Below, in pieces: positions 1 through 64,000 of a DNA stretch of 64,000 bases (positions within the stretch are counted from its first letter, which is position 1; every line of letters starts with the position of its first letter). Made by a program: the position numbers and the translations under genes. The stretch comes from Ilumatobacteraceae bacterium (GTDB lineage: Bacteria; Actinomycetota; Acidimicrobiia; Acidimicrobiales; Ilumatobacteraceae). Under the pieces are notes generated by a model that saw nothing but the letters and a program-made list of their open reading frames with translations, did not search any database and had not been told where the DNA came from. The stretch is from the NCBI GenBank assembly GCA_043721915.1, contig JAYSPV010000112.1, positions 6,386 through 70,385 on the forward strand, read 5' to 3'.

Positions 1-1455
1 CAGAGTGGCGATGCCACAGAGACCAATCGCGGCCTGCAGTGAACCGGGCACCTTGATCGGCGCCATGTCACCGTCGGGCACCGGCTTCATCCACATCTCG
101 CGCATGACCGTGATGTAGTACGCCGTGGCGATGACGGCGTTGACCGCGCCGACGATGGCGATGCCGTAGCCCCAGCCACCGGCAGCATCGACCGCGGCCT
201 TGAAGGCGCCGAACTTCGCGTACCAGCCGCCCAGCGGAGGGATGCCGGCGAGCGAGGCGAGGAAGATCGTCATCATCACCGTCAGGCCCGGCGCATAGCG
301 GAAGAGGCCGCCGAAGCTGCTGATCTCACCGCTGCGGGTCTTACGGGTGACGGCGATGATCACGGCGAACGCGCCGAGGTTGGTGGCCGCGTAGATCACG
401 AGGTACACGATCACCGCCCGCAGCGAGGCGCCCTGGTTGCCGTTGGTGAACGCAACAGCCAGTGGCATCAGGATGAAGCCGCCCTGGCTGACGCTGGAGT
501 ACGCCAGCATGCGCACGATGTTGGTCTGCTTGAGCGCAACGACGTTGCCGACGGTCATCGTCAGTGCGGCCATCACCCACAGGAACGGACGATAGACGTC
601 CTGTGCCATCGGGAAGGCCAGGTAGACGAGCACGATCAGGCCGATGAACCCAGCGGCCTTGGAGGCGACGCTGAGGAACGCGGTGACTGGCGTGGGTGCA
701 CCCTCGTACGTGTCGGGCGCCCAGGTGTGGAACGGCACCGCGCTGATCTTGAACGCGAACCCGATGATCACGAACACGATGGCGAGCACTTGCACGCCGA
801 CCTTGTCGCCCTCGAGCGTGATCTTCGCGCCGATGTCGGTGAGCTTGGTGCTGCCGGCGAGGCCGTACAGCAGGCTCATGCCGTAGAGCATCACCGCGCT
901 GGCGAACACACCGAGCAGGTAGTACTTGACGCCCGCCTCGTTGCTCTTGCGATCGCGCTTCTTCCAGGCCGCCATCATGTAGGCCGGGATGGAGAGGAAC
1001 TCGAGTGCCACGAACATGCCCACCAGGTCGCGGGCGCTGGCCATCATCACCATGCCGAGCACGCTGCTCAGGAGCATCGTGTAAAACTCGCCCTGGTACT
1101 GCTTGTCCTCCTGCTCGGCGGTGCTGAGCAGGACCACGATGTACCCCGACAGCAGGAACAGCGCCTTGAGCACCAACGCGAAGTTGTCGATCACGTAGCG
1201 CCCGGTGATGCCCTGGCCCGCTTCCCCATCCATCAGGGCGGATCGGTAGTCGCCACCGATCACGGCGAGGGTCACCACCGGCACCAGTGCGCCGAGCATC
1301 ACGAACCCGGTGAGCGTGCCGGTGACCCACTTGCGGTGATCGGGCACGAACAGGTCGACGAGGATCACCAGGCAGATGCCGACCGCGAGCACGAGCTCGG
1401 GCGCCAACGCATGGAAATCGACGACGGGTGAGGCGAACGCGAACACGTGGGTCAC
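1..1455 (-). CDS. nuoN: NADH-quinone oxidoreductase subunit N (operon 1), 3' end outside window
   Basis: Not in the ORF track because the frame stays open to position 1. My manual translation from GTG 1455 reads VTHVFAFASPVVDFHALAPELVLAVGICLV...FKISAVPFHTWAPDTYEGAPTPVTAFLSVASKAAGF...AYSSVSQGGFIL, which is typical NuoN/antiporter-like sequence. The GTGA overlaps the nuoM stop at 1452-1455. Confidence 0.85.
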   Translation of the reverse strand, partial: MTHVFAFASPVVDFHALAPELVLAVGICLVILVDLFVPDHRKWVTGTLTGFVMLGALVPVVTLAVIGGDYRSALMDGEAGQGITGRYVIDNFALVLKALFLLSGYIVVLLSTAEQEDKQYQGEFYTMLLSSVLGMVMMASARDLVGMFVALEFLSIPAYMMAAWKKRDRKSNEAGVKYYLLGVFASAVMLYGMSLLYGLAGSTKLTDIGAKITLEGDKVGVQVLAIVFVIIGFAFKISAVPFHTWAPDTYEGAPTPVTAFLSVASKAAGFIGLIVLVYLAFPMAQDVYRPFLWVMAALTMTVGNVVALKQTNIVRMLAYSSVSQGGFILMPLAVAFTNGNQGASLRAVIVYLVIYAATNLGAFAVIIAVTRKTRSGEISSFGGLFRYAPGLTVMMTIFLASLAGIPPLGGWYAKFGAFKAAVDAAGGWGYGIAIVGAVNAVIATAYYITVMREMWMKPVPDGDMAPIKVPGSLQAAIGLCGIATL

Positions 1456-3059
1456 TTCCCGCCGAAGACGCTGGTCAGCTGCTGGACGGCGGGGTCCATG
1501 ATCTTGAACATCAACGAGGGCACGACACCGAACACGACGATCGCGATCAACAGCGGCGTCCAGGCGATCCACTCGAACTTGGTGACGTCGTGGATGTCGC
1601 TGCCGTGATCTTCGCCGTGCGCGTCATGACCGTGCGCGTCACGACCGGCGCCCGAGAACTCGGCACTCGGCTCACCGAAGGCGGTGCGCTGGTAGAGCCA
1701 CAGCAGGTACCCGGCGGCCAGCACCGTGCCGAGTGCGGCGATGATCGTGAGCACCTGAAACAGGCCCTCGTGGCCGTTGTCGATCAACACCTTGGCAGGA
1801 TTCCAGGAGGCGAGGATCGCGGGGAACTCGCCCCAGAACCCGGCCAGGCCGGGCAGGCCCAGCGAGGCCATCGCGCAGAACCCGAGGATCCAGCCCATCT
1901 TCGGCATCTGCTTGAGCATGCCGCTGAGGCGCTTGATCTCGAGTGTGTGGTAGCGCTCCTTCACCGAGCCGGCGACGAAGAACAACATGCCGGTGATCAG
2001 GCCGTGGGCGACCATGCCGAACAGCGCGGCGTTGATGCCGAGCGTGGTCAGCGTGCTGATGCCCAGCATCACGAAACCCATGTGGGCGACCGAGGAGAAC
2101 GCGATCAGGCGCTTCATGTCGGTCTGCGCAAGGCAAGCGAGCGAGCCGTAGATGATGCCGATGACAGCGAGCACGCCGATGATCGGCGCCCACTTCACGG
2201 CGGCCTGGGGCAGGAACGGGATGGCGATGCGCACGAAGCCGTAGGTGCCCAGCTTCAGCAGGATGGCCGCCAGGATGACCGAGCCCTGCGTGGGCGCCTG
2301 CGTGTGTGCATCGGGCAGCCAGGTGTGGAACGGGAACATCGGCACCTTGACGGCGAAGCCGATGAACATGCCGGCGAAGATCCAGATCGCCGTGTTCTTG
2401 GCGACGTCGGGGCCGTGCGCGCTCAGCCACTGGAAGCTGAAGTTGGCATCGTCAGGGTTGACGCCAGGCGCGTTCTTGGTGACCACGAACAGGGCGATGA
2501 ACGCGACCAGCATCAGGGCCGAACCGAACATCGTGTAGAGGAAGAACTTCAGCGAGGCGTACTGGCGGTTCTCGCCACCCCACACGCCGATCATGAAGTA
2601 CATCGGCAGCAGCACCACTTCGAAGAACACGAAGAACAGGATCAGGTCCTGGGCGATGAACGTGCCAGCCATACCGGTCTGCAGCACCAGCATCAGGATG
2701 AAGAACGCCTTGGCGTTGCCCGGGTTGGGGATGTGGTTCCAGCTGTAGACCATCACCAGCACGGTGATCGCCATCGACAGGAAGTACAGCGGCAGGCTGA
2801 TGCCGTCGAGCCCGACGGTGTAGGTGGCGCTGATCGGCTTGATCCAGTTGTTCGTGGTGAAGAACTGCAGCTTGTCGGCCTCGTCGTAGTTGTACTGGAT
2901 CAGCGTGTACACGCCGACCGCCAAGGTGGCGATCGCTGTGCCCAGTGCGACCTGCTTGGAGAGGAGTTCATTCTTCTTGGGAATGAACAGCATCACCAGC
3001 ACGCCCACCAACGGCAGGAAGGTGCCGAGGCTGAGGAGCCATTGTTGGTTCTGAATCAT
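1452..3059 (-). CDS. nuoM: NADH-quinone oxidoreductase subunit M (operon 1)
   Basis: 535-aa polytopic ORF with FPFHTWLPDAHTQAPTQGSVILAAILLKLGTYG and AFSSVAHMGFVMLG motifs. It sits between nuoL and nuoN. Confidence 0.92.
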   Translation of the reverse strand: MIQNQQWLLSLGTFLPLVGVLVMLFIPKKNELLSKQVALGTAIATLAVGVYTLIQYNYDEADKLQFFTTNNWIKPISATYTVGLDGISLPLYFLSMAITVLVMVYSWNHIPNPGNAKAFFILMLVLQTGMAGTFIAQDLILFFVFFEVVLLPMYFMIGVWGGENRQYASLKFFLYTMFGSALMLVAFIALFVVTKNAPGVNPDDANFSFQWLSAHGPDVAKNTAIWIFAGMFIGFAVKVPMFPFHTWLPDAHTQAPTQGSVILAAILLKLGTYGFVRIAIPFLPQAAVKWAPIIGVLAVIGIIYGSLACLAQTDMKRLIAFSSVAHMGFVMLGISTLTTLGINAALFGMVAHGLITGMLFFVAGSVKERYHTLEIKRLSGMLKQMPKMGWILGFCAMASLGLPGLAGFWGEFPAILASWNPAKVLIDNGHEGLFQVLTIIAALGTVLAAGYLLWLYQRTAFGEPSAEFSGAGRDAHGHDAHGEDHGSDIHDVTKFEWIAWTPLLIAIVVFGVVPSLMFKIMDPAVQQLTSVFGGK

Positions 3060-3072
3060 CGCTTGTTCCCTC

Positions 3073-5334
3073 TTAGCTGTTCACGAGTACGAGTACGAGC
3101 GCACCGACTGCTGCGGCACCGAACAGCAGCGCTCCGTACAGGTTGACCTTGCCTGATTGCACCGGCTGCAGCGCAGTACCTGCGCCGCGTGCGGTTGCAC
3201 CACTGCCATTGACCGCACCGTCGACCAGCCCCTGGTCGAGGTACTTGTAGACGAAATCGCCGGTCTGCTTACCACCCTTGCCAACGGCGTTGACGATGCC
3301 GTCGAGGATGTGTTGGTTCGTCCAGTACGCCGCACGGCTGATCGGGTGAGCGATGCTGCGCACGATCACCTTCTCGTACAGGGCGTCGAGGTAGTACTTG
3401 TTGACGAGGAACGTGTGGCCGGCGCCGAGCACCCGGTTGCGGCCGGTGAGGCCCTGGAATGCGTTCTTCTTCTCACCGAAGACGGCCTTGCACAGGTACA
3501 GGCTGACGATGAACCCGAGTGCGACGAGCGCCAGACCAGGAGCGGCGGCCGCCCACGAGAACTCGGGAGGCGGCGGCACCTGGCCGGGACCGCCGAGACC
3601 GATCGGGAGGCCGATCGACGACTCGGTCATGTGCTCGAACCAGTGGATGCCGACGGCTGGGGCGTTGAGGTAGCCGGAAGTGAGGGCGAGCACGCCGAGG
3701 ATCAGCAGCGGCACGGTGATCTGCCACGGCGAGTCGGTGGGTGCGAAGCCGAGCGGCTTACCGTGCGCCACCGGGGCATGGTGATCGTCGTGGGCATCCC
3801 CGTGATCCCCGTGAGCATCGCCGTGGTCGGCGGCGTGGGCATCGTGTCCGTGATCGTCGGCATGCTCACCCACGAAGTGAGCCGCGCCACCACGGGCTTT
3901 GCCGAAGAAGGTGAGGTACGTCGCTCGCGTCATGTACGCGGTGGTCATGAAGGCGCCGATGATGCCGACGAAGTAGAAGACCTTGTAGTCGTTGTGCTTG
4001 GCCGAGTCGATGATCTCGTCCTTGCTGAAGAACCCGCTGACGAACGGGAAGCCGCACAGCGCCAGTGTGCTGACGATCCACACCCCGAACGTGATCGGCA
4101 TCTTCTTGCGCAGTCCGCCCATGTCGGTCTTCATGTCGAAGCTGTGGTGGCTGCCGGTGTGCGCCACGCTGCCGGCACACAGGAACAGCGCGCACTTGAA
4201 GAACGCGTGGGTGAAGATGTGGAACACCGCAGCGGTCCAGGCGCCGACACCGAGGCCCATCATCATGTAGCCGAGCTGGCTGACCGTGCTGTAGGCCAGC
4301 ACCTTCTTGATGTCGTTCTGTACGAACGCCAGGCCGGCGGCGATCAGCACGGTGATGCCACCGATCACTGCGATCAGGTTGAACTGCTGGCCGGCGATGT
4401 TGACGTCGAGGCCCACGTGGAACACCGGGTAGAGGCGGGCCACGAGGAAGACGCCGGCCACGACCATCGTGCTCGAGTGCAGCAGCGACGAGACGGGTGT
4501 CGGGCCGGCCATCGCATCGGGTAGCCAGGTGTGCAGCGGGAACTGGCCGCTCTTGCCGATGCAGGCGATGAACAACGCCACCGCGGCCCACATCAGCAGC
4601 TTGTGGTCACCGGCGAAGTCGGCGGCGCGCTCGTTGATCTCACCGATGTTGAGCGTGCCGAAGATCGACAGCAACATGCCGGTGCCGACGAGCAGGCCCA
4701 TGTCGCCGACGCGCACGGTCCAGAACGCCTTCAGCGCAGCTTCACTGTTGGCCCGTTCCTCCCACCAGTGGCCGATCAGCAGGAACGAGCAGAGGCCCAT
4801 GATCTCCCAGCCGAGGATCAGCTGCACCATGTTCGGTGCGAGCACCATGGTGAGCATCCCTGCGGAGAACAGCGTGAGGCTGGCGAAGAAGTGGGTGTAG
4901 CGGCGATCGCCACGCACGTACTCGGTGGAGTAGATCTGCACCAGCGTGGAGATGAACGCCACGAGCAGCAGCATCATCACGGCAAGGCCGTCGATGTGCG
5001 ACCCGATGGTGATCTTCAGGCTGCCGATGTCGAACCAGGTCCAGTCGGTGATCACCGGCAGCACCTCGTGGCCGGCTTCGGAGGCACCCTCGGCCGCGCC
5101 CTTCGCACCCTCCACGACGTCGGGAACGCGTTGCACCCACTGGTAGGCGGTGCCGGCGGCGATCACCAGCGAGGCCACCATGCTGGCGATGCCGATCTCG
5201 CTGCCACCGCGGGGCATGCGCTTGCCGAACCCGATGATCAGGAAGAACGCGATCGCGGGGACCAGCGGGATCAGCCACGCGTGCTCCAGAAACCAGCCGG
5301 CGTGCTCCGCAGCAGCCTCTTGCGCGAACAGCAT
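3073..5334 (-). CDS. nuoL: NADH-quinone oxidoreductase subunit L (operon 1), long form with His/Asp-rich loop
   Basis: 753-aa ORF with LILGWEIMGLCSFLLIGHWWE, QFPLHTWLPDAMAGPTPVSSLLHSSTMVVAGVFL and [12 protein letters not shown] motifs. Operon position is between nuoK and nuoM. Confidence 0.92.
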   Translation of the reverse strand: MLFAQEAAAEHAGWFLEHAWLIPLVPAIAFFLIIGFGKRMPRGGSEIGIASMVASLVIAAGTAYQWVQRVPDVVEGAKGAAEGASEAGHEVLPVITDWTWFDIGSLKITIGSHIDGLAVMMLLLVAFISTLVQIYSTEYVRGDRRYTHFFASLTLFSAGMLTMVLAPNMVQLILGWEIMGLCSFLLIGHWWEERANSEAALKAFWTVRVGDMGLLVGTGMLLSIFGTLNIGEINERAADFAGDHKLLMWAAVALFIACIGKSGQFPLHTWLPDAMAGPTPVSSLLHSSTMVVAGVFLVARLYPVFHVGLDVNIAGQQFNLIAVIGGITVLIAAGLAFVQNDIKKVLAYSTVSQLGYMMMGLGVGAWTAAVFHIFTHAFFKCALFLCAGSVAHTGSHHSFDMKTDMGGLRKKMPITFGVWIVSTLALCGFPFVSGFFSKDEIIDSAKHNDYKVFYFVGIIGAFMTTAYMTRATYLTFFGKARGGAAHFVGEHADDHGHDAHAADHGDAHGDHGDAHDDHHAPVAHGKPLGFAPTDSPWQITVPLLILGVLALTSGYLNAPAVGIHWFEHMTESSIGLPIGLGGPGQVPPPPEFSWAAAAPGLALVALGFIVSLYLCKAVFGEKKNAFQGLTGRNRVLGAGHTFLVNKYYLDALYEKVIVRSIAHPISRAAYWTNQHILDGIVNAVGKGGKQTGDFVYKYLDQGLVDGAVNGSGATARGAGTALQPVQSGKVNLYGALLFGAAAVGALVLVLVNS

Positions 5335-5338
5335 TGCC

Positions 5339-5641
5339 TCAGCCCTTCATTTCCGACAGGTCGTCGAGCGCGATGGTCTTGCGGTTGCGGAAGATCAACA
5401 GCACGAGCGCAAGGCCCACGCCGACTTCGGCAGCGGCCACCGCGATGATGTAGAGCGCGAACACGCCGCCGTCGTTCTGACCACCGTTGAGGCGATCGAA
5501 GGCGAGCAGGTTGATGTTCACGGAGTTGAGGATCAGCTCGATGCTCATCAGCACGAGGACCGCGTTCTTGCGAGCGATGACCCCGTAGACGCCGATGCAG
5601 AACAGCACGGCGCCGAGCAGGAGGAAGTTGTTGATCAGCAT
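5339..5641 (-). CDS. nuoK: NADH-quinone oxidoreductase subunit K (operon 1)
   Basis: 100-aa, 3-TM ORF ([18 protein letters not shown]...[17 protein letters not shown]), typical NuoK. Confidence 0.9.
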
Positions 5642-5644
5642 GCG

Positions 5645-6175
5645 TCAGTCCTTCCGGGCCAAGACGATGGCGCCGATGACGGCGGCGAGCAGGACGAACG
5701 AGAGCGCCCAGAACGGCAAGGCGTACACCGAGTAGATCCGGTCGCTGAGCGCCTCGTTCTGTGCGGCACCCACCGACGCGTCACCGCTGCCGGTGATCTT
5801 GGTGTCGTCGAATCCCTTGATCAGCACGTAGGAGAGCACGCCGAACAGCAGCAGGGCGACGGGCGCGCCGAGCGCTGCGCCGCCCTTGTTGTTCAGATCG
5901 ACGTCCTTGCCGAGCTTGGCACGGGTGAGCATCACGCCGAACAAGAACAGCACCATCACGGCGCCGATGTAGACGAGCACCTGCGTGACAGCCACGAACT
6001 CGGCCGCCAGCAGCAGGTACTGCGCCGCTGCGCCGGCCATCACGGCCACCAGCGACAGCGCGGCGTGCACGACGTTGCTGCTGCGCACGACGTTGATCGC
6101 GGCGAGGATCATGATCGCGGCGATGATGCCGAAGCCGACGTTCTGCGCGACTTCGAGGTCGGATGCGAGCAGCAT
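5645..6175 (-). CDS. nuoJ: NADH-quinone oxidoreductase subunit J (operon 1)
   Basis: Hydrophobic ORF (VVHAALSLVAVMAGAAAQYLLLAAEFVAVTQVLVYIGAVMVLFLFGVML). The start is taken at ATG 6175 (or GTG 6178), overlapping the nuoI stop. The longer tracked ORF start at 6241 lies inside nuoI. Confidence 0.85.
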   Translation of the reverse strand: MLLASDLEVAQNVGFGIIAAIMILAAINVVRSSNVVHAALSLVAVMAGAAAQYLLLAAEFVAVTQVLVYIGAVMVLFLFGVMLTRAKLGKDVDLNNKGGAALGAPVALLLFGVLSYVLIKGFDDTKITGSGDASVGAAQNEALSDRIYSVYALPFWALSFVLLAAVIGAIVLARKD

Positions 6176-6687
6176 CACTTCCCCTTCTTCTTCTCGGCGC
6201 CGGCTTCCAGGGCGGGAGCTTCGGGCACCGTTTCCATCCACTCACCGAGCTTGGTCTTGTCGTGCAGCAGGTCGGCGATCTTGGGCTCGCTGTACTCGTA
6301 CTCCGGGCTCCAGAACAACGCATCGAACGGGCACACATCCACGCAGATGCCGCAGTACATGCACAACGCGTAATCGATGTCGAAACGATCGAGCTTGTTC
6401 ACCTTGCGCGGCGCGCCACCGGCGCGACGCGGCGGCGCCAGCTCTTTGTGCGCCTCGATGTAGATGCACCAGTCGGGGCAGCTGCGCACGCACAGCATGC
6501 AACTGGTGCAGTTGTCCTCGCGCAACGCGATGACACCGCGCGCACGGATCGGCGGCATCTCCTTTTCGTGCGGGTACTGCACCGTCGCTGCACCGCCACC
6601 GAGCTTCTTGGGCTTGATGGTCTGCATCATCGTGCCGAGGGTGACGCCGAGGCCCTTGATCAGGCCGGGGACTTGCGGCTTTGCCAT
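6175..6687 (-). CDS. nuoI: NADH-quinone oxidoreductase subunit I (2x[4Fe-4S]) (operon 1)
   Basis: Contains [12 protein letters not shown] and [12 protein letters not shown] cluster motifs. The start MAKPQVPGL at 6687 forms an ATGA overlap with the nuoH stop. Confidence 0.9.
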
Positions 6688-7739
6688 CAGAAGGCCACCT
6701 TCAGGATTGCGGTCACCATGATGTTGACGAGCGAGACCGGGATCAGCACCTTCCACGCAAAGCGCTGCAACTGGTCCTCACGGAAACGCGGGTAGCTGAA
6801 CCGCACCCACATGATGATGGCGGTGAGCGCCATCATCTTGGTGAACATGATCAGCGGACCGCCGATGTTCATCCAGTTGTCGATCGAGTCGATGCTGTCC
6901 CAGCCGAACCAGCTGAACGGGATGCCCCAGCCGCCGAGGAACAGCACGCTGGCGATGAGGGCGAACACACCGGCCGTCGCGAACTCGGCGATGAAGAACA
7001 TCAGGAAGCGGAAACCGGAGTACTCGGTCATGTAGCCCGAGACCAGCTCGGACTCGGCGATCGGCATGTCGAACGGCGTCTGCGTCAGCTCGGCCTGCAC
7101 GGCGATCATGAAGATCAGGAAGCCGACGAACTGCGTGAGGATGTAGGGGTACCCGAGGCCGTCCCAGCCGAAGATGCTGTCACTGTTCTGCTTGACCACG
7201 ATCAGCTGCAGGTTCATCGTGCCGGCCTGGATGACGACGCCCACCACCGAGAGCACCATCGGCAGCTCGTACGCGATCAGCTGGCCGGCGGCGCGCAGGC
7301 CGCCGAGCAGCGAGTACTTGTTGGCGCTGGACCAGCCGGCCATCAGGATGCCGAGCGTGCTGATGCTGCTGACGGCGAGCATGTAGAACACACCGGCGTC
7401 GAACTGCGTGAAGTAGGCGTCGGGGCCGAACGGCACCACGGCCACCAGCAGGAAGGTGCTGACCAGCACCACGATCGGTGCCGCGCGGAACACGCGCAGG
7501 TCGGCCTTCTCCGGTGCGATGTCTTCCTTCTGCAGCCACTTGCCGACTTCGGCGAACAGCTGCATCGAGCCGTACGGGCCGGCCTCCATCGGGCCGAGAC
7601 GGCTCTGCATGAAGCTCATCATCTTGAACAGGAACAGGTACACGATCGTGCCGGCGGGCAGCAGCACCGCAACGGTGCCACCCAGCACCCGCAACAACGA
7701 CTGTGCCCAGTAGGGAAGATCAACTGCGAGCAGGCTCAT
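6687..7739 (-). CDS. nuoH: NADH-quinone oxidoreductase subunit H (operon 1)
   Basis: C-terminal 350 aa of the tracked 621-aa ORF: [13 protein letters not shown]...[34 protein letters not shown]...[17 protein letters not shown]. The ATG at 7737-7739 overlaps the nuoD stop (ATGA). The upstream Arg/Pro-rich part of the ORF is an out-of-frame shadow over nuoD. Confidence 0.9.
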
Positions 7740-8908
7740 CGATCGATGTCTCCGAGGATGAAATACAGCGATGCGAGGATCGAGATCACGTCGGGGACGT
7801 ACACCCCACGCAGCACCCACGGCACGATCGAGATGTTGTTGAAGCTGGCCGAACGGATCTTCACCCGGAACGGGCCGAGATCGCCCTTGCTGACGACGTA
7901 GTAGCCCATCTCGCCCAGTGGGTTCTCGGTGCTCACCCAGGCTTCGCCTTCGGGCACCTTGATGATGCGCGGCACCTTGGCCATCACCGGGCCCGACGGG
8001 ATGCCGTCGAGCAGCTGATCGACGATCTTGGTGGCTTCGCGGGTTTCCTGCAGACGGATCCAGCAGCGGGCGAAGCTGTCGCCGTCGGGGTGGGTCCAGA
8101 CCTTGAAGTCGATCTTGTCGTAGGCGAGGGGGAGTTTCTGGTCGCGGCGAAGATCCCAGTCGACGCCGCTGGCGCGCAGGTTGGCGCCCGACAGGCCGTA
8201 CTGCTTGGCCACATCGGCAGGGATGACGCCGATGCCGCGCAGGCGACTCTGGAAGATCTCGTTGCCGAACAGCAGCGCTTCGATCTCGTCGCAGAAGTTG
8301 CGCAGCTTCTTCATCACCTGCTTGGTCTCGGTGATCCAGCCCTCGGGCAGATCGTCCTTGAGGCCGCCGATGCGGTCGAAGTTGGGGTGGAAGCGGCCGC
8401 CGGTGGCGCTCTCGATCAGGTTGAGCACGTACTCGCGATCGCGGAACGCCATGAACACCGGGGTGATCGCGCCCAGCTGCACCCCGAGGTCGCCGAGGAA
8501 CAGGCTGACGTTGGCGATGCGGCTGAGTTCGAACAGGATCGTGCGGATCCACTGAGCGCGAGGCGGTGCCTCGATCTCCATCAGCTTCTCGGCAGCGAGG
8601 ATGAACGGGACCTCGTTGGCGAAGCTGCCCAGCCAGTCGATGCGGTTGACCAGCGCGGTGACCTGCGGGAACGTGCGCACCTCGGTGAGCTTCTCGTAGC
8701 CGCGATGCATGTAGCCGGCGCTGGGCTCGGCCCAGATCACCTGCTCGCCGTCGAGGCGCACGATGATCCGCAACGTGCCGTGGGTGGCCGGGTGCTGCGG
8801 GCCGATGTTGAGGGTCATGCCCTCGGTCTCCAGCTCCACGTTGAGGCGAGCATCTGCGGCCTGCGCGGCGATGTAGCTGAGCTTCTGGCGATCGGCGATG
8901 TCGGTCAT
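7736..8908 (-). CDS. nuoD: NADH-quinone oxidoreductase subunit D (operon 1)
   Basis: MTLNIGPQHPATHGTLRIIVRLDGEQV and the C-terminal [14 protein letters not shown] are NuoD hallmarks. The start MTDIADRQ at 8908 lies 1 nt after the nuoC stop. Confidence 0.9.
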   Translation of the reverse strand: MTDIADRQKLSYIAAQAADARLNVELETEGMTLNIGPQHPATHGTLRIIVRLDGEQVIWAEPSAGYMHRGYEKLTEVRTFPQVTALVNRIDWLGSFANEVPFILAAEKLMEIEAPPRAQWIRTILFELSRIANVSLFLGDLGVQLGAITPVFMAFRDREYVLNLIESATGGRFHPNFDRIGGLKDDLPEGWITETKQVMKKLRNFCDEIEALLFGNEIFQSRLRGIGVIPADVAKQYGLSGANLRASGVDWDLRRDQKLPLAYDKIDFKVWTHPDGDSFARCWIRLQETREATKIVDQLLDGIPSGPVMAKVPRIIKVPEGEAWVSTENPLGEMGYYVVSKGDLGPFRVKIRSASFNNISIVPWVLRGVYVPDVISILASLYFILGDIDR

Positions 8909-8909
8909 C

Positions 8910-9581
8910 TCATTCACCAGTCGTTTCGTCGGCGTCGTCGCCCGGTAGCGGTTCCACGTCGGCAATGCCGGGCCACGGCTTCACGATGCGGGCAAGTAGC
9001 GGGAAGTCCTTGCGCAGCGGGTGGCCCTCGAAGTCGGTGGGCAGGTACATGTTGCGCAGATCGGGGTGGCCGTTGAAGCCGATGCCGAACATCTCGTGGC
9101 ATTCGCGCTCGTGCCAGTTGGCGCCGGCGTACACGGGAATCCAGGTGTCGATCGCGGGCTGATCGTCGGGCACGTCGGCCTTGATCGTGACGCCGAAGTG
9201 CTTGTTGATGTTGACCACGCGGGCGAACACCTGCAAGCGGGTGTCGCCGCCGGCGTACCCCTGCTTGATCGACATGTCGCGCTCGACGGGTTCAGCGGTC
9301 GGGTCGTCCTCGCTGCGGCCGAACGGGCTGGGCATCCAGTCGATGGCGGAGAGGAAGCAGAAGTATTCGCAGCCGACCACATCGCGCAGCACGCGGCCTG
9401 CCTGCTGCCACGACTCGGCATCGACACGGACCCACAGGTCGTCGTTGGTTTTGAGCAGCGTGTCGATCAGGCCGACGCCGAGCGCGTCGCGCAAGGCCGA
9501 GATGACGCCTTCGCGCAGTGCATCGCCGGGCAGCGCCAGCAGGTCGTTCGGTGTCTCGTTGGTGTCACTCAATTGGGCCAC
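8910..9581 (-). CDS. nuoC: NADH-quinone oxidoreductase subunit C (operon 1)
   Basis: [45 protein letters not shown] is the NuoC signature. The start is uncertain. I chose GTG 9581 (VAQLSDTNE), which overlaps the nuoB end by 17 nt. Confidence 0.8.
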
Positions 9582-10131
9582 CTCCGACGACGATCGGCTC
9601 GCGCTCCTTTGCGGCAATTGCAGCGGCAGTGGCCATGTTGACGTGGCCCTCGCCACGCCAGCGAGCGCCCATGTCCTCGTTCTTGATGCGCTGCTGCAGC
9701 AGCACGATGCCCTCCAATAGGGCCTCGGGCCGCGGCGGGCAACCGGGCACGTAGACGTCGACCGGGATGATCTGGTCGACACCCTTGGTGACCGAGTAGC
9801 TGTCCCAGTAGGGGCCACCGCAGTTAGCACACGAGCCCATGCTGATCACGTACTTCGGCTCGGGCATCTGCTCGTACAGCCGCTTGATGCTCGGCGCCAT
9901 CTTGTCGGTGACGGTGCCGGAGATGACCACCAGGTCGGCCTGGCGCGGGCTGGCGGGCAGCGGAATGACACCGAGGCGCATCACGTCGTAGCGCGGAGAG
10001 CCGAACGCGGCGCCCATCTCGATCGCGCAGCAGGCGAGGCCCCACTGGTACACCCACAGGCTGTAGCTGCGCCCCATGTTGAACAGCGAAGTGAGTGGCT
10101 TGGGCAGACGCCCTTTGTCGACAAGACCCAT
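9565..10131 (-). CDS. nuoB: NADH-quinone oxidoreductase subunit B (operon 1)
   Basis: [21 protein letters not shown] and VPGCPPRPE are the N2 cluster ligand motifs. Confidence 0.92.
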
Positions 10132-10137
10132 ATGTGG

Positions 10138-10503
10138 TTACACCCAGCGCAGAACGCCCTTGCGCCACGCGTACACGAGGCCAAGGAGCAGGACGAAGAC
10201 GAAAATGCCCATCTCGACGAGGCCGAAGACCCCGTAGGTTTCGAGGCGGGTTGCCCAGGGGAAGATGAAGACGGCTTCCACATCGAACACCACGAACAGC
10301 AACGCGAAGATGTAGTAGCGCACCTGGCTCTGCGACCAACCATCGCCGACCGGGTTGACGCCACTCTCGTAGGCCATGTTCTTCTCTGCCGACGGCTTGT
10401 TCGGCCGAAGAATGGCGGAGATGCCGAGCAGCAGGCTGGCCAGCACTACGGCAACGGCACCGAACCACACCACGTTGAGGTAGTCACGCAGGAAGTCAGA
10501 CAT
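10138..10503 (-). CDS. nuoA: NADH-quinone oxidoreductase subunit A (operon 1)
   Basis: YESGVNPVGDGWSQSQVRYYIFALLFVVFDVEAVFIFPWA is typical NuoA. The start is taken at MSDFLRD (10503) rather than the tracked 10542. Confidence 0.88.
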   Translation of the reverse strand: MSDFLRDYLNVVWFGAVAVVLASLLLGISAILRPNKPSAEKNMAYESGVNPVGDGWSQSQVRYYIFALLFVVFDVEAVFIFPWATRLETYGVFGLVEMGIFVFVLLLGLVYAWRKGVLRWV

Positions 10504-10526
10504 CGGGCACGACGCTACTACGCCGT

Positions 10527-10958
10527 GTGAATGGCTCCACAAATGGGACGACTGTTTGCCGGATCCGAGCGGTCACCGTGCCCAGTCTCGGTGCGGAAAC
10601 GTTTCCTCTTCGTGGCCTGCTCTTACGCCGGGCGGTGCTCGGGGTGCTCCTGACCGCCGGCCGGCCGATGTCGCCTTCGGAGGTAGCAGACGTGTTGAGC
10701 AACGCCGGCGCCACGACCGATCCTCGTCTCACGAAGGGACCGAGCCGGGTGATCGCCGATCTGTTGGCGTATCAAGTACGCGCCGGCCACGTAGTGAAGG
10801 TTGCGCCAGCCATGTTCGCAGTGCTCCCCTCGAGCATGAGCCGCTCGACCCAGCAGCGCTGCCTGCGCTGGCGCCGAGAACTCGACCGGCTCATTGCCGA
10901 GACCCGCCGATGGTCCGAGCCCGCTGAGATGCGCCGTGGTGAAGAACTCCACCACTGA
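10527..10958 (+). CDS. Hypothetical small protein, possible winged-helix DNA-binding fold
   Basis: The segment LRRAVLGVLLTAGRPMSPSEVADVL...VIADLLAYQVRAGHVVKV resembles a wHTH recognition region. It is divergent from nuoA1. The true start is probably downstream of 10527 (for example GTG about 10578), because only 23 nt separate 10527 from the nuoA start. Confidence 0.45.
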   Translation: MNGSTNGTTVCRIRAVTVPSLGAETFPLRGLLLRRAVLGVLLTAGRPMSPSEVADVLSNAGATTDPRLTKGPSRVIADLLAYQVRAGHVVKVAPAMFAVLPSSMSRSTQQRCLRWRRELDRLIAETRRWSEPAEMRRGEELHH

Positions 10959-10961
10959 CTT

Positions 10962-11008
10962 GGGTCACCTCTTTCGGACGCTTCCGGCGCGTCCGAAAGA
11001 GGTGACCC
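10962..11008 (+). terminator. Perfect 20-bp-stem hairpin just after the stop of the preceding ORF (putative intrinsic terminator or protein-binding palindrome)
   Basis: GGGTCACCTCTTTCGGACGC (10962-10981), a 7-nt loop TTCCGGC, then GCGTCCGAAAGAGGTGACCC (10989-11008). The two arms are exact reverse complements. No U-tract follows. Confidence 0.5.
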
Positions 11009-11048
11009 GCTGGATAGCAGCTCCGGCCCGACCGGAGTCGCCGACCCG

Positions 11049-11624
11049 GTGTGGAATCATGAGGCGGTGCCGTACTTCATCGAGCGAGACACGCTGACCA
11101 TCATCGTCACTGCGCCGGGCAGTGACCCGCCGCACAACAGCGACGTCATCGACGGTGAGACTGTTGCGGCGTGCGCTGAGTTCCTGCGCCACGGTGAGGC
11201 GATCACGGCGGTGCAGAGATCTGCGCTGCTGGTGGGCGACGCGAACGGATACATCAACGGAGTCGATCCGGAGGCCGCGGCAGTCCGACTCATGCGACAC
11301 GAACAGCAACGGGACTCGCCCGCTCTACCCGCCGCTGGCCAGTGGGAACACCGGGTGGTCCCGATGATCGAGTACCTCGGACTGGGGACCGCGCGAGGTA
11401 CGGCCGGACGAATGGAAGAGGCAAACAACCAGCTTGCCGCCGAGGGATGGGAGCTGGTGACGACTTCGGAACGCGACAGCCGTTGGATGGGCGGCGAGAC
11501 AGTCATCCTGACGGTCCGGAGATACGTGGTGACAGAGCACCTCTTCGCCGAACGATTCCGGGCGGAGGAGCGAATCCGTCAGCGAGTGCTTCGCGAGCTC
11601 GCAACCGACACCGGCACCCAGTAG
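11049..11624 (+). CDS. Hypothetical protein, C-terminal DUF4177-like segment
   Basis: The 191-aa ORF has a C-terminal part, WEHRVVPMIEY...EEANNQLAAEGWELVTTSE...ILTVRR, that resembles the small DUF4177 fold pattern. Codon usage has more A/T-ending codons (cga, gga, aga) than its neighbours. Confidence 0.45.
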   Translation: MWNHEAVPYFIERDTLTIIVTAPGSDPPHNSDVIDGETVAACAEFLRHGEAITAVQRSALLVGDANGYINGVDPEAAAVRLMRHEQQRDSPALPAAGQWEHRVVPMIEYLGLGTARGTAGRMEEANNQLAAEGWELVTTSERDSRWMGGETVILTVRRYVVTEHLFAERFRAEERIRQRVLRELATDTGTQ

Positions 11625-11630
11625 CGAACC

Positions 11631-13004
11631 TCAGGCCGGTGGCAAACCTTGCGTCGCGTCGAGCCACCACGACATTCCGCTCTCGATCTGCTCGCGAGTG
11701 ACACCACCCGCGTAGAACGCACCCGAGCGGGCCGGTGTGCCGGCCTTCGACCGCGCGTACGCGATCGCCTCGGCGAGGTCGGCGGCGAAATGTTCCACCA
11801 CACCCTCCTGTGTGTTCGGGCGGGTCACGCAGAAGTGCAATGCGGCCGGCTTCTGCAGGCCGTTCAATCGCCACCGTTGCGACGCCAGGTAGTCGTTCAC
11901 CAGGAAGATGTCGAGGCCGGATTCGTCGGTGGTGGTGAACGCGACGTTGAAGAACGGGTTGCCCAACACACGCAGTTCGGGCACGGCTTCGATCGTGGCC
12001 CGCAATGCGGCTGCGGTGCGGAAGATGTCGCCGGCGATTGCGAGATATCCCTCGCGACCGAGCGTCACCATCGCTGCCCACGCGGCCGCGATGATGCCAC
12101 CCGACCGTGAGCCACTCATCCCGGGCGACGTGTAGAGACCACCAGGCCATTCGGGCACGATGAAGTACTGCAGCCGGCGCAACTCTGCGCTGCGGTAGGT
12201 GAGCACACTCGAGCCCTTCAGCCCGAAGCCGTACTTGTGCGTGTCGGCGCTGATCGAGGTCACACCCGGCAGGCGGAAGTCCCAGGTGGGGACCGGGTAG
12301 CCGAGGTCCTGACCCCACGCAAGGATGAACCCGCCCAGGCAACCGTCGACGTGCAGGTTGATCCCGCGCTCGAGCGCGAGTTCGGACAGCTCCGAGATCG
12401 GGTCGATCAGACCGTGCGGGTAGGTACCGGCGGAACCGACCAACGCCACCGTGTTCTCGTCGATCAGCGACCGCACCGAATCCATGTCGGCGATGAACTC
12501 GTCCGTCACCGCGGCCTTGCGCAGATCGATGCCGAAGTAGTGCCCACCCTTGTCGAGCGCAGGGTGCGCGGTGACCGGCATCACAACGTTCGGATTGGCG
12601 ATTCCGCGCGCGCGACCCCACTCGCGGTAGACGAGCAGCGGGTTCATCAGGCTCTCGGTGCCGCCGCTGGTGAGCACACCGAAGGGGCCACCCTCCACCG
12701 CGCCCGGCGCATGCAACAGATCAGCGGTCATCGCGATGATCTCGCCCTCGAAGCGGGTGGCGCTGGGGTACATGTCGCGCTGCAGCACGTTGGCGTGGCT
12801 GTAGTGGCCGAACACCTCGTTGAGGAACTCGTAGTGCTCCTCGTCACCGCTGTAGATGCTGCCGCTGACCTTGCCCTCGTGGTAGGGCGAGTCCTCGATC
12901 TCGGCCATCGCCTCGATCTCGGCGAGCACGTCGGCTCGCGGACGACCCTGCTGAGGAAAGGCCCGGGTGACGGGAAAACGTTCGGCGTAGGGGTACAAGC
13001 CCAT
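11631..13004 (-). CDS. PLP-dependent lyase/decarboxylase, sphingosine-1-phosphate-lyase-like (group II decarboxylase fold)
   Basis: GVLTSGGTESLMNP plus the PLP-lysine motif SISADTHKYGFGLKGSSVLTYR match the SPL-type signature. The start MGLYPYAERF is at 13004. The upstream part of the tracked 580-aa ORF is Arg-rich shadow over the FGGY gene. Confidence 0.75.
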   Translation of the reverse strand: MGLYPYAERFPVTRAFPQQGRPRADVLAEIEAMAEIEDSPYHEGKVSGSIYSGDEEHYEFLNEVFGHYSHANVLQRDMYPSATRFEGEIIAMTADLLHAPGAVEGGPFGVLTSGGTESLMNPLLVYREWGRARGIANPNVVMPVTAHPALDKGGHYFGIDLRKAAVTDEFIADMDSVRSLIDENTVALVGSAGTYPHGLIDPISELSELALERGINLHVDGCLGGFILAWGQDLGYPVPTWDFRLPGVTSISADTHKYGFGLKGSSVLTYRSAELRRLQYFIVPEWPGGLYTSPGMSGSRSGGIIAAAWAAMVTLGREGYLAIAGDIFRTAAALRATIEAVPELRVLGNPFFNVAFTTTDESGLDIFLVNDYLASQRWRLNGLQKPAALHFCVTRPNTQEGVVEHFAADLAEAIAYARSKAGTPARSGAFYAGGVTREQIESGMSWWLDATQGLPPA

Positions 13005-13023
13005 GGTGGCTCCTTGCGACAGA

Positions 13024-14526
13024 TCAGTGGGTTCGAGCGGAGAGTGCGGGGTGCAGCGCAGCGAGACGGGCAAGCGCACCGTCCATCCGTGAGCGGCTGG
13101 ACGGGTCGGGCTCGTGTACCTGCGCAGTGTGCAACAGCGACGGTACGTCGGAAAGGACGAGCATGCCGAGCGCTGCGAACGCAAGGAAGGCCGCACCGCG
13201 GGCATTCGTCGCGCGCGGTGCGGCCAGCCGATGCACCGGGCGGTCGGCCGCGTCGGCCAACAACTGCGCCCACAGCGGGCTCTGCGCGCCGCCACCACCG
13301 AAACGCAGGAACGAGAACTCGTTACCGACGAACGCCTCGACATGCGGCAGCAACCACGCGAGGTTGAGGGCAATGCCTTCCAGCGTGGCGCGCATCGCGT
13401 GCCGACGATCGTGCGTCAGACCGAGCCCGATGTACGCGCCACGCACGTCATCATTCGGTTGCGGTGCGTTGGAACCGATCAGCCACGGCAGGAACTGTGC
13501 GCCGTCGGCGTCCACCGCGGCCGCATCGGCGAGCGCGGACTCGACGTCGGCGCCGTAACCGAACAGTTGGCGCGCCCATTCGAACGCCCGGCCACCGACG
13601 CCGTTCTCCGCCATCACGTAGTACATCCCGTGCAACGGGCTGGGCACCGCCAGCAGGCCGGCACGGATGTTGCCACGCCCTTGCGCAACATCGTGCTGCG
13701 CGATGTGGCTGACCATCACCGAGGTGGTGCCGATGATCACCGAGCCATCCGTGGGCCCGAGCGCACCCGTGCCGACTGCCGAGGTGATCGAATCGATGGT
13801 GCCGGCGACGACCGGCGTGCCCGCCGCAATCCCCAACTCGGCGGCCACCGCTGACGTGACGCCACCGACGACGCTGTTCATCGGCACCAGCGGCGCCAGC
13901 TTCGACGGGTCGAGCCGTGTGGCAGCAACCAGCACCGGGTCGTACTCGGTGGCGCCCCATGTGCGGTTGTCGCAGACCAGCTGGCCGAACACCGTCGACT
14001 GCGTGGCAGTGACTCGGCCGGTCAGCCGCGCCGTCAGGTAGTCCATCGGTTCCACCAGCGCGGCCGCGTTCGCGTATGCCGACGGGTGTCGGGTCTGCAA
14101 CACGTGCGCGTGGGCGACGTTGTCGTGCCCGCTCGGTAGCGGCATCATCCCGTGTCGTTCGACGAACAGCGCGAACGAGTCGCGGTCGAGCAAGCTGCGG
14201 CTGTGTGCCGCAGCACGGCTGTCCATCCACAGGATGCACGGCCCTGTCGGCATGCCATCGGCCGCGACGGGCACGGTGCTCATGTACTGGCTCGTCACGG
14301 CCACGGCCGCGATCGGCGGGGTCGGCCGCACCGCGGCGACGAGCTCCTGCGTCGCCGCCACGACAGCGGCCCACATCGCGTTCGGGTCCTGCTCGGCACC
14401 GCCATCGGGCAGCAGCTCAGTCGCAACCTCGGCGCTGCGCCACCCGAGCGTGCTGCCGTCCGAGCCGACGAGCGCGACCTTCGGGCCACCCGTACCGAGA
14501 TCGATGGCCAGCACGTACTCCGTCAC
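13024..14526 (-). CDS. FGGY-family carbohydrate kinase (xylulokinase-like)
   Basis: The N-terminal MTEYVLAIDLGTGGPKVALV is an actin-like ATPase phosphate-1 motif. The 500-aa length and ...FGGGGAQSPLWAQLLADA near the C-terminus are typical of FGGY kinases. Confidence 0.8.
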   Translation of the reverse strand: MTEYVLAIDLGTGGPKVALVGSDGSTLGWRSAEVATELLPDGGAEQDPNAMWAAVVAATQELVAAVRPTPPIAAVAVTSQYMSTVPVAADGMPTGPCILWMDSRAAAHSRSLLDRDSFALFVERHGMMPLPSGHDNVAHAHVLQTRHPSAYANAAALVEPMDYLTARLTGRVTATQSTVFGQLVCDNRTWGATEYDPVLVAATRLDPSKLAPLVPMNSVVGGVTSAVAAELGIAAGTPVVAGTIDSITSAVGTGALGPTDGSVIIGTTSVMVSHIAQHDVAQGRGNIRAGLLAVPSPLHGMYYVMAENGVGGRAFEWARQLFGYGADVESALADAAAVDADGAQFLPWLIGSNAPQPNDDVRGAYIGLGLTHDRRHAMRATLEGIALNLAWLLPHVEAFVGNEFSFLRFGGGGAQSPLWAQLLADAADRPVHRLAAPRATNARGAAFLAFAALGMLVLSDVPSLLHTAQVHEPDPSSRSRMDGALARLAALHPALSARTH

Positions 14527-14601
14527 GCAACCACATTGCCAGATGCGCCACCGCAGGGCACCGTGTCGCTCGAACCCCGAGGCGTGCTACACCTTGTCAT
14601 C

Positions 14602-15531
14602 ATGACTCGCCAGATGACGTCCCACGCCGACGTCGAGGCGCTCGCGCGCCAGGTTCCCGGTTGGGCCGATCAGCCGATCGAGGTCTCCCACCTGCACGGC
14701 GGGATCACCAACACGAACTTCGTGGCACGGGTGGACGGCCAGCCATTCGTCATCCGCATCCCTGGCGAGCGCACCGAGTTGCTGGGCATCGATCGCGCCA
14801 ACGAGGCCGAAGCCGCAACCCGTGCTGCCCAGCTCGGCATCGGCCCGTCGGTCATCGGCGAACTGCCGGGGATCGGCACGCTGATCACCGCCCTCGTGCC
14901 CGGGCGCCATCTCGAACCGGTGCCATTCACCAATCGCCTCGTTGAGGTCGTGGGCCTCCTGCACACGTTCCACAACAGCGGGCCACTGCGTGGGGCATTC
15001 CCCATCCACCGCGTCGTGGAATGGCACGCACGCGATGCGTCCTCCTACGGCGTGGTGCCGCCACCGTCGTACGGGATGCTGCATCAGCAGAGTCGCCGCA
15101 TCGAGGCCGCGTTCGCGGTCAACCCTCTGCCGGCGGTGCCATGCCACAACGACCTGCTGCCCGGCAACGTGCTGTTCGACGAGGCCGGCGATCGAGTGTG
15201 GCTGCTCGACTTCGAGTACGCCGGCATGAACGACCGCTTCTTCGACCTCGGCAACCTCAGCGTCAACTGCGGCCTCGACAAGGCCGGAGACGAGACCTTG
15301 CTGCGCCTCTACTTCGGCGAGGTCACCGCGCCGCGCCTGGCCCGACTGGCGCTGATGAAGATGATGAGCGAGTTCCGTGAAGGCATGTGGGCCGTCGTGC
15401 AGCAGGCGATCAGCACGCTCGACACCGACTTCGTGGCCTACGCACACGAGCGGTTGGGCAACTGCGAGCGCTTGGCCACGCAGCCTCAGTTCGAGCAGTG
15501 GCTCACGGACGCCGCCGGCCCGGTCGCCTGA
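14602..15531 (+). CDS. Choline/ethanolamine-kinase-like phosphotransferase (APH fold)
   Basis: GGITNTNFVARVDGQPFVIRIPG, the Brenner-type CHNDLLPGNVLFD and WLLDFEYAGMNDRFFDLGN motifs. ATG 14602 is in frame with the tracked ORF that starts at 14152. Confidence 0.8.
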   Translation: MTRQMTSHADVEALARQVPGWADQPIEVSHLHGGITNTNFVARVDGQPFVIRIPGERTELLGIDRANEAEAATRAAQLGIGPSVIGELPGIGTLITALVPGRHLEPVPFTNRLVEVVGLLHTFHNSGPLRGAFPIHRVVEWHARDASSYGVVPPPSYGMLHQQSRRIEAAFAVNPLPAVPCHNDLLPGNVLFDEAGDRVWLLDFEYAGMNDRFFDLGNLSVNCGLDKAGDETLLRLYFGEVTAPRLARLALMKMMSEFREGMWAVVQQAISTLDTDFVAYAHERLGNCERLATQPQFEQWLTDAAGPVA

Positions 15532-15534
15532 ACC

Positions 15535-15951
15535 TCAGCCGACCCACGGGCCCATGCCCGTGACCCGGTTGATCGTGATGCGTGCGATGCGGCCCGCAGG
15601 AGGGTTGTCCATCGGCGGGAACTTCACATCGGGGCCGAGGAACATCGGGGCGAGGGCCTGCAACAGTTCGGGGGCGCCACCGGCTGTGATCCTCGCCGTG
15701 GCCGTGGAGGACGGCGTAATTGTCGAGTCCGATCTGGTTGGCGCCCGGCGCCTCGAAGGACACCGTCACCCGCGGGTCGCGCTGCATGTTGCGCATCTTC
15801 TGACCGTCGCCGAGGTGTGCCACCAGCACGTCGTCGCCGTCACGGCCGAGCCACACCACGGTGACCTGCGGCGAGCCATCGGGGTTGAGCGTGACGAGGT
15901 GACCATGCACCCCGTGTCGATGAGCGCTTTCAAGTCAGGATGCAGTTCCAT
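15535..15951 (-). pseudogene. PPOX-class (pyridoxamine-5-phosphate-oxidase-like, probably F420-dependent) gene disrupted by two frameshifts
   Basis: Three in-order segments lie in two frames. MELHPDLKALIDTG is in the frame of ATG 15951. HLVTLNPDGSPQVTVVWLGRDGDDVLVAHLGDGQKMRNMQRDPRVTVSFEAPGANQIGLDNYAVLHG is in the frame of tracked ORF 15503..15910. ARITAGGAPELLQALAPMFLGPDVKFPPMDNPPAGRIARITINRVTGMGPWVG-stop returns to the first frame and ends at 15535. The shifts fall at a C4 run (15910-15913) and near 15695-15700. Confidence 0.7.
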
Positions 15952-16049
15952 GCGCCAACGGTATACGCCAGACCACCCACGCGGAACGGGCCGGTCCCCG
16001 GCCACTCAGACAGGGAACCGGCCCACGCTTCAGCGCTGACGCTCGGCAG

Positions 16050-17726
16050 CTAGACCGCCCGGCCGTGCTCCACAGCGTCGAGCTCGCGCTCGATTGCACG
16101 GAGCTCTTCGGGTGTGCCCTGCACCTTCGGGCCAGTGAACCACTTCTTGCCACCGAACCTCCAGTACAGGCCAAAGGCAATGGCGGAGGTGATGATCAAC
16201 GGCGCTGTGAAGTTGAAGTTGTTCTGGCGGAAGAACACTCCGTCGCCCGCGATGTCGTTCTTGTCGCCCCAGATCGGCCAGAACGGCCAGAACAGGGGGG
16301 CGAAAAACAGGACCGTGATGAGTGCGATCCAGACCAGCGCCGTCCAACCGACCAGCTTGTGCCTGCCCTTCAAGTTCCACGGACCCGTCTTGAATTCGGG
16401 ATTTGTCAGCCGCAGGTAGATCGGAATCGCATAGGCGATGTACAAACCGATCACGCAGATGCCTGTCATCGCGAAGAAGGCCGTCGAGAACCTGCCGACT
16501 CCGCTGCCCTTGACGTACAGCGAAGTGGACCCGAGGAGCGCTGACAGACCAACGCCAAGCCACACCGAGTTCGTTGGCGTGCGTGTCTTCGGGTTGATCT
16601 TGTGCCAGATCTTCGATCCGGGCAGTGCACCGTCGCGGCTGAATGCGTAGATCATTCGGCTGTTGGCAGTCACGGAGGCCATACCGCAGAAGAACTGGCC
16701 GATGATGCAGATGAAGATCAAGAGCTTGGCCAGTCCTGTGCCAACGGCGCCGGAGATCAGCCGGTTGGCGGCGTTGATCAGGAACGGGTCCTCCGCGGGC
16801 CCGAAGGCGATGCCGTCGTACCCACGACCCAGGCGATCGACGCCGCCCTTCTTGGGGAGCGCAGAGATCATCGACAAGTTGAGCACCAGGGCCGCGATCG
16901 CCGAGATATAGATCGACCGCACAATTGCCTTCGGTGCCTCGGTGCGAGCACCGACGGTCTCCTCGCTGACGTGCGCCGAGGCGTCGAAACCAGTGATCGT
17001 GTACTGCGCCAGCAACATTCCGAGGGCGAACAGGTACACGGTGATGAATACTCCTCCGGACCAGCCCGTCATCGAATAGCCGACGTTGTCGGCGCCATCG
17101 AATGCCGCCCCGATGCCACGGTTGTTGGTCGGCGCGATGAACAGCACGCCGGCGATGACCGCCACGCCGATCACATGCCACCAGACGCTGATGTCGCCGA
17201 GGACCTTGACCAGGTTGATGCTGAACGTGTTCAGCAAGCCGTGAGCCAGCAGCACCAGCAGGAAGATCAGGAAGATCCCGTTGACGGTCAGCCGGTACGA
17301 GTCGTCGAACATGCGGATGAAGTAGCCGATGAACACGGCCAACGCATAGTCGACGCTGGCGATGACGCCGATCTGCCCGAGCAGGTTGAACCAGCCGGTG
17401 AACCAAGCCCACCGCGCACCGTTCTTCTTGGCCAACTTGGCTGACCAGTAGTACAGGCCGCCGGCTGTGGGATAGGCGGAGCAAATCTCCGCCATCGCCA
17501 TGCCGACCAGCAGTGCGAAGAAGCCGACGATGATCCAGCCGAGTGTGATCACTCGTGGACCACCGGTGACCATCCCGAGCCAGAATGCCGTCATGCCACC
17601 GGCGAGGATCGAGATGATCGAGAAGCTGATCGCGAAGTTGCTGAACGTTGACATGCCGCGGTGCAGCTCTTGGGCGTAGCCCATCGAATGCAAATGGTCG
17701 CGGTCTTCATCCACAGTGTCTGCCAT
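16050..17726 (-). CDS. APC-superfamily amino acid/amine permease
   Basis: Polytopic ORF with FSNFAISFSIISILAGG...AEICSAYPTAGGLYYWSAKLA, typical of the APC family. The start MADTVDEDRD at 17726 is preceded by AAGGAGGGG. Confidence 0.85.
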   Translation of the reverse strand: MADTVDEDRDHLHSMGYAQELHRGMSTFSNFAISFSIISILAGGMTAFWLGMVTGGPRVITLGWIIVGFFALLVGMAMAEICSAYPTAGGLYYWSAKLAKKNGARWAWFTGWFNLLGQIGVIASVDYALAVFIGYFIRMFDDSYRLTVNGIFLIFLLVLLAHGLLNTFSINLVKVLGDISVWWHVIGVAVIAGVLFIAPTNNRGIGAAFDGADNVGYSMTGWSGGVFITVYLFALGMLLAQYTITGFDASAHVSEETVGARTEAPKAIVRSIYISAIAALVLNLSMISALPKKGGVDRLGRGYDGIAFGPAEDPFLINAANRLISGAVGTGLAKLLIFICIIGQFFCGMASVTANSRMIYAFSRDGALPGSKIWHKINPKTRTPTNSVWLGVGLSALLGSTSLYVKGSGVGRFSTAFFAMTGICVIGLYIAYAIPIYLRLTNPEFKTGPWNLKGRHKLVGWTALVWIALITVLFFAPLFWPFWPIWGDKNDIAGDGVFFRQNNFNFTAPLIITSAIAFGLYWRFGGKKWFTGPKVQGTPEELRAIERELDAVEHGRAV

Positions 17727-17795
17727 GGATCCCCTCCTTGTGTAGGCATCAGAGACTCTTCGAGCCGCCAATACCCCCACTCGCAGCCCGACGAG

Positions 17796-18497
17796 TTATG
17801 CGAGGTTTAGCACGTCGTGGAACTCGCTCGGAACGATGCTCTCGCAGAACCAGTCGACGATGCGGTCGGCGTTCTCCCTGCTGTCGCCGACCGATGCCTG
17901 CGTGGCGGCCATCAGCGCTTCCGCGCTGGAACCGATGCGGACGAGTTCGTCGGCGCCCAAGCCGGTGGTCCACCGACGCAGCATCGCCTCGTTGGCCTCC
18001 GGGTGGAACTGCGTACAGAAGTTGCGGCCCAGCTTCCATGCCTGCGGGCCGACTGCGCTACGCGCCAGCTCGGTGGCGTGGCCGGGGACCGTGACCACGT
18101 CGTAGTGCCACTGCATCCACGGGCCTTCGGCGATGGTCGTCGGGATGTCGGAGACGACATCCATCCAGCCGATCTCGGGCTCGCGAGCGCGCTCGACCGT
18201 GCCACCGAAGGCATGGGCCATCACCTGGTTGCCGAAGCAGATACCGAACACTGGCACTCCACGGCGGGCGGCCTCATGGAGGACTGCCACTTCGGCCGAC
18301 ACGCTGTGCGCGACCTCGGGCCAGTAGACGCTCCACTCGCTGCCGAGCAGCAGCACCAGCTCGTGACCGTCGAGCGACGGCCAGTCGCCGGGGTGCTCGC
18401 GGTGGCACTCGTCGAACGCATAGCCGTGCGAGTGGAACCGCTCGCCGACGAAACCGGCATCGGCATCATTTGCATTGGCGATGAGCAAGGCGCGCAC
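17796..18497 (-). CDS. Class I glutamine amidotransferase-like protein
   Basis: GVPVFGICFGNQVMAHAFGG (nucleophile elbow with Cys) and a later QFHPE motif. Confidence 0.75.
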   Translation of the reverse strand: MRALLIANANDADAGFVGERFHSHGYAFDECHREHPGDWPSLDGHELVLLLGSEWSVYWPEVAHSVSAEVAVLHEAARRGVPVFGICFGNQVMAHAFGGTVERAREPEIGWMDVVSDIPTTIAEGPWMQWHYDVVTVPGHATELARSAVGPQAWKLGRNFCTQFHPEANEAMLRRWTTGLGADELVRIGSSAEALMAATQASVGDSRENADRIVDWFCESIVPSEFHDVLNLA

Positions 18498-18548
18498 GGC
18501 ACGTACCGTATCTCGTCGTTCGGCTGGAACGCCGTAGCGCGCTTCGGC

Positions 18549-19958
18549 TCAGCCGGTGGTGTCGATGAAGATGTTCTTCAGCTCGGTGTAGTGGCTGAGA
18601 ACCGTCATCGAGTGCTCGCGACCCAGACCGCTCTGCTTGAAGCCACCGAACGGCGTCCAGTAGCGCACCGACGAGTTGGAGTTGACGCTGATCGTGCCGG
18701 CCTCCATCGCCCGCGACACACGCAGCGCCTTGGCCCCGTCGCGGGTCCACACAGAACCCGACAGGCCGAACTCGCTGTCGTTGCAGAGGCGGATCGCGTC
18801 GGCTTCATCGTCGAACGGGATGACCACCACGACCGGCCCGAAGATCTCCTCGCGCACGACGCGCGCATCGGGATCCGTGGGGGTGGCGATCATCGTCGGG
18901 TGCCAATAGCCGGGGCCGGCGGGCACGTCGCTGGTGAACACGGTGTCGAGCCCTTCGCTGAAACCGCGCACGGTGGCCAGGTGCTCCTTGGTGACCAGCG
19001 GGCCCATCGCACTGTCGGGCGACATCGGGTCGCCGATGGTGAACGCCTTCGTCGCCTCGACCAGCAGTCCGAGGAACCGATCGAACACCGAACGCTCCAC
19101 CAGGATGCGGCTGCGCGCGCAGCAGTCCTGGCCGCTGTTGTCGAACACCGCGCCGGGCGCGGCTGCAGCCGCCTTCTCGAGATCGGCGTCCGCGAACACG
19201 ATGTTGGCGCTCTTGCCGCCGAGCTCGAGCGTCACCCTCTTCACCTGCTCGGCGCACCCGGCCATGATCCGTTTGCCGACCTCGGTGCTGCCCGTGAACG
19301 ACACCTTGCGCACGTCGGGATGGGTGACGAAGCGCCATCCGACGTTGCTGCCACTGCCGACGACCACGTTGATGACACCCTCGGGGATGCCGGCCTCCAG
19401 CGCTAACTCACCGAGTCGCACGCTCGTGTGCGGGGTGATCTCGGCGGGCTTGAGCACGGCGGTGTTGCCGGCAGCGATGGCCGGGCCGAGCTTCCACCCG
19501 GCCATCATCATCGGGAAGTTCCACGGAGCGATCAGGCCGACCACACCCAACGGCTCGGGGAAGGTGAGGTTCACGCCGTTGGGCACCGGCAGCGTGGCGC
19601 CACCGAACTTCTCGATCCCACCCGCGAAGTAGTGCATCACGTTGGACGCGTTGTTGGCACACCACACGCTGTTGCCGATGGTCATCCCCATGTTGCGGGT
19701 CTCCATCTCGCCCAGCTCCTGCGCATGGTCGGCGATCACGTCGGCGTAGCGCCGCATCAGGCGCGCCCGGTCGGCAGGGCTGATCGCACGCCAGACGGGG
19801 CCGGCGGCCTTCGCTGTGGCGATTGCGGCGTCGGTCTCCTCCACCGTCGCCGACGGCAGGTTGGAGATCGCTTCTTCGGTGGTCGGGTTGTACAGGGTCA
19901 CGTTCGGCACAGCATCCGAGGGTAGTCCTCCACCGCTCGTGCGCCAGACTGGTGCCAT
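18549..19958 (-). CDS. NAD(P)-dependent aldehyde dehydrogenase
   Basis: FTGSTEVGKRIM, VTLELGGKSANIVF, GQDCCARSRILV (catalytic Cys) and EEIFGPVVVVIPF motifs. The start is uncertain. ATG 19958 overlaps the divergent puuD-like start, and GTG about 19910 (VPNVTLYNP) is an alternative. Confidence 0.88.
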   Translation of the reverse strand: MAPVWRTSGGGLPSDAVPNVTLYNPTTEEAISNLPSATVEETDAAIATAKAAGPVWRAISPADRARLMRRYADVIADHAQELGEMETRNMGMTIGNSVWCANNASNVMHYFAGGIEKFGGATLPVPNGVNLTFPEPLGVVGLIAPWNFPMMMAGWKLGPAIAAGNTAVLKPAEITPHTSVRLGELALEAGIPEGVINVVVGSGSNVGWRFVTHPDVRKVSFTGSTEVGKRIMAGCAEQVKRVTLELGGKSANIVFADADLEKAAAAAPGAVFDNSGQDCCARSRILVERSVFDRFLGLLVEATKAFTIGDPMSPDSAMGPLVTKEHLATVRGFSEGLDTVFTSDVPAGPGYWHPTMIATPTDPDARVVREEIFGPVVVVIPFDDEADAIRLCNDSEFGLSGSVWTRDGAKALRVSRAMEAGTISVNSNSSVRYWTPFGGFKQSGLGREHSMTVLSHYTELKNIFIDTTG

Positions 19959-20679
19959 GAGTCAGCCGCCTCCCCTCATCGCCCTCTGTGCGCGGGTGCT
20001 CACCTTCTCCGACGAGGGCAAGCGCGATGCCTACAGCAGCAGCCAGCCCTACTCACGTGCCGTCGCTCGCGCCGGCGGCGTACCCGTGCTGGTGCCCCCG
20101 ATCAAGGAGCTGACCGAGAACGCGCTCACCGTGCTGCAGCACTTCGACGGTGTGTTGCTGCCTGGTGGCGGCGACGTCGATCCCCGTCGCTACGGCCAGG
20201 AGCCCACCGACGACAGCCTGTACGGAATCGCCGAGTTGCACGACGACCTCGACATCGCCGTGTGCCTCGCCGCGATCGAGTTGGATCTGCCGATGCTCGC
20301 GCTGTGCCGCGGCATGCAGGTGCTCAACGTCGCACTCGGCGGGACGCTGCAGCAGGACATCGGCACCAGCGATCATTGGATGCGCGAACACACCGTGGAC
20401 CTCACGCCGGGTTGCAAGATTGCCCAAGCGTGCGGCACCGAACACCTCGAGCACTGCCACTCCGTACACCACCAGGGCATCGACCGATTGGCCAACCCAC
20501 TGGTCGCGTGCGGCTGGGCCACCGACGGCCAGCTGGAAGCCGTCGAGTTGCCGACGGCGACGTGGATCGTCGGCGCGCAATGGCACCCGGAGGACACGGC
20601 CTCGCGAGCGCCACATCAGCAAGCGCTCTACGACGAACTGATTCGCCGCGCCGCAGCCGGCGCCGTCGCGCTCGTCTGA
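19957..20679 (+). CDS. puuD: Gamma-glutamyl-gamma-aminobutyrate hydrolase family protein (peptidase C26), copy 1
   Basis: LLPGGGDVDPRRYG, LALCRGMQVLNVALGGTLQQDI (nucleophile Cys) and VGAQWHPE motifs. ATG 19957 is in frame within tracked ORF 19816..20679. Confidence 0.8.
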   Translation: MSQPPPLIALCARVLTFSDEGKRDAYSSSQPYSRAVARAGGVPVLVPPIKELTENALTVLQHFDGVLLPGGGDVDPRRYGQEPTDDSLYGIAELHDDLDIAVCLAAIELDLPMLALCRGMQVLNVALGGTLQQDIGTSDHWMREHTVDLTPGCKIAQACGTEHLEHCHSVHHQGIDRLANPLVACGWATDGQLEAVELPTATWIVGAQWHPEDTASRAPHQQALYDELIRRAAAGAVALV

Positions 20680-20699
20680 CCCGTGCTTATGCTGCACGG

Positions 20700-21389
20700 G
20701 TGAACCCGCTCGTGCTCATCGTCGGCCGTTACACCTCGGAAGCGAAGGGGGTGCGCGGCGAGCCGTTCGCAGCCGGCCGACGCTACTTCGAGGCGGTCGC
20801 CCGTGCGGGCGGCATGCCGTTGATGCTGCCACCGATCCCCTCGCTGATCCGCGACATCCCCGATCTGATCCGCCAGGTCGACGCGATCGTGCTGCACGGC
20901 GGGGGAGACGTGGATCCGCGCCACTACGGCCAGGAAGCCACGGCCGAGCAGCTGTACGGCATCGTGCCCGAACACGACGACGTGGAGTTGGCGGTGGTAC
21001 GAGCCGCGCTCGATCTGGGCGCACCGATGCTGGCGATCTGTCGCGGCATCCAGGTGCTCAACGTCGCGATGGGCGGCACTCTGCACCAGGACATCGGCAC
21101 GGAAGCCCACTGGTTCACACACCACGAGGTTGCCCTGGAGCCCGCCTCGCGGATCGCAAAGGCGATCGGTAGCGACACACTGGCAGCCGGCCATTGCGTC
21201 CACCATCAGGCGCTCGATCGCGTTGCCGACGGGTTGACCGTCGTCGGCCGCACCACGGACGGCATCGTGCACGCAGCGGAGGTCGACGGCGACGCCTGGG
21301 TAGTGGCAACGCAGTGGCACCCCGAGGACACCGCCGACACCGACGCGCAGCAGCAGGCGCTGTTCACCGCACTCGTCGACAGCATCTGA
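20700..21389 (+). CDS. puuD: Gamma-glutamyl-gamma-aminobutyrate hydrolase family protein (peptidase C26), copy 2
   Basis: VLHGGGDVDPRHYG, LAICRGIQVLNVAMGGTLHQDI and VATQWHPE motifs. GTG 20700 (VNPLVLIVGRY) is in frame with tracked ORF 20262..21389, whose upstream part is Arg-rich shadow. Confidence 0.78.
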   Translation: MNPLVLIVGRYTSEAKGVRGEPFAAGRRYFEAVARAGGMPLMLPPIPSLIRDIPDLIRQVDAIVLHGGGDVDPRHYGQEATAEQLYGIVPEHDDVELAVVRAALDLGAPMLAICRGIQVLNVAMGGTLHQDIGTEAHWFTHHEVALEPASRIAKAIGSDTLAAGHCVHHQALDRVADGLTVVGRTTDGIVHAAEVDGDAWVVATQWHPEDTADTDAQQQALFTALVDSI

Positions 21390-21415
21390 ACCGGCTGGGC
21401 ACCGGCGCCGTCAAC

Positions 21416-21646
21416 TCAGGCAGAAGCCTTCCGGTAGTCGTGACGGGCGGCGAGGATCGACGAGACGGAGAGCGCAAGCAGGCCGAGCGCGAGACCGATC
21501 TCGAGGGAACCGTTGCCACCGTCGGGGTCGAGCCCGGTGAGCTCCTCGAACCATTCGCGGCTGAACAGCGTGACGACGAACAGGATCGAGCCGACCACCC
21601 CGGTGATCGCCTCGAACCAAAATCGTGCATGCAGGTCTCGACGCAT
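21416..21646 (-). CDS. Small two-TM membrane protein, hypothetical
   Basis: MRRDLHARFWFEAITGVVGSILFVVTLF...LEIGLALGLLALSVSSILAA has two hydrophobic helices. The start is taken at the internal ATG 21646. Confidence 0.5.
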   Translation of the reverse strand: MRRDLHARFWFEAITGVVGSILFVVTLFSREWFEELTGLDPDGGNGSLEIGLALGLLALSVSSILAARHDYRKASA

Positions 21647-21704
21647 CTCCGCTTCCTTTCGACGCCTGCGAGCATAGGTCGCCACAGGTGGCAGGATTCA
21701 GGAC

Positions 21705-24863
<3,159 letters not shown>

Positions 24864-24880
24864 GCCCGGCGGGCCTGCGG

Positions 24881-26395
24881 CTACGGGGTGATGTCGATCA
24901 GACGGCCCGGCAGGAAGCCGACCACGAGCGTGAAGGCAACCGACAGGCCGATCGCGACGCCAAGCAGCGCGGGGACCCGAACGGGCTCGCGTGCGTCGTC
25001 ACCCGCCTCGGGCTCGGCGATCCACATGCTGATCATGATCCGCAGGTAGAGGAAGGCGGCGATCACGGCCGACACCATCGCGATGATGGCGATCGCGTAG
25101 CTGCGCTCTTCCACGGCTGCCTGGATCACGCCGAACTTGGCGACGAACCCGCTGGTGAGCGGCACGCCGGCCTGGGCAAGCAGCAGCACCGTCATCGCCA
25201 GGGCCAGGGCCGGCTTGTTCTTGGCGAGACCGCGGAAACCGGCAAGCCCGGTGTCGGCATCGCCGGTGCGCCCGACGGCAGTGATCACGCCGAAGGTGCC
25301 CATCACCAGCACGGTGTAGATCATCAGATACATCAGCACCGACGAGACACCAGGCCCTGCGATGTCGCCGTCGCTGTGATGTGCCACCGCTTCGACGCCG
25401 ACGAGGATGAAGCCGGCATGGCTGATCGAGGAGAAGGCCAGCATCCGCTTGACGTTGGTCTGCACCACAGCCATCACCGAGCCGCCGACGAGGGTGAGCA
25501 CGGCGATCAGCCAGATCGCCGGCTGATAGTCGTCGCGCCACTGGGGCAACGCCTCCACCAACACCCGCACCAATGCGCCGAATGCCGCGGCCTTGCCTGC
25601 GGATGCCATGAACGCGGTGACCGGGGTGGGGGCACCCTCGTACACATCGGGCGTCCAGAAGTGGAACGGCACGGCCGCAACCTTGAACGCCAAGCCGACC
25701 AACAGCAGGGCAACGCCCGCGAGCACGAGCGCGTCGTTGCGCTTGTCGGTGCCGGTGATCGAGTCGAGTCCACGGACGATCTCGTCGAAACGAGTGCTGC
25801 CCGAGCCGCCGTAGACCAGCGCGACGCCGTAGAGGAAGAACGCCGACGAGAAGCCGCCGAGCACGAAGTACTTGATGCCACTCTCGAGACTCTCGATGCG
25901 CTTGCGATGGCTGGCTGCCATCACGTACATCGAGATCGAGAGGATCTCGAGACCGAGGAAGAGCACGATCAGGTCGTTGGCTGATGCCATGACCACGCCG
26001 CCGAGCGCAGCGAGCATGTACAGCACGTACAGCTCGGGGCCATCGAAGCCCTCGCGCCGCAGGTAGTCGTCGGTGAGCAGGGCAGCGAAGAAGACGGCGA
26101 CGGCAATGGCCAGCGTGAGCCACAATCCGAACTTGTCGAGGTGGATCGCGTCGCCGATCAGGCGGATCGGCCCCTTGTCGTCGACACGGAACCACAGGCT
26201 GACGGACAGCACTCCGGTGGCAACTGCAACGGCAGCCGTGTACAGGGCGTAGCAGCGCTTGGGCCACGCGGGCGTCAGCGAGGCAACGAGCAGCAGGACC
26301 ATGGCCCCACCCAGCAGGACGAGCAGCGGGCTGATCGCGAACCAGTCGATCTTCGGGCCTTGCAGTGTGTCGGCAGCGAACAACGCGCCCATCAC
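24881..26395 (-). CDS. nuoN: NADH-quinone oxidoreductase subunit N (operon 2)
   Basis: 504-aa polytopic ORF with FKVAAVPFHFWTPDVYEGAPTPVTAFMASAGKAAAF and AFSSISHAGFILVG motifs. The start overlaps the nuoM2 stop. Confidence 0.92.
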   Translation of the reverse strand: MMGALFAADTLQGPKIDWFAISPLLVLLGGAMVLLLVASLTPAWPKRCYALYTAAVAVATGVLSVSLWFRVDDKGPIRLIGDAIHLDKFGLWLTLAIAVAVFFAALLTDDYLRREGFDGPELYVLYMLAALGGVVMASANDLIVLFLGLEILSISMYVMAASHRKRIESLESGIKYFVLGGFSSAFFLYGVALVYGGSGSTRFDEIVRGLDSITGTDKRNDALVLAGVALLLVGLAFKVAAVPFHFWTPDVYEGAPTPVTAFMASAGKAAAFGALVRVLVEALPQWRDDYQPAIWLIAVLTLVGGSVMAVVQTNVKRMLAFSSISHAGFILVGVEAVAHHSDGDIAGPGVSSVLMYLMIYTVLVMGTFGVITAVGRTGDADTGLAGFRGLAKNKPALALAMTVLLLAQAGVPLTSGFVAKFGVIQAAVEERSYAIAIIAMVSAVIAAFLYLRIMISMWIAEPEAGDDAREPVRVPALLGVAIGLSVAFTLVVGFLPGRLIDITP

Positions 26396-27957
26396 CCTTC
26401 TCCCTCTTCCGAGGTGGCTTCGGACTCACCCTCGATGACGATGGGTTCCTTCGGGTCGGGCTGGGTGTAGCCGCCCTTGTCCTCGACGTGAGCGATCAGC
26501 TTGTTCACTGCCGGTTCGATGCGGCTGAGCATCGGCTTGGGATAGATGCCGGTGAACACGATCAGGCCGATGAACGGCAACAGCAGTGCAGCTTCCTTCC
26601 ACTTCAGCTCGGCGAACGACTTGTTGTCCTCGTCGGGCTCGCCATGGAACACCCGCTGGTAGGCCCATAGCAGGTAGAGCGAGGCAAGGATCACACCGGT
26701 GGCACCGACGACGACCCACCAGTGGGCCGTTGCGAACGAGCCGATGAGGATCATGAACTCGCCGACGAACCCATTGAGTCCTGGCACGCCGATGCTGGAG
26801 AGCATGATGATCATGAACGCAGCGGCGAACACCGGCGCCACCTTCTGGAGGCCCTTCAGCTTGGCGATCTCACGCGTGTGGCGGCGCTCATAGATCATGC
26901 CGACCATGAGGAACAACGCGCCGGTGGACAAGCCGTGGCTGATGTTCTGGAGCACCGCACCAGACATCGCGGTGGTCGTGACCGCGAACGTGCCGAGCAC
27001 GATGAACCCGAGGTGAGCGACCGACGAATACGCAACCAGACGCTTGAGGTCGGTCTGCATCGTGGCAGCGATCGCGCCCCACAGGATGCCGATCACCGCC
27101 AACGTGAAGAACAGCGGCCGCGCCCACAGCGCGGCTTCGGGGAACAGGTAGACCCCGAAGCGCAACAGCCCGTAGGTACCCATCTTCAACAGCACGCCGG
27201 CGAGGATCACCGAGCCGCCGGTGGGTGCCTGGGTGTGCGCGTCGGGGAGCCACGTGTGCAGCGGGAACAACGGGATCTTCACCGCGAACGCGATCGCGAA
27301 GGCGAAGAACAACCAGCGCCCGGTGGAGGCGGCGAAGTCGGCGTTCTCGGCGATCTTGATCAGGTCGAAGGTGACCGAACCGCCCTCGCCCGCCTTGGCG
27401 AGCACCGCCGTGGCGATGATGCCCACGAGCATGAAGGCCGAGCCGACCATCGTGAACAGGAAGAACTTCGTGGCCGCGTACACGCGGTTGTCGTAGCCCC
27501 AGCCACCGATGAGGAAGTACATCGGCACCAGAACGATTTCGAAGAACACGAAGAACAGGAACAGATCGAGGCTGATGAACGAACCCATCACCCCGGCCTC
27601 GAGCAGCAGCATCCACGACAGGTAGCGCTTGTGGTCGTGGTGCGGATCGATGCCCGCGATCACCAGCGGGAACAGGATGCCGGTGAGTACCACCAGGAAC
27701 AGCGAGATGCCATCCACCCCGAGGTGCCAGGAGATGCCCCACGGCTTGATCCAGCTGTGTTCCGACGTGAACTGAAAGCCGGCATCAGCCGTCTTGAAGG
27801 CGAACAGCACCCACAACGCCATTGCACCGGTGAGCACGCTGGTGAGCAGCGCCGTGATCTTGACGAGATCCGGGTGTCGCTTCGAGATCAGCGCAACAGC
27901 TGCGGCGCCGATCGCCGGCACGAGCACCAGCAGCGTGAGAATCGGGAACTCGATCAC
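26392..27957 (-). CDS. nuoM: NADH-quinone oxidoreductase subunit M (operon 2)
   Basis: FPLHTWLPDAHTQAPTGGSVILAGVLLKMGTYG and AYSSVAHLGFIVLG motifs. GTG 27957 ([10 protein letters not shown]) forms a GTGA overlap with the nuoL2 stop. Confidence 0.9.
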   Translation of the reverse strand: MIEFPILTLLVLVPAIGAAAVALISKRHPDLVKITALLTSVLTGAMALWVLFAFKTADAGFQFTSEHSWIKPWGISWHLGVDGISLFLVVLTGILFPLVIAGIDPHHDHKRYLSWMLLLEAGVMGSFISLDLFLFFVFFEIVLVPMYFLIGGWGYDNRVYAATKFFLFTMVGSAFMLVGIIATAVLAKAGEGGSVTFDLIKIAENADFAASTGRWLFFAFAIAFAVKIPLFPLHTWLPDAHTQAPTGGSVILAGVLLKMGTYGLLRFGVYLFPEAALWARPLFFTLAVIGILWGAIAATMQTDLKRLVAYSSVAHLGFIVLGTFAVTTTAMSGAVLQNISHGLSTGALFLMVGMIYERRHTREIAKLKGLQKVAPVFAAAFMIIMLSSIGVPGLNGFVGEFMILIGSFATAHWWVVVGATGVILASLYLLWAYQRVFHGEPDEDNKSFAELKWKEAALLLPFIGLIVFTGIYPKPMLSRIEPAVNKLIAHVEDKGGYTQPDPKEPIVIEGESEATSEEGEG

Positions 27958-29921
27958 AGCATCCCCCGGACGACGACGAACCACACGAGCAGCATCACGA
28001 CGCCGGCCCCGATGGCCGCCGCGTAGTTGCGGATGTTGCCGCTCTGCAGCAACCTCACCTTGCCGGCGGTGCCGCGGACGAGCGCACCGGTGCCGTTGAC
28101 GGCACCGTCGACGACGTTGGCATCTGCCCACGCGACACCGTCGAAGGCCTTGCGACCGGGTCCGCCCATGAAGTCACTGACCGCCTTGTCGTAGCCCCAG
28201 GCGTTGGCAAGGATCGCCGGCTCGATCGGCTTGGCCTTGTGCTTGGCGTAGACCATGATCGCGGCCGCAATTCCGGCCAGCGCGACCGCGATGGCAACGA
28301 AGGCAAGGATGCCGCTGAGGTCGTACGCGTCGGTGGACAGCGGGTGTTCGCCGAATTCGACGACAGGCTCGAGCCACGCCTCCAGCTTGTGCTGGATGCC
28401 GTAAGGGATCCAGCCCCAGCTGGGCAGTTGGATGAGGCCACCAACGATCGACAGAGCGGCCAACACCACCAGCGGCGCGACCATCGTGGCCGGGCTCTCG
28501 TGCGGGGTGTTGTCGCCACTCGCATGCAGGTCGCCGTGGGCGCCGTGCTCCTCGTGAGCATCCTCCCAGCGGGCCTTGCCGAAGAAGACCATGATCACCT
28601 GGCGGGTCATGTAGTAGGCGGTGAGCAGCGCCGTCGCGAGGCCGACGACGTACAGGACCGGGCTCTTGTCGTAGGCGAACAACAGGATCTCGTCCTTGCT
28701 CCAGAAGCCGGCAAACGGCGGTACGCCGGCGATGGCCAGCCAGCCGATGATGAACGTGCCGGCCGTGATCGGCATCAGCACGCGCAGCGCGCCCATCTTG
28801 CGCATGTCCTGCTCGTGGTGCATGCCGTGGATCACCGAGCCGGAGCCGAGGAAGAGCAGTGCCTTGAAGAACGCATGGGTGACCATGTGGAAGATGGCGG
28901 CCACGTAGGCGCCCGAACCAACGGCCAGGAACATGTACCCCAGCTGACTGACCGTGGAGTACGCGAGCACCTTCTTGATGTCGTTCTGGGCGACAGCGAC
29001 CGTCGCGGCGAACAGCGCCGTTGCGGCACCGACACCGGCGATGATCCAGCCGGCGTACTCGGCGCTCACCGACAGGATCGGGTTGATGCGCACCATCAGG
29101 TAGACACCGGCGGTCACCATCGTTGCTGCATGGATGAGCGCCGATACCGGGGTGGGGCCCTCCATCGCGTCGGGCAGCCACAGGTAGAGCGGCAGCTGGG
29201 CGCTCTTGCCACAGGCGCCGATGAAGCTGAACAGGGCGATCGCCGTGGCCGTGGTCTGGGCCATGCCACCGGCCACACCAACCGACTCTGCAGCGTGGTT
29301 GATCACCGAATAGTCGAGCGAGCCGACGGCCCAGAAGGCGAAGAACATCGCCATCATGAAGCCCCAGTCGCCGACGCGGTTGGTGACGAACGCCTTCTTG
29401 CCAGCGGTGGCTGCGCTGTCCTTCTCGTGCCAGAAGCTGATCAGGAAGTACGAGCAGGTGCCGACGCCTTCCCAACCGAGGAAGGTGACCAGCATGTTCG
29501 AACCGAGCACCAGCATCAGCATGCTGAACGCGAACAGGTTGAGGTACAAGAAAAACTTGCTGAAGCGGTTGTCGCCGTGCATGTAGCCGACGGCGTAGAG
29601 GTGGATCAGCGTGCCGATGCCGGTGACGAACAGGCACATCGTGATGCTCAGCGGATCCGCGAGGAACGCGAGATCGATCGACAGTGAGTTGCCCAACGGC
29701 ACCCACTGGAACAGCGTCTTGACCGCATGTCGCTCTTCGGCGGTCTTCGACATCAGGTCGAAGAACACGCCGACCGTGACGAGGAAGGAGGCCCCCACCA
29801 TCGCTGTGGCGAAATAGCCGGACTTGGGGTCGCCCATCTTGCGGCCGAACACGAGGATGCACAGGAACCCGGCGAGCGGTAGCGCGGGAATCAACCAGAC
29901 GAGGTCGAGCATCGTCATCAA
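27954..29921 (-). CDS. nuoL: NADH-quinone oxidoreductase subunit L (operon 2)
   Basis: 655-aa ORF with [54 protein letters not shown] and [12 protein letters not shown] motifs. Confidence 0.92.
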
Positions 29922-30238
29922 CCCTTCAACTCGGCCATGTCGTCGGTGGTGGCATTGGGCTTGCGGCGCAGGATGGCGACCACGATGCCCAAGCCCACGA
30001 CCACTTCAGCAGCGGCCACGACCATCACGAAGAACACCGTCGTCTGCCCGCCGATGTCGCCCAACCGCCGGGCCAGCGCCACGAAGGTGAGGTTGACCGC
30101 GTTCAGCATCAGCTCGATGCACATGAACAGCACCAACGGGTTGCGGCGCACCATCACACCCACGACGCCGATGGAGAACAGCAGCGCAGCCAGCAGCAGG
30201 TACCACGTGGTGGTCACCTGCCAGATCGAGGCGATCAT
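29918..30238 (-). CDS. nuoK: NADH-quinone oxidoreductase subunit K (operon 2)
   Basis: 106-aa, 3-TM ORF with [18 protein letters not shown]...[19 protein letters not shown]. Confidence 0.9.
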
Positions 30239-30810
30239 CTCGTGCCCACCTCTTCACCGCTGGCCGGGGCGATCTCGCCCGGCTTGGGCTTGCGTGCAAG
30301 CATCACCGTGGCGACCACGGCGATCACCAGCAGCACCGAGGTGAGTTCGAACGCGAGGACGTGATCGCTGAACAGGTCGCGGGCGAGTGCCTTGATGTTG
30401 GAGTTCTGCGGATCGAGCGCCGCAGCCTGCACCGCATCACTCTGCACGACCTCGGGGACCGGCGCTTTGCGAGATGCGATCACTGCCATCCCGATCAGCA
30501 CCAGCAGGCCTGCACCCACCGCGACCGCCGCCGGGCGCTGCACCTTGAACGGCTCGATGCGGAGATCTTCTGCGTTGTCGACGCCGAGCAACATGATCAC
30601 GAACAGGAACAGCACGACGATCGCACCGGCGTACACGATCACCTGGACGGCAGCCAGGAAGTCGGCCTCCATCGAAATGAACAGTACGGCGATGCCGAAC
30701 AGCGTGAGGATCAGGCTGAGCGCGGCGTGCACCGGATGGTTGCGCACGATCACACCGACTGCGCCACCGAGCACCATCGCTCCAGCGACGATGAAGACGA
30801 AGAACTCCAT
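30235..30810 (-). CDS. nuoJ: NADH-quinone oxidoreductase subunit J (operon 2)
   Basis: [78 protein letters not shown] 30810 overlaps the nuoI2 stop (ATGA). The upstream part of the tracked ORF is shadow over nuoI2. Confidence 0.88.
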
Positions 30811-31445
30811 CAGTCCGCCGGCCTCTCTGCGGCGCGCACGCCGTAGCCGAGCTCGTTGCTCCAGCCGACCTCGCCAACGAAGTCGGCGTCGCCGCCCGGC
30901 GACGTGGCGCGCATCCACCCGCTGGTGAGCAGGTCTTCGCCTTCGCGCCAGTCTTCCCATGGCATCTGCTGCGGCTTGCCGTCGTCTCCGACCACCAGTT
31001 CGGCCTTCGTGTAGACGGCGTCCGCGCGGCTGGTGAAGCTGAACTCGAACAGCTTGGTCTCGGTGATCGCCTCGGTCGGGCAGGCCTCGACGCACAGGTC
31101 GCAGTGGATGCAGCGCAGGTAGTTGATCTCGTAGACGAACCCGAAGCGCTCGCCTGGCGACGTGGGGTTCTGCGGATCGTTGTCGGCGCCACGCACCAGG
31201 ATGCACTTCGCCGGGCACACACCGGCGCACAGCTCGCACCCGATGCACTTCTCCATTCCGTCCTCGTACCTGTTGAGTACGTGACGGCCGTGAAGGCGTT
31301 CGGGCTTCGCGATCTTCTCGTCGCGGCCTTCGGTGGCCTTGCCCTTCTTCGCGACGCGACCACCGGAGTAGGAGGTGGTGACGCGCTCGCCACCGAACAC
31401 TTTGTGCTGCTTCAGCGTGACGAGGAATCCATCGAGGTAACCCAT
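30810..31445 (-). CDS. nuoI: NADH-quinone oxidoreductase subunit I (operon 2)
   Basis: [12 protein letters not shown] and [12 protein letters not shown], the two [4Fe-4S] motifs. Confidence 0.92.
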
Positions 31446-32677
31446 CAGAACATCGCCCCCTCTCGTTCACGGTTGCGGGCACTCACCTTGGAAGCCAGAC
31501 GCAGGAGCCCCGCGCCAGCCAGCATCACGAGCAGGCCGATGACACCGGCGACGATGCGCTCCGGCCGCGACCAACCCTTGTCGCTGCCCACCCGGAACAC
31601 GGCGATGAGCATGAACCAGCCCAGCGACAGCGGGATCAGCAGCTTCCAGCCGAGGTTCATCAGCTGGTCGTAGCGCATACGAGGCAGCGTCGCACGGAAC
31701 CATACGTACACGTACAGGAAGACGAGCACCTTCGCCAGCAACCAGACGGTGCCACTGAACGGCCCGAGGAACGACAGCACGTTGGCCAGCCGGCCATCGC
31801 CGAGGCGCAGCGGCTGCGGGCCGCCGAAGAACAACGTGACGATCACGCCGCTCATCGTGATCGTGTTCATGAACTCGGCCAGGAAGAACAGGGCGAACCG
31901 GATGCTGGAGTACTCGGTGTTGAAGCCGCCGACGAGCTCTTGTTCGGCCTCCACCAGATCGAAGGGGGGCCGGTTGAGCTCTGCGGTGGCGGCGATCAGG
32001 AAGATCACGAACGGCAAGACGCCGGTGGCCACCACATGCCAGCGGGTGAAACTGGTCTGCGAGGTGACGATGCCGTTGGTGCTGAGGGTGCCGGCGATGA
32101 GGATCACCGTCGCGAGGCTGAGGCCGAGTGCCGCCTCGTAGCTGACCATCTGAGCCGAGGCCCGGACAGAGCCGAGCAGCGGGTACTTCGAGCCCGAGCT
32201 CCAACCGGCGAGCATGATGCCGTACACGGCGACGCTGGACAACGCCAGCAACAACAGCACACCGACGGGCGGGTCGGCGAGCTGCAGCTTGGTTGCCTTG
32301 CCCAACAAGCTGACGGTGCCGTCCTTGCCGTTGCTGAAATCGCCGCCGAGCGGGATCACACTCCAGACCAGGAACGCCGGCACGAATGCCAGGTACGGCG
32401 CCAGCTTGAACACGAACCGGTTGCTCTTGTCGGGGATCAGATCTTCCTTGAAGAACAGCTTGATGCCGTCGGCGAGCGTCTGCAGCAGGCCCTTCGGGCC
32501 GGCCTTGTTCGGGCCGACGCGGTTCTGCATGTAGGAGATGACCTTGCGCTCGAACCACACCATCAACATGGTGCCGACGAGGCCGACGACGAAGACCACC
32601 AGGACCTTGATCAACACGACCAGGAACGCAGTGCTGAAGGTGGTGATCCCGTCGAGCAGTGGGTCGAGTGCAATCAT
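31445..32677 (-). CDS. nuoH: NADH-quinone oxidoreductase subunit H (operon 2)
   Basis: [37 protein letters not shown] and [26 protein letters not shown] motifs. Confidence 0.92.
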
Positions 32678-35049
32678 CAGATCGTCTCGATTCTCACGTC
32701 GTTGACCGCGGCAAAGCAGTCGATCAGCTCGCCGACGTTCGGACCAGGGTTGTTGAACGGCACGAACGCCGTGCCGCGCAACACGGTGTCGTCGGCGACG
32801 ACGCTGAAGATCACCGTGGCCCGCTGGCCGATCACCTTCACGTCCGTGCCATCAGTGGTACCCACGCGCACCACGTCGAGTGGGTGCAGATGCACGGCAG
32901 ACCCGCGTGGAAGGTGCGCCAACGACGGCGACTTGGCCGTGCCGACCGCTTGGTCGTACATCGTGCGGCCGACGACGAGCCGGAAGTCGTAGGCGTTCCG
33001 CTCGGCGACCTTGACCTCGACCAGATTCATCGGATCGATGCGGGCCGGAACCGTGGCCAGCACACCGTCGCCTGTTGCGACCGCCTCGGCGGTGACCGAT
33101 GCGTAGCCGTCAACCTTGTCGGCGATGTCGGCAGTGATGTCGGCGACGCTCTCGTAGCCGAGGTCTCCGCCCAGTTCGGCAGCGAGCGCGGCGGCGATCA
33201 TCCAGTCGGCGCGGGTGCTGCCGGCAGGCGTCACCTGGCCGGCGACGCTGCTGACCCGACCTTCGAGGTTGGTGGTGGTGCCCGACTTCTCGCCGTAGGC
33301 GCTGGCCGCGAACACGACGTCGGCCTTCGAGGACGACTGGGTGAGGAAGGTGTCGACCGCGATGATTCGGCGAGCGCCAGCCATCGCACGCCGGGCAAGA
33401 TCGGTGTCCGGGAAGTCGGCGAGCGGATCGGCGCCGACCAACACGAGGCACCCGAGCTTGCCATCGGCTGCTGCCTGCAGCGCGCCGCGGGTGTCGAGGC
33501 CACCCGTGCCGGGGCGCATGCCCACCTGGAGCGCACCCACCACGTTGCCGCGACGGAACGCCGGCAGCACCTTCGCGCCGGGTGCCGCGGTGAGCAGTGT
33601 GCGCAGCGCCGCGACGGTGGCCGCGGACGACTCGGCGAGGTTGGCGCGACCGGCGACGATGACGACACTGCCCTTGCCCAGTTGCTCGGCGATCGCGGCG
33701 TCGGCCAGTGCGCCGTTGACGGCCGCCACCTGCGTGCCCGGCTCGTAGCCGATGCTGCGCCACGAGTACTTGGTGAGGCCACTCTGCTTCGGGGTGAACT
33801 CGATGATCCGGCTGCGCTTCTTCTCCGCGGCTTCGCGCAAGCGCAGGTACAGGACCGGCAGCTCTTCCTTCAGATCCGGGCCGAGCAGGACGATGGTGGT
33901 GGCAGACGCAGCCTCGTCGATCGTGGCGCGGTCAAGACCGAGCAGGCCGACCGGGAGGCCGTCGCCCATCTGCGAATAGACGTTGGGTGTGCCGATCACC
34001 TCGTGGCCCACGCGTGCCCACGCGAAGGCGTCCTCGTTGGTGCCGCGGGCGCCGCCGATGACGGCAATGCTGTCGACGCCACCTGCCGCAGAGGCCTCGG
34101 CGATCAGCCTCGCGGCCTCCGTCAACGCAGTGCTCCACGACGCCGGCTGCAACGCCTCGCCCTGGCGAACCAGTGGCTGCAGCACGCGTTCGCCGCTCTT
34201 CACCGACTCGAAGTTGAACCGACCGCGGTCGCACAGCCACCCGTGGTTCACCGGTTCGCTGTCCACGCCCATGTAGCGCAGCAGTTCGTCGCGGCTGCTC
34301 TGCACCACGGTGCGGCACCCGACGGCGCACGTGGTGCACGTGCTCTCCTGCTGGGCGAGATCCCAGGGGCGAGCCTTGAAGCGGTAGGGCTTGGCCGTCA
34401 AAGCGCCCACCGGGCAGATCTGCACGGTGTTGCCGCTGAAGTAGCTGCTGAACGGTTCGTCGGGGAACGTGGTGATGTGCGTGTTGTTGCCGCGGCCGCT
34501 GAAGTGGATCAGCGGATCGCCGGCCACCTCGTCGGCGAAGCGGGTGCAGCGGTCGCAGAGGATGCAACGCTCGCGATCGAGATAGACGATGTCGCTGATC
34601 GCGATCGGCTTCTCGAAGTGGCGCTTCTCCTCCACGTACCGACTCTCACCCGGGCCGTTACTGAACGCCTGATCCTGCAACGGGCACTCGCCGCCCTTGT
34701 CGCACACTGGGCAGTCGAGCGGGTGATTTGCGAGCAACAGCTCGAGCACACCCTCCTGCATCCGCTTGGTGGTCTCCGATTGGGTGTCGACCTTCATGTC
34801 GGGCGCCACCGCAACCATGCACGAGACAGTGACCGCCGGGCCGCGACCCGAATCGCATTCCACCAGGCACATCCGGCACATGCCGACGGAGCTCATCCGT
34901 TCGTGGTAGCAGAACCGCGGGATGTACTCGCCGGCGTCGGCGGCAGCTTCGATGACCAACTGCCCCTTGCGGGCGACGTGGGCGACGCCGTTGATCGTGA
35001 TGTTGACCGCGTTCGGATCCACGGGCGGAGTTTCGGCTACATCAGTCAT
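32677..35049 (-). CDS. nuoG: NADH-quinone oxidoreductase subunit G (operon 2)
   Basis: 790-aa ORF. The N-terminal 2Fe-2S/4Fe-4S region contains CYHERMSSVGMCRMCLVE, HPLDCPVCDKGGECPLQD and CILCDRCTRF, followed by a molybdopterin-like domain. Confidence 0.92.
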   Translation of the reverse strand: MTDVAETPPVDPNAVNITINGVAHVARKGQLVIEAAADAGEYIPRFCYHERMSSVGMCRMCLVECDSGRGPAVTVSCMVAVAPDMKVDTQSETTKRMQEGVLELLLANHPLDCPVCDKGGECPLQDQAFSNGPGESRYVEEKRHFEKPIAISDIVYLDRERCILCDRCTRFADEVAGDPLIHFSGRGNNTHITTFPDEPFSSYFSGNTVQICPVGALTAKPYRFKARPWDLAQQESTCTTCAVGCRTVVQSSRDELLRYMGVDSEPVNHGWLCDRGRFNFESVKSGERVLQPLVRQGEALQPASWSTALTEAARLIAEASAAGGVDSIAVIGGARGTNEDAFAWARVGHEVIGTPNVYSQMGDGLPVGLLGLDRATIDEAASATTIVLLGPDLKEELPVLYLRLREAAEKKRSRIIEFTPKQSGLTKYSWRSIGYEPGTQVAAVNGALADAAIAEQLGKGSVVIVAGRANLAESSAATVAALRTLLTAAPGAKVLPAFRRGNVVGALQVGMRPGTGGLDTRGALQAAADGKLGCLVLVGADPLADFPDTDLARRAMAGARRIIAVDTFLTQSSSKADVVFAASAYGEKSGTTTNLEGRVSSVAGQVTPAGSTRADWMIAAALAAELGGDLGYESVADITADIADKVDGYASVTAEAVATGDGVLATVPARIDPMNLVEVKVAERNAYDFRLVVGRTMYDQAVGTAKSPSLAHLPRGSAVHLHPLDVVRVGTTDGTDVKVIGQRATVIFSVVADDTVLRGTAFVPFNNPGPNVGELIDCFAAVNDVRIETI

Positions 35050-36446
35050 CAGTGGGCTCCGACCGCGGTGACGGGGATCTGCTTGCGCTCGACGATCTTG
35101 GCCTCGAACTCATCTCTGAAGAGCGTGAGCGCCGAGTGCACCGGCGCGTACGCCGATGGGCCGACGAAGCAGATCGTGGTCATCTTGTAGGGAAACGGCG
35201 TGGCAGTGAGGCCAAGGCGCTCGCTGGACGCATGCGGGAACGCACCGGGGCAGATCGACTCGCCGATCTCGAACATCTGGTCGAGGTCGGCCTTCGTTCC
35301 GCGACCGTCGACAACGCGCTGGAGCACCCGCTCGAGCCAGGTGCCGCCCTCACGACAGGGTGTGCACTGGCCGCAGCTCTCGGCAGCGTAGAAGTGAGTG
35401 AGCGTGAGCGCAGCCTTGGGGATGTCGGTGGTGTGATCCATCACCATCACCGCGCCGGAGCCGAGCATCGAGCCGGCGGCGCCGGCGGCGCGACCCTCGA
35501 ACGGGATGTCGAGTTGGTCGGGCGTGAACCACGGGGCCGAACCGCCGCCGGGCACGAACGCCTTCAACTCGTTGTCGTCGCGGATGCCCTGGCAGAACTC
35601 GTCACCGAAGATGATGTCGCGGAAGGTGGTGCTGCCGTTGATGATCTCGTAGACGCCGGGGCGCTTGACGTGGCCGCTGATTGCGACCATGCGCGTGCCC
35701 GGGCTTGTGACGGTGCCGATCGCCGTGAACGCCGCGACGCCGTTGGTGAGCAGCCACGGCAAGTTGGCGAGCGTCTCGACGTTGTTGACGATCGTCGGCT
35801 GGCCGTACAGACCCACAGCGGCCGGGAAGAACGGCGGCTTCAGCCGCGGCTCGCCGCGCTTGCCTTCGAGGCTCTCGATCAGCGCCGTCTCCTCGCCCAC
35901 GACGTAGGCACCCGCGCCCCAGTGCAGCACGATGTCGACGCCGAAGCTGCTACCGAGGATGTTCTTGCCGATGTAGCCGGCGGCATACGCCTCGTTGAGG
36001 GCGACGGCCACGCGTTCGTGGGCCAGCGGCATCTCGCCACGGATGTACAGGAAAACCTGCGCCAGCCCGGCGGCATACGCGGCGATCAGGCAGCCCTCGA
36101 TCAGCTGGTGCGGATCGCGCTCCATCAGCAGGCGATCCTTGTAGGTGCCCGGCTCGCTCTCGTCGCCGTTGACGACGAGGTAGCGGGGGAACTTGCCGGC
36201 GGGCATCAGGCCCCACTTCGTACCCGCGGGGAAGCCCGCCCCACCGCGACCGAGCACCGTCGCGGTCTTGACATCGTCGTGCACCTCAACGGGCGAGCGC
36301 GCCAGCGCGGCGCGCAGGCCGGCGTACCCGCCAGTGGCGTGGTAGCGCTCGAGGGTGTAACTGTCCTCGTAGTGGAAACGACCGGTGACGATCTTCGGCC
36401 GGTCGCCGTCGTCGATGTACCCGGCGGCCCAGGGGTAGCTGCTCAC
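35049..36446 (-). CDS. nuoF: NADH-quinone oxidoreductase subunit F (operon 2)
   Basis: GRGGAGFPAGTKWG (FMN/NADH site), YLVVNGDESEPGT and ESCGQCTPCREG (N3 cluster) motifs. Confidence 0.93.
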   Translation of the reverse strand: MSSYPWAAGYIDDGDRPKIVTGRFHYEDSYTLERYHATGGYAGLRAALARSPVEVHDDVKTATVLGRGGAGFPAGTKWGLMPAGKFPRYLVVNGDESEPGTYKDRLLMERDPHQLIEGCLIAAYAAGLAQVFLYIRGEMPLAHERVAVALNEAYAAGYIGKNILGSSFGVDIVLHWGAGAYVVGEETALIESLEGKRGEPRLKPPFFPAAVGLYGQPTIVNNVETLANLPWLLTNGVAAFTAIGTVTSPGTRMVAISGHVKRPGVYEIINGSTTFRDIIFGDEFCQGIRDDNELKAFVPGGGSAPWFTPDQLDIPFEGRAAGAAGSMLGSGAVMVMDHTTDIPKAALTLTHFYAAESCGQCTPCREGGTWLERVLQRVVDGRGTKADLDQMFEIGESICPGAFPHASSERLGLTATPFPYKMTTICFVGPSAYAPVHSALTLFRDEFEAKIVERKQIPVTAVGAH

Positions 36447-37057
36447 TTCGCTGCCTCCGGTGCGGGCATCCAGGCCGGCTGGGCCGGCGCGTCGGGTGAT
36501 ACCGCGCCCGCGGCCTTGTCGGCGGGGATCTGCTGGCGCACGCGGGCGAGCGTGCCGTGCGGCGGGATCTCACCAGCGAGGCGACCAGCGGCCAGATCGT
36601 CGATCAGCTGATCGAACGAGGCTGTGGTCATCCGGTGGCAGTGGCGATAGTTGACCTGCATGTTCGGCGCTTCGGTGCACGCTGCCTGGCACTCGGCATG
36701 CTCCAGCGTGAACAGCCCGTCGGCGGTTGTGCCGCCGGCCTTCACACCCAGGCGCTCCTCGGCGTGGTGCATCAGCTCGTCGGCGCCCAGCAGCTGGCAA
36801 CTCATCGTCCCGCAGATGTTGACCAGGTACTTTCCGACCGGCTCGAACTTGAACATCTCGTAGAACGTGGCCGTGCCCAGGATCTCCGCGGAGGTGGCGC
36901 CGACCAGCTCGGCGACATGAGCGATCGCCTCGTTGGTGACGTAACCGTTCTGCTGCTGCGAGAGGTGCAGCAGCGGAATGGCTGCCGAGCGCGCCTTCGG
37001 GTAGCGCCCGATGATCTCCTTGGCCAGGATCACGTTGGCTTCGTTGAGGCGGCTCAT
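36443..37057 (-). CDS. nuoE: NADH-quinone oxidoreductase subunit E (operon 2)
   Basis: MSRLNEANVILAKEIIGRYPKARSAAIPLLHLSQQQNGYV with the 2Fe-2S cysteines in VNICGTMSCQLLG ... ECQAACTEAP. ATG 37057 overlaps the nuoD2 stop. Confidence 0.9.
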   Translation of the reverse strand: MSRLNEANVILAKEIIGRYPKARSAAIPLLHLSQQQNGYVTNEAIAHVAELVGATSAEILGTATFYEMFKFEPVGKYLVNICGTMSCQLLGADELMHHAEERLGVKAGGTTADGLFTLEHAECQAACTEAPNMQVNYRHCHRMTTASFDQLIDDLAAGRLAGEIPPHGTLARVRQQIPADKAAGAVSPDAPAQPAWMPAPEAAK

Positions 37058-38403
37058 CGGTCCACCTCGCCGAGCACGGGGTCGACCGACGAGATGACGG
37101 CGACGGCGTCGGCGACGAGGCCCCCGCGCATCATGTGCGGCAGGCATTGGACGTTGACGAACGATGGCGCACGCACGTGCATCCGGTACGGCGTGGCCGA
37201 ACCATCGCTGGCGATGTAGCAGCCGATCTCGCCACGCGGGCTCTCGATGGCCACGTAGACCTCGCCCTCGGGCACCTTGAAGCCCTCGGTGAAGATCTTG
37301 AAGTGGTGGATGAGCGCTTCCATGCTCTCGTCGATGCGAGCGCGCGGCGGCGGTGTGACCTTCTTGTTCTGGATGCGGTAGTCGCCACCAGGCATCCGAT
37401 CGAGGATCTGGTGCACGATGCGGATGCTCTCGCGGATCTCGTGGAAGCGGATGGCGTACCGATCGAAGGCGTCTCCGTAACTGCCGACGATGACGTCGAA
37501 CTCGACCTCGTCGTAGTGGAGGTAGGGCTGATCGCGACGGAGATCCCACTCGACGCCCGTGCTGCGCAGGATGGGGCCGGTGGCGCCCAGGGCTATCGCC
37601 TCGGCCTGCGTGATCACACCCACACCCTGCAGACGGTCGCGCCAGATCGGCTGACCGGTCATCAGGATGTCGTACTCCTCGAGCCGGGGCGGGATCATCT
37701 CCAGCAGGTGCAATACGTCGTCGCGCCAGCCGGCGGGCAGATCCGCGGCGACACCGCCGGGGCGGATGAAGTTGTGGTTCATCCGCAGGCCGGTGACCTT
37801 CTGAAAGAAGCGCAGCACTTCCTCACGCTCGCGCCAGCCGTAGATCATCATGCTGACGGCACCGAGATCCATGCCGTTGGTGGCCATGAACAACAGGTGC
37901 GATGACATCCGGTTGAGTTCGCTGAGCAGCATGCGCATCCAGACCGCACGCTCGGGGATGTCGCCGTCGATGCCGAGCAGCTTCTCGGTCGCCATGCTGA
38001 ACACGAGCTCGTTGTTCAGCGGGCTGAGGTAGTCCATGCGGGTGACGTTGGTGCCGCCCTGCATGAAGGTGAGCTGCTCGCCCTGCTTCTCCATCCCGGT
38101 GTGCAGGTAGCCGATGATCGGCTTGCAGCGCAGCACGGTTTCGCCCTGCAGCTCGAGCATCAGGCGCAGCACGCCATGGGTGCTGGGATGCTGCGGCCCC
38201 ATGTTGATGATCATGGTCTGATCTTCGGAGGGGTCGACGGGCAGGTCACCCAGCTTGGCGGCATCCGCCTCGCTCATCCGCAGGACTGCGCCGACTTCGC
38301 GCAGCAGCTCGCGAGCCGTCAGCTCGCTACGCGGCTTGAGGCCCTGCTCGGGCTCGTTGCCCTGACGGATGGTCTCGACGATGTTGTGATCGGTGGCGGT
38401 CAT
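37054..38403 (-). CDS. nuoD: NADH-quinone oxidoreductase subunit D (operon 2)
   Basis: MIINMGPQHPSTHGVLRLMLELQGETV and the C-terminal VISSVDPVLGEVDR. The start MTATDHNIV is at 38403. The upstream part of the tracked 655-aa ORF is shadow. Confidence 0.92.
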   Translation of the reverse strand: MTATDHNIVETIRQGNEPEQGLKPRSELTARELLREVGAVLRMSEADAAKLGDLPVDPSEDQTMIINMGPQHPSTHGVLRLMLELQGETVLRCKPIIGYLHTGMEKQGEQLTFMQGGTNVTRMDYLSPLNNELVFSMATEKLLGIDGDIPERAVWMRMLLSELNRMSSHLLFMATNGMDLGAVSMMIYGWREREEVLRFFQKVTGLRMNHNFIRPGGVAADLPAGWRDDVLHLLEMIPPRLEEYDILMTGQPIWRDRLQGVGVITQAEAIALGATGPILRSTGVEWDLRRDQPYLHYDEVEFDVIVGSYGDAFDRYAIRFHEIRESIRIVHQILDRMPGGDYRIQNKKVTPPPRARIDESMEALIHHFKIFTEGFKVPEGEVYVAIESPRGEIGCYIASDGSATPYRMHVRAPSFVNVQCLPHMMRGGLVADAVAVISSVDPVLGEVDR

Positions 38404-38930
38404 TGTGTGCCACTCCTTGCAGCGAAGTTGCCGCTGAACTGCACCGGGATGCAACCGACGTCGTAGTCCTTGCGCAACGGGTGGCCCTCCCAATCCTCTG
38501 GCATCAGGATGCGGGTGAGGTCGGGGTGGTCGTTGAAGACGATGCCGAACATGTCGTACACCTCGCGCTCCATCGCCTCGGTACCCGGATACATGTCGAA
38601 CAGCGTGGCGATCGTGGGGTCGGTGGCGGGCACCTGGACACGCACACGGATGCGTTCGCGCCGCTCCAACGACAACAGGTTGACGACGATCTCGAACCGT
38701 TCGGCAGCGATGCCCGCGGGTAGTATCCGCCCGGGATGCGTGAGGTAGTCGACTGCGGTGAGATCGACACACATCGCGTACGTGTCGTCGAGCAGGGCGC
38801 GTACCGTCTTCGTGTACTCGGATCGGCTGGGATGCAGCACCCGCTGGCCTCGGCTGTCGCTGAGCGGGACACCGTACGCACTGGGCGGCGGTTCGGGCGC
38901 GGCGACCTGTTGCTCGGGAGTGTCGGACAT
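38400..38930 (-). CDS. nuoC: NADH-quinone oxidoreductase subunit C (operon 2)
   Basis: [43 protein letters not shown] signature. The start MSDTPEQQV is at 38930. Confidence 0.88.
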   Translation of the reverse strand: MSDTPEQQVAAPEPPPSAYGVPLSDSRGQRVLHPSRSEYTKTVRALLDDTYAMCVDLTAVDYLTHPGRILPAGIAAERFEIVVNLLSLERRERIRVRVQVPATDPTIATLFDMYPGTEAMEREVYDMFGIVFNDHPDLTRILMPEDWEGHPLRKDYDVGCIPVQFSGNFAARSGTQ

Positions 38931-38932
38931 GG

Positions 38933-39544
38933 TTAGCGGCTTCCCAGGATGACCGGCACCGGCTGTGCACCGGCCGGGATCTCGGTGACGTGCAACCCGG
39001 CACCGGCGCCGGTGGCAGCACGGCGCTTGAGCAGCTCGCCGTCTTCGATCTTCTGGTGCAACGTCTCGATCGCGTGGATCAGCGTCTCGGGGGTCGGTGG
39101 GCACCCCGGTGCGTACACGTCCACGGGCACCACCTGATCGACGCCTTGCACGATCGCGTAGTTGTTGAACATGCCACCGCTGCTGGCACACACGCCCATG
39201 CTGATGACCCACTTCGGTTCCATCATCTGGTCGTAGACCTGGCGCAACACCGGCGCCATCTTCTGGCTGACCCGCCCGGCGACGATCATGATGTCGGCCT
39301 GGCGCGGCGAGGCGCGGAAGACCTCCATGCCGAAGCGGCTGATGTCGTAGTGCGCCGCGCCGGTGGCCATCATCTCGATCGCACAGCAGGCGAGCCCGAA
39401 CGAGGCCGGCCACGAGCTGCGGCTCCGCGCCCAACCGACCAGATCTTCCAGCCTGGCTGTGATCGCGTTGTGAGGGATCGAGCCGATGCCCTCGGGCAGG
39501 ATGTTCTTGAGCTTGTCGACGGCGATCTCAGTGGACGACTTCAT
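38933..39544 (-). CDS. nuoB: NADH-quinone oxidoreductase subunit B (operon 2)
   Basis: [22 protein letters not shown] and APGCPPTPE motifs. The start MKSSTEIAV at 39544 overlaps the nuoA2 stop (ATGA). Confidence 0.92.
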
Positions 39545-40002
39545 GCTGCAGAGTCCTGTGGGCGACCTTCGAGACCGACACGGCGGATGGTGCTGGTGAC
39601 GGTGCGGCCCGGTGACAATGCGGACTCGAGACGCCGCTGCTTCGCGACCGGCCCCCACTCGAGCGCACCACGCGCGACGACGTACACGAATGCGGCGAAG
39701 AAGACCACGCTGAAGGCGATCATCTCCCACAGTGCGTACGAGCCGAGGAACTGGCGATCCACGGCGAACGGGTAGATGAAGATCAGTTCGATGTCGAACA
39801 TGATGAACAGCATCGCGACGACGTAGAACGTGACCGGGAATCGCTCGGGTGGCTCGCGGCTGGGGACGATGCCGCACTCGTACGGCGCCTCCTTCGCAGC
39901 CGACGGGCGCCGAGGCGCGAGCAAGCCGGATGCAAAGAAGCTCAACGCACCGAACAGTGCGGCCAAGACCAGCAATGCGACGATCGGCAGGTATTGGCCC
40001 AT
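39541..40002 (-). CDS. nuoA: NADH-quinone oxidoreductase subunit A (operon 2)
   Basis: [41 protein letters not shown] is typical NuoA. Confidence 0.9.
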
Positions 40003-40005
40003 CGA

Positions 40006-40869
40006 TCAGACCTTCGCCGGAAGTGCCTTGGCCGACCGATTCACTGCGACCCGTCGATCGCGGGTGTGGAGCAGCCAGCACAGCAGCAGGAAGATGATCA
40101 ACGACGAGATACAGATGATGGCGGCCGGCACACGTTTCGCACCCAGGTCGCGGATCATGTAGACGTATTCATGCGACCTCGACGTGTCGATGACCGCCCG
40201 CGCAGGTGCACGACCGGGCTCGGACCGTTGCGGCATCAGCGGCGCGATCTCGACCACTGCGTAGTGCGGCGCGTGGAAGAACGCGAGGAAATCGATCCTG
40301 CCATCCCAGAACTGCGGGCTGCGCTCGCCGCCCTTCTCATAGACAGAGACCACCGTGAACCCGCCGGCGGCGAACGCCTCCGATTCCTCGACGTACACGC
40401 TGCCGGCCGAACCGGCCTGTTGGAACGACGGCAACGCCGAGTTGAGCTGCTTCCAGCCGTTGTAGCTCAACAGCCCGCGCACGCTCTCGGCGTCGGCGAT
40501 TGCATCGTCGGTCATCTCGAAGTTCACATCGAGGATACCGACATCGTTGAGTCGCGACGGCTCACGGATGATCGTCTTGCCGGCAACCGGCTGCCACGAC
40601 GGATCGGGCCCGAGCAGGCCCTTGCCGTACGTCCACCACACCGCGCCCATGATGAACATCCACCCTGCGAGAGCGGTGAGGACGACGAGGAACCCGAGGC
40701 GGGCACCCATGTTGGTACCGAGGATCAGATAGATGCTGCCGCACAAGACGGCCACCGCGATGATCACGATCAGCGTGCCACGCAGCTCCCATTCCCAGGG
40801 CCCGATGGCCGTCTTCGTCACGTTGCCGAGAATGCCGGCGGCTGCCGACGTGAGTGCTGCATGCATCAC
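40006..40869 (-). CDS. Hypothetical membrane protein encoded between the di-haem cytochrome c gene and nuoA2
   Basis: 287-aa ORF. It has two N-terminal hydrophobic helices ([41 protein letters not shown]), a central soluble domain of about 170 aa, and a C-terminal helix ([19 protein letters not shown]). The start overlaps the cytochrome c stop (ATGA), and the stop lies 3 nt before the nuoA2 ATG. I recognise no family. Confidence 0.7.
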
Positions 40870-41942
40870 AGGCTCCGCACGTATTCGACGACGGCTTTGA
40901 TCTGCTCATCGGTGAGCAGATGCCCGAACCCGGGCATCCGGCCCGAACCCTGGCCCTGCACGCCGTACTTGACGCCGTTCTTGGAACCGGCCTTGATGAA
41001 GTTGATCATGTCCTGCTCACTCGGGAAGTGGGAGTTGGTGGCGCCGCCGGTGAGGTTCCAGCCGAACGCGCCCTGCGCCGTCACGCCGGGGTCGCCGTAG
41101 CTCCAGCCGGGAGTGTGACAGCGGGCGCAGCTGTAGGCGCCATACGACAGATCCGAGTTGAACAGGGCTTCGCCCTCGCTGGCACCGGGGTTGGTCGCCA
41201 TGTAGTCGTCGACAGCGCGCTGGATGTCGTCCTTCGTGGTTTGCGGCAGCGTGCCACCGTCACACACGTACGGGTCGGCCTTGTTGACGAACGAATCGTC
41301 GGTGAGGCAGCCCTCGGGCTGGATCTGGATGCTCTTCAGGTAGACGAGCAGGGTTTCGATGTTCTGGGCCGTCATCGGGCCGCCACCTGGTGCACCCCAC
41401 GCGGACATCGGCGAGAACGGCCGGCCGTAGTTGAGGATGAACCGAACCTCTTCCTGGCTGAAGCGGTAGAAGACGGTGTTCAGCGCCGGTGCGTACCAGC
41501 TGACCGCGGTGACTTCGCCCGTCTTCACGTCGGTGATCGCGTAGGGGGCGACGTTGCCGAGACCGCCCAGACCGCCATGGCAGCCTGCGCAGTTGAAACC
41601 ACCGTTGGCGGTGGTTTGGAACAGCTGCTCACCCCACCAACGGAAACGCTCCTGTTCGCCGCTGACAGCGCCGGCCTGTCGGCTGGGCTCGTACGCCCAG
41701 TAGAGCGGCAGTCCGATCACCATCGTCAGCAGCAAGAGCACGCCGAAGACCTGCAAGCGTTCCAACCGCGAGCCCTCGAGGGTCTCGTCGTCGTAGTACG
41801 CCTTGCGGTTGGGCGCCATCTCGACTTCGGAGCCCAGCTCGCTGCGCGCCTTGCCCGAGCTGAGGAAGTAGTAGGTGACCCAGCCGATGACGACGACGGC
41901 GAGGATGACCCATGCCACGGCAACTGTGTTGAGCGCGATCAT
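40866..41942 (-). CDS. qcrC: Membrane-anchored di-haem cytochrome c (QcrC-like)
   Basis: Two CxxCH motifs (CAGCH, CARCH), two N-terminal TM helices, and a C-terminal GSGRMPGFG Met-ligand-like motif. Confidence 0.88.
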   Translation of the reverse strand: MIALNTVAVAWVILAVVVIGWVTYYFLSSGKARSELGSEVEMAPNRKAYYDDETLEGSRLERLQVFGVLLLLTMVIGLPLYWAYEPSRQAGAVSGEQERFRWWGEQLFQTTANGGFNCAGCHGGLGGLGNVAPYAITDVKTGEVTAVSWYAPALNTVFYRFSQEEVRFILNYGRPFSPMSAWGAPGGGPMTAQNIETLLVYLKSIQIQPEGCLTDDSFVNKADPYVCDGGTLPQTTKDDIQRAVDDYMATNPGASEGEALFNSDLSYGAYSCARCHTPGWSYGDPGVTAQGAFGWNLTGGATNSHFPSEQDMINFIKAGSKNGVKYGVQGQGSGRMPGFGHLLTDEQIKAVVEYVRSL

Positions 41943-42820
41943 ATGCAGTGTGGCCCTTCCGCCTCTTGACCAGTGGTGTTGGTGCCGATGGCGGCGCCGA
42001 CCTTGACGGCCGATGTGTCGATGACGACATCACCGGAACCCGAGACCGTGACAGCGAAGTGATCCATCCCTCGAGGGGCAGGACCTGCCTTCTTCTCCCC
42101 GGCGCGGTTGTACTGAGAACCGTGGCAGGGGCATTCGAACCATTGGCTGCTCTTGCACTCGGGAACCCGGCAACCCAGGTGCGGGCACTTCTGGTAGATC
42201 GCAACGACGCCACTCTCCATGCCGCCGATGAGCGTGCTGTACTCCTTGACGCCCTTGGCCTTGGGGAGCGCTTCGGGTGGGTAGACCGTCAGATACGAGC
42301 GCGCGCTGGAGCTGTACAGGAAACCGCCGTTGCTGCGAATGGTAGCCAGCACCTCGGTGAGCTTGCCGATGGTCACCTTGCCGCCGAACACCGGCACCGT
42401 GGTGGGCCACAGGAAGGCAACGAACCCGGCAGCGGCGAACGATGCAAGGCCAGCTGTCATCAGCACGACAGTGGAACGGTTGAGGAACTGGCGACGGTTG
42501 ACGCCGATCTCGTCACGGTCCGGCGGAATCCAGATGCTCGGAGTCATGTCGGGCGCCGGCACGAGTCCCTGGGCGCGCTCGGTGGTTGCGGCACGTTCGA
42601 CATCCCTGCCGGTGGGGGCACTCGGGAGATCGAGGTCTGCGTCGCGATCGCGACGCTTGGTTTCGCGGCTCAGTGCGCCGGCACCGCGGACATCGCTCTT
42701 GCGAGCGGCGGTGAGCAGCACGACGGCCGCCAACACGGCGACCACGACAAGCGCAATGGCAATGATGAGTGCAGGAGTCATGAAAGGGGATGCCTCACAG
42801 TTCGAAGAAGAGACCGTCAC
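41939..42820 (-). CDS. qcrA: Rieske [2Fe-2S] subunit of the cytochrome bc/b6c-type complex
   Basis: CPHLGCRV ... CPCHGSQY Rieske boxes. An internal twin-arginine motif (VNRRQFLN) follows an N-terminal TM helix. The start may be ATG 42781 (MTPALII) rather than 42820. Confidence 0.9.
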   Translation of the reverse strand: MTVSSSNCEASPFMTPALIIAIALVVVAVLAAVVLLTAARKSDVRGAGALSRETKRRDRDADLDLPSAPTGRDVERAATTERAQGLVPAPDMTPSIWIPPDRDEIGVNRRQFLNRSTVVLMTAGLASFAAAGFVAFLWPTTVPVFGGKVTIGKLTEVLATIRSNGGFLYSSSARSYLTVYPPEALPKAKGVKEYSTLIGGMESGVVAIYQKCPHLGCRVPECKSSQWFECPCHGSQYNRAGEKKAGPAPRGMDHFAVTVSGSGDVVIDTSAVKVGAAIGTNTTGQEAEGPHCI

Positions 42821-43565
42821 GCCACGGGAGCGTGAAGTTGAAGCCGGGACCGCGGAAGAACGAGCCGATGATGACGAGCACGGCCCAGAACATCATGTGC
42901 ACCGTCATCAACGACGTCGCGAACTTGCGATCCTCCGGTTTGTTGGAAGGGTTCTTGTCGATGAACGGAGCGAGGATCAGCACGATCATGCCCACGCCGG
43001 GGATGGTGACGCCGGCGATCATCGGGTGGAACATGGTGAGCAGTTCCTGCAGGCCGAGGAAGTACCACGGGGCCTTCGACGGGTTCGGCGTCTTGTTGAT
43101 GTTCGCTTCCTGCAGCAGCGGCGCATTCACGAAGATCGAGAAGAAGAACGTGAACGACATGCACAGCAGGGCGGCCACGAACTCGGCGGCGAGCAGGTGC
43201 GGCCACGTGTGCACCTTGTCGACCGGCGAGGCCTTCACATCCTGGATGCTGCCGCTCTTGACGACGGTGAGCAGCCGTTGGGTGTGGCCGCCAGGGCCAG
43301 CGCCCAGCGGCACGCCGCCACCCGCGGGCGCGGCGGCGACGACGCTGGCCACCTTCTCCATCACGGCAACGCCGCCACCACCTTCTTCGGCCTTGCGGGC
43401 CTTGCTGCGTTCGAGCAGGTGCGCGGGGATGCGCGGGTCCGCTGCCGGCTCGTTGCTGGCCGTGGCAGCGGCGGCAGCCTCGGGCGACGACGCGCCGCTC
43501 TCGGCTGCGGCCTTGTCGCGCGCTGCCTGAGCCCGCTTGAGGAGATGTTCAGGGATTTCGGTCAT
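42795..43565 (-). CDS. Cytochrome b6c/b6f subunit IV-like protein (C-terminal half of cytochrome b) with a roughly 110-aa low-complexity N-terminal extension
   Basis: The core WPHLLAAEFVAALLCMSF...KAPWYFLGLQELL...IAGVTIPGVGMIVLILAPFID matches PetD/subunit IV topology. The extension carries two copies of an IPxHLLxRSxAR motif. Confidence 0.85.
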   Translation of the reverse strand: MTEIPEHLLKRAQAARDKAAAESGASSPEAAAAATASNEPAADPRIPAHLLERSKARKAEEGGGGVAVMEKVASVVAAAPAGGGVPLGAGPGGHTQRLLTVVKSGSIQDVKASPVDKVHTWPHLLAAEFVAALLCMSFTFFFSIFVNAPLLQEANINKTPNPSKAPWYFLGLQELLTMFHPMIAGVTIPGVGMIVLILAPFIDKNPSNKPEDRKFATSLMTVHMMFWAVLVIIGSFFRGPGFNFTLPWRDGLFFEL

Positions 43566-43580
43566 CGTTCGCCTCCTTCT

Positions 43581-44366
43581 CTACAACGGACCCGAGATGC
43601 CGCCGTCTTTGCGGACACGCCAGAAGTGGATGGCCATGAAGATGACGATCACGAACGGCAGCATCAGCACGTGCAACACGTACCACCGCAGCAGCGTGTC
43701 GCCACCGATCTCCTTGCCACCGAGGAGCACGAATCGCACCTTCTCGCCCAGCACCGGGGTGTAGCCCATCATGTTGGTACCCACCGTGACGGCCCACAGC
43801 GCCAGCTGGTCCCACGGGAGCAGGTAGCCGGTGAACGACAGCAGCAGGGTGAGCATCAGCAACACGACGCCGATGACCCAGTTGAACTCGCGCGGCGGCT
43901 TGTACGCGCCGTGGTAAAAGACGCGTGCCATGTGCAGGAACACGCTCAGCACCATCAGGTGCGCACCCCATCGGTGCATGTTGCGCACAAGTAAGCCGAA
44001 CGTCACCGATGTCTGCAGGTTCGAGATGTCGCTCCATGCCTGCACGTCGGTGGGGCGGTAGAAGAACATCAGGAAAATGCCCGTCACCGTCAGCAGGATG
44101 AACAGGAAGAAGCTGAGGCCACCGAGGCACAGGGTGTAGCTGACCTTCACCGCGTGGCGCTTCACCTTCACCGGGTGCAGGTGGTACAGCACCGAGTTCA
44201 TGATCACGTAGCTGCGGTTGCGCGGGCTGTCGGTGTAGCCCTTGCGGAAGATGCTGCCGGGCCGGAAGATGCTGCTCCAGGCCTGGCTGCCCTGCACGCC
44301 GTCGACGCCTTTGGTGAGGCGCTGCTTGACAGTGGGGCGCGGTGTCTCGTCGAGAATTTTTGCCAT
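43581..44366 (-). CDS. qcrB: Cytochrome b6-like subunit (N-terminal four-helix haem-binding half of cytochrome b)
   Basis: Contains LYHLHPVKV. The haem-ligand histidine pairs are in RNMHRWGAHLMVLSVFLHMARVF and LRWYVLHVLMLPFVIVIFMAIHFWRVRKDG. Confidence 0.9.
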   Translation of the reverse strand: MAKILDETPRPTVKQRLTKGVDGVQGSQAWSSIFRPGSIFRKGYTDSPRNRSYVIMNSVLYHLHPVKVKRHAVKVSYTLCLGGLSFFLFILLTVTGIFLMFFYRPTDVQAWSDISNLQTSVTFGLLVRNMHRWGAHLMVLSVFLHMARVFYHGAYKPPREFNWVIGVVLLMLTLLLSFTGYLLPWDQLALWAVTVGTNMMGYTPVLGEKVRFVLLGGKEIGGDTLLRWYVLHVLMLPFVIVIFMAIHFWRVRKDGGISGPL

Positions 44367-44382
44367 CGTTGCTTCGTTTCCC

Positions 44383-44796
44383 TCAGAGCCTCATGCCGTA
44401 GGCATAGCCGTGGCTGTTGGTACGGGTGTGCGAGTCGCCGGCTGCCGCCGGTGCCCCTACTTTGCCCATGATGATCACGCCCGTCGGGCAGCGATCGACA
44501 CACAGTTGGCACCGTGTGCAGATGTCGTCGTCGATGATGAACAGCACCTTGTCGCTCGGGTCGAGCCCGGGCTGCTCGGTGTTGCTGGCCTCGACGATGG
44601 CGTCGGTGGACACCATGTGGATGCACTTCCACGGACAGATGTCGACACAGCCCTCGCACATGATGCACTCGGTCTGGTCGATGTGGATGAACTGCTTGGG
44701 CTTGATCGCCTTCGACAAGTAGTCCGCGTCGACCTCGACGAGTTGGTACTCGTCGGTGTACGGCATCATCGGTGGGTTTGCGTCGGTCTTCGCCAT
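44383..44796 (-). CDS. 2x[4Fe-4S] dicluster ferredoxin-domain protein, encoded second in the Rieske/cyt b operon
   Basis: CIMCEGCVDICP and CTRCQLCVDRCP motifs. The 137-aa protein has no TM segment. Its start lies 3 nt after the upstream stop, and its stop lies 16 nt before the cytochrome b6 start. Confidence 0.85.
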   Translation of the reverse strand: MAKTDANPPMMPYTDEYQLVEVDADYLSKAIKPKQFIHIDQTECIMCEGCVDICPWKCIHMVSTDAIVEASNTEQPGLDPSDKVLFIIDDDICTRCQLCVDRCPTGVIIMGKVGAPAAAGDSHTRTNSHGYAYGMRL

Positions 44797-44799
44797 CGG

Positions 44800-45246
44800 T
44801 CAGCTCTTCTTCACCAGTGGGCGCCCGAAGGTGCTGGTGGCCAGTTCGGTGCCGGGCTTGCCGTCACCGCGCTTCTGCCACAAGCTCCAGAGGAAGATCA
44901 TGATGCCGAAGTACCACAGGTGGATGACGATGACCACGATGTCGCGGATGGCTTCGTACGACATCGTGAACGGGAAGGGACCACCGAGCGCCTTCGGCTT
45001 GAGGAGGTCGAACGGCCCATAGATGATGTTGCTCTTGTCCCACTTGAGATCGACGTCGGCGTGAGCGATGAACTTGTCGGGAACGATGCCGAACGCGACG
45101 AACATCAGGCCGAAGACGTACACGGAGGCGAGCATCGCCTCACCCCAGGACGTGGGCGTGCCCTTCGGGCGGCGCTTGGCGTACGGGATGACGACGAGCG
45201 CTCCGATGGTGGAGATGATGAACGAGAACAGGAATGCTTGATTCAT
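44800..45246 (-). CDS. Hypothetical 3-TM membrane protein, first gene of the Rieske/cyt b operon
   Basis: MNQAFLFSFIISTIGALVVIPYA, AMLASVYVFGLMFVAFGIV and IVVIVIHLWYFGIMIFLWSLW are hydrophobic helices. The start is taken at ATG 45246 inside tracked ORF 44800..45339. Confidence 0.65.
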   Translation of the reverse strand: MNQAFLFSFIISTIGALVVIPYAKRRPKGTPTSWGEAMLASVYVFGLMFVAFGIVPDKFIAHADVDLKWDKSNIIYGPFDLLKPKALGGPFPFTMSYEAIRDIVVIVIHLWYFGIMIFLWSLWQKRGDGKPGTELATSTFGRPLVKKS

Positions 45247-45524
45247 CCCGGGCCACTTCAGAACGTTCCAATCAAATGCGATCAGCACCTGCGCTGCCCT
45301 TCCTCGTGAACTGCTGCACAAACTGTAGCCACGCCACACCGGGTGATTGCCAGTCCGTCTCTAGATCGTGATGAACGGCACACCTCAGGGCACCGGCTCA
45401 TGGTCGCCGGTCTACCACGCGGCGAGCCGCACTTCCCTGGTTGTGAACTCGTGCATCCAAATTTTCTGGCCACGCGTGAGGTGGATTTCCTGCAGCGAGG
45501 CATCGGCCGTCTATCGTTCACTGC
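45247..45524. promoter_or_regulatory. Divergent intergenic region between the Rieske/cyt b-nuo transcription unit and the mono-haem cytochrome c gene
   Basis: This 278-bp non-coding gap separates divergent respiratory genes and is visibly less GC-rich (for example CCAAATTTTCTGG). I cannot place promoters precisely. Confidence 0.4.
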
Positions 45525-46319
45525 GTGACCGAGATTCCTGAGCACCTGCTGAAGCGCAGCCAGGCACGCAAAGCCGGCGGCGATGCCGCTGCCACTACCA
45601 ACACTCCTGCTGTCGTTGCATCGGCTACGCCCGCCGTGGCCACGCCGAAGGCCGCTGTCGTGCCCGCCGGCCCACCGCCGCCCAAGCCCGACATCCCCGT
45701 GGTGGCCGCTTACAAGGCGCGCAAGAAGATCCCGATGTGGGCGATGGTCACGTTGAGCATCCTGCCGCTGTGGCTGTTCATGTACGTGGTCGCGCTGCGC
45801 CCGGTCGCCGCCAAGGCCAGCGGCCCGCTCGCCGTCGGCGCCGCGGTGTACAACAAGAACTGTCAGGGGTGCCACATGCCGGGTGGTGCCGGCGTCGAGG
45901 GCGGCGCCTACAAGTTCACCGATGGCTCGGCGATGCTCACCTTCCCGCACATCGAGGACCAGCTTCGCTGGGTCTCATTGGGCACCGACGAGTACCAGAA
46001 GGCCGGCATCACCATCGCTGGCGACCCGAACCGAGAGGGCGGGCCACACATCGTCGGCAGCAATCAGAAGATGCCCCCGCGCGGCGGACAGGATTACACG
46101 GACGCCGAGATTCTTGGCGCTGTGTGCGAAGAGCGTTACGCACTCGGCGGCGTGCCCGAGGAGGGCGAAGAGTGGGAGCTGTGGTGTGCCGAGGATGGCG
46201 CCGCATGGATCGCGCTCGAGACCAACGCTGCCACCTTCGACAACATTCACGAGGTCCTCGCCGACAAGGGCATCATGGAGATCGGCAGTGTGCCGGTCGC
46301 CGGCACCACCGCCGACTGA
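45525..46319 (+). CDS. Membrane-anchored mono-haem class I cytochrome c
   Basis: One CQGCH motif and a QKMPPRGG Met-ligand region. One TM helix (MWAMVTLSILPLWLFMYVVAL) follows a Pro/Ala linker. The GTG start gives the N-terminus MTEIPEHLLKRSQARK. Confidence 0.85.
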   Translation: MTEIPEHLLKRSQARKAGGDAAATTNTPAVVASATPAVATPKAAVVPAGPPPPKPDIPVVAAYKARKKIPMWAMVTLSILPLWLFMYVVALRPVAAKASGPLAVGAAVYNKNCQGCHMPGGAGVEGGAYKFTDGSAMLTFPHIEDQLRWVSLGTDEYQKAGITIAGDPNREGGPHIVGSNQKMPPRGGQDYTDAEILGAVCEERYALGGVPEEGEEWELWCAEDGAAWIALETNAATFDNIHEVLADKGIMEIGSVPVAGTTAD

Positions 46320-47058
46320 CACTGGTTAACGAGTCGATTCGCACCACTTGTCGACCACTGCCGTTCGGGGCACTTGCATGTCGACTACCCCAGGGCCGCA
46401 TTGGGATCTCGCCGCCCGCTCACACGGCTCGTAGCGGGGGGCACTCGGTGAGATTGACGATTCCTGCAGCAAGCACAACAAGGCTGATCGCCGTATAGGT
46501 CGTCGGCAGCGAGGACTCCGTGGAGCGGCCTTCTTTGTGGCGGGCAAGGGTGTATTCATGTGCGCAGAGATCGGCGCTCTTCTCAGCTGCCTCGCAACAA
46601 GTGGGCCTCATCTATCCGACGCGAGGCACAGGTGTGGTAGCGATGCAGAGGTCAGCACTCACGCCCGAAGGTGCGGCGGAACGTGGCGTCGGTCAACTTG
46701 CCCGCACCTCCTGGCAGCGGCCGTAAACCACGACGTTGGCGGTTGCGGCTAGGGTCGATGCCCACGACCAGGCGGTCGGCGACAGTCGAAGCGCCAGCCG
46801 CACCCGTCCATCGCCACAGCGCTGGCGTCCATCTACTCAGCCTGGATCCGCACGTACTGTCGAGATCGGAGCCGAAGCATGGCGCGGGCTTTGGCAATGG
46901 TGCCGGCTTCACACTCACGCCGATCGAGGCGAGGATCTCAGAGTTGGCGTCATCGTTGGTTGCGCCCGCCATCTGTCAAGCGGCGAGGTCGCTCACCGCT
47001 GAAGGCGGTGTGCAACACCTTCGCCCCCGTTAGTAGTAGACCCAACTGGAGGAATCAG

Positions 47059-47451
47059 ATGAACCTGAAGAACCGCGCGATCGCAACCTGCGCCTTGTCC
47101 CTGATCGGAGTTGCCGGGCTGGCCTCCCCGGCCGCCGCAACTGCCCGCAGTTTCTCAGCAGGCAGCTGCAGCGTGTGGGCAGAGGCCTTGACCCCGCAAT
47201 CATGGCAGCCAAAGGGTTACACCCAATCATGGGGAGGCGTTCCCAATCCGAACTGCAAGAACATGGCCATCGCAACGGTCTACGTGAATTCCAGTGGCGT
47301 GACTGCCCGCACCGTCTACGTCCGGGTGAGTCCAGGACCAGGTTTCAACGCCATTGCCAGCCCGATCCCCAACGGGGCAACCTACGTCCGAGGCCAACTT
47401 GAAATCTGCCCGACCACGGGCTCGTGCAAGACGTACGCAGTAAACCCATAG
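47059..47451 (+). CDS. Small secreted cysteine-containing protein, hypothetical
   Basis: Signal peptide MNLKNRAIATCALSLIGVAGLASPAAATA. The mature part has four Cys. GGAGGA lies 5 nt upstream of the ATG. Many A/T-ending codons differ from the neighbours. A canonical terminator follows. Confidence 0.7.
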   Translation: MNLKNRAIATCALSLIGVAGLASPAAATARSFSAGSCSVWAEALTPQSWQPKGYTQSWGGVPNPNCKNMAIATVYVNSSGVTARTVYVRVSPGPGFNAIASPIPNGATYVRGQLEICPTTGSCKTYAVNP

Positions 47452-47475
47452 ACCACCAAGAGAACGAACCTTGCT

Positions 47476-47512
47476 GTGGCCGCTTCCGTGAGGAAGCGGC
47501 CACACTTGTTTT
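47476..47512 (+). terminator. Rho-independent terminator
   Basis: GTGGCCGCTTCC, loop GTGA, GGAAGCGGCCAC (perfect 12-bp stem), followed by ACTTGTTTTCC. Confidence 0.8.
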
Positions 47513-47514
47513 CC

Positions 47515-48798
47515 GTGAGCGACGAAGCCTCCACCGCCGGATCCACGAACGGTCCCGTCACCACAGAGGTGCTCGTGATCGGCGGGGGCCCGGCAGGTGC
47601 TGCGGCCGGCTACTGGCTGGCGAGCCTGGGCCACGACGTCACGATCGTGGAGCGAAAGACCTTCCCGCGCGACAAGACCTGCGGCGACGGTCTCACCCCG
47701 CGTGCCGTCCACCAGCTCGAGCAGATGGGCCTCGCCGAACCACTCGCCGCGTTCCACCGCCACGACGGGCTGCGCGTCACCGGCATGGGCCGCGAGATGG
47801 AGCTGCAGTGGCCCAGTCATTCCGTCTACCCGCAACACGGCTACGTGGTCCGCCGGCGCGAGCTCGACCAGATGGTGGCCGAGAACGCCCAGCGCGCGGG
47901 CGCCCGTCTGCTGCTCGGCCACGAGGCAATCTCACCGATCGTCGAACGCGGCTTCGTGCGTGGGGCGACGGTGTCCGTGATCGGCACCGCCACGACCCGC
48001 GATATCCATGCCAGGTACGTCGTGGTCGCCGACGGCGCCAACAGTCGATTCGGTCGTGCAGTCGGCACGTTCCGAACACCGGAGTGGCCACGCGGCGCCG
48101 CCATTCGCTCGTACTGGAAAACGCCTCGCCACAACGAACCGTTGATCGAATCCGCACTCGATGTGAAGGATCGCAACGGTCACTCGATGCCCGGCTACGG
48201 CTGGATCTTCCCGGTCGGCGACGGCACCGTCAACATCGGTGTCGGTGTGCTCTCCACCTTTCGCGATTTCAAGAGCGTCAACACCAGTCGGCTGCTCGAC
48301 GCATACGCGCATCAGGTGGCGGAGCGATGGGAGATCGACCCGACTGCTCCGGAGCACGCGCCCGTGCGCGGCCGCATTCCGATGGGTGGCTCGGTGGGCC
48401 CCAATGCCGGCCCCAGTTTCCTGGTGGTGGGCGATGCTGCGGGAAGCGCCAACCCGTTCAGCGGTGAGGGAATCGACTACGCGTACGAGACCGCCCGAAT
48501 GGCCGCTCTGGTGTTGCACGAAGCACTCGCCACCAACGATCCGTCGGTACTGCAGCAGTATCCCCGCCAGATCGAGGACGAGTACGGGGAGTACTTCAAG
48601 GTTGCCCGTCTCTTTGCTCGCGTCATCGGCAGGCCCGCCGTGATGCGTGAGCTCACGCGCACCGGCATGCACAGTCGCACGCTGATGGAGTGGATGTTGC
48701 GGATCTCGGCCAACCTGCTGCGAGAGGACGAGCAAGGCCCCGCCGAACTGGCCTACCGGGCCGCGACGAAGATCGTCAAGCTCGCGCCCAACGCGTAG
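47515..48798 (+). CDS. FAD-dependent geranylgeranyl-reductase-family oxidoreductase (possible menaquinone side-chain reductase, MenJ-like)
   Basis: VLVIGGGPAGAAAGYWLASLGHDVTIVERKTFPRDKTCGDGLTPRAV (dinucleotide-binding fold plus the family motif) and a later VVGDAAGSANPFSGEGI. The start is moved to GTG 47515 because the tracked start (47476) lies inside the upstream terminator hairpin. Confidence 0.8.
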   Translation: MSDEASTAGSTNGPVTTEVLVIGGGPAGAAAGYWLASLGHDVTIVERKTFPRDKTCGDGLTPRAVHQLEQMGLAEPLAAFHRHDGLRVTGMGREMELQWPSHSVYPQHGYVVRRRELDQMVAENAQRAGARLLLGHEAISPIVERGFVRGATVSVIGTATTRDIHARYVVVADGANSRFGRAVGTFRTPEWPRGAAIRSYWKTPRHNEPLIESALDVKDRNGHSMPGYGWIFPVGDGTVNIGVGVLSTFRDFKSVNTSRLLDAYAHQVAERWEIDPTAPEHAPVRGRIPMGGSVGPNAGPSFLVVGDAAGSANPFSGEGIDYAYETARMAALVLHEALATNDPSVLQQYPRQIEDEYGEYFKVARLFARVIGRPAVMRELTRTGMHSRTLMEWMLRISANLLREDEQGPAELAYRAATKIVKLAPNA

Positions 48799-48804
48799 GC
48801 GGAG

Positions 48805-49503
48805 TCAGCCGCGCAGCCGGGCCAGTTCGGCGCGCAGCGCTGCGTTCTCCGCCTCTGCCTGCTCGGCGCGAGCCGCCATTTCGTCGGCCCGAGCCGCCAT
48901 CTCGTCGGCGCGCCGAGACTCTCCGAGGTGCGTCAACCACGGGCGGCCATCCGGGTCTGACACGAACAGCTCGCTGCCCACGACGGCAAGGCGAACGCCG
49001 GTGTTGGGACTCGTCCAACCACGTCCGGCGTTGGCGATGCAACGGAACTGATCACCAACACGGACGTAGACGACCAGCGCACCGTCTTGCGGATCGAACA
49101 TCCAGCACTCGGCGACCCCGTGGCGCTCGTAGTACTCGAGCTTGCGAATCATCTCCTTTGCGCTGTTGCTGGGCGACCACACCTCAACGGCCAACAGCAC
49201 CCGGCCGCCGAACACCCACTGGCGATAGCTACCCATCGTGCGGTAATCGATCGGCCGCGCGAGATCGGCGATGACGGTGACATCTGGGGCGGTGACCGTC
49301 TTGTTGTCACCCTCTACCGGGTACCAGAAGAAGTCGCCGCCGACGAACATGTCGTTGCGACCATCGAACATGCGCATGAACCCGGACACCAGCATGCGGA
49401 TCACGCTGGCCTGCAGCGCATTCTCGGCCATCGGCTTGTCATCACTCTCCGGGTAGATGACATCGCCGTACACCTGGTCGGTTTCGATCAAGGGCATGGA
49501 CAT
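48805..49503 (-). CDS. Uma2-family (DUF820) putative endonuclease with a C-terminal coiled-coil tail
   Basis: ENALQASVIRMLVSGF...VGGDFFWYPVEG...APDVTVI...LLAVEVWSPSNS...KLEYYERHGVAECWMFDP matches the PD-(D/E)xK Uma2 pattern. The start MSMPLIETD is at 49503. Confidence 0.75.
   Translation of the reverse strand: MSMPLIETDQVYGDVIYPESDDKPMAENALQASVIRMLVSGFMRMFDGRNDMFVGGDFFWYPVEGDNKTVTAPDVTVIADLARPIDYRTMGSYRQWVFGGRVLLAVEVWSPSNSAKEMIRKLEYYERHGVAECWMFDPQDGALVVYVRVGDQFRCIANAGRGWTSPNTGVRLAVVGSELFVSDPDGRPWLTHLGESRRADEMAARADEMAARAEQAEAENAALRAELARLRG
48869..48910 (-). repeat. In-frame 21-nt tandem duplication (2 copies, 2 mismatches) encoding ADEMAAR-ADEMAAR
   Basis: CGAGCCGCCATTTCGTCGGCC / CGAGCCGCCATCTCGTCGGCG on the plus strand, within the Uma2 C-terminal tail. 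Confidence 0.8.
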
Positions 49504-49594
49504 CACGCTACTCCTTTCCGTCTGTGCAGTCAGCGGGGGGAAGCCGTGAGCCTGACGGTACGGAGAGGGTGCGACAGAGTTGGTTCGCTGGGCG

Positions 49595-50575
49595 CTACAG
49601 AGTGGCGAGGAGGCTGGCGGGGGCGGCACGCAGTACGTCGCTGGCGGCGGACGACGGCAGCCGATCACAAGCGGCCTCGGCACGCGCCGACCACTCGCGA
49701 GCGACCGACATCGCGGCGGCGACGCCCTCGTTGGAACGCACGATTCCCAACGCCTTCTCCTGCTCGACACCGACCAGCGGCTTGCCCAACAACGACAGCA
49801 GCTCGACGGCGGGCACCCCGCCCGCCTGCAGCGTGCGCAGCACCGGAAGTGTGTACACACCCTCGACCATGTCGTGGCCGGCGGGCTTGCCCAGCTGCTC
49901 GTCGGTGGCGGTGATGTCGAGCAGGTCGTCGGCAATCTGGAAGACCATCCCGAACGACTCGCCGTATTCGGTGAGCGCATCGATGATGGCGCGATCGAGA
50001 TCTGCGACCAGGCCGCCGATGCGCGCAGCCGTGGCGAACAACGAAGCCGTCTTACCACTGATGCTGCTGAGGTAGCTGGCCTCGGGGCGAGCCGCGTTGT
50101 ACGTGTGGCGCAGTTCCTCGATCTGGCCTTCGCACAGGCGACCGATCGTGCGGGCCAGCAGCCCCGCAACCTCGGTGCCCAAGGAGGCGGCGATCTCCGA
50201 AGCCCGCGACAGCAGGTAGTCGCCAGCGAGGATCGCTTGCAGGTTGCCCCACTTGGCGTTCACCGTGTCGACCCCGCGGCGCATGTTGGCCTCGTCCATC
50301 ACGTCGTCGTGGTAGAGCGACCCGGTCTGCACCAGCTCGCAGGCGATGCCACCCTGCACCGATCGTTCGTGGAGGTCGGCGCCGGCAGCACCTGCAACCT
50401 GCGCCGCGACCACGGTGAGGATCGGGCGAAGGCGCTTGCCGCCGGCGACGATCAGGTGCGACGCGATGTCGTTGAGGTAGGGATCCGACGTGTGCACGGA
50501 CTCCTTCAGCGCAGCTTCGATCCGCGCGAGATCGGCGGCATGGCTGGGCAGCGCGAACAGCGGAGCAGACGACAC
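49595..50575 (-). CDS. Polyprenyl diphosphate synthase (long-chain trans-prenyltransferase for the menaquinone side chain)
   Basis: First DDxxD-type motif LYHDDVMDE, second motif FQIADDLLD, plus GKRLRP. Confidence 0.88.
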   Translation of the reverse strand: MSSAPLFALPSHAADLARIEAALKESVHTSDPYLNDIASHLIVAGGKRLRPILTVVAAQVAGAAGADLHERSVQGGIACELVQTGSLYHDDVMDEANMRRGVDTVNAKWGNLQAILAGDYLLSRASEIAASLGTEVAGLLARTIGRLCEGQIEELRHTYNAARPEASYLSSISGKTASLFATAARIGGLVADLDRAIIDALTEYGESFGMVFQIADDLLDITATDEQLGKPAGHDMVEGVYTLPVLRTLQAGGVPAVELLSLLGKPLVGVEQEKALGIVRSNEGVAAAMSVAREWSARAEAACDRLPSSAASDVLRAAPASLLATL

Positions 50576-50700
50576 GCCGCAAGGTTACGTCACATCACAC
50601 GTACCCCTCCAACGGCAGCGAACATCAAGGGTGTGTCAGGGAGCACAAGACCGAGGCCCGCACAGCGTTGCGGACGGTTGCCCACCGATACACTTCAGAC

Positions 50701-53271
50701 ATGTTTGAACGCTTCACCGATCGGGCTCGTCGGGTGGTCGTGCTGGCGCAGGAAGAAGCTCGCCTGCTGAACCACAGCTACATCGGCACCGAGCACATCC
50801 TCCTCGGCCTCATCCACGAAGGCGAGGGTGTCGCCGCGAAGGCGATGGAATCGCTGGGCATCTCGCTGGAGGCTGTTCGCAGCCAGGTGGAGGAGATCAT
50901 CGGGCAGGGCGGCTCGTCGCCATCCGGCCACATCCCCTTCACCCCGCGGGCCAAGAAGGTGCTCGAGCTGTCGCTGCGCGAGGCGTTGCAGCTCGGCCAC
51001 AACTACATCGGCACCGAGCACATCCTGCTCGGCCTCATCCGCGAGGGGGAGGGCGTCGCAGCACAGGTGCTCGTCAAGCTGGGCGCAGATCTCAGCCGTG
51101 TGCGCCAGCAGGTCATCCAGTTGCTGTCGGGCTACCAGGGTGGCCAAGGCAAGGGCGAGCCCCAGGCAGCAGCTGCCGCCGGCGCCGCCACAGCCGCCAA
51201 GGAAGAAGCCTCCGACAAGGGCAACAGCCAGATCCTCGATCAGTTCGGTCGCAACCTCACTCAGCTCGCCCGCGAGAAGAAGCTCGATCCTGTGATCGGG
51301 CGCTCGCGTGAGATGGAGCGCGTGATGCAGATCCTCAGCCGCCGCACCAAGAACAACCCTGTCCTCATCGGCGAGCCCGGCGTCGGCAAGACCGCCATCG
51401 TCGAAGGGCTGGCTCAGAAGATCGTCAGCAACGATGTCCCCGATACGTTGCGCAACAAGCAGCTGTACACGCTCGACCTCGGTGCCCTCGTCGCCGGCAG
51501 CCGTTACCGCGGCGATTTCGAAGAGCGGCTCAAGAAGGTGCTCAAGGAGATCCGCACTCGCGGCGACATCATCTTGTTCATCGACGAGATTCACACGCTC
51601 GTCGGCGCCGGCGCCGCCGAAGGCGCAATCGATGCGGCGAGCATCCTCAAGCCGATGCTGGCCCGCGGCGAGCTGCAGACCATCGGCGCCACCACCACCG
51701 ATGAGTACCGCAAGCACCTCGAGAAGGATGCGGCACTAGAGCGCCGCTTCCAGCCGGTGAAGGTGGAGGAGCCCACGCTCGCCCACACCATCGAGATCCT
51801 GCGCGGCGTGCGCGACAAGTACGAGGCGCACCACCGTGTCACCATCACCGATCAGGCCATCGTCGCCGCCGCCAACCTGGCCGACCGCTACATCAGCGAT
51901 CGCCACCTCCCCGACAAGGCCATCGACCTCATCGACGAAGCCGGCAGCCGGCTGCGCATCAAGCGCATGGCAACGCCGCCGGATCTCAAGGAGCTCGAGC
52001 AGAAGCTCACCGACGTCCAGGAAGCCAAGAAGCGCGCCGTTGAAGAGCAGCGCTTCGAGGAAGCCGGCCGCCTGCGCGACCAGGAGAAGTCGCTGCTCGA
52101 AGAGAAGGCCACCAAAGAGGCCGAGGTGAAGGCCAGCGGCGTCGACCTGTTCGACGAGGTCGACGAGGAAGCCATCGCCGAAGTGCTCAGCATCTGGACC
52201 GGCATCCCCGTGTTCAAGCTCACCGAGGAAGAGACGGCGAAACTTCTCAACATGGAAGGTGAGCTCCACAAGCGGATCATCGGCCAGGAGAACGCCGTCA
52301 GGGCCGTCAGCCAGAGCGTCCGGCGTACCCGCGCCGGCCTCAAGGACCCCAAGCGCCCCAGTGGCTCGTTCATCTTCCTCGGGCCTACCGGCGTCGGCAA
52401 GACCGAACTGGCCAAGACCCTCGCCGAGTACCTGTTCGGCGACGAGAAGAGCCTGATCTCGCTCGACATGTCCGAGTACATGGAGAAGCACACCGTCAGC
52501 CGCCTGGTCGGCTCACCCCCCGGGTACGTCGGGTACGAAGAGGGCGGCCAGCTCACCGAAGCCGTGCGGCGCAAGCCGTTCAGCGTGGTGCTGTTCGACG
52601 AGATCGAGAAGGCCCACCCCGACGTGTTCAACACGCTGCTCCAGATCTTGGAGGAGGGCCGTCTCACCGACAGCCAGGGCCGCACGGTCGACTTCCGCAA
52701 CACGGTGCTGATCATGACCTCGAACCTCGGCTCCAGCGATCTGCGCAAGGCCAACGTCGGCTTCACCAAGATCGACGAAGCAATGAGCTACGAGCGGATG
52801 AAGGACAAGGTCACCGACGCGCTGAAGGGCCACTTCCGCCCCGAGTTCCTCAACCGCATCGACGAAGTCATCGTCTTCCACGAGCACAGCCGCGACGCTG
52901 TCATGCAGATGGTCGATCTGATGACCAAGCGCCTCACTGGCCAGCTGGAGAACCAGGGCCTCGGCATCGAGCTCACACAGGCGGCCAAGGAACTGTTGGC
53001 GGAGAAGGGCTACGACCCGCAGTTGGGCGCCCGGCCGCTACGCCGTGCGATTCAGCGGATGATCGAAGACGTGCTCTCGGAGAAGATCCTCTACAAGGAG
53101 TTCCACGCCGGCGAGATCATCGTGGTCGACACGATGGACGACCCGGATCGCCCAGGCGACAAGAAGCTGTCGTTCACGGCGGTGGAAGGCTTCAAGCCGC
53201 CTGCCGCGGTGGAACTGGCGACGACGGCCTCGCCCGACATCGCGGTCGAGCCCCCTGCACCCAACGACTAG
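50701..53271 (+). CDS. clpC: ATP-dependent Clp protease ATP-binding subunit ClpC
   Basis: [37 protein letters not shown] is the Clp-N repeat and occurs twice. Two Walker A sites ([16 protein letters not shown]) and a UVR-like middle region are present. Confidence 0.95.
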
Positions 53272-53314
53272 CCGAGCAGCGCGGCCACCCGCCGCGCCAT
53301 CGGGCTGACAGAAT

Positions 53315-54106
53315 GTGCTCATGCGTCGCCTGCTCGCTCTGATCGTCGTCGCGCTCGCGCTCACCGCCTGCAAGATCGACGCCACCGTGGCAGTTGTGGT
53401 CGAGCCGGACGGTTCTGGCACGATCGCGCTCACGATCGTCGCCGATGCAGACGTGGTGACCCAGGCACCTGGCCTGGCAGACGACCTCCGTTTCGACGAC
53501 GCCATCGCTGCAGGCTGGGAGCTGACCGGGCCGGCCCCCACCGAGGTCGGCGGCCTGACGGTCACCCTGACCCACGCCTTCGTCACCGTCGAGGAGGCGA
53601 CCGCACTGCTGCAGTCCGTCAACGGTTCCGGGGGACCGTTGCACGACGTGGCGCTCACCCGAGTGGTCGAGGGCAATGCCGTCACCACGTCGCTCACCGG
53701 CAACATCCGGGTGGAGGGTGGGATGGACGCCTTCGCCGATCCCGAGGTGCTCGCCGCGATCGGTGGCAGCCCCTACGCCGACAACATTGCCGCCACCGGC
53801 CAGCGCCCCGCCGACGTCGTGACGTTCACGATGACGGCTGATCTGCCAGGCGATGCAGGCGTACCGGCGAATGGCGATGCGGCCGAAGGGCCGATCACGT
53901 GGTCGGTGCCCTTGGATGGCACCACCGCGGATCTGGCCACCACCTCGGTCTTCACCGGCTCAACGACCGGCGACAGCGTGTGGGGCACAGTGGCCACGGT
54001 TGCCCTGGTTGCCCTGATCGCGTGGTGCGTCGTCGCCATCGCATTCATCTCGATCGTGGCGAGAGCCCGTCGCGCGCGGGCCCGTCGCCGCCCCGTCGCA
54101 CGCTAA
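53315..54106 (+). CDS. Putative lipoprotein with a C-terminal TM anchor, hypothetical
   Basis: Lipobox LALTAC after a signal peptide. A C-terminal hydrophobic helix VATVALVALIAWCVVAIAFISIV is followed by an Arg-rich tail. Confidence 0.65.
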   Translation: MLMRRLLALIVVALALTACKIDATVAVVVEPDGSGTIALTIVADADVVTQAPGLADDLRFDDAIAAGWELTGPAPTEVGGLTVTLTHAFVTVEEATALLQSVNGSGGPLHDVALTRVVEGNAVTTSLTGNIRVEGGMDAFADPEVLAAIGGSPYADNIAATGQRPADVVTFTMTADLPGDAGVPANGDAAEGPITWSVPLDGTTADLATTSVFTGSTTGDSVWGTVATVALVALIAWCVVAIAFISIVARARRARARRRPVAR

Positions 54107-54165
54107 CGGACCCGCCACCCGCTCTGATCGCGCACCATGTCACACCCGTTCCCTAGGGTGCTCGC

Positions 54166-55521
54166 ATGGCCAAGGTTCGCGTCGTCTACCGCTGCACGGA
54201 GTGCGGCACCTCCACACCGAAGTGGGGCGGTCGGTGCGGTGCCTGCGAGGCGTGGAACTCCCTCGTCGAAGACGTCGATCTTCCGGATCCGGTAGCCGGC
54301 CACAATCTCGGGCCGTCGGCGCCGGCCACACCGATCGGCTCGGTCGATGCCTCGTTCGCGCAGCCTCAGTCCACCGGCATCCCCGAGCTCGACCGCGTGC
54401 TCGGCGGGGGCCTCGTGCCCGGGTCGGTCACCCTGCTGGGCGGCGAGCCCGGCATCGGAAAGAGCACACTGCTGCTGCAGCTGTTGGCCCAGTGGCCCCA
54501 GCGCACGCTATACGTCAGCGCCGAAGAGAGCGCCCAACAGGTGCGGTTGCGTGCAGAGCGGCTCGATGCCGTGCGCCCCGAGCTGTGGTTGCTGCCCGAG
54601 ACTTCGCTCCCCCACATCATCGCCGCGATCGACGACGTACAGCCCCAGCTCGTGGTCATCGACAGCATCCAGTCGATCGCCGATCCCGAGGTGCCGTCGG
54701 CCCCCGGCAGCGTCGTGCAAGTCCGCGGCTGCGCACATCGCCTGGTCGGCGAGGCGAAGCGGCGCAATCTGCCGATCGTGATGGTCGGCCATGTCACCAA
54801 GGAGGGCGGGTTGGCGGGGCCACGCGTCCTCGAGCACGTGGTCGACACCGTGCTCAGCTTCGAAGGTGACCGCCACCACTCCTTGCGCCTGCTCAGGGCG
54901 GCGAAGCATCGCTTCGGCCCCACCAACGAGCTCGGCGTGTTCGAGATGGCGGGCGAGGGCCTCATCGGCGTGCCCGATGCGAGCAAGCTGTTCCTCACCG
55001 ATCGCCGTACCGGTGTCGCCGGCTCGGCGATCACTCCCACGCTCGAGGGCCAGCGGCCGCTCCTCGTCGAGGTGCAGGCGCTCACCAACAAGGTCAATCC
55101 GGGAGTGCCGCCACGGCGCAGCGCGCAGGGGCTCGATCCTGGCCGGCTGGCATTGCTGCTCGCCGTGCTCGAGCGGCGGTCTCGGTTGCAAATGGGGCAG
55201 CACGAGGTCTTTGTTTCCGCCGTTGGTGGCGTTCGGCTCACCGAGCCCGGTGCAGATCTTCCGGTGTGTCTCGCGCTGGTCAGCGCGCTCCTCGACCGCC
55301 CCATCCCATCCGATGTCGTGGTCTTCGGCGAGGTCGGACTCGCCGGCGAGCTGCGCCAGGTCGCGCACGCACCACGGCGCCTGGCCGAGGCCGCACGCAT
55401 GGGCTTCACGCGCGCCATCGTGCCGGCCAACTCGCCACACGGCGCAGAAGGCATCTCGCTCACCCGGGTGGCTACCGTCAACGAGGCGTTGGTCGCAGTC
55501 GGCCTCTCCGGGCGGCCCTGA
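54166..55521 (+). CDS. radA: DNA repair protein RadA
   Basis: N-terminal zinc ribbon (YRCTECGTSTPKWGGRCGACEAWNS), Walker A GGEPGIGKSTLLLQ, KNRFG-type motif AAKHRFGPTNE, and a Lon-like C-terminal domain. Confidence 0.95.
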   Translation: MAKVRVVYRCTECGTSTPKWGGRCGACEAWNSLVEDVDLPDPVAGHNLGPSAPATPIGSVDASFAQPQSTGIPELDRVLGGGLVPGSVTLLGGEPGIGKSTLLLQLLAQWPQRTLYVSAEESAQQVRLRAERLDAVRPELWLLPETSLPHIIAAIDDVQPQLVVIDSIQSIADPEVPSAPGSVVQVRGCAHRLVGEAKRRNLPIVMVGHVTKEGGLAGPRVLEHVVDTVLSFEGDRHHSLRLLRAAKHRFGPTNELGVFEMAGEGLIGVPDASKLFLTDRRTGVAGSAITPTLEGQRPLLVEVQALTNKVNPGVPPRRSAQGLDPGRLALLLAVLERRSRLQMGQHEVFVSAVGGVRLTEPGADLPVCLALVSALLDRPIPSDVVVFGEVGLAGELRQVAHAPRRLAEAARMGFTRAIVPANSPHGAEGISLTRVATVNEALVAVGLSGRP

Positions 55522-55615
55522 TGTGCCATTCGAGCGCTCCCGGGGGGCCATCACCGGCGCAGCGCCGGGGCGATCCGCGCACTGCGGGCTGGCGGTTGGA
55601 TGAGAGGCTGTCGGG

Positions 55616-56176
55616 ATGAGCACTCCCTCCACGCGCTTCGATGCAGCCGCCTCCCAGTTCGCTGCCCTACTCGCCGCAGTGCCGGCCGATGGCTGGGCGA
55701 CTCCGTCTGCGTGCGACGGCTGGTCGGTGGCCGAGGTGTTGCAGCACGTGGTCACCACCGAAGCCGACTTCTTGGCACAGCGGGGGCTGGCGATCGACGC
55801 CCTGTCCGGCGCAGCCGATGCGGCCGCGATCGACGCGTGGCCGGCAGTGCGTGTCGCGATGCGGGCCGCGCTCGACGATCCCAACGTTGCGACAACCGCA
55901 TTCGACGGGTACTTCGGCCCCACCACCATCGAGGCCGTGGTCGACCGCTTCTACACGATGGACCTGATCGTGCACCGCTGGGACATCGCCGCCGCACTCG
56001 ATCTGGGGGAGCACAGCGTGCTCAGCACGGCCGAGCTGGCGGCTGTTCGTGGCAACCTCGTCGGCCTCGAGGCCGTCATGCGCTCCCCCGGCCTGTTCGG
56101 GCCGGCGGTTGCGGTGCCTGCCGAGGCCGACGAGCAGGCCACCCTGCTCGGGTACATCGGGCGCGCTGGCGGCTGA
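55616..56176 (+). CDS. DinB/mycothiol-maleylpyruvate-isomerase-N-terminal-like protein (actinobacterial TIGR03086-like)
   Basis: PSACDGWSVAEVLQHVV ... MDLIVHRWDIAAAL is the typical pattern of this four-helix-bundle family. Confidence 0.6.
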   Translation: MSTPSTRFDAAASQFAALLAAVPADGWATPSACDGWSVAEVLQHVVTTEADFLAQRGLAIDALSGAADAAAIDAWPAVRVAMRAALDDPNVATTAFDGYFGPTTIEAVVDRFYTMDLIVHRWDIAAALDLGEHSVLSTAELAAVRGNLVGLEAVMRSPGLFGPAVAVPAEADEQATLLGYIGRAGG

Positions 56177-56204
56177 CGCACATCGCCCCGGCCTGTTCGG
56201 CGGC

Positions 56205-57179
56205 TCACGCCGGATGGTAGGGCGTGGTGACACCCGGCTGGTCACCTTCGAAGGTGACCAGGCCGTCATCGACCAGCTTGATCAGGTGCGCGAGCACGCT
56301 GCGGCCGGCGGGCTTGTACAGCTTCTCGTTGACACCGACATAGAGCTGACGCACCATGTCGGGAATCAGGGTCGTCCCGGCTCGCACCGCCGCCAGGACA
56401 CCGGCCTCACGCTCCAGGCGGTGCTGGACGAACTCGTCGATGAACACCGCGACATCGGTGACCGGTGCGCCATGCGTGGGCCACATGATCGCGGGATCGA
56501 GCGCGCGGACCCGCTCCAGTGAGTTGAGGTAGTCGCGCATGTTGCCGTCCGGAGGCCCAATCACGGTGGTGCTCCAGCCCATGATGTGGTCTCCAGTGAA
56601 CAGCGCGCGGTGTTCCTCCAGCAAGAAGCAGAGGTGATTCGAGGTGTGGCCGGGCGTGTGAATCGCACGCAGCGTCCAGCCGTCCCCCGCCGCCGCCACC
56701 TCGTTGTCCGCCACGCGAACGTCGGGGTCGAAGGCCGTGTCCAGCGACTCCTCCACCTTCGGCTCGCCCGCAGCCTCGGCCTCTGCGGCGGCGGCCGCTT
56801 CGTCGTCATCGGGCTCGTCGGGGGCGTTGTCGTCCTCCACCCAGTCGGGGCTGAGCGCGTGCGGCCCGAACGCGACGGTGGGGGCGCCGGTGTGCTCGCG
56901 TAGACACGCCGCGAGCGGCGAATGATCGCTGTGGCAGTGGGTGACCAGGATGGCGATGACGCGTTCACCCGCCACCGCAGCCTGCAGCGCGTCGCGATGG
57001 CTGTCGCTGATCGGGCCCGGATCGATGACTGCGACATCTCCCTCGCCGATGATGTACGTGCCCGTCCCGTGATACGTGAACTTCGAGGGGTTCTTGGCGA
57101 TCACCCGTCGGATCAGTGGCGCCACCTGCACGACTTCCCCGTAGCGCGGATCGTCGAGCGTGACGAAAGGGATGCTCAC
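56205..57179 (-). CDS. MBL-fold metallo-hydrolase
   Basis: The HCHSDHS (HxHxDH) motif and a later TPGHTSNH. There is an acidic insertion (DDNAPDEPDDDEAAAAAEAEAAGE). Confidence 0.8.
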   Translation of the reverse strand: MSIPFVTLDDPRYGEVVQVAPLIRRVIAKNPSKFTYHGTGTYIIGEGDVAVIDPGPISDSHRDALQAAVAGERVIAILVTHCHSDHSPLAACLREHTGAPTVAFGPHALSPDWVEDDNAPDEPDDDEAAAAAEAEAAGEPKVEESLDTAFDPDVRVADNEVAAAGDGWTLRAIHTPGHTSNHLCFLLEEHRALFTGDHIMGWSTTVIGPPDGNMRDYLNSLERVRALDPAIMWPTHGAPVTDVAVFIDEFVQHRLEREAGVLAAVRAGTTLIPDMVRQLYVGVNEKLYKPAGRSVLAHLIKLVDDGLVTFEGDQPGVTTPYHPA

Positions 57180-58135
57180 GGCGCGATCGCCCGCACCGTG
57201 CCGACCTGGCGGCCGTGACCCAAGATCCGTTCCTGCACCCCTGCTTCGGCGGCGCCTGTGTCAATGCCCAAGCGCCGTAACGCGGCGAACAACACCGACG
57301 GGCGGGCACGATCGGCGCCATCGGAGATCTTCAGGGCGACAGCGCGGCCGTCCGGCAATGCGACTGCAAAGACCCCATCGGCTCCATCCTTTGCCATCAG
57401 CCCAGGAATCTGCCGCATGATCGCAGTGGCCTGGCAGGTGTCACCGCCGACCATTTCCGGATGCGACGTCATCGCTGTGTACACGTCGTCGCCAGCCGAG
57501 CCGGCCGCACCGGTGGCGATCGAACGGTATGCGCGGGCGAGACCGACGAGTGACATCGCATGTGCCGGCGCACCGCAGCCATCGACGCCGATGTGCGCGT
57601 GCAACTCGGCGCACAGATCGTCAATCGCCTCGGTCGTCGCGGCTTGCAACGGATGATCGATGTCGAGGTATGAAGAATCGTGCGCCCAGCCGTTGTGAAC
57701 ACAAGTCGCCAACATGCTGCTGTGCTTGCCGCTACAGGTCATCAGCAGCGAGCTGCGAACCCCGCCGGCACGCACGATCTCCTCCGCAGCTGCGGGGTCG
57801 AGCGGATACGCAGCCGTGTTGTCCAGCGCCTCCGGGCCGAGACCCGCGATCGCCAGTATTCGGCGCACTCCCGCGATGTGCATCGGCGTGCCATCGTGGC
57901 TGGCACTCGTCAGGGCCAACAGTTCCGGCGGCAGTTGCAAGCCCGCCCGCACCATGGCCACCGCCTGCATCGGTTTGTTCGCCGACCGCGGGTAGATGAT
58001 CGCCGAGGGGTCGCCCACAGCGAACTCAATCACGCCACTCGGCCCGAGCGCGACGACAGCGCCGAAGTGAACCGACTCGTCGAGCCCGCTGCGCGAGGTG
58101 ACCGCGACAGGCGCGAACGACTTAGGTGTCGGCAT
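57176..58135 (-). CDS. Asparaginase-II-family protein
   Basis: SGLDESVHFGAVVAL...IYPRSANKPMQAV...SASHDGTPMH...MTCSGKHSSML resembles the L-asparaginase II (Rhizobium-type) family. Confidence 0.65.
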   Translation of the reverse strand: MPTPKSFAPVAVTSRSGLDESVHFGAVVALGPSGVIEFAVGDPSAIIYPRSANKPMQAVAMVRAGLQLPPELLALTSASHDGTPMHIAGVRRILAIAGLGPEALDNTAAYPLDPAAAEEIVRAGGVRSSLLMTCSGKHSSMLATCVHNGWAHDSSYLDIDHPLQAATTEAIDDLCAELHAHIGVDGCGAPAHAMSLVGLARAYRSIATGAAGSAGDDVYTAMTSHPEMVGGDTCQATAIMRQIPGLMAKDGADGVFAVALPDGRAVALKISDGADRARPSVLFAALRRLGIDTGAAEAGVQERILGHGRQVGTVRAIAP

Positions 58136-59279
58136 CAGGGTTCGCAGTTGGATGCTGGTCGCGGGCGCGACGACGTTGCTGTCGTCGCAGACGGGGCTTG
58201 ATCACGGTCAGATCGCTCTCGATCACCTCGTGGCGCGTTCCGGTGTTGCTGATCAGGGCCTGGATCATCGCCGCACCGGGGATCGCCAAAATGGCGCCGA
58301 CCGCGCCGAGGACAGCTCCACCTGCGATCGCAGAGCCGAACGCGACGGCGGGGTGGAGATCCATCGTGCGAGCGGTGATGCGAGGGAGGAAGAGATAGTT
58401 CTCGACCTGCTGGTAGACCACCACGAAGATCAACACGACGAGCGCCTTCGTCGGCGAATCGATGAACGTGACCAGCACCGGCAACGAGCCGGCGATGTAG
58501 GTCCCGACCACCGGCAGGAACTGGCTGATGACACCGACCCACAGCGCGAGCGCCACCGGCGCCTTCGTGCCGAGAGCCTGCAGCACCACCCAATGAGAAA
58601 GTGCTGACAAGCCCGCCAGCAGCGCACGTGAGTAGAGGTACCCGCCGGTCTTCTCGATGGCCAGCTCCCACGTGGCCAGCACCGACCGTTGCCGATCGGG
58701 GCGTAGCCGGCTGCAGATCGACCGGCGCAGCTTCGGGCCGTCGGCCACGATGTAGAACGTGAACAGCATCACCGACAGGCCTTGCACGAGGATCCCGAGC
58801 GCGGCGACGGAAAGATCGACCACCTTGTTTTGCTGACTGTCGATGAACCGTTGAACGGCACCATCGGGCTTGTTGATGTCGGCGATCACCTGCGACGCAT
58901 CGATGTGCGCACCGAACGTGTCGTTGAGGAAGTTGACCGTGCGCGTGACGTACTTCTCGGAGTTTCCGAGCAGCTCCGCGATCTGCTGACCGACGAGGGC
59001 ACCGATCGCAATCAGGAAGACGAGGAACGCCACTAGTACACCGACGAGGATCACCGCCGTCGCGGTGCCTCGCCGCCAACCCCGCTTGGCCAGCCGGTTG
59101 ACACCGGGTTCGATCGCCAGTGAGAGGAAGAGCGAGACCAGGAGCAGGATGAAGAGTGCGTACAGGCTGGCCCACAGCGAACGAACTGCGAGGGCCGCCA
59201 CAGCGCCACCCCAGAAGACGGCGACGGCCTTCCACACCCAACGCGGCATGCGGTCGGTGGAGGATTCGATCTCAGCCAT
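58122..59279 (-). CDS. AI-2E family (PerM-like) transporter
   Basis: Polytopic ORF with LLVSLFLSLAIEPGVNRLAKRGWRRGTA and the C-terminal GAVGAILAIPGAAMIQALI. The start MAEIESSTD is at 59279. Confidence 0.75.
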   Translation of the reverse strand: MAEIESSTDRMPRWVWKAVAVFWGGAVAALAVRSLWASLYALFILLLVSLFLSLAIEPGVNRLAKRGWRRGTATAVILVGVLVAFLVFLIAIGALVGQQIAELLGNSEKYVTRTVNFLNDTFGAHIDASQVIADINKPDGAVQRFIDSQQNKVVDLSVAALGILVQGLSVMLFTFYIVADGPKLRRSICSRLRPDRQRSVLATWELAIEKTGGYLYSRALLAGLSALSHWVVLQALGTKAPVALALWVGVISQFLPVVGTYIAGSLPVLVTFIDSPTKALVVLIFVVVYQQVENYLFLPRITARTMDLHPAVAFGSAIAGGAVLGAVGAILAIPGAAMIQALISNTGTRHEVIESDLTVIKPRLRRQQRRRARDQHPTANPDADT

Positions 59280-60483
59280 CGGACGCGAGCGTACCGAGCG
59301 CCACTCGCTGGAGCGTGGCAGCCAGATCGCCGCGGTCGGCAATGTGCACGCGGTGCAGTCCGAGCCAGCCGGCCATCAGGTGCAACTCTCGCACCACGTC
59401 GGGCGCCATCGCCTCGGTAGGTGCTCCGGGTTCGGCGAACGAGCCCTGCACGAGCAGCGTCGCGTTGTGCCGGTCGGCCTTCAGATCGAGCCGACCGACG
59501 AGCGAGTCGCCCCACAGGATCGGGAGCACGTAGTAGCCGTACACCCGCTTGGGAGCGGGTGTGTAGATCTCGATGCGGTAGTGGAACCCGAACAGCCGCT
59601 CGTTGCGATCACGGTTCCAGCACACCGGATCGAAGGGGCTGAGGAACGCACAGGCGGTGATCCGTCGAGGCAGCTTCGCGCCCGGGTGCAGATACGCCGG
59701 CTTCTCCCAACCCTCCACTTGCACCAACTGCAACCGCCCGTCCTCCACCAGCTCGTCGAGCAGCGGCTTGCACGGCGCGTTCTTCTGACGGTGGTAGTCG
59801 GTGAGGTCCGTCATCGTGCCGACGCCATGGTGCTTGGCCGCGAGCAGCAGCAACTCCTTGCGTGCAACGTGCTCATCGGGGGTATCGCGTGCGAGCACGC
59901 TGGGCGGCAACACTCGTTCGGCGAGGTCGTACATCCGTGCAAAGTCGCTGGCGCGGCGAACGGCAGTCACCTGTCCGCTCCAGAACAGGTGCTCGAGCGC
60001 GACCTTGCCGTCGTCCCAATCCCACCAGCTGCCCTTCTTGCCCACCCGTTCGGAGAGATCACCGCTGGCCAGCGGGCCGTCGAGCTCGATGCGCCGCAGC
60101 ACTTCCTCGAGGAAGCCCGGGCGGCGTGCGGTCATCGTCCAGTACCGCTGCCACTTGTGGTCTGCAGCCATCCGCCACCGATGGAGGTGATGATGCTCAG
60201 TGGGCACGTGACTGGCTTCGTGCACCCAGTACTCGAACAGCTCACCGTCGCGCGTGGCATCGGCGATCATCGTGCGCTGGTGCGCGCCGAGGCGCGCGAA
60301 CAGTGGCAGCTCCTGGCTGCGAGCCAGCACGTTCACCGAGTCGATCTGGATCAGACCCATTCGGTCCAGGGCTCTGCGAAAGTGGCGACGGTCCACCCGG
60401 CCCGCAGGGCGCGGGTCGGCGAAGCCTTGTGCAGCGAGCGCAATTCGCCGCGCCTGCGCGAGTGAGAGCCGCTCGGCGGCCAT
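59272..60483 (-). CDS. Winged-helix DNA-binding YcaQ/AlkZ-family protein (putative DNA glycosylase)
   Basis: LSLAQARRIALAAQGF...GLIQIDSVNVLARSQELPLFAR...LFEYWVHEAS...VYGYYVLPIL is the family pattern. Confidence 0.7.
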   Translation of the reverse strand: MAAERLSLAQARRIALAAQGFADPRPAGRVDRRHFRRALDRMGLIQIDSVNVLARSQELPLFARLGAHQRTMIADATRDGELFEYWVHEASHVPTEHHHLHRWRMAADHKWQRYWTMTARRPGFLEEVLRRIELDGPLASGDLSERVGKKGSWWDWDDGKVALEHLFWSGQVTAVRRASDFARMYDLAERVLPPSVLARDTPDEHVARKELLLLAAKHHGVGTMTDLTDYHRQKNAPCKPLLDELVEDGRLQLVQVEGWEKPAYLHPGAKLPRRITACAFLSPFDPVCWNRDRNERLFGFHYRIEIYTPAPKRVYGYYVLPILWGDSLVGRLDLKADRHNATLLVQGSFAEPGAPTEAMAPDVVRELHLMAGWLGLHRVHIADRGDLAATLQRVALGTLASDG

Positions 60484-60496
60484 CAGCGCGGCGGGT

Positions 60497-61060
60497 TCAG
60501 TCGGCGACGGTGATCGTGACCGAGTTGATCACGACGTCTTCACGCGGGCGGTCGCTGCGGTCGGTGTCGACCGACTGCATCGCAGCGAGGACTTCCATGC
60601 CCTTCACGATCTGGCCGAAGTGGTTGTACTGCGGCGGCAGGCCGACACCGCTGGGGCCACTGATCAAGAAGAACTGGCTGCCGTTGGTGTTGGGGCCGGC
60701 ATTGGCCATGGCCACCGAGCCGAGCTGGTAACGGGGCTTCACCGGCTCGTCGTTGAAGCGGTAGCCGGGGCCACCACGCCCGGTACCGGTGGGATCGCCG
60801 CCCTGGCACATGAAACCGTTGATGATGCGATGGAAGATGACGCCGTCGTAGTAGTGGTATCCGGCCAGGAACACGAAGTTGTTGACCGAGAGCGGAGCGT
60901 TGACAGCATCGAGCGCGATCACGATGGTGCCGAGGCTGGTCTCCATCGTGGCGGTGTAGCGCTTCGAGGTGTCGATGCCCATTGCGGGCGCCTGGTCGAA
61001 CTGCTGGGTCTTGGGCGCGGAGCCGTCAAGGGCGGGAAACGTGAAAGGCATGGGCGCCAC
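60497..61060 (-). CDS. Cyclophilin-type peptidyl-prolyl cis-trans isomerase
   Basis: FHRIINGFMCQGGDPTGTGRGGPGY and SVAMANAGPNTNGSQFFL motifs. Confidence 0.9.
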   Translation of the reverse strand: MAPMPFTFPALDGSAPKTQQFDQAPAMGIDTSKRYTATMETSLGTIVIALDAVNAPLSVNNFVFLAGYHYYDGVIFHRIINGFMCQGGDPTGTGRGGPGYRFNDEPVKPRYQLGSVAMANAGPNTNGSQFFLISGPSGVGLPPQYNHFGQIVKGMEVLAAMQSVDTDRSDRPREDVVINSVTITVAD

Positions 61061-61101
61061 GCTATCCGCCCGCGGTACGGGTTCTGGGTGCGCAGCGGCG
61101 G

Positions 61102-62598
61102 TCAGGTGTTGCGGGTGTTGTAGTCCGCGATGATGCCGTTGGACTGGTTCGCCGCAGCATCGAGCTCGGACTTCACGTCGGCGCCGTCGAAGATCGCCGC
61201 AACGGCGCTGGCGAGGACGGTGCGCACCTCGCGCAGCGGACCGACCACCGGCCCGCTGGACGTCAGGCCCGGGGGCGACGCTGCAAGCTGATCGTATGCC
61301 ACCGAGAAGCGAGGGTCGTTGGCGACGGTGCTCTTGTAGGGCGCCAGCGTTGAAGCGTCACTGCGGATCGGGATGTACCCCGTGGCGGCGGCCCACTGGC
61401 TCTGCTGCTCGGCACCCACCAGGTAGGTGATGAAGTCCCACGTGGCCGCAATGCGAACGGGATCGCCGCTGGCGACGGGCCACAACGAGGCGCCACCGAT
61501 CAGCGCGCCCGGCAGGCCGTCGGGGCCGGGCATCGGGCCGACGCCCACGTCGTCGGGGGCGAGCTGCGGGAACTGGCCACCGCCGAGCACGACCAACACC
61601 TGACCCAACGAGGCGCTGGTCGCGATCGTCATCGCCGCGGGCTCCGTCTCGTCGGCCAACTTGAGCAGGTTGTCGAACCCGGTCTGCGAGTTGTCGCCGA
61701 CGTTGACGGCCAAACCATCGGTGAGCATCGTCTGCAGGAACGTGAGCACGCTCACCCCTGTGTCGTTGTTGTAGAGCACCTTCGTGGCGCGGCTCGTGCG
61801 GCCGTTGTCGCCATCGACGTAGAACTCCTGCGCCTTGCAGAACCACTGCTCGACGTACCAGCCGCCACCCGAATCGAACCCGGTGTCGAGCGCGATGCCG
61901 TAGGTGGCGGCGCCCGAATCGACGATCTGCTGGCTGTACTGGCGCAGCTCCTCCAGCGACGTCGGCGGCTTCTCCGGGTCCAGGCCAGCGGCGGCGAACA
62001 CCTTCTTGTTGTAGAACATCACCGGGTTGGAGACGTTGAACGGCATCGCCCACTGCGCGCCCTGCGTCTCATAGGCAGCGAGCGCCGAGGGCAGGAACGC
62101 TGATGTGTCCAGCCCGCTCGATTCGATGCACTTGCCGACCGGCACCGTGCTCTCGGTGTCGACCATGGCCTGCACCTGATACTCGGGGAGCTGCACGAGA
62201 TCGGGGCGATCGCCCTGGTTGGAGAGGTAGTAGTTATCGGCGGTCTCCTCGTAGCTGCCCTGCACCAAGGTGACGTTCACCTTGTCCTGGCTGGCGTTGT
62301 ACGCATCGGTGAGCTTGACGACCTCCTCGCCGAGCGCCGCCGTCATGCTGTGCCAGAACGTGATGTCAGTGGTGCCCGTGGCTGAGGCAAGCGCATCGGT
62401 GGGGCAATCCGGCAAGGTGTCGAGCGCCACCGTGGTCGTGGTGGCGGCGATGGTCGTCTCCCCGGCGGGCAGTGACTCGATGGGGGGCGTGGTTGCCTTG
62501 TCGCCCGAATCGGTGATGTCGCCGCCGCCGCTGCATGCGCCGACCAGGCTGACGGCGAGCAGTGCGTACAGCCCGCGGTGGGTGCGTGAGGAGCGCAT
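61102..62598 (-). CDS. ABC transporter substrate-binding lipoprotein (carbohydrate type)
   Basis: Signal peptide with the LVGAC lipobox and a Thr/Pro linker. The 498-aa size fits the family, and it sits immediately downstream of two sugar-type permease genes (ATGA overlap). Confidence 0.75.
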   Translation of the reverse strand: MRSSRTHRGLYALLAVSLVGACSGGGDITDSGDKATTPPIESLPAGETTIAATTTTVALDTLPDCPTDALASATGTTDITFWHSMTAALGEEVVKLTDAYNASQDKVNVTLVQGSYEETADNYYLSNQGDRPDLVQLPEYQVQAMVDTESTVPVGKCIESSGLDTSAFLPSALAAYETQGAQWAMPFNVSNPVMFYNKKVFAAAGLDPEKPPTSLEELRQYSQQIVDSGAATYGIALDTGFDSGGGWYVEQWFCKAQEFYVDGDNGRTSRATKVLYNNDTGVSVLTFLQTMLTDGLAVNVGDNSQTGFDNLLKLADETEPAAMTIATSASLGQVLVVLGGGQFPQLAPDDVGVGPMPGPDGLPGALIGGASLWPVASGDPVRIAATWDFITYLVGAEQQSQWAAATGYIPIRSDASTLAPYKSTVANDPRFSVAYDQLAASPPGLTSSGPVVGPLREVRTVLASAVAAIFDGADVKSELDAAANQSNGIIADYNTRNT

Positions 62599-63434
62599 CA
62601 GCCCTTCACCGCCCCGGCAGTGAGACCACGGACGAGTTGGCGTTGGAAGACGACCAACAGAACGAAGATGGGAAGTGCGGCCACGACGAGTCCTCCTGTG
62701 ACGAGATTCAGCTTGCTGATGTCAGTGCCCTTGAGACGATCGAGACCGATCTGGATGGTCTCGTGATCTCGGTCTCCGCGAATCACCTGCGACGGCCACA
62801 GGTAAGCGTTCCAGGTACCGAGGAAGGTGAACAAACCGAGCGCACCGAGCGTCGGCCGGCTGAGCGGTGCAGCGACCTCCCACAGGAACCGCAGATGGCC
62901 GACGCCGTCGAGCGACGCGGCCTCGCGCAGCTCGCGCGGCAGTTGCAGGAACACCTGTCGGACGAGGAACACGCCGAAGGTGCTGGCCAACGACGGCACG
63001 ATCAAACCCTGGTAGCTGTTGATCCAGCCCAGCGAGTCCGCTGTCCGTTGGTTGAACAGCACGGTCACTTCCCCGGGCACCAGCATCGTTGCCAGGTAGA
63101 GGACGAACACGATCCCCTTGAACGGAAACTCGAGGAACGCGAAGGCATAGGCGGCCAGCAGGCTGGTGACGATCACCCCGGTCGTCACCACGACCGAGAC
63201 GAACAGGCTGTTGACAAGGAGACGATCGAGGTTGCCCAGGCGCCACGCGTCGCGGATCGTGTCGAAGGTGAGGTCGACGGGCAGCAGGGATCGCGGGTGA
63301 TCCAATGAATTCGGGCCGCTCTTCAGTGCCTGCAGCAGGACCGCGTAGATCGGGAACAGCACGAGGACCGCGATGAACGTGAGGAGGGCGTAGCGCCCGA
63401 ACTTCCGGGCCCCGCGGACGGTGTCAGCCGCCAT
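62598..63434 (-). CDS. Carbohydrate ABC transporter permease (MalG/UgpE-like)
   Basis: The EAA-loop-like LPRELREAASLDGVGHLRFLWEVAAPLSRP motif and six predicted TM helices. The start is taken at MAADTV (63434). Confidence 0.82.
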   Translation of the reverse strand: MAADTVRGARKFGRYALLTFIAVLVLFPIYAVLLQALKSGPNSLDHPRSLLPVDLTFDTIRDAWRLGNLDRLLVNSLFVSVVVTTGVIVTSLLAAYAFAFLEFPFKGIVFVLYLATMLVPGEVTVLFNQRTADSLGWINSYQGLIVPSLASTFGVFLVRQVFLQLPRELREAASLDGVGHLRFLWEVAAPLSRPTLGALGLFTFLGTWNAYLWPSQVIRGDRDHETIQIGLDRLKGTDISKLNLVTGGLVVAALPIFVLLVVFQRQLVRGLTAGAVKG

Positions 63435-64000
63435 AGTGCACCCGCTTCTCGAAGCCACGGAACTGGACGAGCGCGAACACCAGCGAGATCACGAACAACA
63501 GCACTGCGGCCGCAGCCTTCAAACCGATGTTGCCCTGGATGAGCGACGTGCGGCCGTAGATCAGGTACGGGATCGTGGTGGTGGACTTCTCCGGCTCCGG
63601 GCCGCCGCTGGTGAGCAGCGCCACCTCACCGTACGTCTGCAACGCACGAGTGGTGAGCACGACGGACGTGAACAGGATCGACGGCGACAACATCGGCAAG
63701 GTCACGTTGGTGAATCGCCGGAAGCTGCCGGCGCCATCGACGTAGGCGCTCTCGTAGAGCTCGCGGGGCACGCTCTGCAGCCCGGCCGTGATCACGATGA
63801 ACGTGAACCCGAGGCTGGCCCAGATGCTGCTGAGCGCAACGGCCGGCAATGCGGTGCTCGGGTCGCGCAGCAGGCCCGGGTTCTTCAGCGCCGGGAACCA
63901 GCCGCTGAACAGATCGGAGAGCACCCCGATCTCGGGCTGCAGCAGGACGAACCACACAAGGCTGGCCACCGCCACGCTGGTGGCGATCGTGCTGGAGAAG
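63424..64000 (-). CDS. Carbohydrate ABC transporter permease (MalF/UgpA-like), 5' end outside window
   Basis: The EAA loop LYESAYVDGAGSFRRFTNVTLPMLSP. The reading frame stays open to the right edge of the window. Confidence 0.8.
   Translation of the reverse strand, partial: FSSTIATSVAVASLVWFVLLQPEIGVLSDLFSGWFPALKNPGLLRDPSTALPAVALSSIWASLGFTFIVITAGLQSVPRELYESAYVDGAGSFRRFTNVTLPMLSPSILFTSVVLTTRALQTYGEVALLTSGGPEPEKSTTTIPYLIYGRTSLIQGNIGLKAAAAVLLFVISLVFALVQFRGFEKRVHYGG

Follow-up and report, generated by a model that had tools for sequence, protein, structure and literature searches.

A probable respiratory super-operon combining a b6-type cytochrome complex and complex I genes across Acidimicrobiia

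In Streptomyces coelicolor and S. avermitilis, the nuoA-N operon encoding the 14 subunits of complex I is under the control of Rex, with a palindromic ROP-type operator footprinted in the nuoA1 promoter itself (PMC5355995). Among quinol-oxidising enzymes, the b6f and Firmicute-type b6c complexes have a haem-ci cytochrome b split into b6 and subunit IV, a CxGG cysteine and a 14-residue histidine spacing; the actinobacterial QcrCAB bcc complex uses a dihaem c-type cytochrome as its electron exit, and the Rieske/cytochrome b operons of anammox bacteria (Kuenenia), whose complexes have added FeS/NAD(P) oxidoreductase subunits, include an extra cytoplasmic iron-sulfur protein. A further group, the APWY clade, was defined by Kao and Hunte (2014; PMC4122944) and combines the APWY motif with CxGG and a split cytochrome b; their short list of Actinobacteria whose cytochrome b is split includes Ilumatobacter coccineum, and the APWY-type complex has never been biochemically characterised, its direction of operation being questioned (PMC4122944). 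In the literature on APWY-clade complexes, we found neither a description of qcr/pet and nuo genes as a single block nor any mention of linkage to nuo, to a ferredoxin or to the two membrane proteins denoted here orf1 and mp287.

Here we analyse a 64,000-nt stretch of DNA from an Ilumatobacteraceae bacterium (the window), in which Pfam and NCBIfam profile matches together with the ORF layout recover 21 minus-strand genes at 24881-45246, in the order small membrane protein orf1, 2[4Fe-4S] ferredoxin, cytochrome b6, subunit IV, Rieske protein, dihaem cytochrome c, 287-aa membrane protein (mp287) and nuoA-N (Table 1). The claims of the initial annotation that 21 genes, all on the minus strand, occupy this region and include a complete 14-subunit nuo set hold throughout: 19 of the 21 have a family match (the other two are orf1 and mp287), and NuoA through NuoN are found in the canonical order, as in Streptomyces. 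The tight spacing reported there is likewise seen at every one of the 20 junctions, 14 of which are overlaps of 1 or 4 nt and six are gaps of 2-16 nt, the previously noted distance from the mp287 stop to the nuoA ATG at 40002 being indeed 3 nt. Of the two Rieske starts that had been offered, ATG 42781, which leaves a 13-nt gap after subunit IV, is preferred over position 42820 (26-nt overlap): the orthologues are annotated with lengths of 273-288 aa, and in relatives the tblastn alignments begin at or near that residue. The mp287 start at 40869/40866 overlaps the dihaem cytochrome c gene; the alternative GTG at 40821 (44-nt gap) is judged less likely, and in relatives that lack the 16-residue mp287 extension the gene still starts at the cytochrome c stop. 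Upstream, the block borders a divergent intergenic region of 278 nt (45247-45524); downstream, a convergent plus-strand gene ends at 24863, 17 nt from the nuoN stop.

Table 1. Features of the block and its control region (window positions)
Feature	Position	Strand	Basis and remarks
Monohaem cytochrome c, membrane-anchored, 264 aa, divergent from orf1	45525..46319	+	Pfam Cytochrom_C
Divergent intergenic control region, 278 nt, monohaem cytochrome c gene/orf1	45247..45524	.	sequence, conserved blocks
-10-like hexamer TACAGT (actinobacterial TAnnnT type), adjoins operator	45322..45327	-	read from sequence; putative promoter role
Rex-operator-like palindrome TTGTGCAGCAGTTCACGA, 58-75 nt upstream of orf1 ATG	45304..45321	-	motif scan
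orf1, 148 aa, three predicted TM helices, first gene	44800..45246	-	TM scan
2[4Fe-4S] ferredoxin, 137 aa	44383..44796	-	Pfam Fer4 families, cysteine motifs
Cytochrome b6, 261 aa	43581..44366	-	Pfam PF00033 at 8e-47
Subunit IV, 256 aa	42795..43565	-	Pfam PF00032
Rieske iron-sulfur protein, 280 aa	41939..42781	-	Pfam PF00355, motifs
Dihaem c-type cytochrome, 358 aa	40866..41942	-	Pfam cytochrome c (second domain), motifs
mp287, 287-aa membrane protein, bc genes/nuoA link	40006..40869	-	conserved position; TM helices
nuoA	39541..40002	-	PF00507; 3-nt gap to mp287 stop
nuoB	38933..39544	-	PF01058; 4-nt overlap
nuoC	38400..38930	-	PF00329; 2-nt gap
nuoD	37054..38403	-	PF00346; 4-nt overlap
nuoE	36443..37057	-	PF01257; 4-nt overlap
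nuoF	35049..36446	-	PF01512, PF10589; 4-nt overlap
nuoG	32677..35049	-	PF13510, PF10588, PF22117, PF00384; 1-nt overlap
nuoH	31445..32677	-	PF00146; 1-nt overlap
nuoI	30810..31445	-	Fer4 families; 1-nt overlap
nuoJ	30235..30810	-	PF00499; 1-nt overlap
nuoK	29918..30238	-	PF00420; 4-nt overlap
nuoL	27954..29921	-	PF00361, PF00662; 1-4 nt overlap
nuoM	26392..27957	-	PF00361; 4-nt overlap
nuoN, last gene	24881..26395	-	TIGR01770 405.7 bits vs cut-off 332.6; PF00361

Comparison with relatives confirms that the 21-gene block is real and beyond chance, since its order and spacing recur: among Ilumatobacteraceae-like genomes, 58 of the 61 species-representative loci with sufficient downstream DNA have the bc-mp287-nuo layout, as do all seven of the distant Acidimicrobiia loci examined, a strongly positive outcome for the synteny search in related Acidimicrobiia that had been suggested. 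In the seven distant loci, identity falls to 28-33% for mp287, against 70-77% for NuoD and 83-87% for b6. Among the three exceptions, one is a frameshifted assembly in which synteny is kept (L060) and the other two are an orphan b6 paralogue; in locus L087, nuo is interrupted downstream of nuoD, yet the bc-mp287-nuoABCD junction is intact. All related loci have orf1 at the same position, with identity down to 32-40%, and mp287 always between the dihaem c gene and nuoA; every relative has the ferredoxin, at 66-87% identity, and nearly all loci carry the monohaem cytochrome c gene in divergent orientation. The window probably derives from a metagenome-assembled genome, and the adjacency might in principle be an accidental rearrangement or stem from faulty assembly or binning of one genome; such an origin has a negligible probability and can be considered ruled out, given that dozens of independent assemblies share the order, among them a single-chromosome assembly of 5.26 Mb (L005) and contigs of 0.5-1.6 Mb, as do the seven distant loci. 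Most likely, the bc and nuo genes together constitute a respiratory super-operon conserved across Acidimicrobiia.

With respect to control, comparison of 70 orthologous intergenic regions shows four recurrent blocks, CACAACC, ACGATAGAC, CTACAGT and TTCACGAG. The TACAGT hexamer directly adjoins TTGTGCAGCAGTTCACGA upstream of orf1, and the juxtaposition of TAnnGT followed by T[TC]GTGCA is found in many relatives as well. TTGTGCAGCAGTTCACGA resembles the footprinted Streptomyces operators TTGTGCACGCGTTCACAA and TTGTGATACGGTTCACGA (PMC5355995) and has two mismatches to TTGTGAANNNNTTCACAA, of which the window contains 3 matches versus 0.61 expected. Degenerate ROP matches (<=2 mismatches) number 58 in the 27.3 kb upstream of orf1, in 43 of 78 loci, as against none in the 21.7 kb upstream of nuoA (350 nt per locus) and 42 in 1205 kb elsewhere, i.e., 2.1, 0 and 0.035 per kb, respectively, an approximately 60-fold enrichment before orf1; the strict TGTG-N8-CACA core occurs in only 5 of the 70 orthologous intergenic regions. 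Thus, the locus shares a candidate ROP site with Streptomyces nuo, but here it lies 5.3 kb upstream of nuoA, before seven extra genes. By analogy, Rex would be the regulator of this candidate operator.

Taken together, the spacing, its conservation and the placement of the operator-like site offer good support for transcription of the bc and nuo genes as one unit, with possible translational coupling within it. Under the account that we favour with fair, though not high, confidence, transcription of the whole block would start from a promoter between orf1 and the divergent monohaem cytochrome c gene, and a Rex-type operator responding to the NADH/NAD+ ratio would overlap this promoter. Because of the shared promoter, NADH:menaquinone and menaquinol:cytochrome c oxidoreductases would be switched on together, overlapping stop and start codons would help to balance subunit synthesis, and electrons would presumably flow forward, from NADH to cytochrome c. 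The stoichiometric co-expression proposed in the initial annotation would be a more speculative consequence. Joint control, and possibly joint assembly, of a complex III-like enzyme and complex I thus becomes testable.

Conceivably, the two modules could instead be expressed separately, with nuoA-N served by its own promoter within the 3' portion of either mp287 or the cytochrome c gene; the spacing would then reflect genome compaction, and such a promoter might also operate alongside read-through. Long respiratory operons commonly hold internal promoters, and four relatives (L021, L037, L086 and L088) have gaps of 48-71 nt before nuoA; the 266 nt in L060 is a value from a frameshifted assembly. 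A sigma-70 consensus scan found nothing anywhere in the window and is uninformative, being blank at the proposed promoter too; actinobacterial promoters are weakly defined. Nevertheless, separate expression appears rather improbable: mp287 and nuoA lie a median of 3 nt apart, with 59 of 63 loci at <=20 nt, and their junction persists where the linking protein is about 30% identical, whereas same-strand neighbours elsewhere in the window are set further apart, mostly by 13-94 nt. Moreover, the 350 nt upstream of nuoA are devoid of ROP-like sites in all loci, and the nuo-type operator is placed before orf1. Terminator-like hairpins in the window do not exceed the number expected from shuffled sequence, with none at a junction, and no Rfam elements were detected in the window.

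As for the identity of the bc module, the earlier assignment of its cytochrome b to the b6 type is borne out by the Pfam match and by the closest solved structures, chloroplast and cyanobacterial b6 at 168 bits versus 83-88 bits for actinobacterial QcrB. The protein carries the haem-ci/cn cysteine in a CxGG motif (TLCLGG; Cys80 aligns with b6 Cys35), and 14 residues separate the helix-D histidines, as in b6f and b6c. Unlike in those complexes, subunit IV carries APWY in place of PEWY or PDWY as its Qo motif, the genes follow the order b6-subunit IV-Rieske-cytochrome c, and the c subunit is a separate dihaem protein with two N-terminal TM helices (CAGCH at 118, CARCH at 272), neither cytochrome f nor a subunit IV-c fusion. 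Subunit IV is too divergent to match PetD in the PDB and has a cytoplasmic N-terminal extension of about 120 aa with two copies of (I/V)PxHLLxR. The Rieske protein has an extra N-terminal TM helix, a Tat-like RRQFL motif and CPHLGC and CPCHGSQY boxes with the S-Y signature. In the PDB, the dihaem cytochrome has no sequence relative, QcrC included; it has 3849 relatives at E<=1e-3 and, among the matches listed, all with an organism name are from Acidimicrobiia/Actinomycetota. QcrCAB identity was rejected on the NCBIfam scores of QcrB (119.7, cut-off 500) and QcrA (21.5, cut-off 275); the gene order also differs, and the cluster pairs the bc genes with complex I rather than with the oxidase. In NCBIfam, the b6 protein passes the cut-off for Geobacter ExtP, the ExtQ model gives 50.5 versus a cut-off of 150, and the multihaem cytochromes and porin of the Ext context are absent. 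Judged by these motifs and scores, the bc module is identifiable as an uncharacterised APWY-clade b6 complex with three extra conserved proteins, features not noted in the initial annotation; it is probably a member of subfamily G as defined by Dibrova et al. (2017). The anammox complexes appear to belong to the same broad cytochrome b subfamily; in contrast to them, the extra iron-sulfur protein here is a 137-aa 2[4Fe-4S] ferredoxin without an NAD(P)-binding domain, and the NADH-handling enzyme is a complete, separate complex I encoded in the operon.

These affinities bear on the direction of electron flow. The block could encode a reverse-electron-transport module, passing electrons from cytochrome c to menaquinone and running NDH-1 in reverse, so that high-potential donors such as Fe(II) would yield NADH, much like the uphill route of Acidithiobacillus ferrooxidans through petI bc1 and NDH-1; iron oxidation is known in some Acidimicrobiia. 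Reverse operation was proposed for APWY-clade complexes by Kao and Hunte, and the Rieske S-Y signature is read as the high-potential type that would suit it (PMC4122944). We consider this direction highly unlikely here: a Rex-type operator would imply induction at high NADH, which fits oxidation of NADH and not its production. The block is also kept in many freshwater, soil and marine MAGs of Ilumatobacteraceae, a family generally regarded as aerobic heterotrophs. Furthermore, reverse operation has no biochemical support even in the original cases (PMC4122944).

The three extra proteins encoded in the bc module, orf1, the ferredoxin and mp287, are lineage-specific and may act as subunits or assembly factors. 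Searches of Pfam, NCBIfam and PDB sequences returned no match for orf1 or mp287. The latter is predicted to combine three TM helices with an alpha/beta domain (AF2 model, pLDDT 84.3) for which no PDB fold match was found at E<=1e-3; its family comprises 645 clusters at 50% identity. The ferredoxin has two CxxCxxCxxxCP motifs and weak, below-cut-off matches to NuoI-like NCBIfam models; it lacks a signal peptide and TM helices and is therefore predicted to be cytoplasmic. An extension of the super-operon account, compatible with it, would be that complex I and the b6c complex are physically joined into a supercomplex working as a hard-wired NADH:cytochrome c oxidoreductase, with mp287, orf1, the ferredoxin and a shared HLL peptide serving as bridging or docking elements. 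In other Actinobacteria, qcr-cta clustering reportedly parallels the III-IV supercomplex, making QcrCAB a precedent for gene clustering that mirrors a supercomplex (CIII2CIV2). Such an assembly would be consistent with the locking of three conserved proteins of unknown function into the block, with the location of mp287, lacking family or fold relatives, exactly at the bc/nuo boundary, and with retention of this junction even where nuo is split (L087). We nonetheless regard it as doubtful, in that it is deduced from gene order, co-regulation alone accounts for the layout, and I+III associations are known elsewhere without shared operons. The HLL peptide is common to subunit IV and the divergently encoded monohaem cytochrome c, which carries CQGCH at residue 113, a single TM helix at 73-91 and an N-terminal TEIPEHLLKR motif.

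The 21 genes on the minus strand between 45246 and 24881, most of which were identified by family searches (Pfam, NCBIfam), comprise seven genes of a cytochrome bc-type module (b6c complex) followed by nuoA-N, and these searches recovered the bc genes and the complete nuo set that the initial annotation had read in this stretch. All 14 core subunits, NuoA to NuoN, are present in canonical order, each with a family-model match (Pfam), and NuoN scores 405.7 against an NCBIfam subfamily cut-off of 332.6. The NADH-oxidising N-module is encoded within the block by NuoE (PF01257), NuoF (PF01512 and PF10589) and NuoG (PF13510, PF10588 and PF22117), and the predicted role of this NDH-1 set is that of a proton-pumping NADH:quinone oxidoreductase. 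With the best-supported starts, 14 of the 20 junctions are overlaps of 1 or 4 nt and the other six are gaps of 2-16 nt; elsewhere in the window, the GC content of which is about 65%, neighbours on the same strand are mostly 13-94 nt apart. For the Rieske gene, the start at ATG 42781, initially entertained as an alternative, is favoured by orthologue lengths and alignments and leaves a 13-nt gap, and the 3-nt gap between the stop codon of mp287, the gene for a 287-aa linker membrane protein, and the ATG of nuoA is as first described. The block is flanked upstream by a divergent monohaem cytochrome c gene and downstream by a convergent gene (see the table), and no terminator-like hairpin was detected between the latter and nuoN.

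The bc module contains a split cytochrome b, with b6 and subunit IV encoded by separate adjacent genes (PF00033 and PF00032, Pfam). The b6 protein aligns with solved b6 over residues 75-261, with the histidine pairs for the two b haems present, and the solved proteins nearest to it are b6 of chloroplasts and cyanobacteria (168 bits), whereas mycobacterial and corynebacterial QcrB give a weaker 83-88 bits. At the cysteine of the CxGG motif that binds haem ci/cn, CLGG of the window protein aligns with CLGG of spinach b6 (Cys35), and haem attachment at this site is predicted. The Qo motif of subunit IV is APWY, within NPSKAPWYFLGLQ, and this sequence signature assigns the module to the APWY clade defined by Kao and Hunte, who named Ilumatobacter coccineum as one of few Actinobacteria whose cytochrome b is split, reported that no APWY enzyme had been characterised and speculated on reverse operation (PMC4122944). 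For the present module, forward quinol:cytochrome c oxidoreductase activity is predicted. The Rieske protein has the cluster boxes CPHLGC and CPCHGS, transmembrane helices including an additional N-terminal one, and a Tat-like RRQFL motif; its CPCH-G-S-Q-Y box is of the S-Y kind, which the signature rule of the same authors (PMC4122944) would class as high-potential. The electron exit of the module is a dihaem cytochrome c of 358 aa with two CxxCH motifs and two N-terminal transmembrane helices; no relative of it, QcrC included, was found among PDB sequences, and its AF2 model (pLDDT 50.8) is too poor for a fold comparison with QcrC.

Two known systems were considered as identities for the module and rejected. 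Actinobacterial QcrCAB does not fit by score (QcrB model NF050120, 119.7 against a cut-off of 500; QcrA model NF050121, 21.5 against 275) and differs in gene order, being qcrC-A-B, in contrast to b6-subunit IV-Rieske-cytochrome c in the window. In the case of ExtOPQ of the Geobacter selenite/tellurite-reduction operon, the ExtP model is passed (310 against 290) and the ExtQ model is failed (50.5 against 150), and neither multihaem cytochromes nor a porin, the Ext context, were found near the block; the ExtP name is thus not transferable to b6.

The initial annotation had suggested a search of related genomes for this synteny, and the adjacency proved to be widespread. A scan with the b6 protein against one genome per species yielded, as the best 80 loci, close relatives with b6 at least 86% identical, labelled overwhelmingly as Ilumatobacteraceae, Acidimicrobiales or Acidimicrobiia MAGs; the named relatives of the mp287 protein bear the same labels, which marks the window as DNA of Acidimicrobiia. 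All window proteins were mapped onto these 80 loci, of which 61 had enough downstream DNA, and b6, subunit IV, Rieske, cytochrome c, mp287, nuoA and the following nuo genes stand in this succession in 58 of the 61. One of the exceptions (L060) is a frameshifted assembly in which the gene order is still kept; the other two (L036, 10001-10786; L061, 10001-10771) are orphan b6 paralogues, 87-88% identical to the window b6, in unrelated contexts (ECF sigma factor, short-chain dehydrogenase), with neither a ferredoxin gene nor one for subunit IV or Rieske nearby. Spacing is likewise maintained across species, with a median of 3 nt between mp287 and nuoA (no more than 20 nt in 59 of 63) and of -2.5 nt at the cytochrome c/mp287 junction. 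The same Acidimicrobiia-type cluster, with b6 89% identical, also occurs in three loci that bear the labels of Gammaproteobacteria, Phycisphaeraceae and Bifidobacterium MAGs (L043, L049 and L064, respectively); mistakes of binning or labelling in public records are the probable cause.

For a wider reach, representatives at 50% identity were searched with mp287, which gave 645 clusters (E<=1e-3); the search was repeated with a 31%-identical member, and seven long contigs were looked up. Relative to the window, identities in these distant loci are 28-33% for mp287, 32-40% for orf1 (the first gene of the block), 38-45% for the dihaem cytochrome, 70-77% for NuoD and 83-87% for b6, and the full arrangement, including the divergent cytochrome c gene, is kept in all seven. 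In L087 (GCA_975250585.1, 8916-13217) nuoD is the last nuo gene before unrelated genes (Wzy_C, ABC transporter), and the junction from the bc genes through mp287 to nuoABCD is intact despite the broken nuo set. Given this retention in close and distant loci alike, L087 among them, the bc-nuo adjacency is, as judged from gene order, an old and stable feature of Acidimicrobiia rather than a product of chance, and an assembly artefact is excluded as its cause.

With respect to regulation, the targets of repression by Rex in Streptomyces avermitilis include nuoA1-N1, cyd, atp and rex-hem; NADH releases the repressor, and a footprinted Rex site lies within the nuoA1 promoter itself (PMC5355995). 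The Rex operator (ROP) consensus TTGTGAANNNNTTCACAA, with up to three mismatches allowed, matches the window three times against 0.61 expected. One match, TTGTGCAGCAGTTCACGA, lies in the intergenic region upstream of orf1, directly adjoins a TACAGT hexamer of the TAnnnT -10 type and closely resembles the footprinted S. avermitilis sites (PMC5355995). When a degenerate ROP pattern was matched with up to two mismatches across 78 related loci, the 350 nt upstream of orf1 gave 58 matches in 43 loci (27.3 kb; 2.1 per kb), the 350 nt upstream of nuoA gave none (21.7 kb; 0 per kb) and all other sequence gave 42 (1205 kb; 0.035 per kb), an approximately 60-fold enrichment upstream of orf1 that involves, at this threshold, about half of the relatives (43/78). 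Of 70 orthologous intergenic regions, only 5 contain the strict Rex core TGTG-N8-CACA, and the local operator is better fitted by T[TC]GTG[CA]A-N4-TTCAC[GA]A than by this core. The distribution of matches suggests that the nuo-type operator of other Actinobacteria here stands before the bc genes, with none at nuoA, as a single Rex-controlled transcription unit predicts. Rex is, by site similarity and conservation, the putative regulator of the orf1 promoter, which would place the block in the Rex regulon.

An intrinsic-terminator scan of 24000-47500 found hairpins no more often than in shuffled sequence and no obvious terminator splitting the block; in particular, none is evident between the bc genes and nuoA, where a terminator had been named at the outset as evidence against one transcript. 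All block junctions are too short to hold a terminator, and the window contains no Rfam element. A sigma-70 consensus scan of the same interval returned no promoter-like site anywhere, the consensus being uninformative for an actinobacterium of 65% GC. That nuo is transcribed independently, from an internal promoter, which could lie within coding sequence and coexist with read-through, appears unlikely to us, and a single regulated unit is favoured by three sequence-level observations, namely the lack of a terminator, the ROP-like site and the conserved position of that site. Thus, we propose as the probable reading that the block is a conserved respiratory super-operon for NADH:menaquinone and menaquinol:cytochrome c oxidoreductases, in which one NADH/NAD+-responsive promoter would drive the bc genes and nuoA-N together, and electrons would flow forward from NADH through menaquinone to cytochrome c. 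A module for reverse electron transport is highly improbable, since a Rex-type switch induces at high NADH and the carriers, Ilumatobacteraceae, are generally regarded as aerobic heterotrophs.

Three genes of the block, orf1, the ferredoxin gene and mp287, hold fixed positions in every related locus. The orf1 product (148 aa) has three predicted transmembrane helices, and neither it nor the protein encoded by mp287, the seventh gene, could be matched to a family in Pfam or NCBIfam or to a PDB sequence; the confident AF2 model of the latter (pLDDT 84.3) comprises three transmembrane helices and an alpha/beta domain and resembles no PDB fold at E<=1e-3. Each of the three proteins may be a subunit of either complex, an assembly factor or a bridge. 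The ferredoxin (137 aa) is of the 2[4Fe-4S] type with two canonical CxxCxxCxxxCP motifs and, given that no signal peptide or transmembrane helix was found, is predicted to be cytoplasmic, on the haem-ci side. An attractive extension of the super-operon reading, although a rather doubtful one, is a physical supercomplex of complex I and b6c, the basis for which consists of gene order and the position of mp287. In its most elaborate form, which we likewise regard as tentative and improbable, this would be a dedicated Acidimicrobiia NADH:cytochrome c oxidoreductase supercomplex of complex I and the APWY-type b6c complex, wired by mp287 at the module boundary, by orf1, by the cytoplasmic ferredoxin beside the haem-ci side of b6 and by a docking peptide common to the N-termini of subunit IV and the neighbouring monohaem cytochrome c.

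Bacteria normally carry the genes for complex I and those for complex III at unlinked loci. Analyses of cytochrome b phylogeny and gene neighbourhoods (PMC5600118, PMC4122944) and of complex I phylogenomics (PMC4453560) contain no mention of a bc-nuo operon, its associated ferredoxin or mp287, and searches of open-access text for Acidimicrobiia respiratory gene clusters gave no description of one, a weak negative. Each catalytic part belongs to a familiar kind; the novelty lies in the class-wide bc-nuo fusion, in the apparent relocation of the operator to a position before the bc genes, and in the three unknown partners that accompany an uncharacterised bc subtype. A class-wide, closely spaced fusion behind an operator of the NADH-sensing type would offer a clear example from nature of joint control over the segment from NADH to cytochrome c. 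Moreover, Ilumatobacter provides a culturable entry point to the role of APWY-type Rieske/b6 complexes, to the question of whether bacteria outside Proteobacteria form I+III supercomplexes, and to the contribution of the three conserved partners, including a ferredoxin combined with a haem-ci-type b6. As Acidimicrobiia abound in freshwater, soil, marine and wastewater systems, the respiratory design of the group matters ecologically.

Features in and around the bc-nuo block (window positions)
Feature	Position	Strand	Remark
Second complex-I-type cluster	16-10542	-	paralogous; 25-46% identical to the main nuo set
nuoN2	16-1428	-	
nuoM2	1452-3059	-	
nuoL2	3073-5334	-	
nuoH2	6687-7736	-	followed by I2, J2, K2
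nuoD2	7736-8965	-	
nuoA2	10138-10542	-	followed by B2, C2
ROP-like match GTGTGAATGGCTCCACAA	10525-10542		at 5' end of second cluster
ROP-like match TGGTGAAGAACTCCACCA	10937-10954		about 400 nt upstream of second cluster
Convergent BNR/sortilin-domain gene	21705-24863		1052 aa; stop 17 nt from nuoN stop
Interval between nuoN and convergent gene	24864-24880		17 nt
HLL peptide, subunit IV	43565, 43430	-	
Rex-operator-like site	45304-45321		58-75 nt upstream of orf1 start; 2 mismatches to consensus
Divergent intergenic region upstream of block			278 nt
Region with TATCGT -10-like hexamer	45512-45527	+	hexamer 7 nt upstream of divergent cytochrome c GTG start
HLL peptide, monohaem cytochrome c	45525	+	
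Divergent monohaem cytochrome c gene	45525-46319	+	
Geranylgeranyl-reductase-like flavoprotein	47476-48798	+	flanks block
Polyprenyl synthetase	49595-50575	-	flanks block

The window contains a second complex-I-type cluster in which nuoH2 directly follows nuoD2; it therefore encodes an 11-subunit enzyme without the NADH-binding NuoEFG, whereas the main block keeps its N-module. ROP-like matches also occur near this cluster, so that both complex-I-type clusters may be under the same redox control. Two enzymes encoded beside the block, a geranylgeranyl-reductase-like flavoprotein and a polyprenyl synthetase, plausibly act in menaquinone side-chain chemistry. The reductase-like gene adjoins the block in most relatives and lies beyond the divergent cytochrome c gene in six of the seven distant loci; with these menaquinone-type flanking genes and the conserved placement of the reductase-like gene, the region looks like a respiratory island. 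A geranylgeranyl-reductase gene is presumably also found next to nuoA in other Actinobacteria, and the bc block may have entered between an ancestral pair of this kind.

The peptide shared by subunit IV and the monohaem cytochrome c, [TA]-E-[IV]-P-[ED]-H-L-L-[KRQ]-R-[SA] (HLL peptide), starts at residue 2 of both proteins; a further copy, RIPAHLLERS, lies inside subunit IV. Across 28 diverse copies the residues P, H, L, L and R never vary, and the distant loci keep the motif as well; the codons of the two genes diverge at the third position, so that selection acts on the protein. A PDB motif search gave no match beyond a chance one in PcrA, and this cytoplasmic N-terminal peptide may be a docking motif. 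At the start of the divergent cytochrome c gene, a -10-like hexamer stands close to the GTG codon, and about 40 of 70 orthologous intergenic regions retain the block ACGATAGAC; a leaderless mRNA is suggested for this gene.

Follow-up and report, generated by a model that had tools for sequence, protein, structure and literature searches.

Few energy converters are understood as well as the Rieske/cytochrome b complexes. Discussion of additional cytoplasmic redox modules on them has to date been confined almost entirely to anammox bacteria, a group that is very difficult to cultivate. In Kuenenia stuttgartiensis, one subunit of the complexes encoded by Kuste4569-4574 and Kustd1480-1485 is a cytoplasmic NAD(P)-oxidoreductase (Kartal et al.; PMC12954380). 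In AF3 models of these complexes, an n-side haem lies opposite residues 511 and 550 of the subunits of about 600 aa, and a chain of FeS clusters continues to FAD; the function is itself a proposal based on models (PMC12954380). Both residues belong to the C-terminal part of these subunits. Haem cn has long been proposed as the entry for ferredoxin electrons in cyclic flow, and a cytochrome b with a cytoplasmic FeS partner has been proposed by Dibrova et al. as the architecture of the bc-complex ancestor (PMC5600118). The APWY clade, defined along with its CxGG motif (PMC4122944) and corresponding to subfamily G of Dibrova et al., already has Ilumatobacter on its list with a split cytochrome b. 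The Ext cluster of Geobacter encodes no ferredoxin; its genes include those for multihaem cytochromes, a porin and a rhodanese (PMC5877670). In the PDWF-FeS clade, cytochrome b is fused to a 4Fe-4S domain plus MvhD, or to ferredoxin/flavin oxidoreductase domains (Kao & Hunte 2014).

Here we analysed a 64,000-nucleotide stretch of DNA from an Ilumatobacteraceae bacterium (the window), in which the genes for a ferredoxin-type protein (Fd) and a small membrane protein (TM3) stand in front of those of a b6f-like complex III. This arrangement suggests that the cytoplasmic side of the complex bears a previously undescribed port for electrons. Our full-text literature search found neither a description nor a solved structure of such a module; an earlier mention is possible. 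The cluster has seven genes, all on the minus strand, in the order TM3, Fd, cytochrome b6 (b6), a subunit IV homologue (SUIV), a Rieske protein, a dihaem cytochrome c and a membrane protein. The 3-nt spacer between TM3 and Fd (TGA-CCG-ATG) is in frame, and the Fd stop codon lies 16 nt before the b6 ATG at 44366, both distances being those given in the preliminary description of this DNA. That description had also called the pair the first genes of the cluster, and on their 5' side we find only a divergent intergenic region of about 240 nt and then a cytochrome c gene on the opposite strand. A promoter scan gave 0 promoter-like sites, and terminator-like sites occurred at chance level.

Fd (44383-44796, minus strand) is a cytoplasmic protein of 137 aa, recognized from its open reading frame and its Fer4 dicluster Pfam matches. 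It carries the motifs C44-x2-C47-x2-C50-x3-C54-P and C93-x2-C96-x2-C99-x3-C103-P (residues 44-55 and 93-104), scores above the gathering cut-offs of seven Pfam families (Fer4_10, Fer4, Fer4_21, Fer4_7, Fer4_16, Fer4_9 and Fer4_2) and has no membrane segment, the highest 19-residue Kyte-Doolittle mean being 1.12. The coordinates, the length, the two CxxCxxCxxxCP motifs and the lack of a transmembrane segment are as first described. Neither a twin-arginine nor a Sec-like N-terminus was seen on reading the sequence. From the motifs and the cut-off scores, Fd can be assigned to the bacterial-type 2x[4Fe-4S] dicluster proteins of the Pfam Fer4 clan, and two cubane clusters are predicted; none of the 8 cluster cysteines varies among 67 family members, whose identity goes down to 23%. 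Beyond the cluster motifs, Fd is conserved in an N-terminal segment (DY.L.EVD..YL..A.KPKQ). It has an insert that separates the two clusters and an additional invariant cysteine, Cys58 (CPWKC), and minimal ferredoxins are without these conserved N-terminal and inter-cluster segments. Its core is acidic, with a net charge of about -10, and its C-terminal tail is disordered in isolation and not kept between clades. In the AF2 model, the core (pLDDT 75-87) has the strands and helices expected of a (beta-alpha-beta)2 ferredoxin fold. Foldseek matched this model best to FwdF polyferredoxin units, PscB and NdhI, and also to dicluster units of oxalate oxidoreductase (probability 1.0); the TM-scores reached only about 0.4 because of the extensions of Fd, and no bc or b6f subunit was among the best matches.

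The GC3 of the Fd gene is 0.88, typical of genuine genes in the window. Its constraint is like that of a core subunit: Fd evolves as slowly as b6 and SUIV, the median dN against the window being 0.12 for Fd, 0.09 for b6, 0.13 for SUIV, 0.35 for the Rieske protein, 0.34 for the dihaem cytochrome c and 0.32 for TM3. Databases list the relatives of Fd under generic names such as "ferredoxin" or "4Fe-4S dicluster domain-containing protein." Some members carry a JGI name that would make them NuoI/NdhI/HycF, which we rejected at 40.6 bits against a cut-off of 113 for TIGR01971 (NuoI) and 34 against 302 for ndhI; the JGI name PreA was likewise rejected, its score falling far under the curated cut-off. 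Both complex I clusters in the window have a NuoI-sized dicluster gene or space for one.

TM3 (44800-45288, minus strand) is probably a protein of 162 aa that starts at the GTG at 45288, while the ATG at 45246 would give 148 aa. The longer form is more likely because most homologues are called at 162 aa, because the stretch LKWPG upstream of the ATG at 45246 is conserved at the protein level in TM3 homologues and because the Shine-Dalgarno-like GAGGAAGGG lies 5' of the GTG at 45288. Of what was first said about this protein, the three hydrophobic helices hold and the length of 148 aa probably does not. TM3 is predicted to have its N-terminus out and its C-terminus in, and its cytoplasmic tail is basic and conserved (TSTFGRPLVKK); an AF2 model shows three helices at a pLDDT of 75. 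TM3 has no match in Pfam or NCBIfam and no structural analogue in the PDB (best E = 2); its 853 homologues are all unnamed or "hypothetical," and those with a named host are all from Actinomycetota. It was present in all 80 genome loci, and the small transmembrane proteins found 5' of Fd in divergent clades are homologous to it (hhalign probability 98.5%, E 2e-15).

The remaining genes give the cluster the features of a b6f-type (split) Rieske/cytochrome b complex, namely a four-helix b6 with its histidines, a separate SUIV, Rieske boxes and a c-type cytochrome. Cytochrome b6 (43581-44366; 261 aa, four helices; Pfam Cytochrome_B, 8e-47) aligns with cyanobacterial and plant b6 at E 3e-48, with the four haem histidines kept and Cys80 on the column of b6 Cys35. 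This candidate haem cn cysteine lies in the motif TLCLGG (T[LF]CLGG in 76 of 76 homologues), and covalent attachment of the haem is predicted from the alignment. The protein begins with a basic, conserved extension of about 54 aa (W.S.FRPGS.FRKGY..S.RNR, then LYHLHP; charge +10), which has no counterpart in the NCBIfam ExtP profile or in cyanobacterial b6 and is present in every Fd-linked b6 inspected. The ExtP profile itself scores 310 bits against a cut-off of 290 and begins only at residue 55. Even so, the Ext name should not be transferred to the window b6. We rejected identity with the Geobacter selenite/tellurite operon extHIJKLMNOPQS: ExtP passed, but ExtQ matched the window SUIV only weakly (50 against a cut-off of 150), and the porin, rhodanese and multihaem genes are missing. 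ExtM was also rejected as a counterpart of Fd, ExtM and ExtN being multihaem cytochromes c.

SUIV (42795-43565; 256 aa; Pfam Cytochrom_B_C) has the Qo motif APWY, found as SKAPWY in the window and in 74 of 74 homologues, and an N-terminal cytoplasmic extension of about 110 aa with two IPxHLLxR[AS] motifs. By this Qo motif and the split of cytochrome b, the window protein can be placed in the APWY clade (Kao & Hunte 2014; PMC4122944). The Rieske [2Fe-2S] protein (41939-42820; Pfam Rieske; CPHLGC...CPCHGS) has a Tat-like motif, RRQFL, N-terminal to its membrane helix. It is followed by the membrane-anchored dihaem cytochrome c (40866-41942; 358 aa; CAGCH and CARCH), which matches Pfam Cytochrome_CBB3/Cytochrom_C over two stretches and has two CxxCH motifs in 62 of 63 homologues. 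The last gene encodes a membrane protein of 287 aa (40006-40869) with no match in Pfam or NCBIfam; it lies 3' of the cytochrome c in 60 genome loci. Its position in divergent clades is taken by a protein of 166-341 aa that carries no annotation, and in two or three of these clades tblastn shows a weak similarity. No Pyr_redox, FAD or NAD domain was found in the seven cluster genes with Pfam and NCBIfam. Divergent to the cluster, in the window and in 67 of 80 loci, is the gene for a membrane-anchored monohaem cytochrome c (45525-46319, plus strand; 264 aa; Pfam Cytochrom_C; CQGCH). This cytochrome, whose cytoplasmic N-terminus bears the motif IPEHLLKRS, as in SUIV, may accept electrons from the complex or act as its partner. 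At the other end, after a 3-nt gap and outside the conserved cluster, lies NuoA (39541-40002, minus strand; Pfam Oxidored_q4), the first gene of a 14-subunit-type nuo operon.

The preliminary description had proposed asking whether homologues of the pair are always linked to split b6/SUIV genes. Among species-representative loci, each seeded from Fd or TM3 as every linkage locus was, the order TM3-Fd-b6-SUIV-Rieske-cytochrome c-membrane protein occurs in 79 of 80, and the remaining one ends at a contig edge. The same order recurs in five divergent clades, whose Fd is 27-58% identical and whose other flanking genes differ, and two TM3-seeded loci show the same linkage, so the proposed test came out in favor of the pair belonging with these genes. 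Counting loci that extend far enough, we find the seven-gene order in about 100 loci of six Fd clades, down to 27% Fd identity; the gap from TM3 to Fd is at most 6 nt in 57 of 78 loci. The sole exception to the linkage is one family member, the orphan paralogue P0265 (L102), which is not beside a cytochrome b. Across deep divergence, the genes for Fd and TM3 are inseparable from those for b6, SUIV, the Rieske protein and cytochrome c, and a relative is found in the genomes of at least 596 species. Natural TM3/Fd fusions were considered as Rosetta-stone evidence and rejected: The long matches, among them P0267, P0310, P0330, P0336 and P0340, come from frameshifted gene calls that contain garbled stretches. 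The fragment P0249 has the only clean-looking TM3-Fd read-through, a single case that could be a sequencing error.

Relatives outside the family were searched among 1.84 billion representatives. The best such matches include P0376, P0379 and P0390, GltD-like proteins in which Fer4_20 and Pyr_redox_2 domains are joined to a C-terminal dicluster. Residues 1-112 of Fd align with this dicluster at 36% identity, the extra cysteine included (hhalign 99.8%, E 8e-28); since any two dicluster families score high in hhalign, the homology rests mainly on the database ranking and the shared context. P0376 is followed by a Rieske gene and P0379 lies between b6/SUIV and multihaem cytochromes, so that 2 of the 3 GltD-like proteins examined are in anammox-type Rieske/cytochrome b clusters; around the third (L108), no Rieske/cytochrome b genes were seen. 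The analogy with anammox complexes drawn at the outset is therefore closer than a loose resemblance, the nearest outside relatives of Fd being the C-terminal diclusters of such proteins. We nonetheless rejected membership in the anammox-type NAD(P)-linked complexes, because the cluster encodes no GltD-like FAD/NAD(P) subunit, only a homologue of its C-terminal dicluster.

Based on our findings, we think it reasonably probable that Fd is a dedicated n-side 2x[4Fe-4S] subunit of a b6f-like menaquinol:cytochrome c oxidoreductase, with TM3 as its membrane partner. Our data suggest that the host is the Rieske/cytochrome b complex found in Acidimicrobiia and in several further lineages of Actinomycetota. 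From the invariant gene order, the core-like constraint and the charge complementarity, we infer that both proteins would be stoichiometric subunits. The acidic Fd (core charge -10) would dock on a basic cytoplasmic face made up of the b6 N-terminal extension (+10) and the loop and tail of TM3 (tail +4). Basic loops are expected anyway in membrane proteins from the positive-inside rule. The two Fd clusters may serve as a wire of about two electron-tunnelling steps, spanning from the n-side haems (bH/cn, possibly with an extra interfacial haem) to the cytoplasmic surface; such a wire would therefore give the complex an electron port, for which canonical bc1, b6f and actinobacterial bcc complexes have no equivalent. 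Since the cluster encodes no flavin or NAD(P) module along with Fd, the port would serve a separate soluble partner. As to direction, we lean slightly toward low-potential electrons, from reduced ferredoxin or similar, flowing downhill into the Qi site and reducing menaquinone. In the reverse alternative, bifurcation at the Qo site would drive electrons onto a low-potential acceptor, which is the proposal made for anammox.

A bolder version of our proposal, which we offer tentatively and would not expect to hold in full, is that a ferredoxin port at the haem cn/Qi side is built into the main complex III of a large, abundant and apparently aerobic group of Actinomycetota, the aerobic respiration being read from gene neighbourhoods. 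The complex could then be a hard-wired form of the long-sought "ferredoxin:quinone reductase" that takes low-potential electrons into the Q cycle via haem cn, or it could gain low-potential reductant from menaquinol by Qo-site bifurcation while cytochrome c/O2 takes the other electron. Either way, it would be a minimal, flavin-less form of the module proposed for anammox, and it could also be a survivor of the "cytochrome b plus cytoplasmic FeS dehydrogenase" ancestor of Dibrova and Mulkidjanian.

Other roles for Fd and TM3 have to be weighed against that of a subunit and its partner. The two could be assembly factors, for example an n-side reductant or scaffold for haem cn attachment to b6 Cys80, or could act in maturation of the complex. 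The pair always occurs with an invariant haem cn cysteine, and bc/b6f complexes offer no known family and no solved analogue for either protein. Haem-attachment factors are often encoded beside their substrate, and we know of no machinery for haem cn attachment outside oxygenic phototrophs. Fd, however, is as constrained as b6 and SUIV and more so than the Rieske protein and cytochrome c, which is unusual for a maturation factor; the place of TM3 and Fd at the front of the cluster, with spacers of 3-16 nt, suggests equimolar expression; and the nearest relatives of Fd are electron-wire domains of redox subunits. Geobacter-type APWY complexes also have the CxGG cysteine (PMC4122944) in a cluster without a ferredoxin gene (PMC5877670). 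Taking these points together, we consider an assembly role unlikely. We would give a slightly smaller chance to Fd being an ordinary, freely diffusing ferredoxin for another enzyme, merely co-transcribed with complex III and not docking on b6. Such a role would suit a small, acidic, soluble protein to which databases give just "ferredoxin"-type names, and one paralogue does lie away from cytochrome b; but the order TM3-Fd-b6 is strict from 88% to 27% Fd identity despite wholly changed flanks, and Fd has conserved N-terminal and inter-cluster segments that minimal ferredoxins do not. The b6 N-terminal extension, found with Fd in all cases inspected and not in the ExtP profile or cyanobacterial b6, also argues for docking, as does the fact that the nearest relatives of Fd are domains tethered to Rieske/cytochrome b complexes.

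Fd might also be bound to the complex with its clusters carrying no catalytic current, as a structural cap, a redox or oxygen sensor or an electron buffer. As a buffer it would be a safety valve that drains over-reduced n-side haems, limiting semiquinone and reactive oxygen in aerobes. This is consistent with a complex that otherwise resembles a complete housekeeping menaquinol:cytochrome c reductase, with the cytochrome oxidase or cytochrome c maturation genes that adjoin it in every divergent clade and with the lack of a partner enzyme or flavin module encoded alongside Fd. We hold it to be about as improbable as a freely diffusing Fd, since both cluster motifs are wholly canonical and invariant and the homologous GltD-like domains are placed as through-wires in published models (PMC12954380), although a buffer or sensor is hard to distinguish from a port by sequence alone. 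The preliminary description had further raised the idea that Fd links complex III electrically to the neighbouring complex I, and this has lost nearly all its appeal. In the window nuoA follows the cluster after 3 nt, and NuoA comes next, usually within 10 nt, in 57 of 57 loci that reach that far; all of these belong to the Ilumatobacteraceae-like clade, whereas the divergent clades retain TM3-Fd-b6 with cytochrome oxidase or cytochrome c maturation genes at the nuo position and no NuoA there. Complex I, moreover, passes its electrons to quinone, and we know of no FeS-to-FeS hand-over from complex I to another complex. We therefore regard such coupling as highly improbable.

If Fd is indeed a subunit of this complex, the kind of module discussed for anammox bacteria occurs in minimal form in an apparent housekeeping complex III of Acidimicrobiia and related Actinomycetota. 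It would then be experimentally tractable, cultured Ilumatobacter being among the at least 596 species whose genomes have a relative. It would bear on the role of haem cn and on the feeding of the Qi site by ferredoxin (the cyclic-electron-flow/FQR question in photosynthesis), on the diversion of Qo-site bifurcation to low-potential acceptors and on the origin of bc complexes from cytochrome b-anchored dehydrogenases. Our results may also be of use in annotation, where Fd and TM3 now appear as "hypothetical," generic "ferredoxin," NuoI or PreA, and b6 can be misnamed "selenite/tellurite reduction ExtP."

Like the anammox Kuenenia complexes, the window cluster combines a b6-like four-helix cytochrome b, SUIV and a Rieske protein with an extra cytoplasmic FeS protein. 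The GltD-like plus dicluster architecture holds the closest outside relative of Fd, the proteins compared being P0376, P0379 and P0390 and not those of Kuenenia; a FwdF polyferredoxin-like structure is common to Fd and the anammox subunit (PMC12954380). Unlike that subunit, Fd is free-standing, with 137 aa and two clusters, is accompanied by a small transmembrane protein and has no Fer4_20/FAD/NAD(P) module. A plain dihaem cytochrome c takes the place of the multihaem or HAO-like cytochromes, and the hosts are Actinomycetota, in which cytochrome oxidase, cytochrome c maturation or nuo genes adjoin. Cyanobacterial and chloroplast b6f, the closest solved structures (E 3e-48; no solved homologous complex comes from the APWY clade), have the split b6/SUIV, and their four haem histidines and haem cn cysteine align with those of the window b6. 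They differ from the proposed complex in having no built-in n-side FeS subunit, and from the window proteins in having cytochrome f, PetG/L/M/N and a PEWY rather than an APWY Qo motif, and in lacking the b6 extension of about 54 aa. APWY and CxGG are shared with the APWY clade, or subfamily G, for example Geobacter ExtO/ExtP/ExtQ. The PDWF-FeS clade, likened here by description, also joins a bc-type cytochrome b with a non-Rieske FeS module, but there the module forms a single fused protein with a long cytochrome b that has another Qo motif, in Proteobacteria and Spirochaetes, whereas Fd is a separate protein with a dedicated transmembrane partner. The actinobacterial bcc complex QcrCAB of Mycobacterium and Corynebacterium is like the window complex in its phylum, its menaquinol substrate and its dihaem cytochrome c acceptor. 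QcrB, however, is a fused long cytochrome b, which the window b6 matches at 120 bits against a cut-off of 500. To our knowledge, QcrB has no haem cn cysteine and the bcc complex, as seen in solved supercomplexes, has no cytoplasmic-side FeS subunit. The cytochromes b of the SdhBC, NarHI, HdrDE and DsrMK modules are unrelated or distant and come with no Rieske protein or Qo site, and the FeS subunits beside them are from other families; even so, the proposed complex would share with these modules an FeS wire on the cytoplasmic face that exchanges electrons with b haems and quinone.

The 137-aa 2x[4Fe-4S] ferredoxin-type protein (Fd; 44383-44796) is encoded within seven closely spaced genes running on the minus strand from 45288 to 40006. 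It is preceded by a small three-helix membrane protein (TM3; 44800-45288 or 44800-45246, by start codon chosen) and followed on the same strand by cytochrome b6 (43581-44366), a subunit IV (SUIV) homologue (42795-43565), the Rieske protein (41939-42820), a dihaem cytochrome c (40866-41942) and a 287-aa membrane protein (40006-40869). Divergent from these, on the plus strand, lies the gene for a membrane-anchored monohaem cytochrome c (45525-46319). The spacers in the preliminary description are correct: the TM3/Fd junction reads TGA-CCG-ATG, and 16 nt separate Fd from b6. Its 148 aa for TM3 needs revision, as 162 aa is more likely: TM3 homologues are mostly annotated at this length, the additional N-terminal residues are conserved, and a good Shine-Dalgarno-like sequence lies upstream of the GTG at 45288. 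The TM3 stop and the Fd ATG are in one frame with a single codon between them (44794-44802). In one metagenomic fragment, P0249, TM3 reads through into Fd (…YGRPLARKGSGMARTDANPP…), either a natural fusion or a sequencing error; the remaining apparent fusions proved to be frameshift artefacts. Because nuoA, the first of the complex I (nuo) genes, begins 3 nt after the 287-aa membrane protein, the bc cluster and nuo operon make up an uninterrupted stretch (24881-45288, minus) that could be a single complex III and complex I transcription unit of about 20 kb.

Our comparison of gene neighbourhoods indicates that the Fd and TM3 genes are obligately linked to the cytochrome b cluster. Where close homologues of the two are named by taxon, they belong to Acidimicrobiia, chiefly Ilumatobacteraceae, or to unclassified Actinomycetota, and a few MAG records with an Fd relative bear other taxon names. 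With each species represented by one genome, at least 596 species encode an Fd relative, and the family is compact at 50% clustering (40 of 1.84 billion representatives below 1e-30, many of them fragments). Database names for Fd are all generic ("ferredoxin", "4Fe-4S dicluster domain-containing protein", NuoI/HycF, PreA), and the more specific of them, NuoI/HycF and PreA, failed the curated cut-offs. In the best 80 genome loci, a divergent cytochrome c is followed by TM3-Fd-b6-SUIV-Rieske-cytochrome c-membrane protein-nuoA wherever the contig permits; every one of the 80 has TM3, and 79 have b6, which is missing only at a contig end. Distant clades, in which Fd is 27-58% identical, have the order small TM protein-Fd-b6-SUIV-Rieske, then mostly cytochrome c and a membrane protein (P0483 in L081; P0309 in L083; P0298 in L084; P0354 in L086-L098, from soil metagenomes; P0542 in L103), within flanks wholly unlike those of the window: genes for aa3- or cbb3-type oxidases and for cytochrome c maturation, in place of nuo. 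The small TM proteins of these clades are beyond the reach of BLAST, yet profile comparison shows them to be homologous to TM3 across its second helix, loop, third helix and tail (98.5% probability, E 2e-15). Two loci retrieved with TM proteins as seeds have the same arrangement. The tie to split b6/SUIV genes, proposed earlier as a test, therefore holds: homologues scattered in unlinked contexts were looked for, and the only unlinked member among those examined is the singleton paralogue P0265 (L102:672-1085). This protein is 54% identical to Fd, has an altered, expanded first motif, CxxCx5CxxxCP (CIQCGAGYGCVDICP), and lies without an adjoining cytochrome b beside a 511-aa ORF lacking a Pfam match and a pyruvate dehydrogenase E1-like gene. 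As a separate observation, the cluster closes with a membrane protein of 166-341 aa without family assignment in the window (40006-40869), L081, L083, L084, L086 and L103; it is the fastest-evolving gene in the set and another candidate novel subunit.

Aligned with cyanobacterial and plant b6 of known structure (E 3e-48), the b6 of the window keeps the four haem-ligating His, and its Cys80 coincides with the haem cn cysteine. T[LF]CLGG occurs in 76/76 b6 homologues and APWY in 74/74 SUIV homologues, and this SUIV signature places the complex in the APWY clade of Kao & Hunte, who list Ilumatobacter with split cytochrome b (PMC4122944); membership of subfamily G of Dibrova et al. is likewise probable. 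Given the Rieske protein, the dihaem cytochrome c and oxidase genes nearby, the complex has the appearance of a complete menaquinol:cytochrome c reductase running in the forward direction, and menaquinone biosynthesis is reported in the Ilumatobacter genome paper. Beside the respiratory cluster lie a geranylgeranyl-reductase-like FAD protein (47476-48798, plus) and a polyprenyl diphosphate synthase (49595-50575, minus), neighbours also seen in L104, which probably serve synthesis or saturation of the menaquinone side chain. The b6 exceeds the NCBIfam cut-off for ExtP ("selenite/tellurite reduction operon b-type cytochrome ExtP"; 310 vs 290 bits), but the window holds no Ext operon genes, the Geobacter Ext cluster has no ferredoxin, and the ExtP profile starts only at residue 55 of b6; automatic annotation would probably give it this name wrongly. 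Residues 1 to ~54 form a strongly basic extension (W.S.FRPGS.FRKGY..S.RNR), which is conserved in every inspected b6 of Fd-linked clusters, whereas cyanobacterial b6 lacks it. The 64-kb window has three copies of the motif [IV]PxHLLxR[AS] (TEIPEHLLKRSQARK), at 43556 and 43430 (minus; SUIV residues 4 and 46) and at 45534 (plus; residue 4 of the divergent monohaem cytochrome c), always in predicted cytoplasmic N-terminal tails. SUIV homologues carry two copies in 49/74 cases and one in 17/74; the motif, not evident in divergent clades, looks like a common docking peptide for a putative cytoplasmic partner.

Two canonical CxxCxxCxxxCP motifs are present in Fd, which scores above the cut-offs of seven Fer4-type Pfam families. 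Since it has neither a hydrophobic segment (19-residue hydropathy maximum 1.12) nor an export signal, it should be cytoplasmic. Down to 23% identity, no substitution occurs at its eight cluster cysteines or at Cys58 (CPWxC), Asp52, Trp56 and the TRC within the second motif. Near-invariance is seen at Tyr17 and Asp23 and, in a ten-sequence alignment, at Lys32. Among close loci, median dN relative to the window is 0.09 for b6, 0.12 for Fd, 0.13 for SUIV, 0.32 for TM3, 0.34 for cytochrome c, 0.35 for Rieske and 0.45 for the last membrane protein, values of which the ranking alone is meaningful with dS near saturation. By this ranking beside b6 and SUIV, Fd evolves like the membrane core of the complex and unlike an accessory factor. 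In an AF2 model, the dicluster core is confident (pLDDT 75-87), a beta-hairpin is inserted between the two motifs, and residues 113-137 form a tail of low confidence; the model's best PDB matches are single FwdF polyferredoxin units, oxalate/pyruvate oxidoreductase domains, PscB and NdhI, with no bc/b6f complex subunit among them. TM3 is modelled as three helices, for which no structural analogue was found in the PDB.

Our central claim, that Fd is physically and electronically coupled to the complex, is one we infer from sequence. With a charge of -10 in its core, acidic Fd would dock on the basic cytoplasmic (n-side) face, to which the b6 extension (+10) and both the loop and the tail of TM3 (+4 each) contribute. 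Its two clusters would then join haem cn/bH to the cytoplasm, and, because no flavin module is encoded with Fd, this FeS wire would have to end at a surface open to a separate partner. We weakly prefer a direction in which low-potential electrons enter at the Qi site, which is thermodynamically downhill; by analogy with anammox, the reverse is possible, with bifurcation at Qo driving electrons to a low-potential acceptor. A second complex-I-like cluster (1452-10542, minus; NuoA-B-C-D-H-I-J-K-L-M) is distinct from the nuo operon at 24881-40002, which has NuoG, and leaves no space for NuoE/F/G between NuoD (7736-8965) and NuoH (about 6687-7700). Relatives of such NuoEFG-less enzymes elsewhere take ferredoxin or F420H2 as donor. 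Its gene content suggests an 11-subunit-type complex I with a donor other than NADH, for example one of these two, and hints at a low-potential pool feeding respiration.

Other roles must be weighed against such a docked FeS wire. Fd and TM3 could act in assembly, for haem cn, whose cysteine b6 retains; the constraint on Fd is that of a core subunit. Fd could also stay unbound in the cytoplasm, as its soluble sequence would permit, or, if bound, be non-catalytic or an electron buffer; its strict gene order speaks against the former, and its canonical, invariant cluster motifs against the latter. Finally, Fd might couple complex III to complex I, a link suggested in the preliminary description. 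The junction of the 287-aa protein with nuoA is indeed present in 57/57 same-clade loci reaching that far, but it is not kept in divergent clades, where no nuo genes lie beside the cluster, and this gene context disfavours such coupling.

The proposed n-side wire also has parallels among other Rieske/cytochrome b complexes. Extra cytoplasmic redox modules are known as genomic and modelling proposals, for example in anammox (PMC12954380), in the PDWF-FeS clade (PMC4122944) and, more generally, as the "large oxidoreductase" neighbours of subfamily G (PMC5600118). Full-text literature searches, which did not extend to the neighbourhood analysis of Dibrova et al. 2013, gave no account of an Actinomycetota complex III in which a minimal ferredoxin lacking flavin is paired with a small TM protein dedicated to it, and the PDB contains no comparable complex; we consider the finding to be of real interest for bioenergetics. 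In an exhaustive representative search, the first matches to Fd outside its family include, besides generic polyferredoxins, P0376, P0379 and P0390 (587-615 aa), together with fragments of the same sequence. These proteins combine Fer4_20 and Pyr_redox_2 (GltD-like, FAD/NAD(P)) with a C-terminal dicluster domain that matches Fd residues 1-112 at 36% identity, including the inter-cluster insert and the extra cysteine (profile comparison: 99.8% probability, E 8e-28). A Rieske gene directly follows P0376, and P0379 is flanked by a b6/SUIV pair and multihaem cytochromes, the architecture described for Kustd1480-1485 of Kuenenia stuttgartiensis; no Rieske/cytochrome b context was seen at P0390. Fd is thus homologous to FeS domains that n-side subunits of related complexes carry. 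[quoted passage not shown] As a side observation, LYHLHP in the window b6 (residues 60-65; 44166-44183) is invariant in all loci and also lies inside the ExtP profile, with His62/His64 on the cytoplasmic side, 16-18 residues ahead of the haem cn cysteine; that these are the counterpart of the Kuenenia ligands is only a lead. From the GltD-like dicluster homology, the gene contexts and the Kuenenia models, Fd is best seen as a free-standing counterpart of the membrane-proximal half of the anammox FeS wire.
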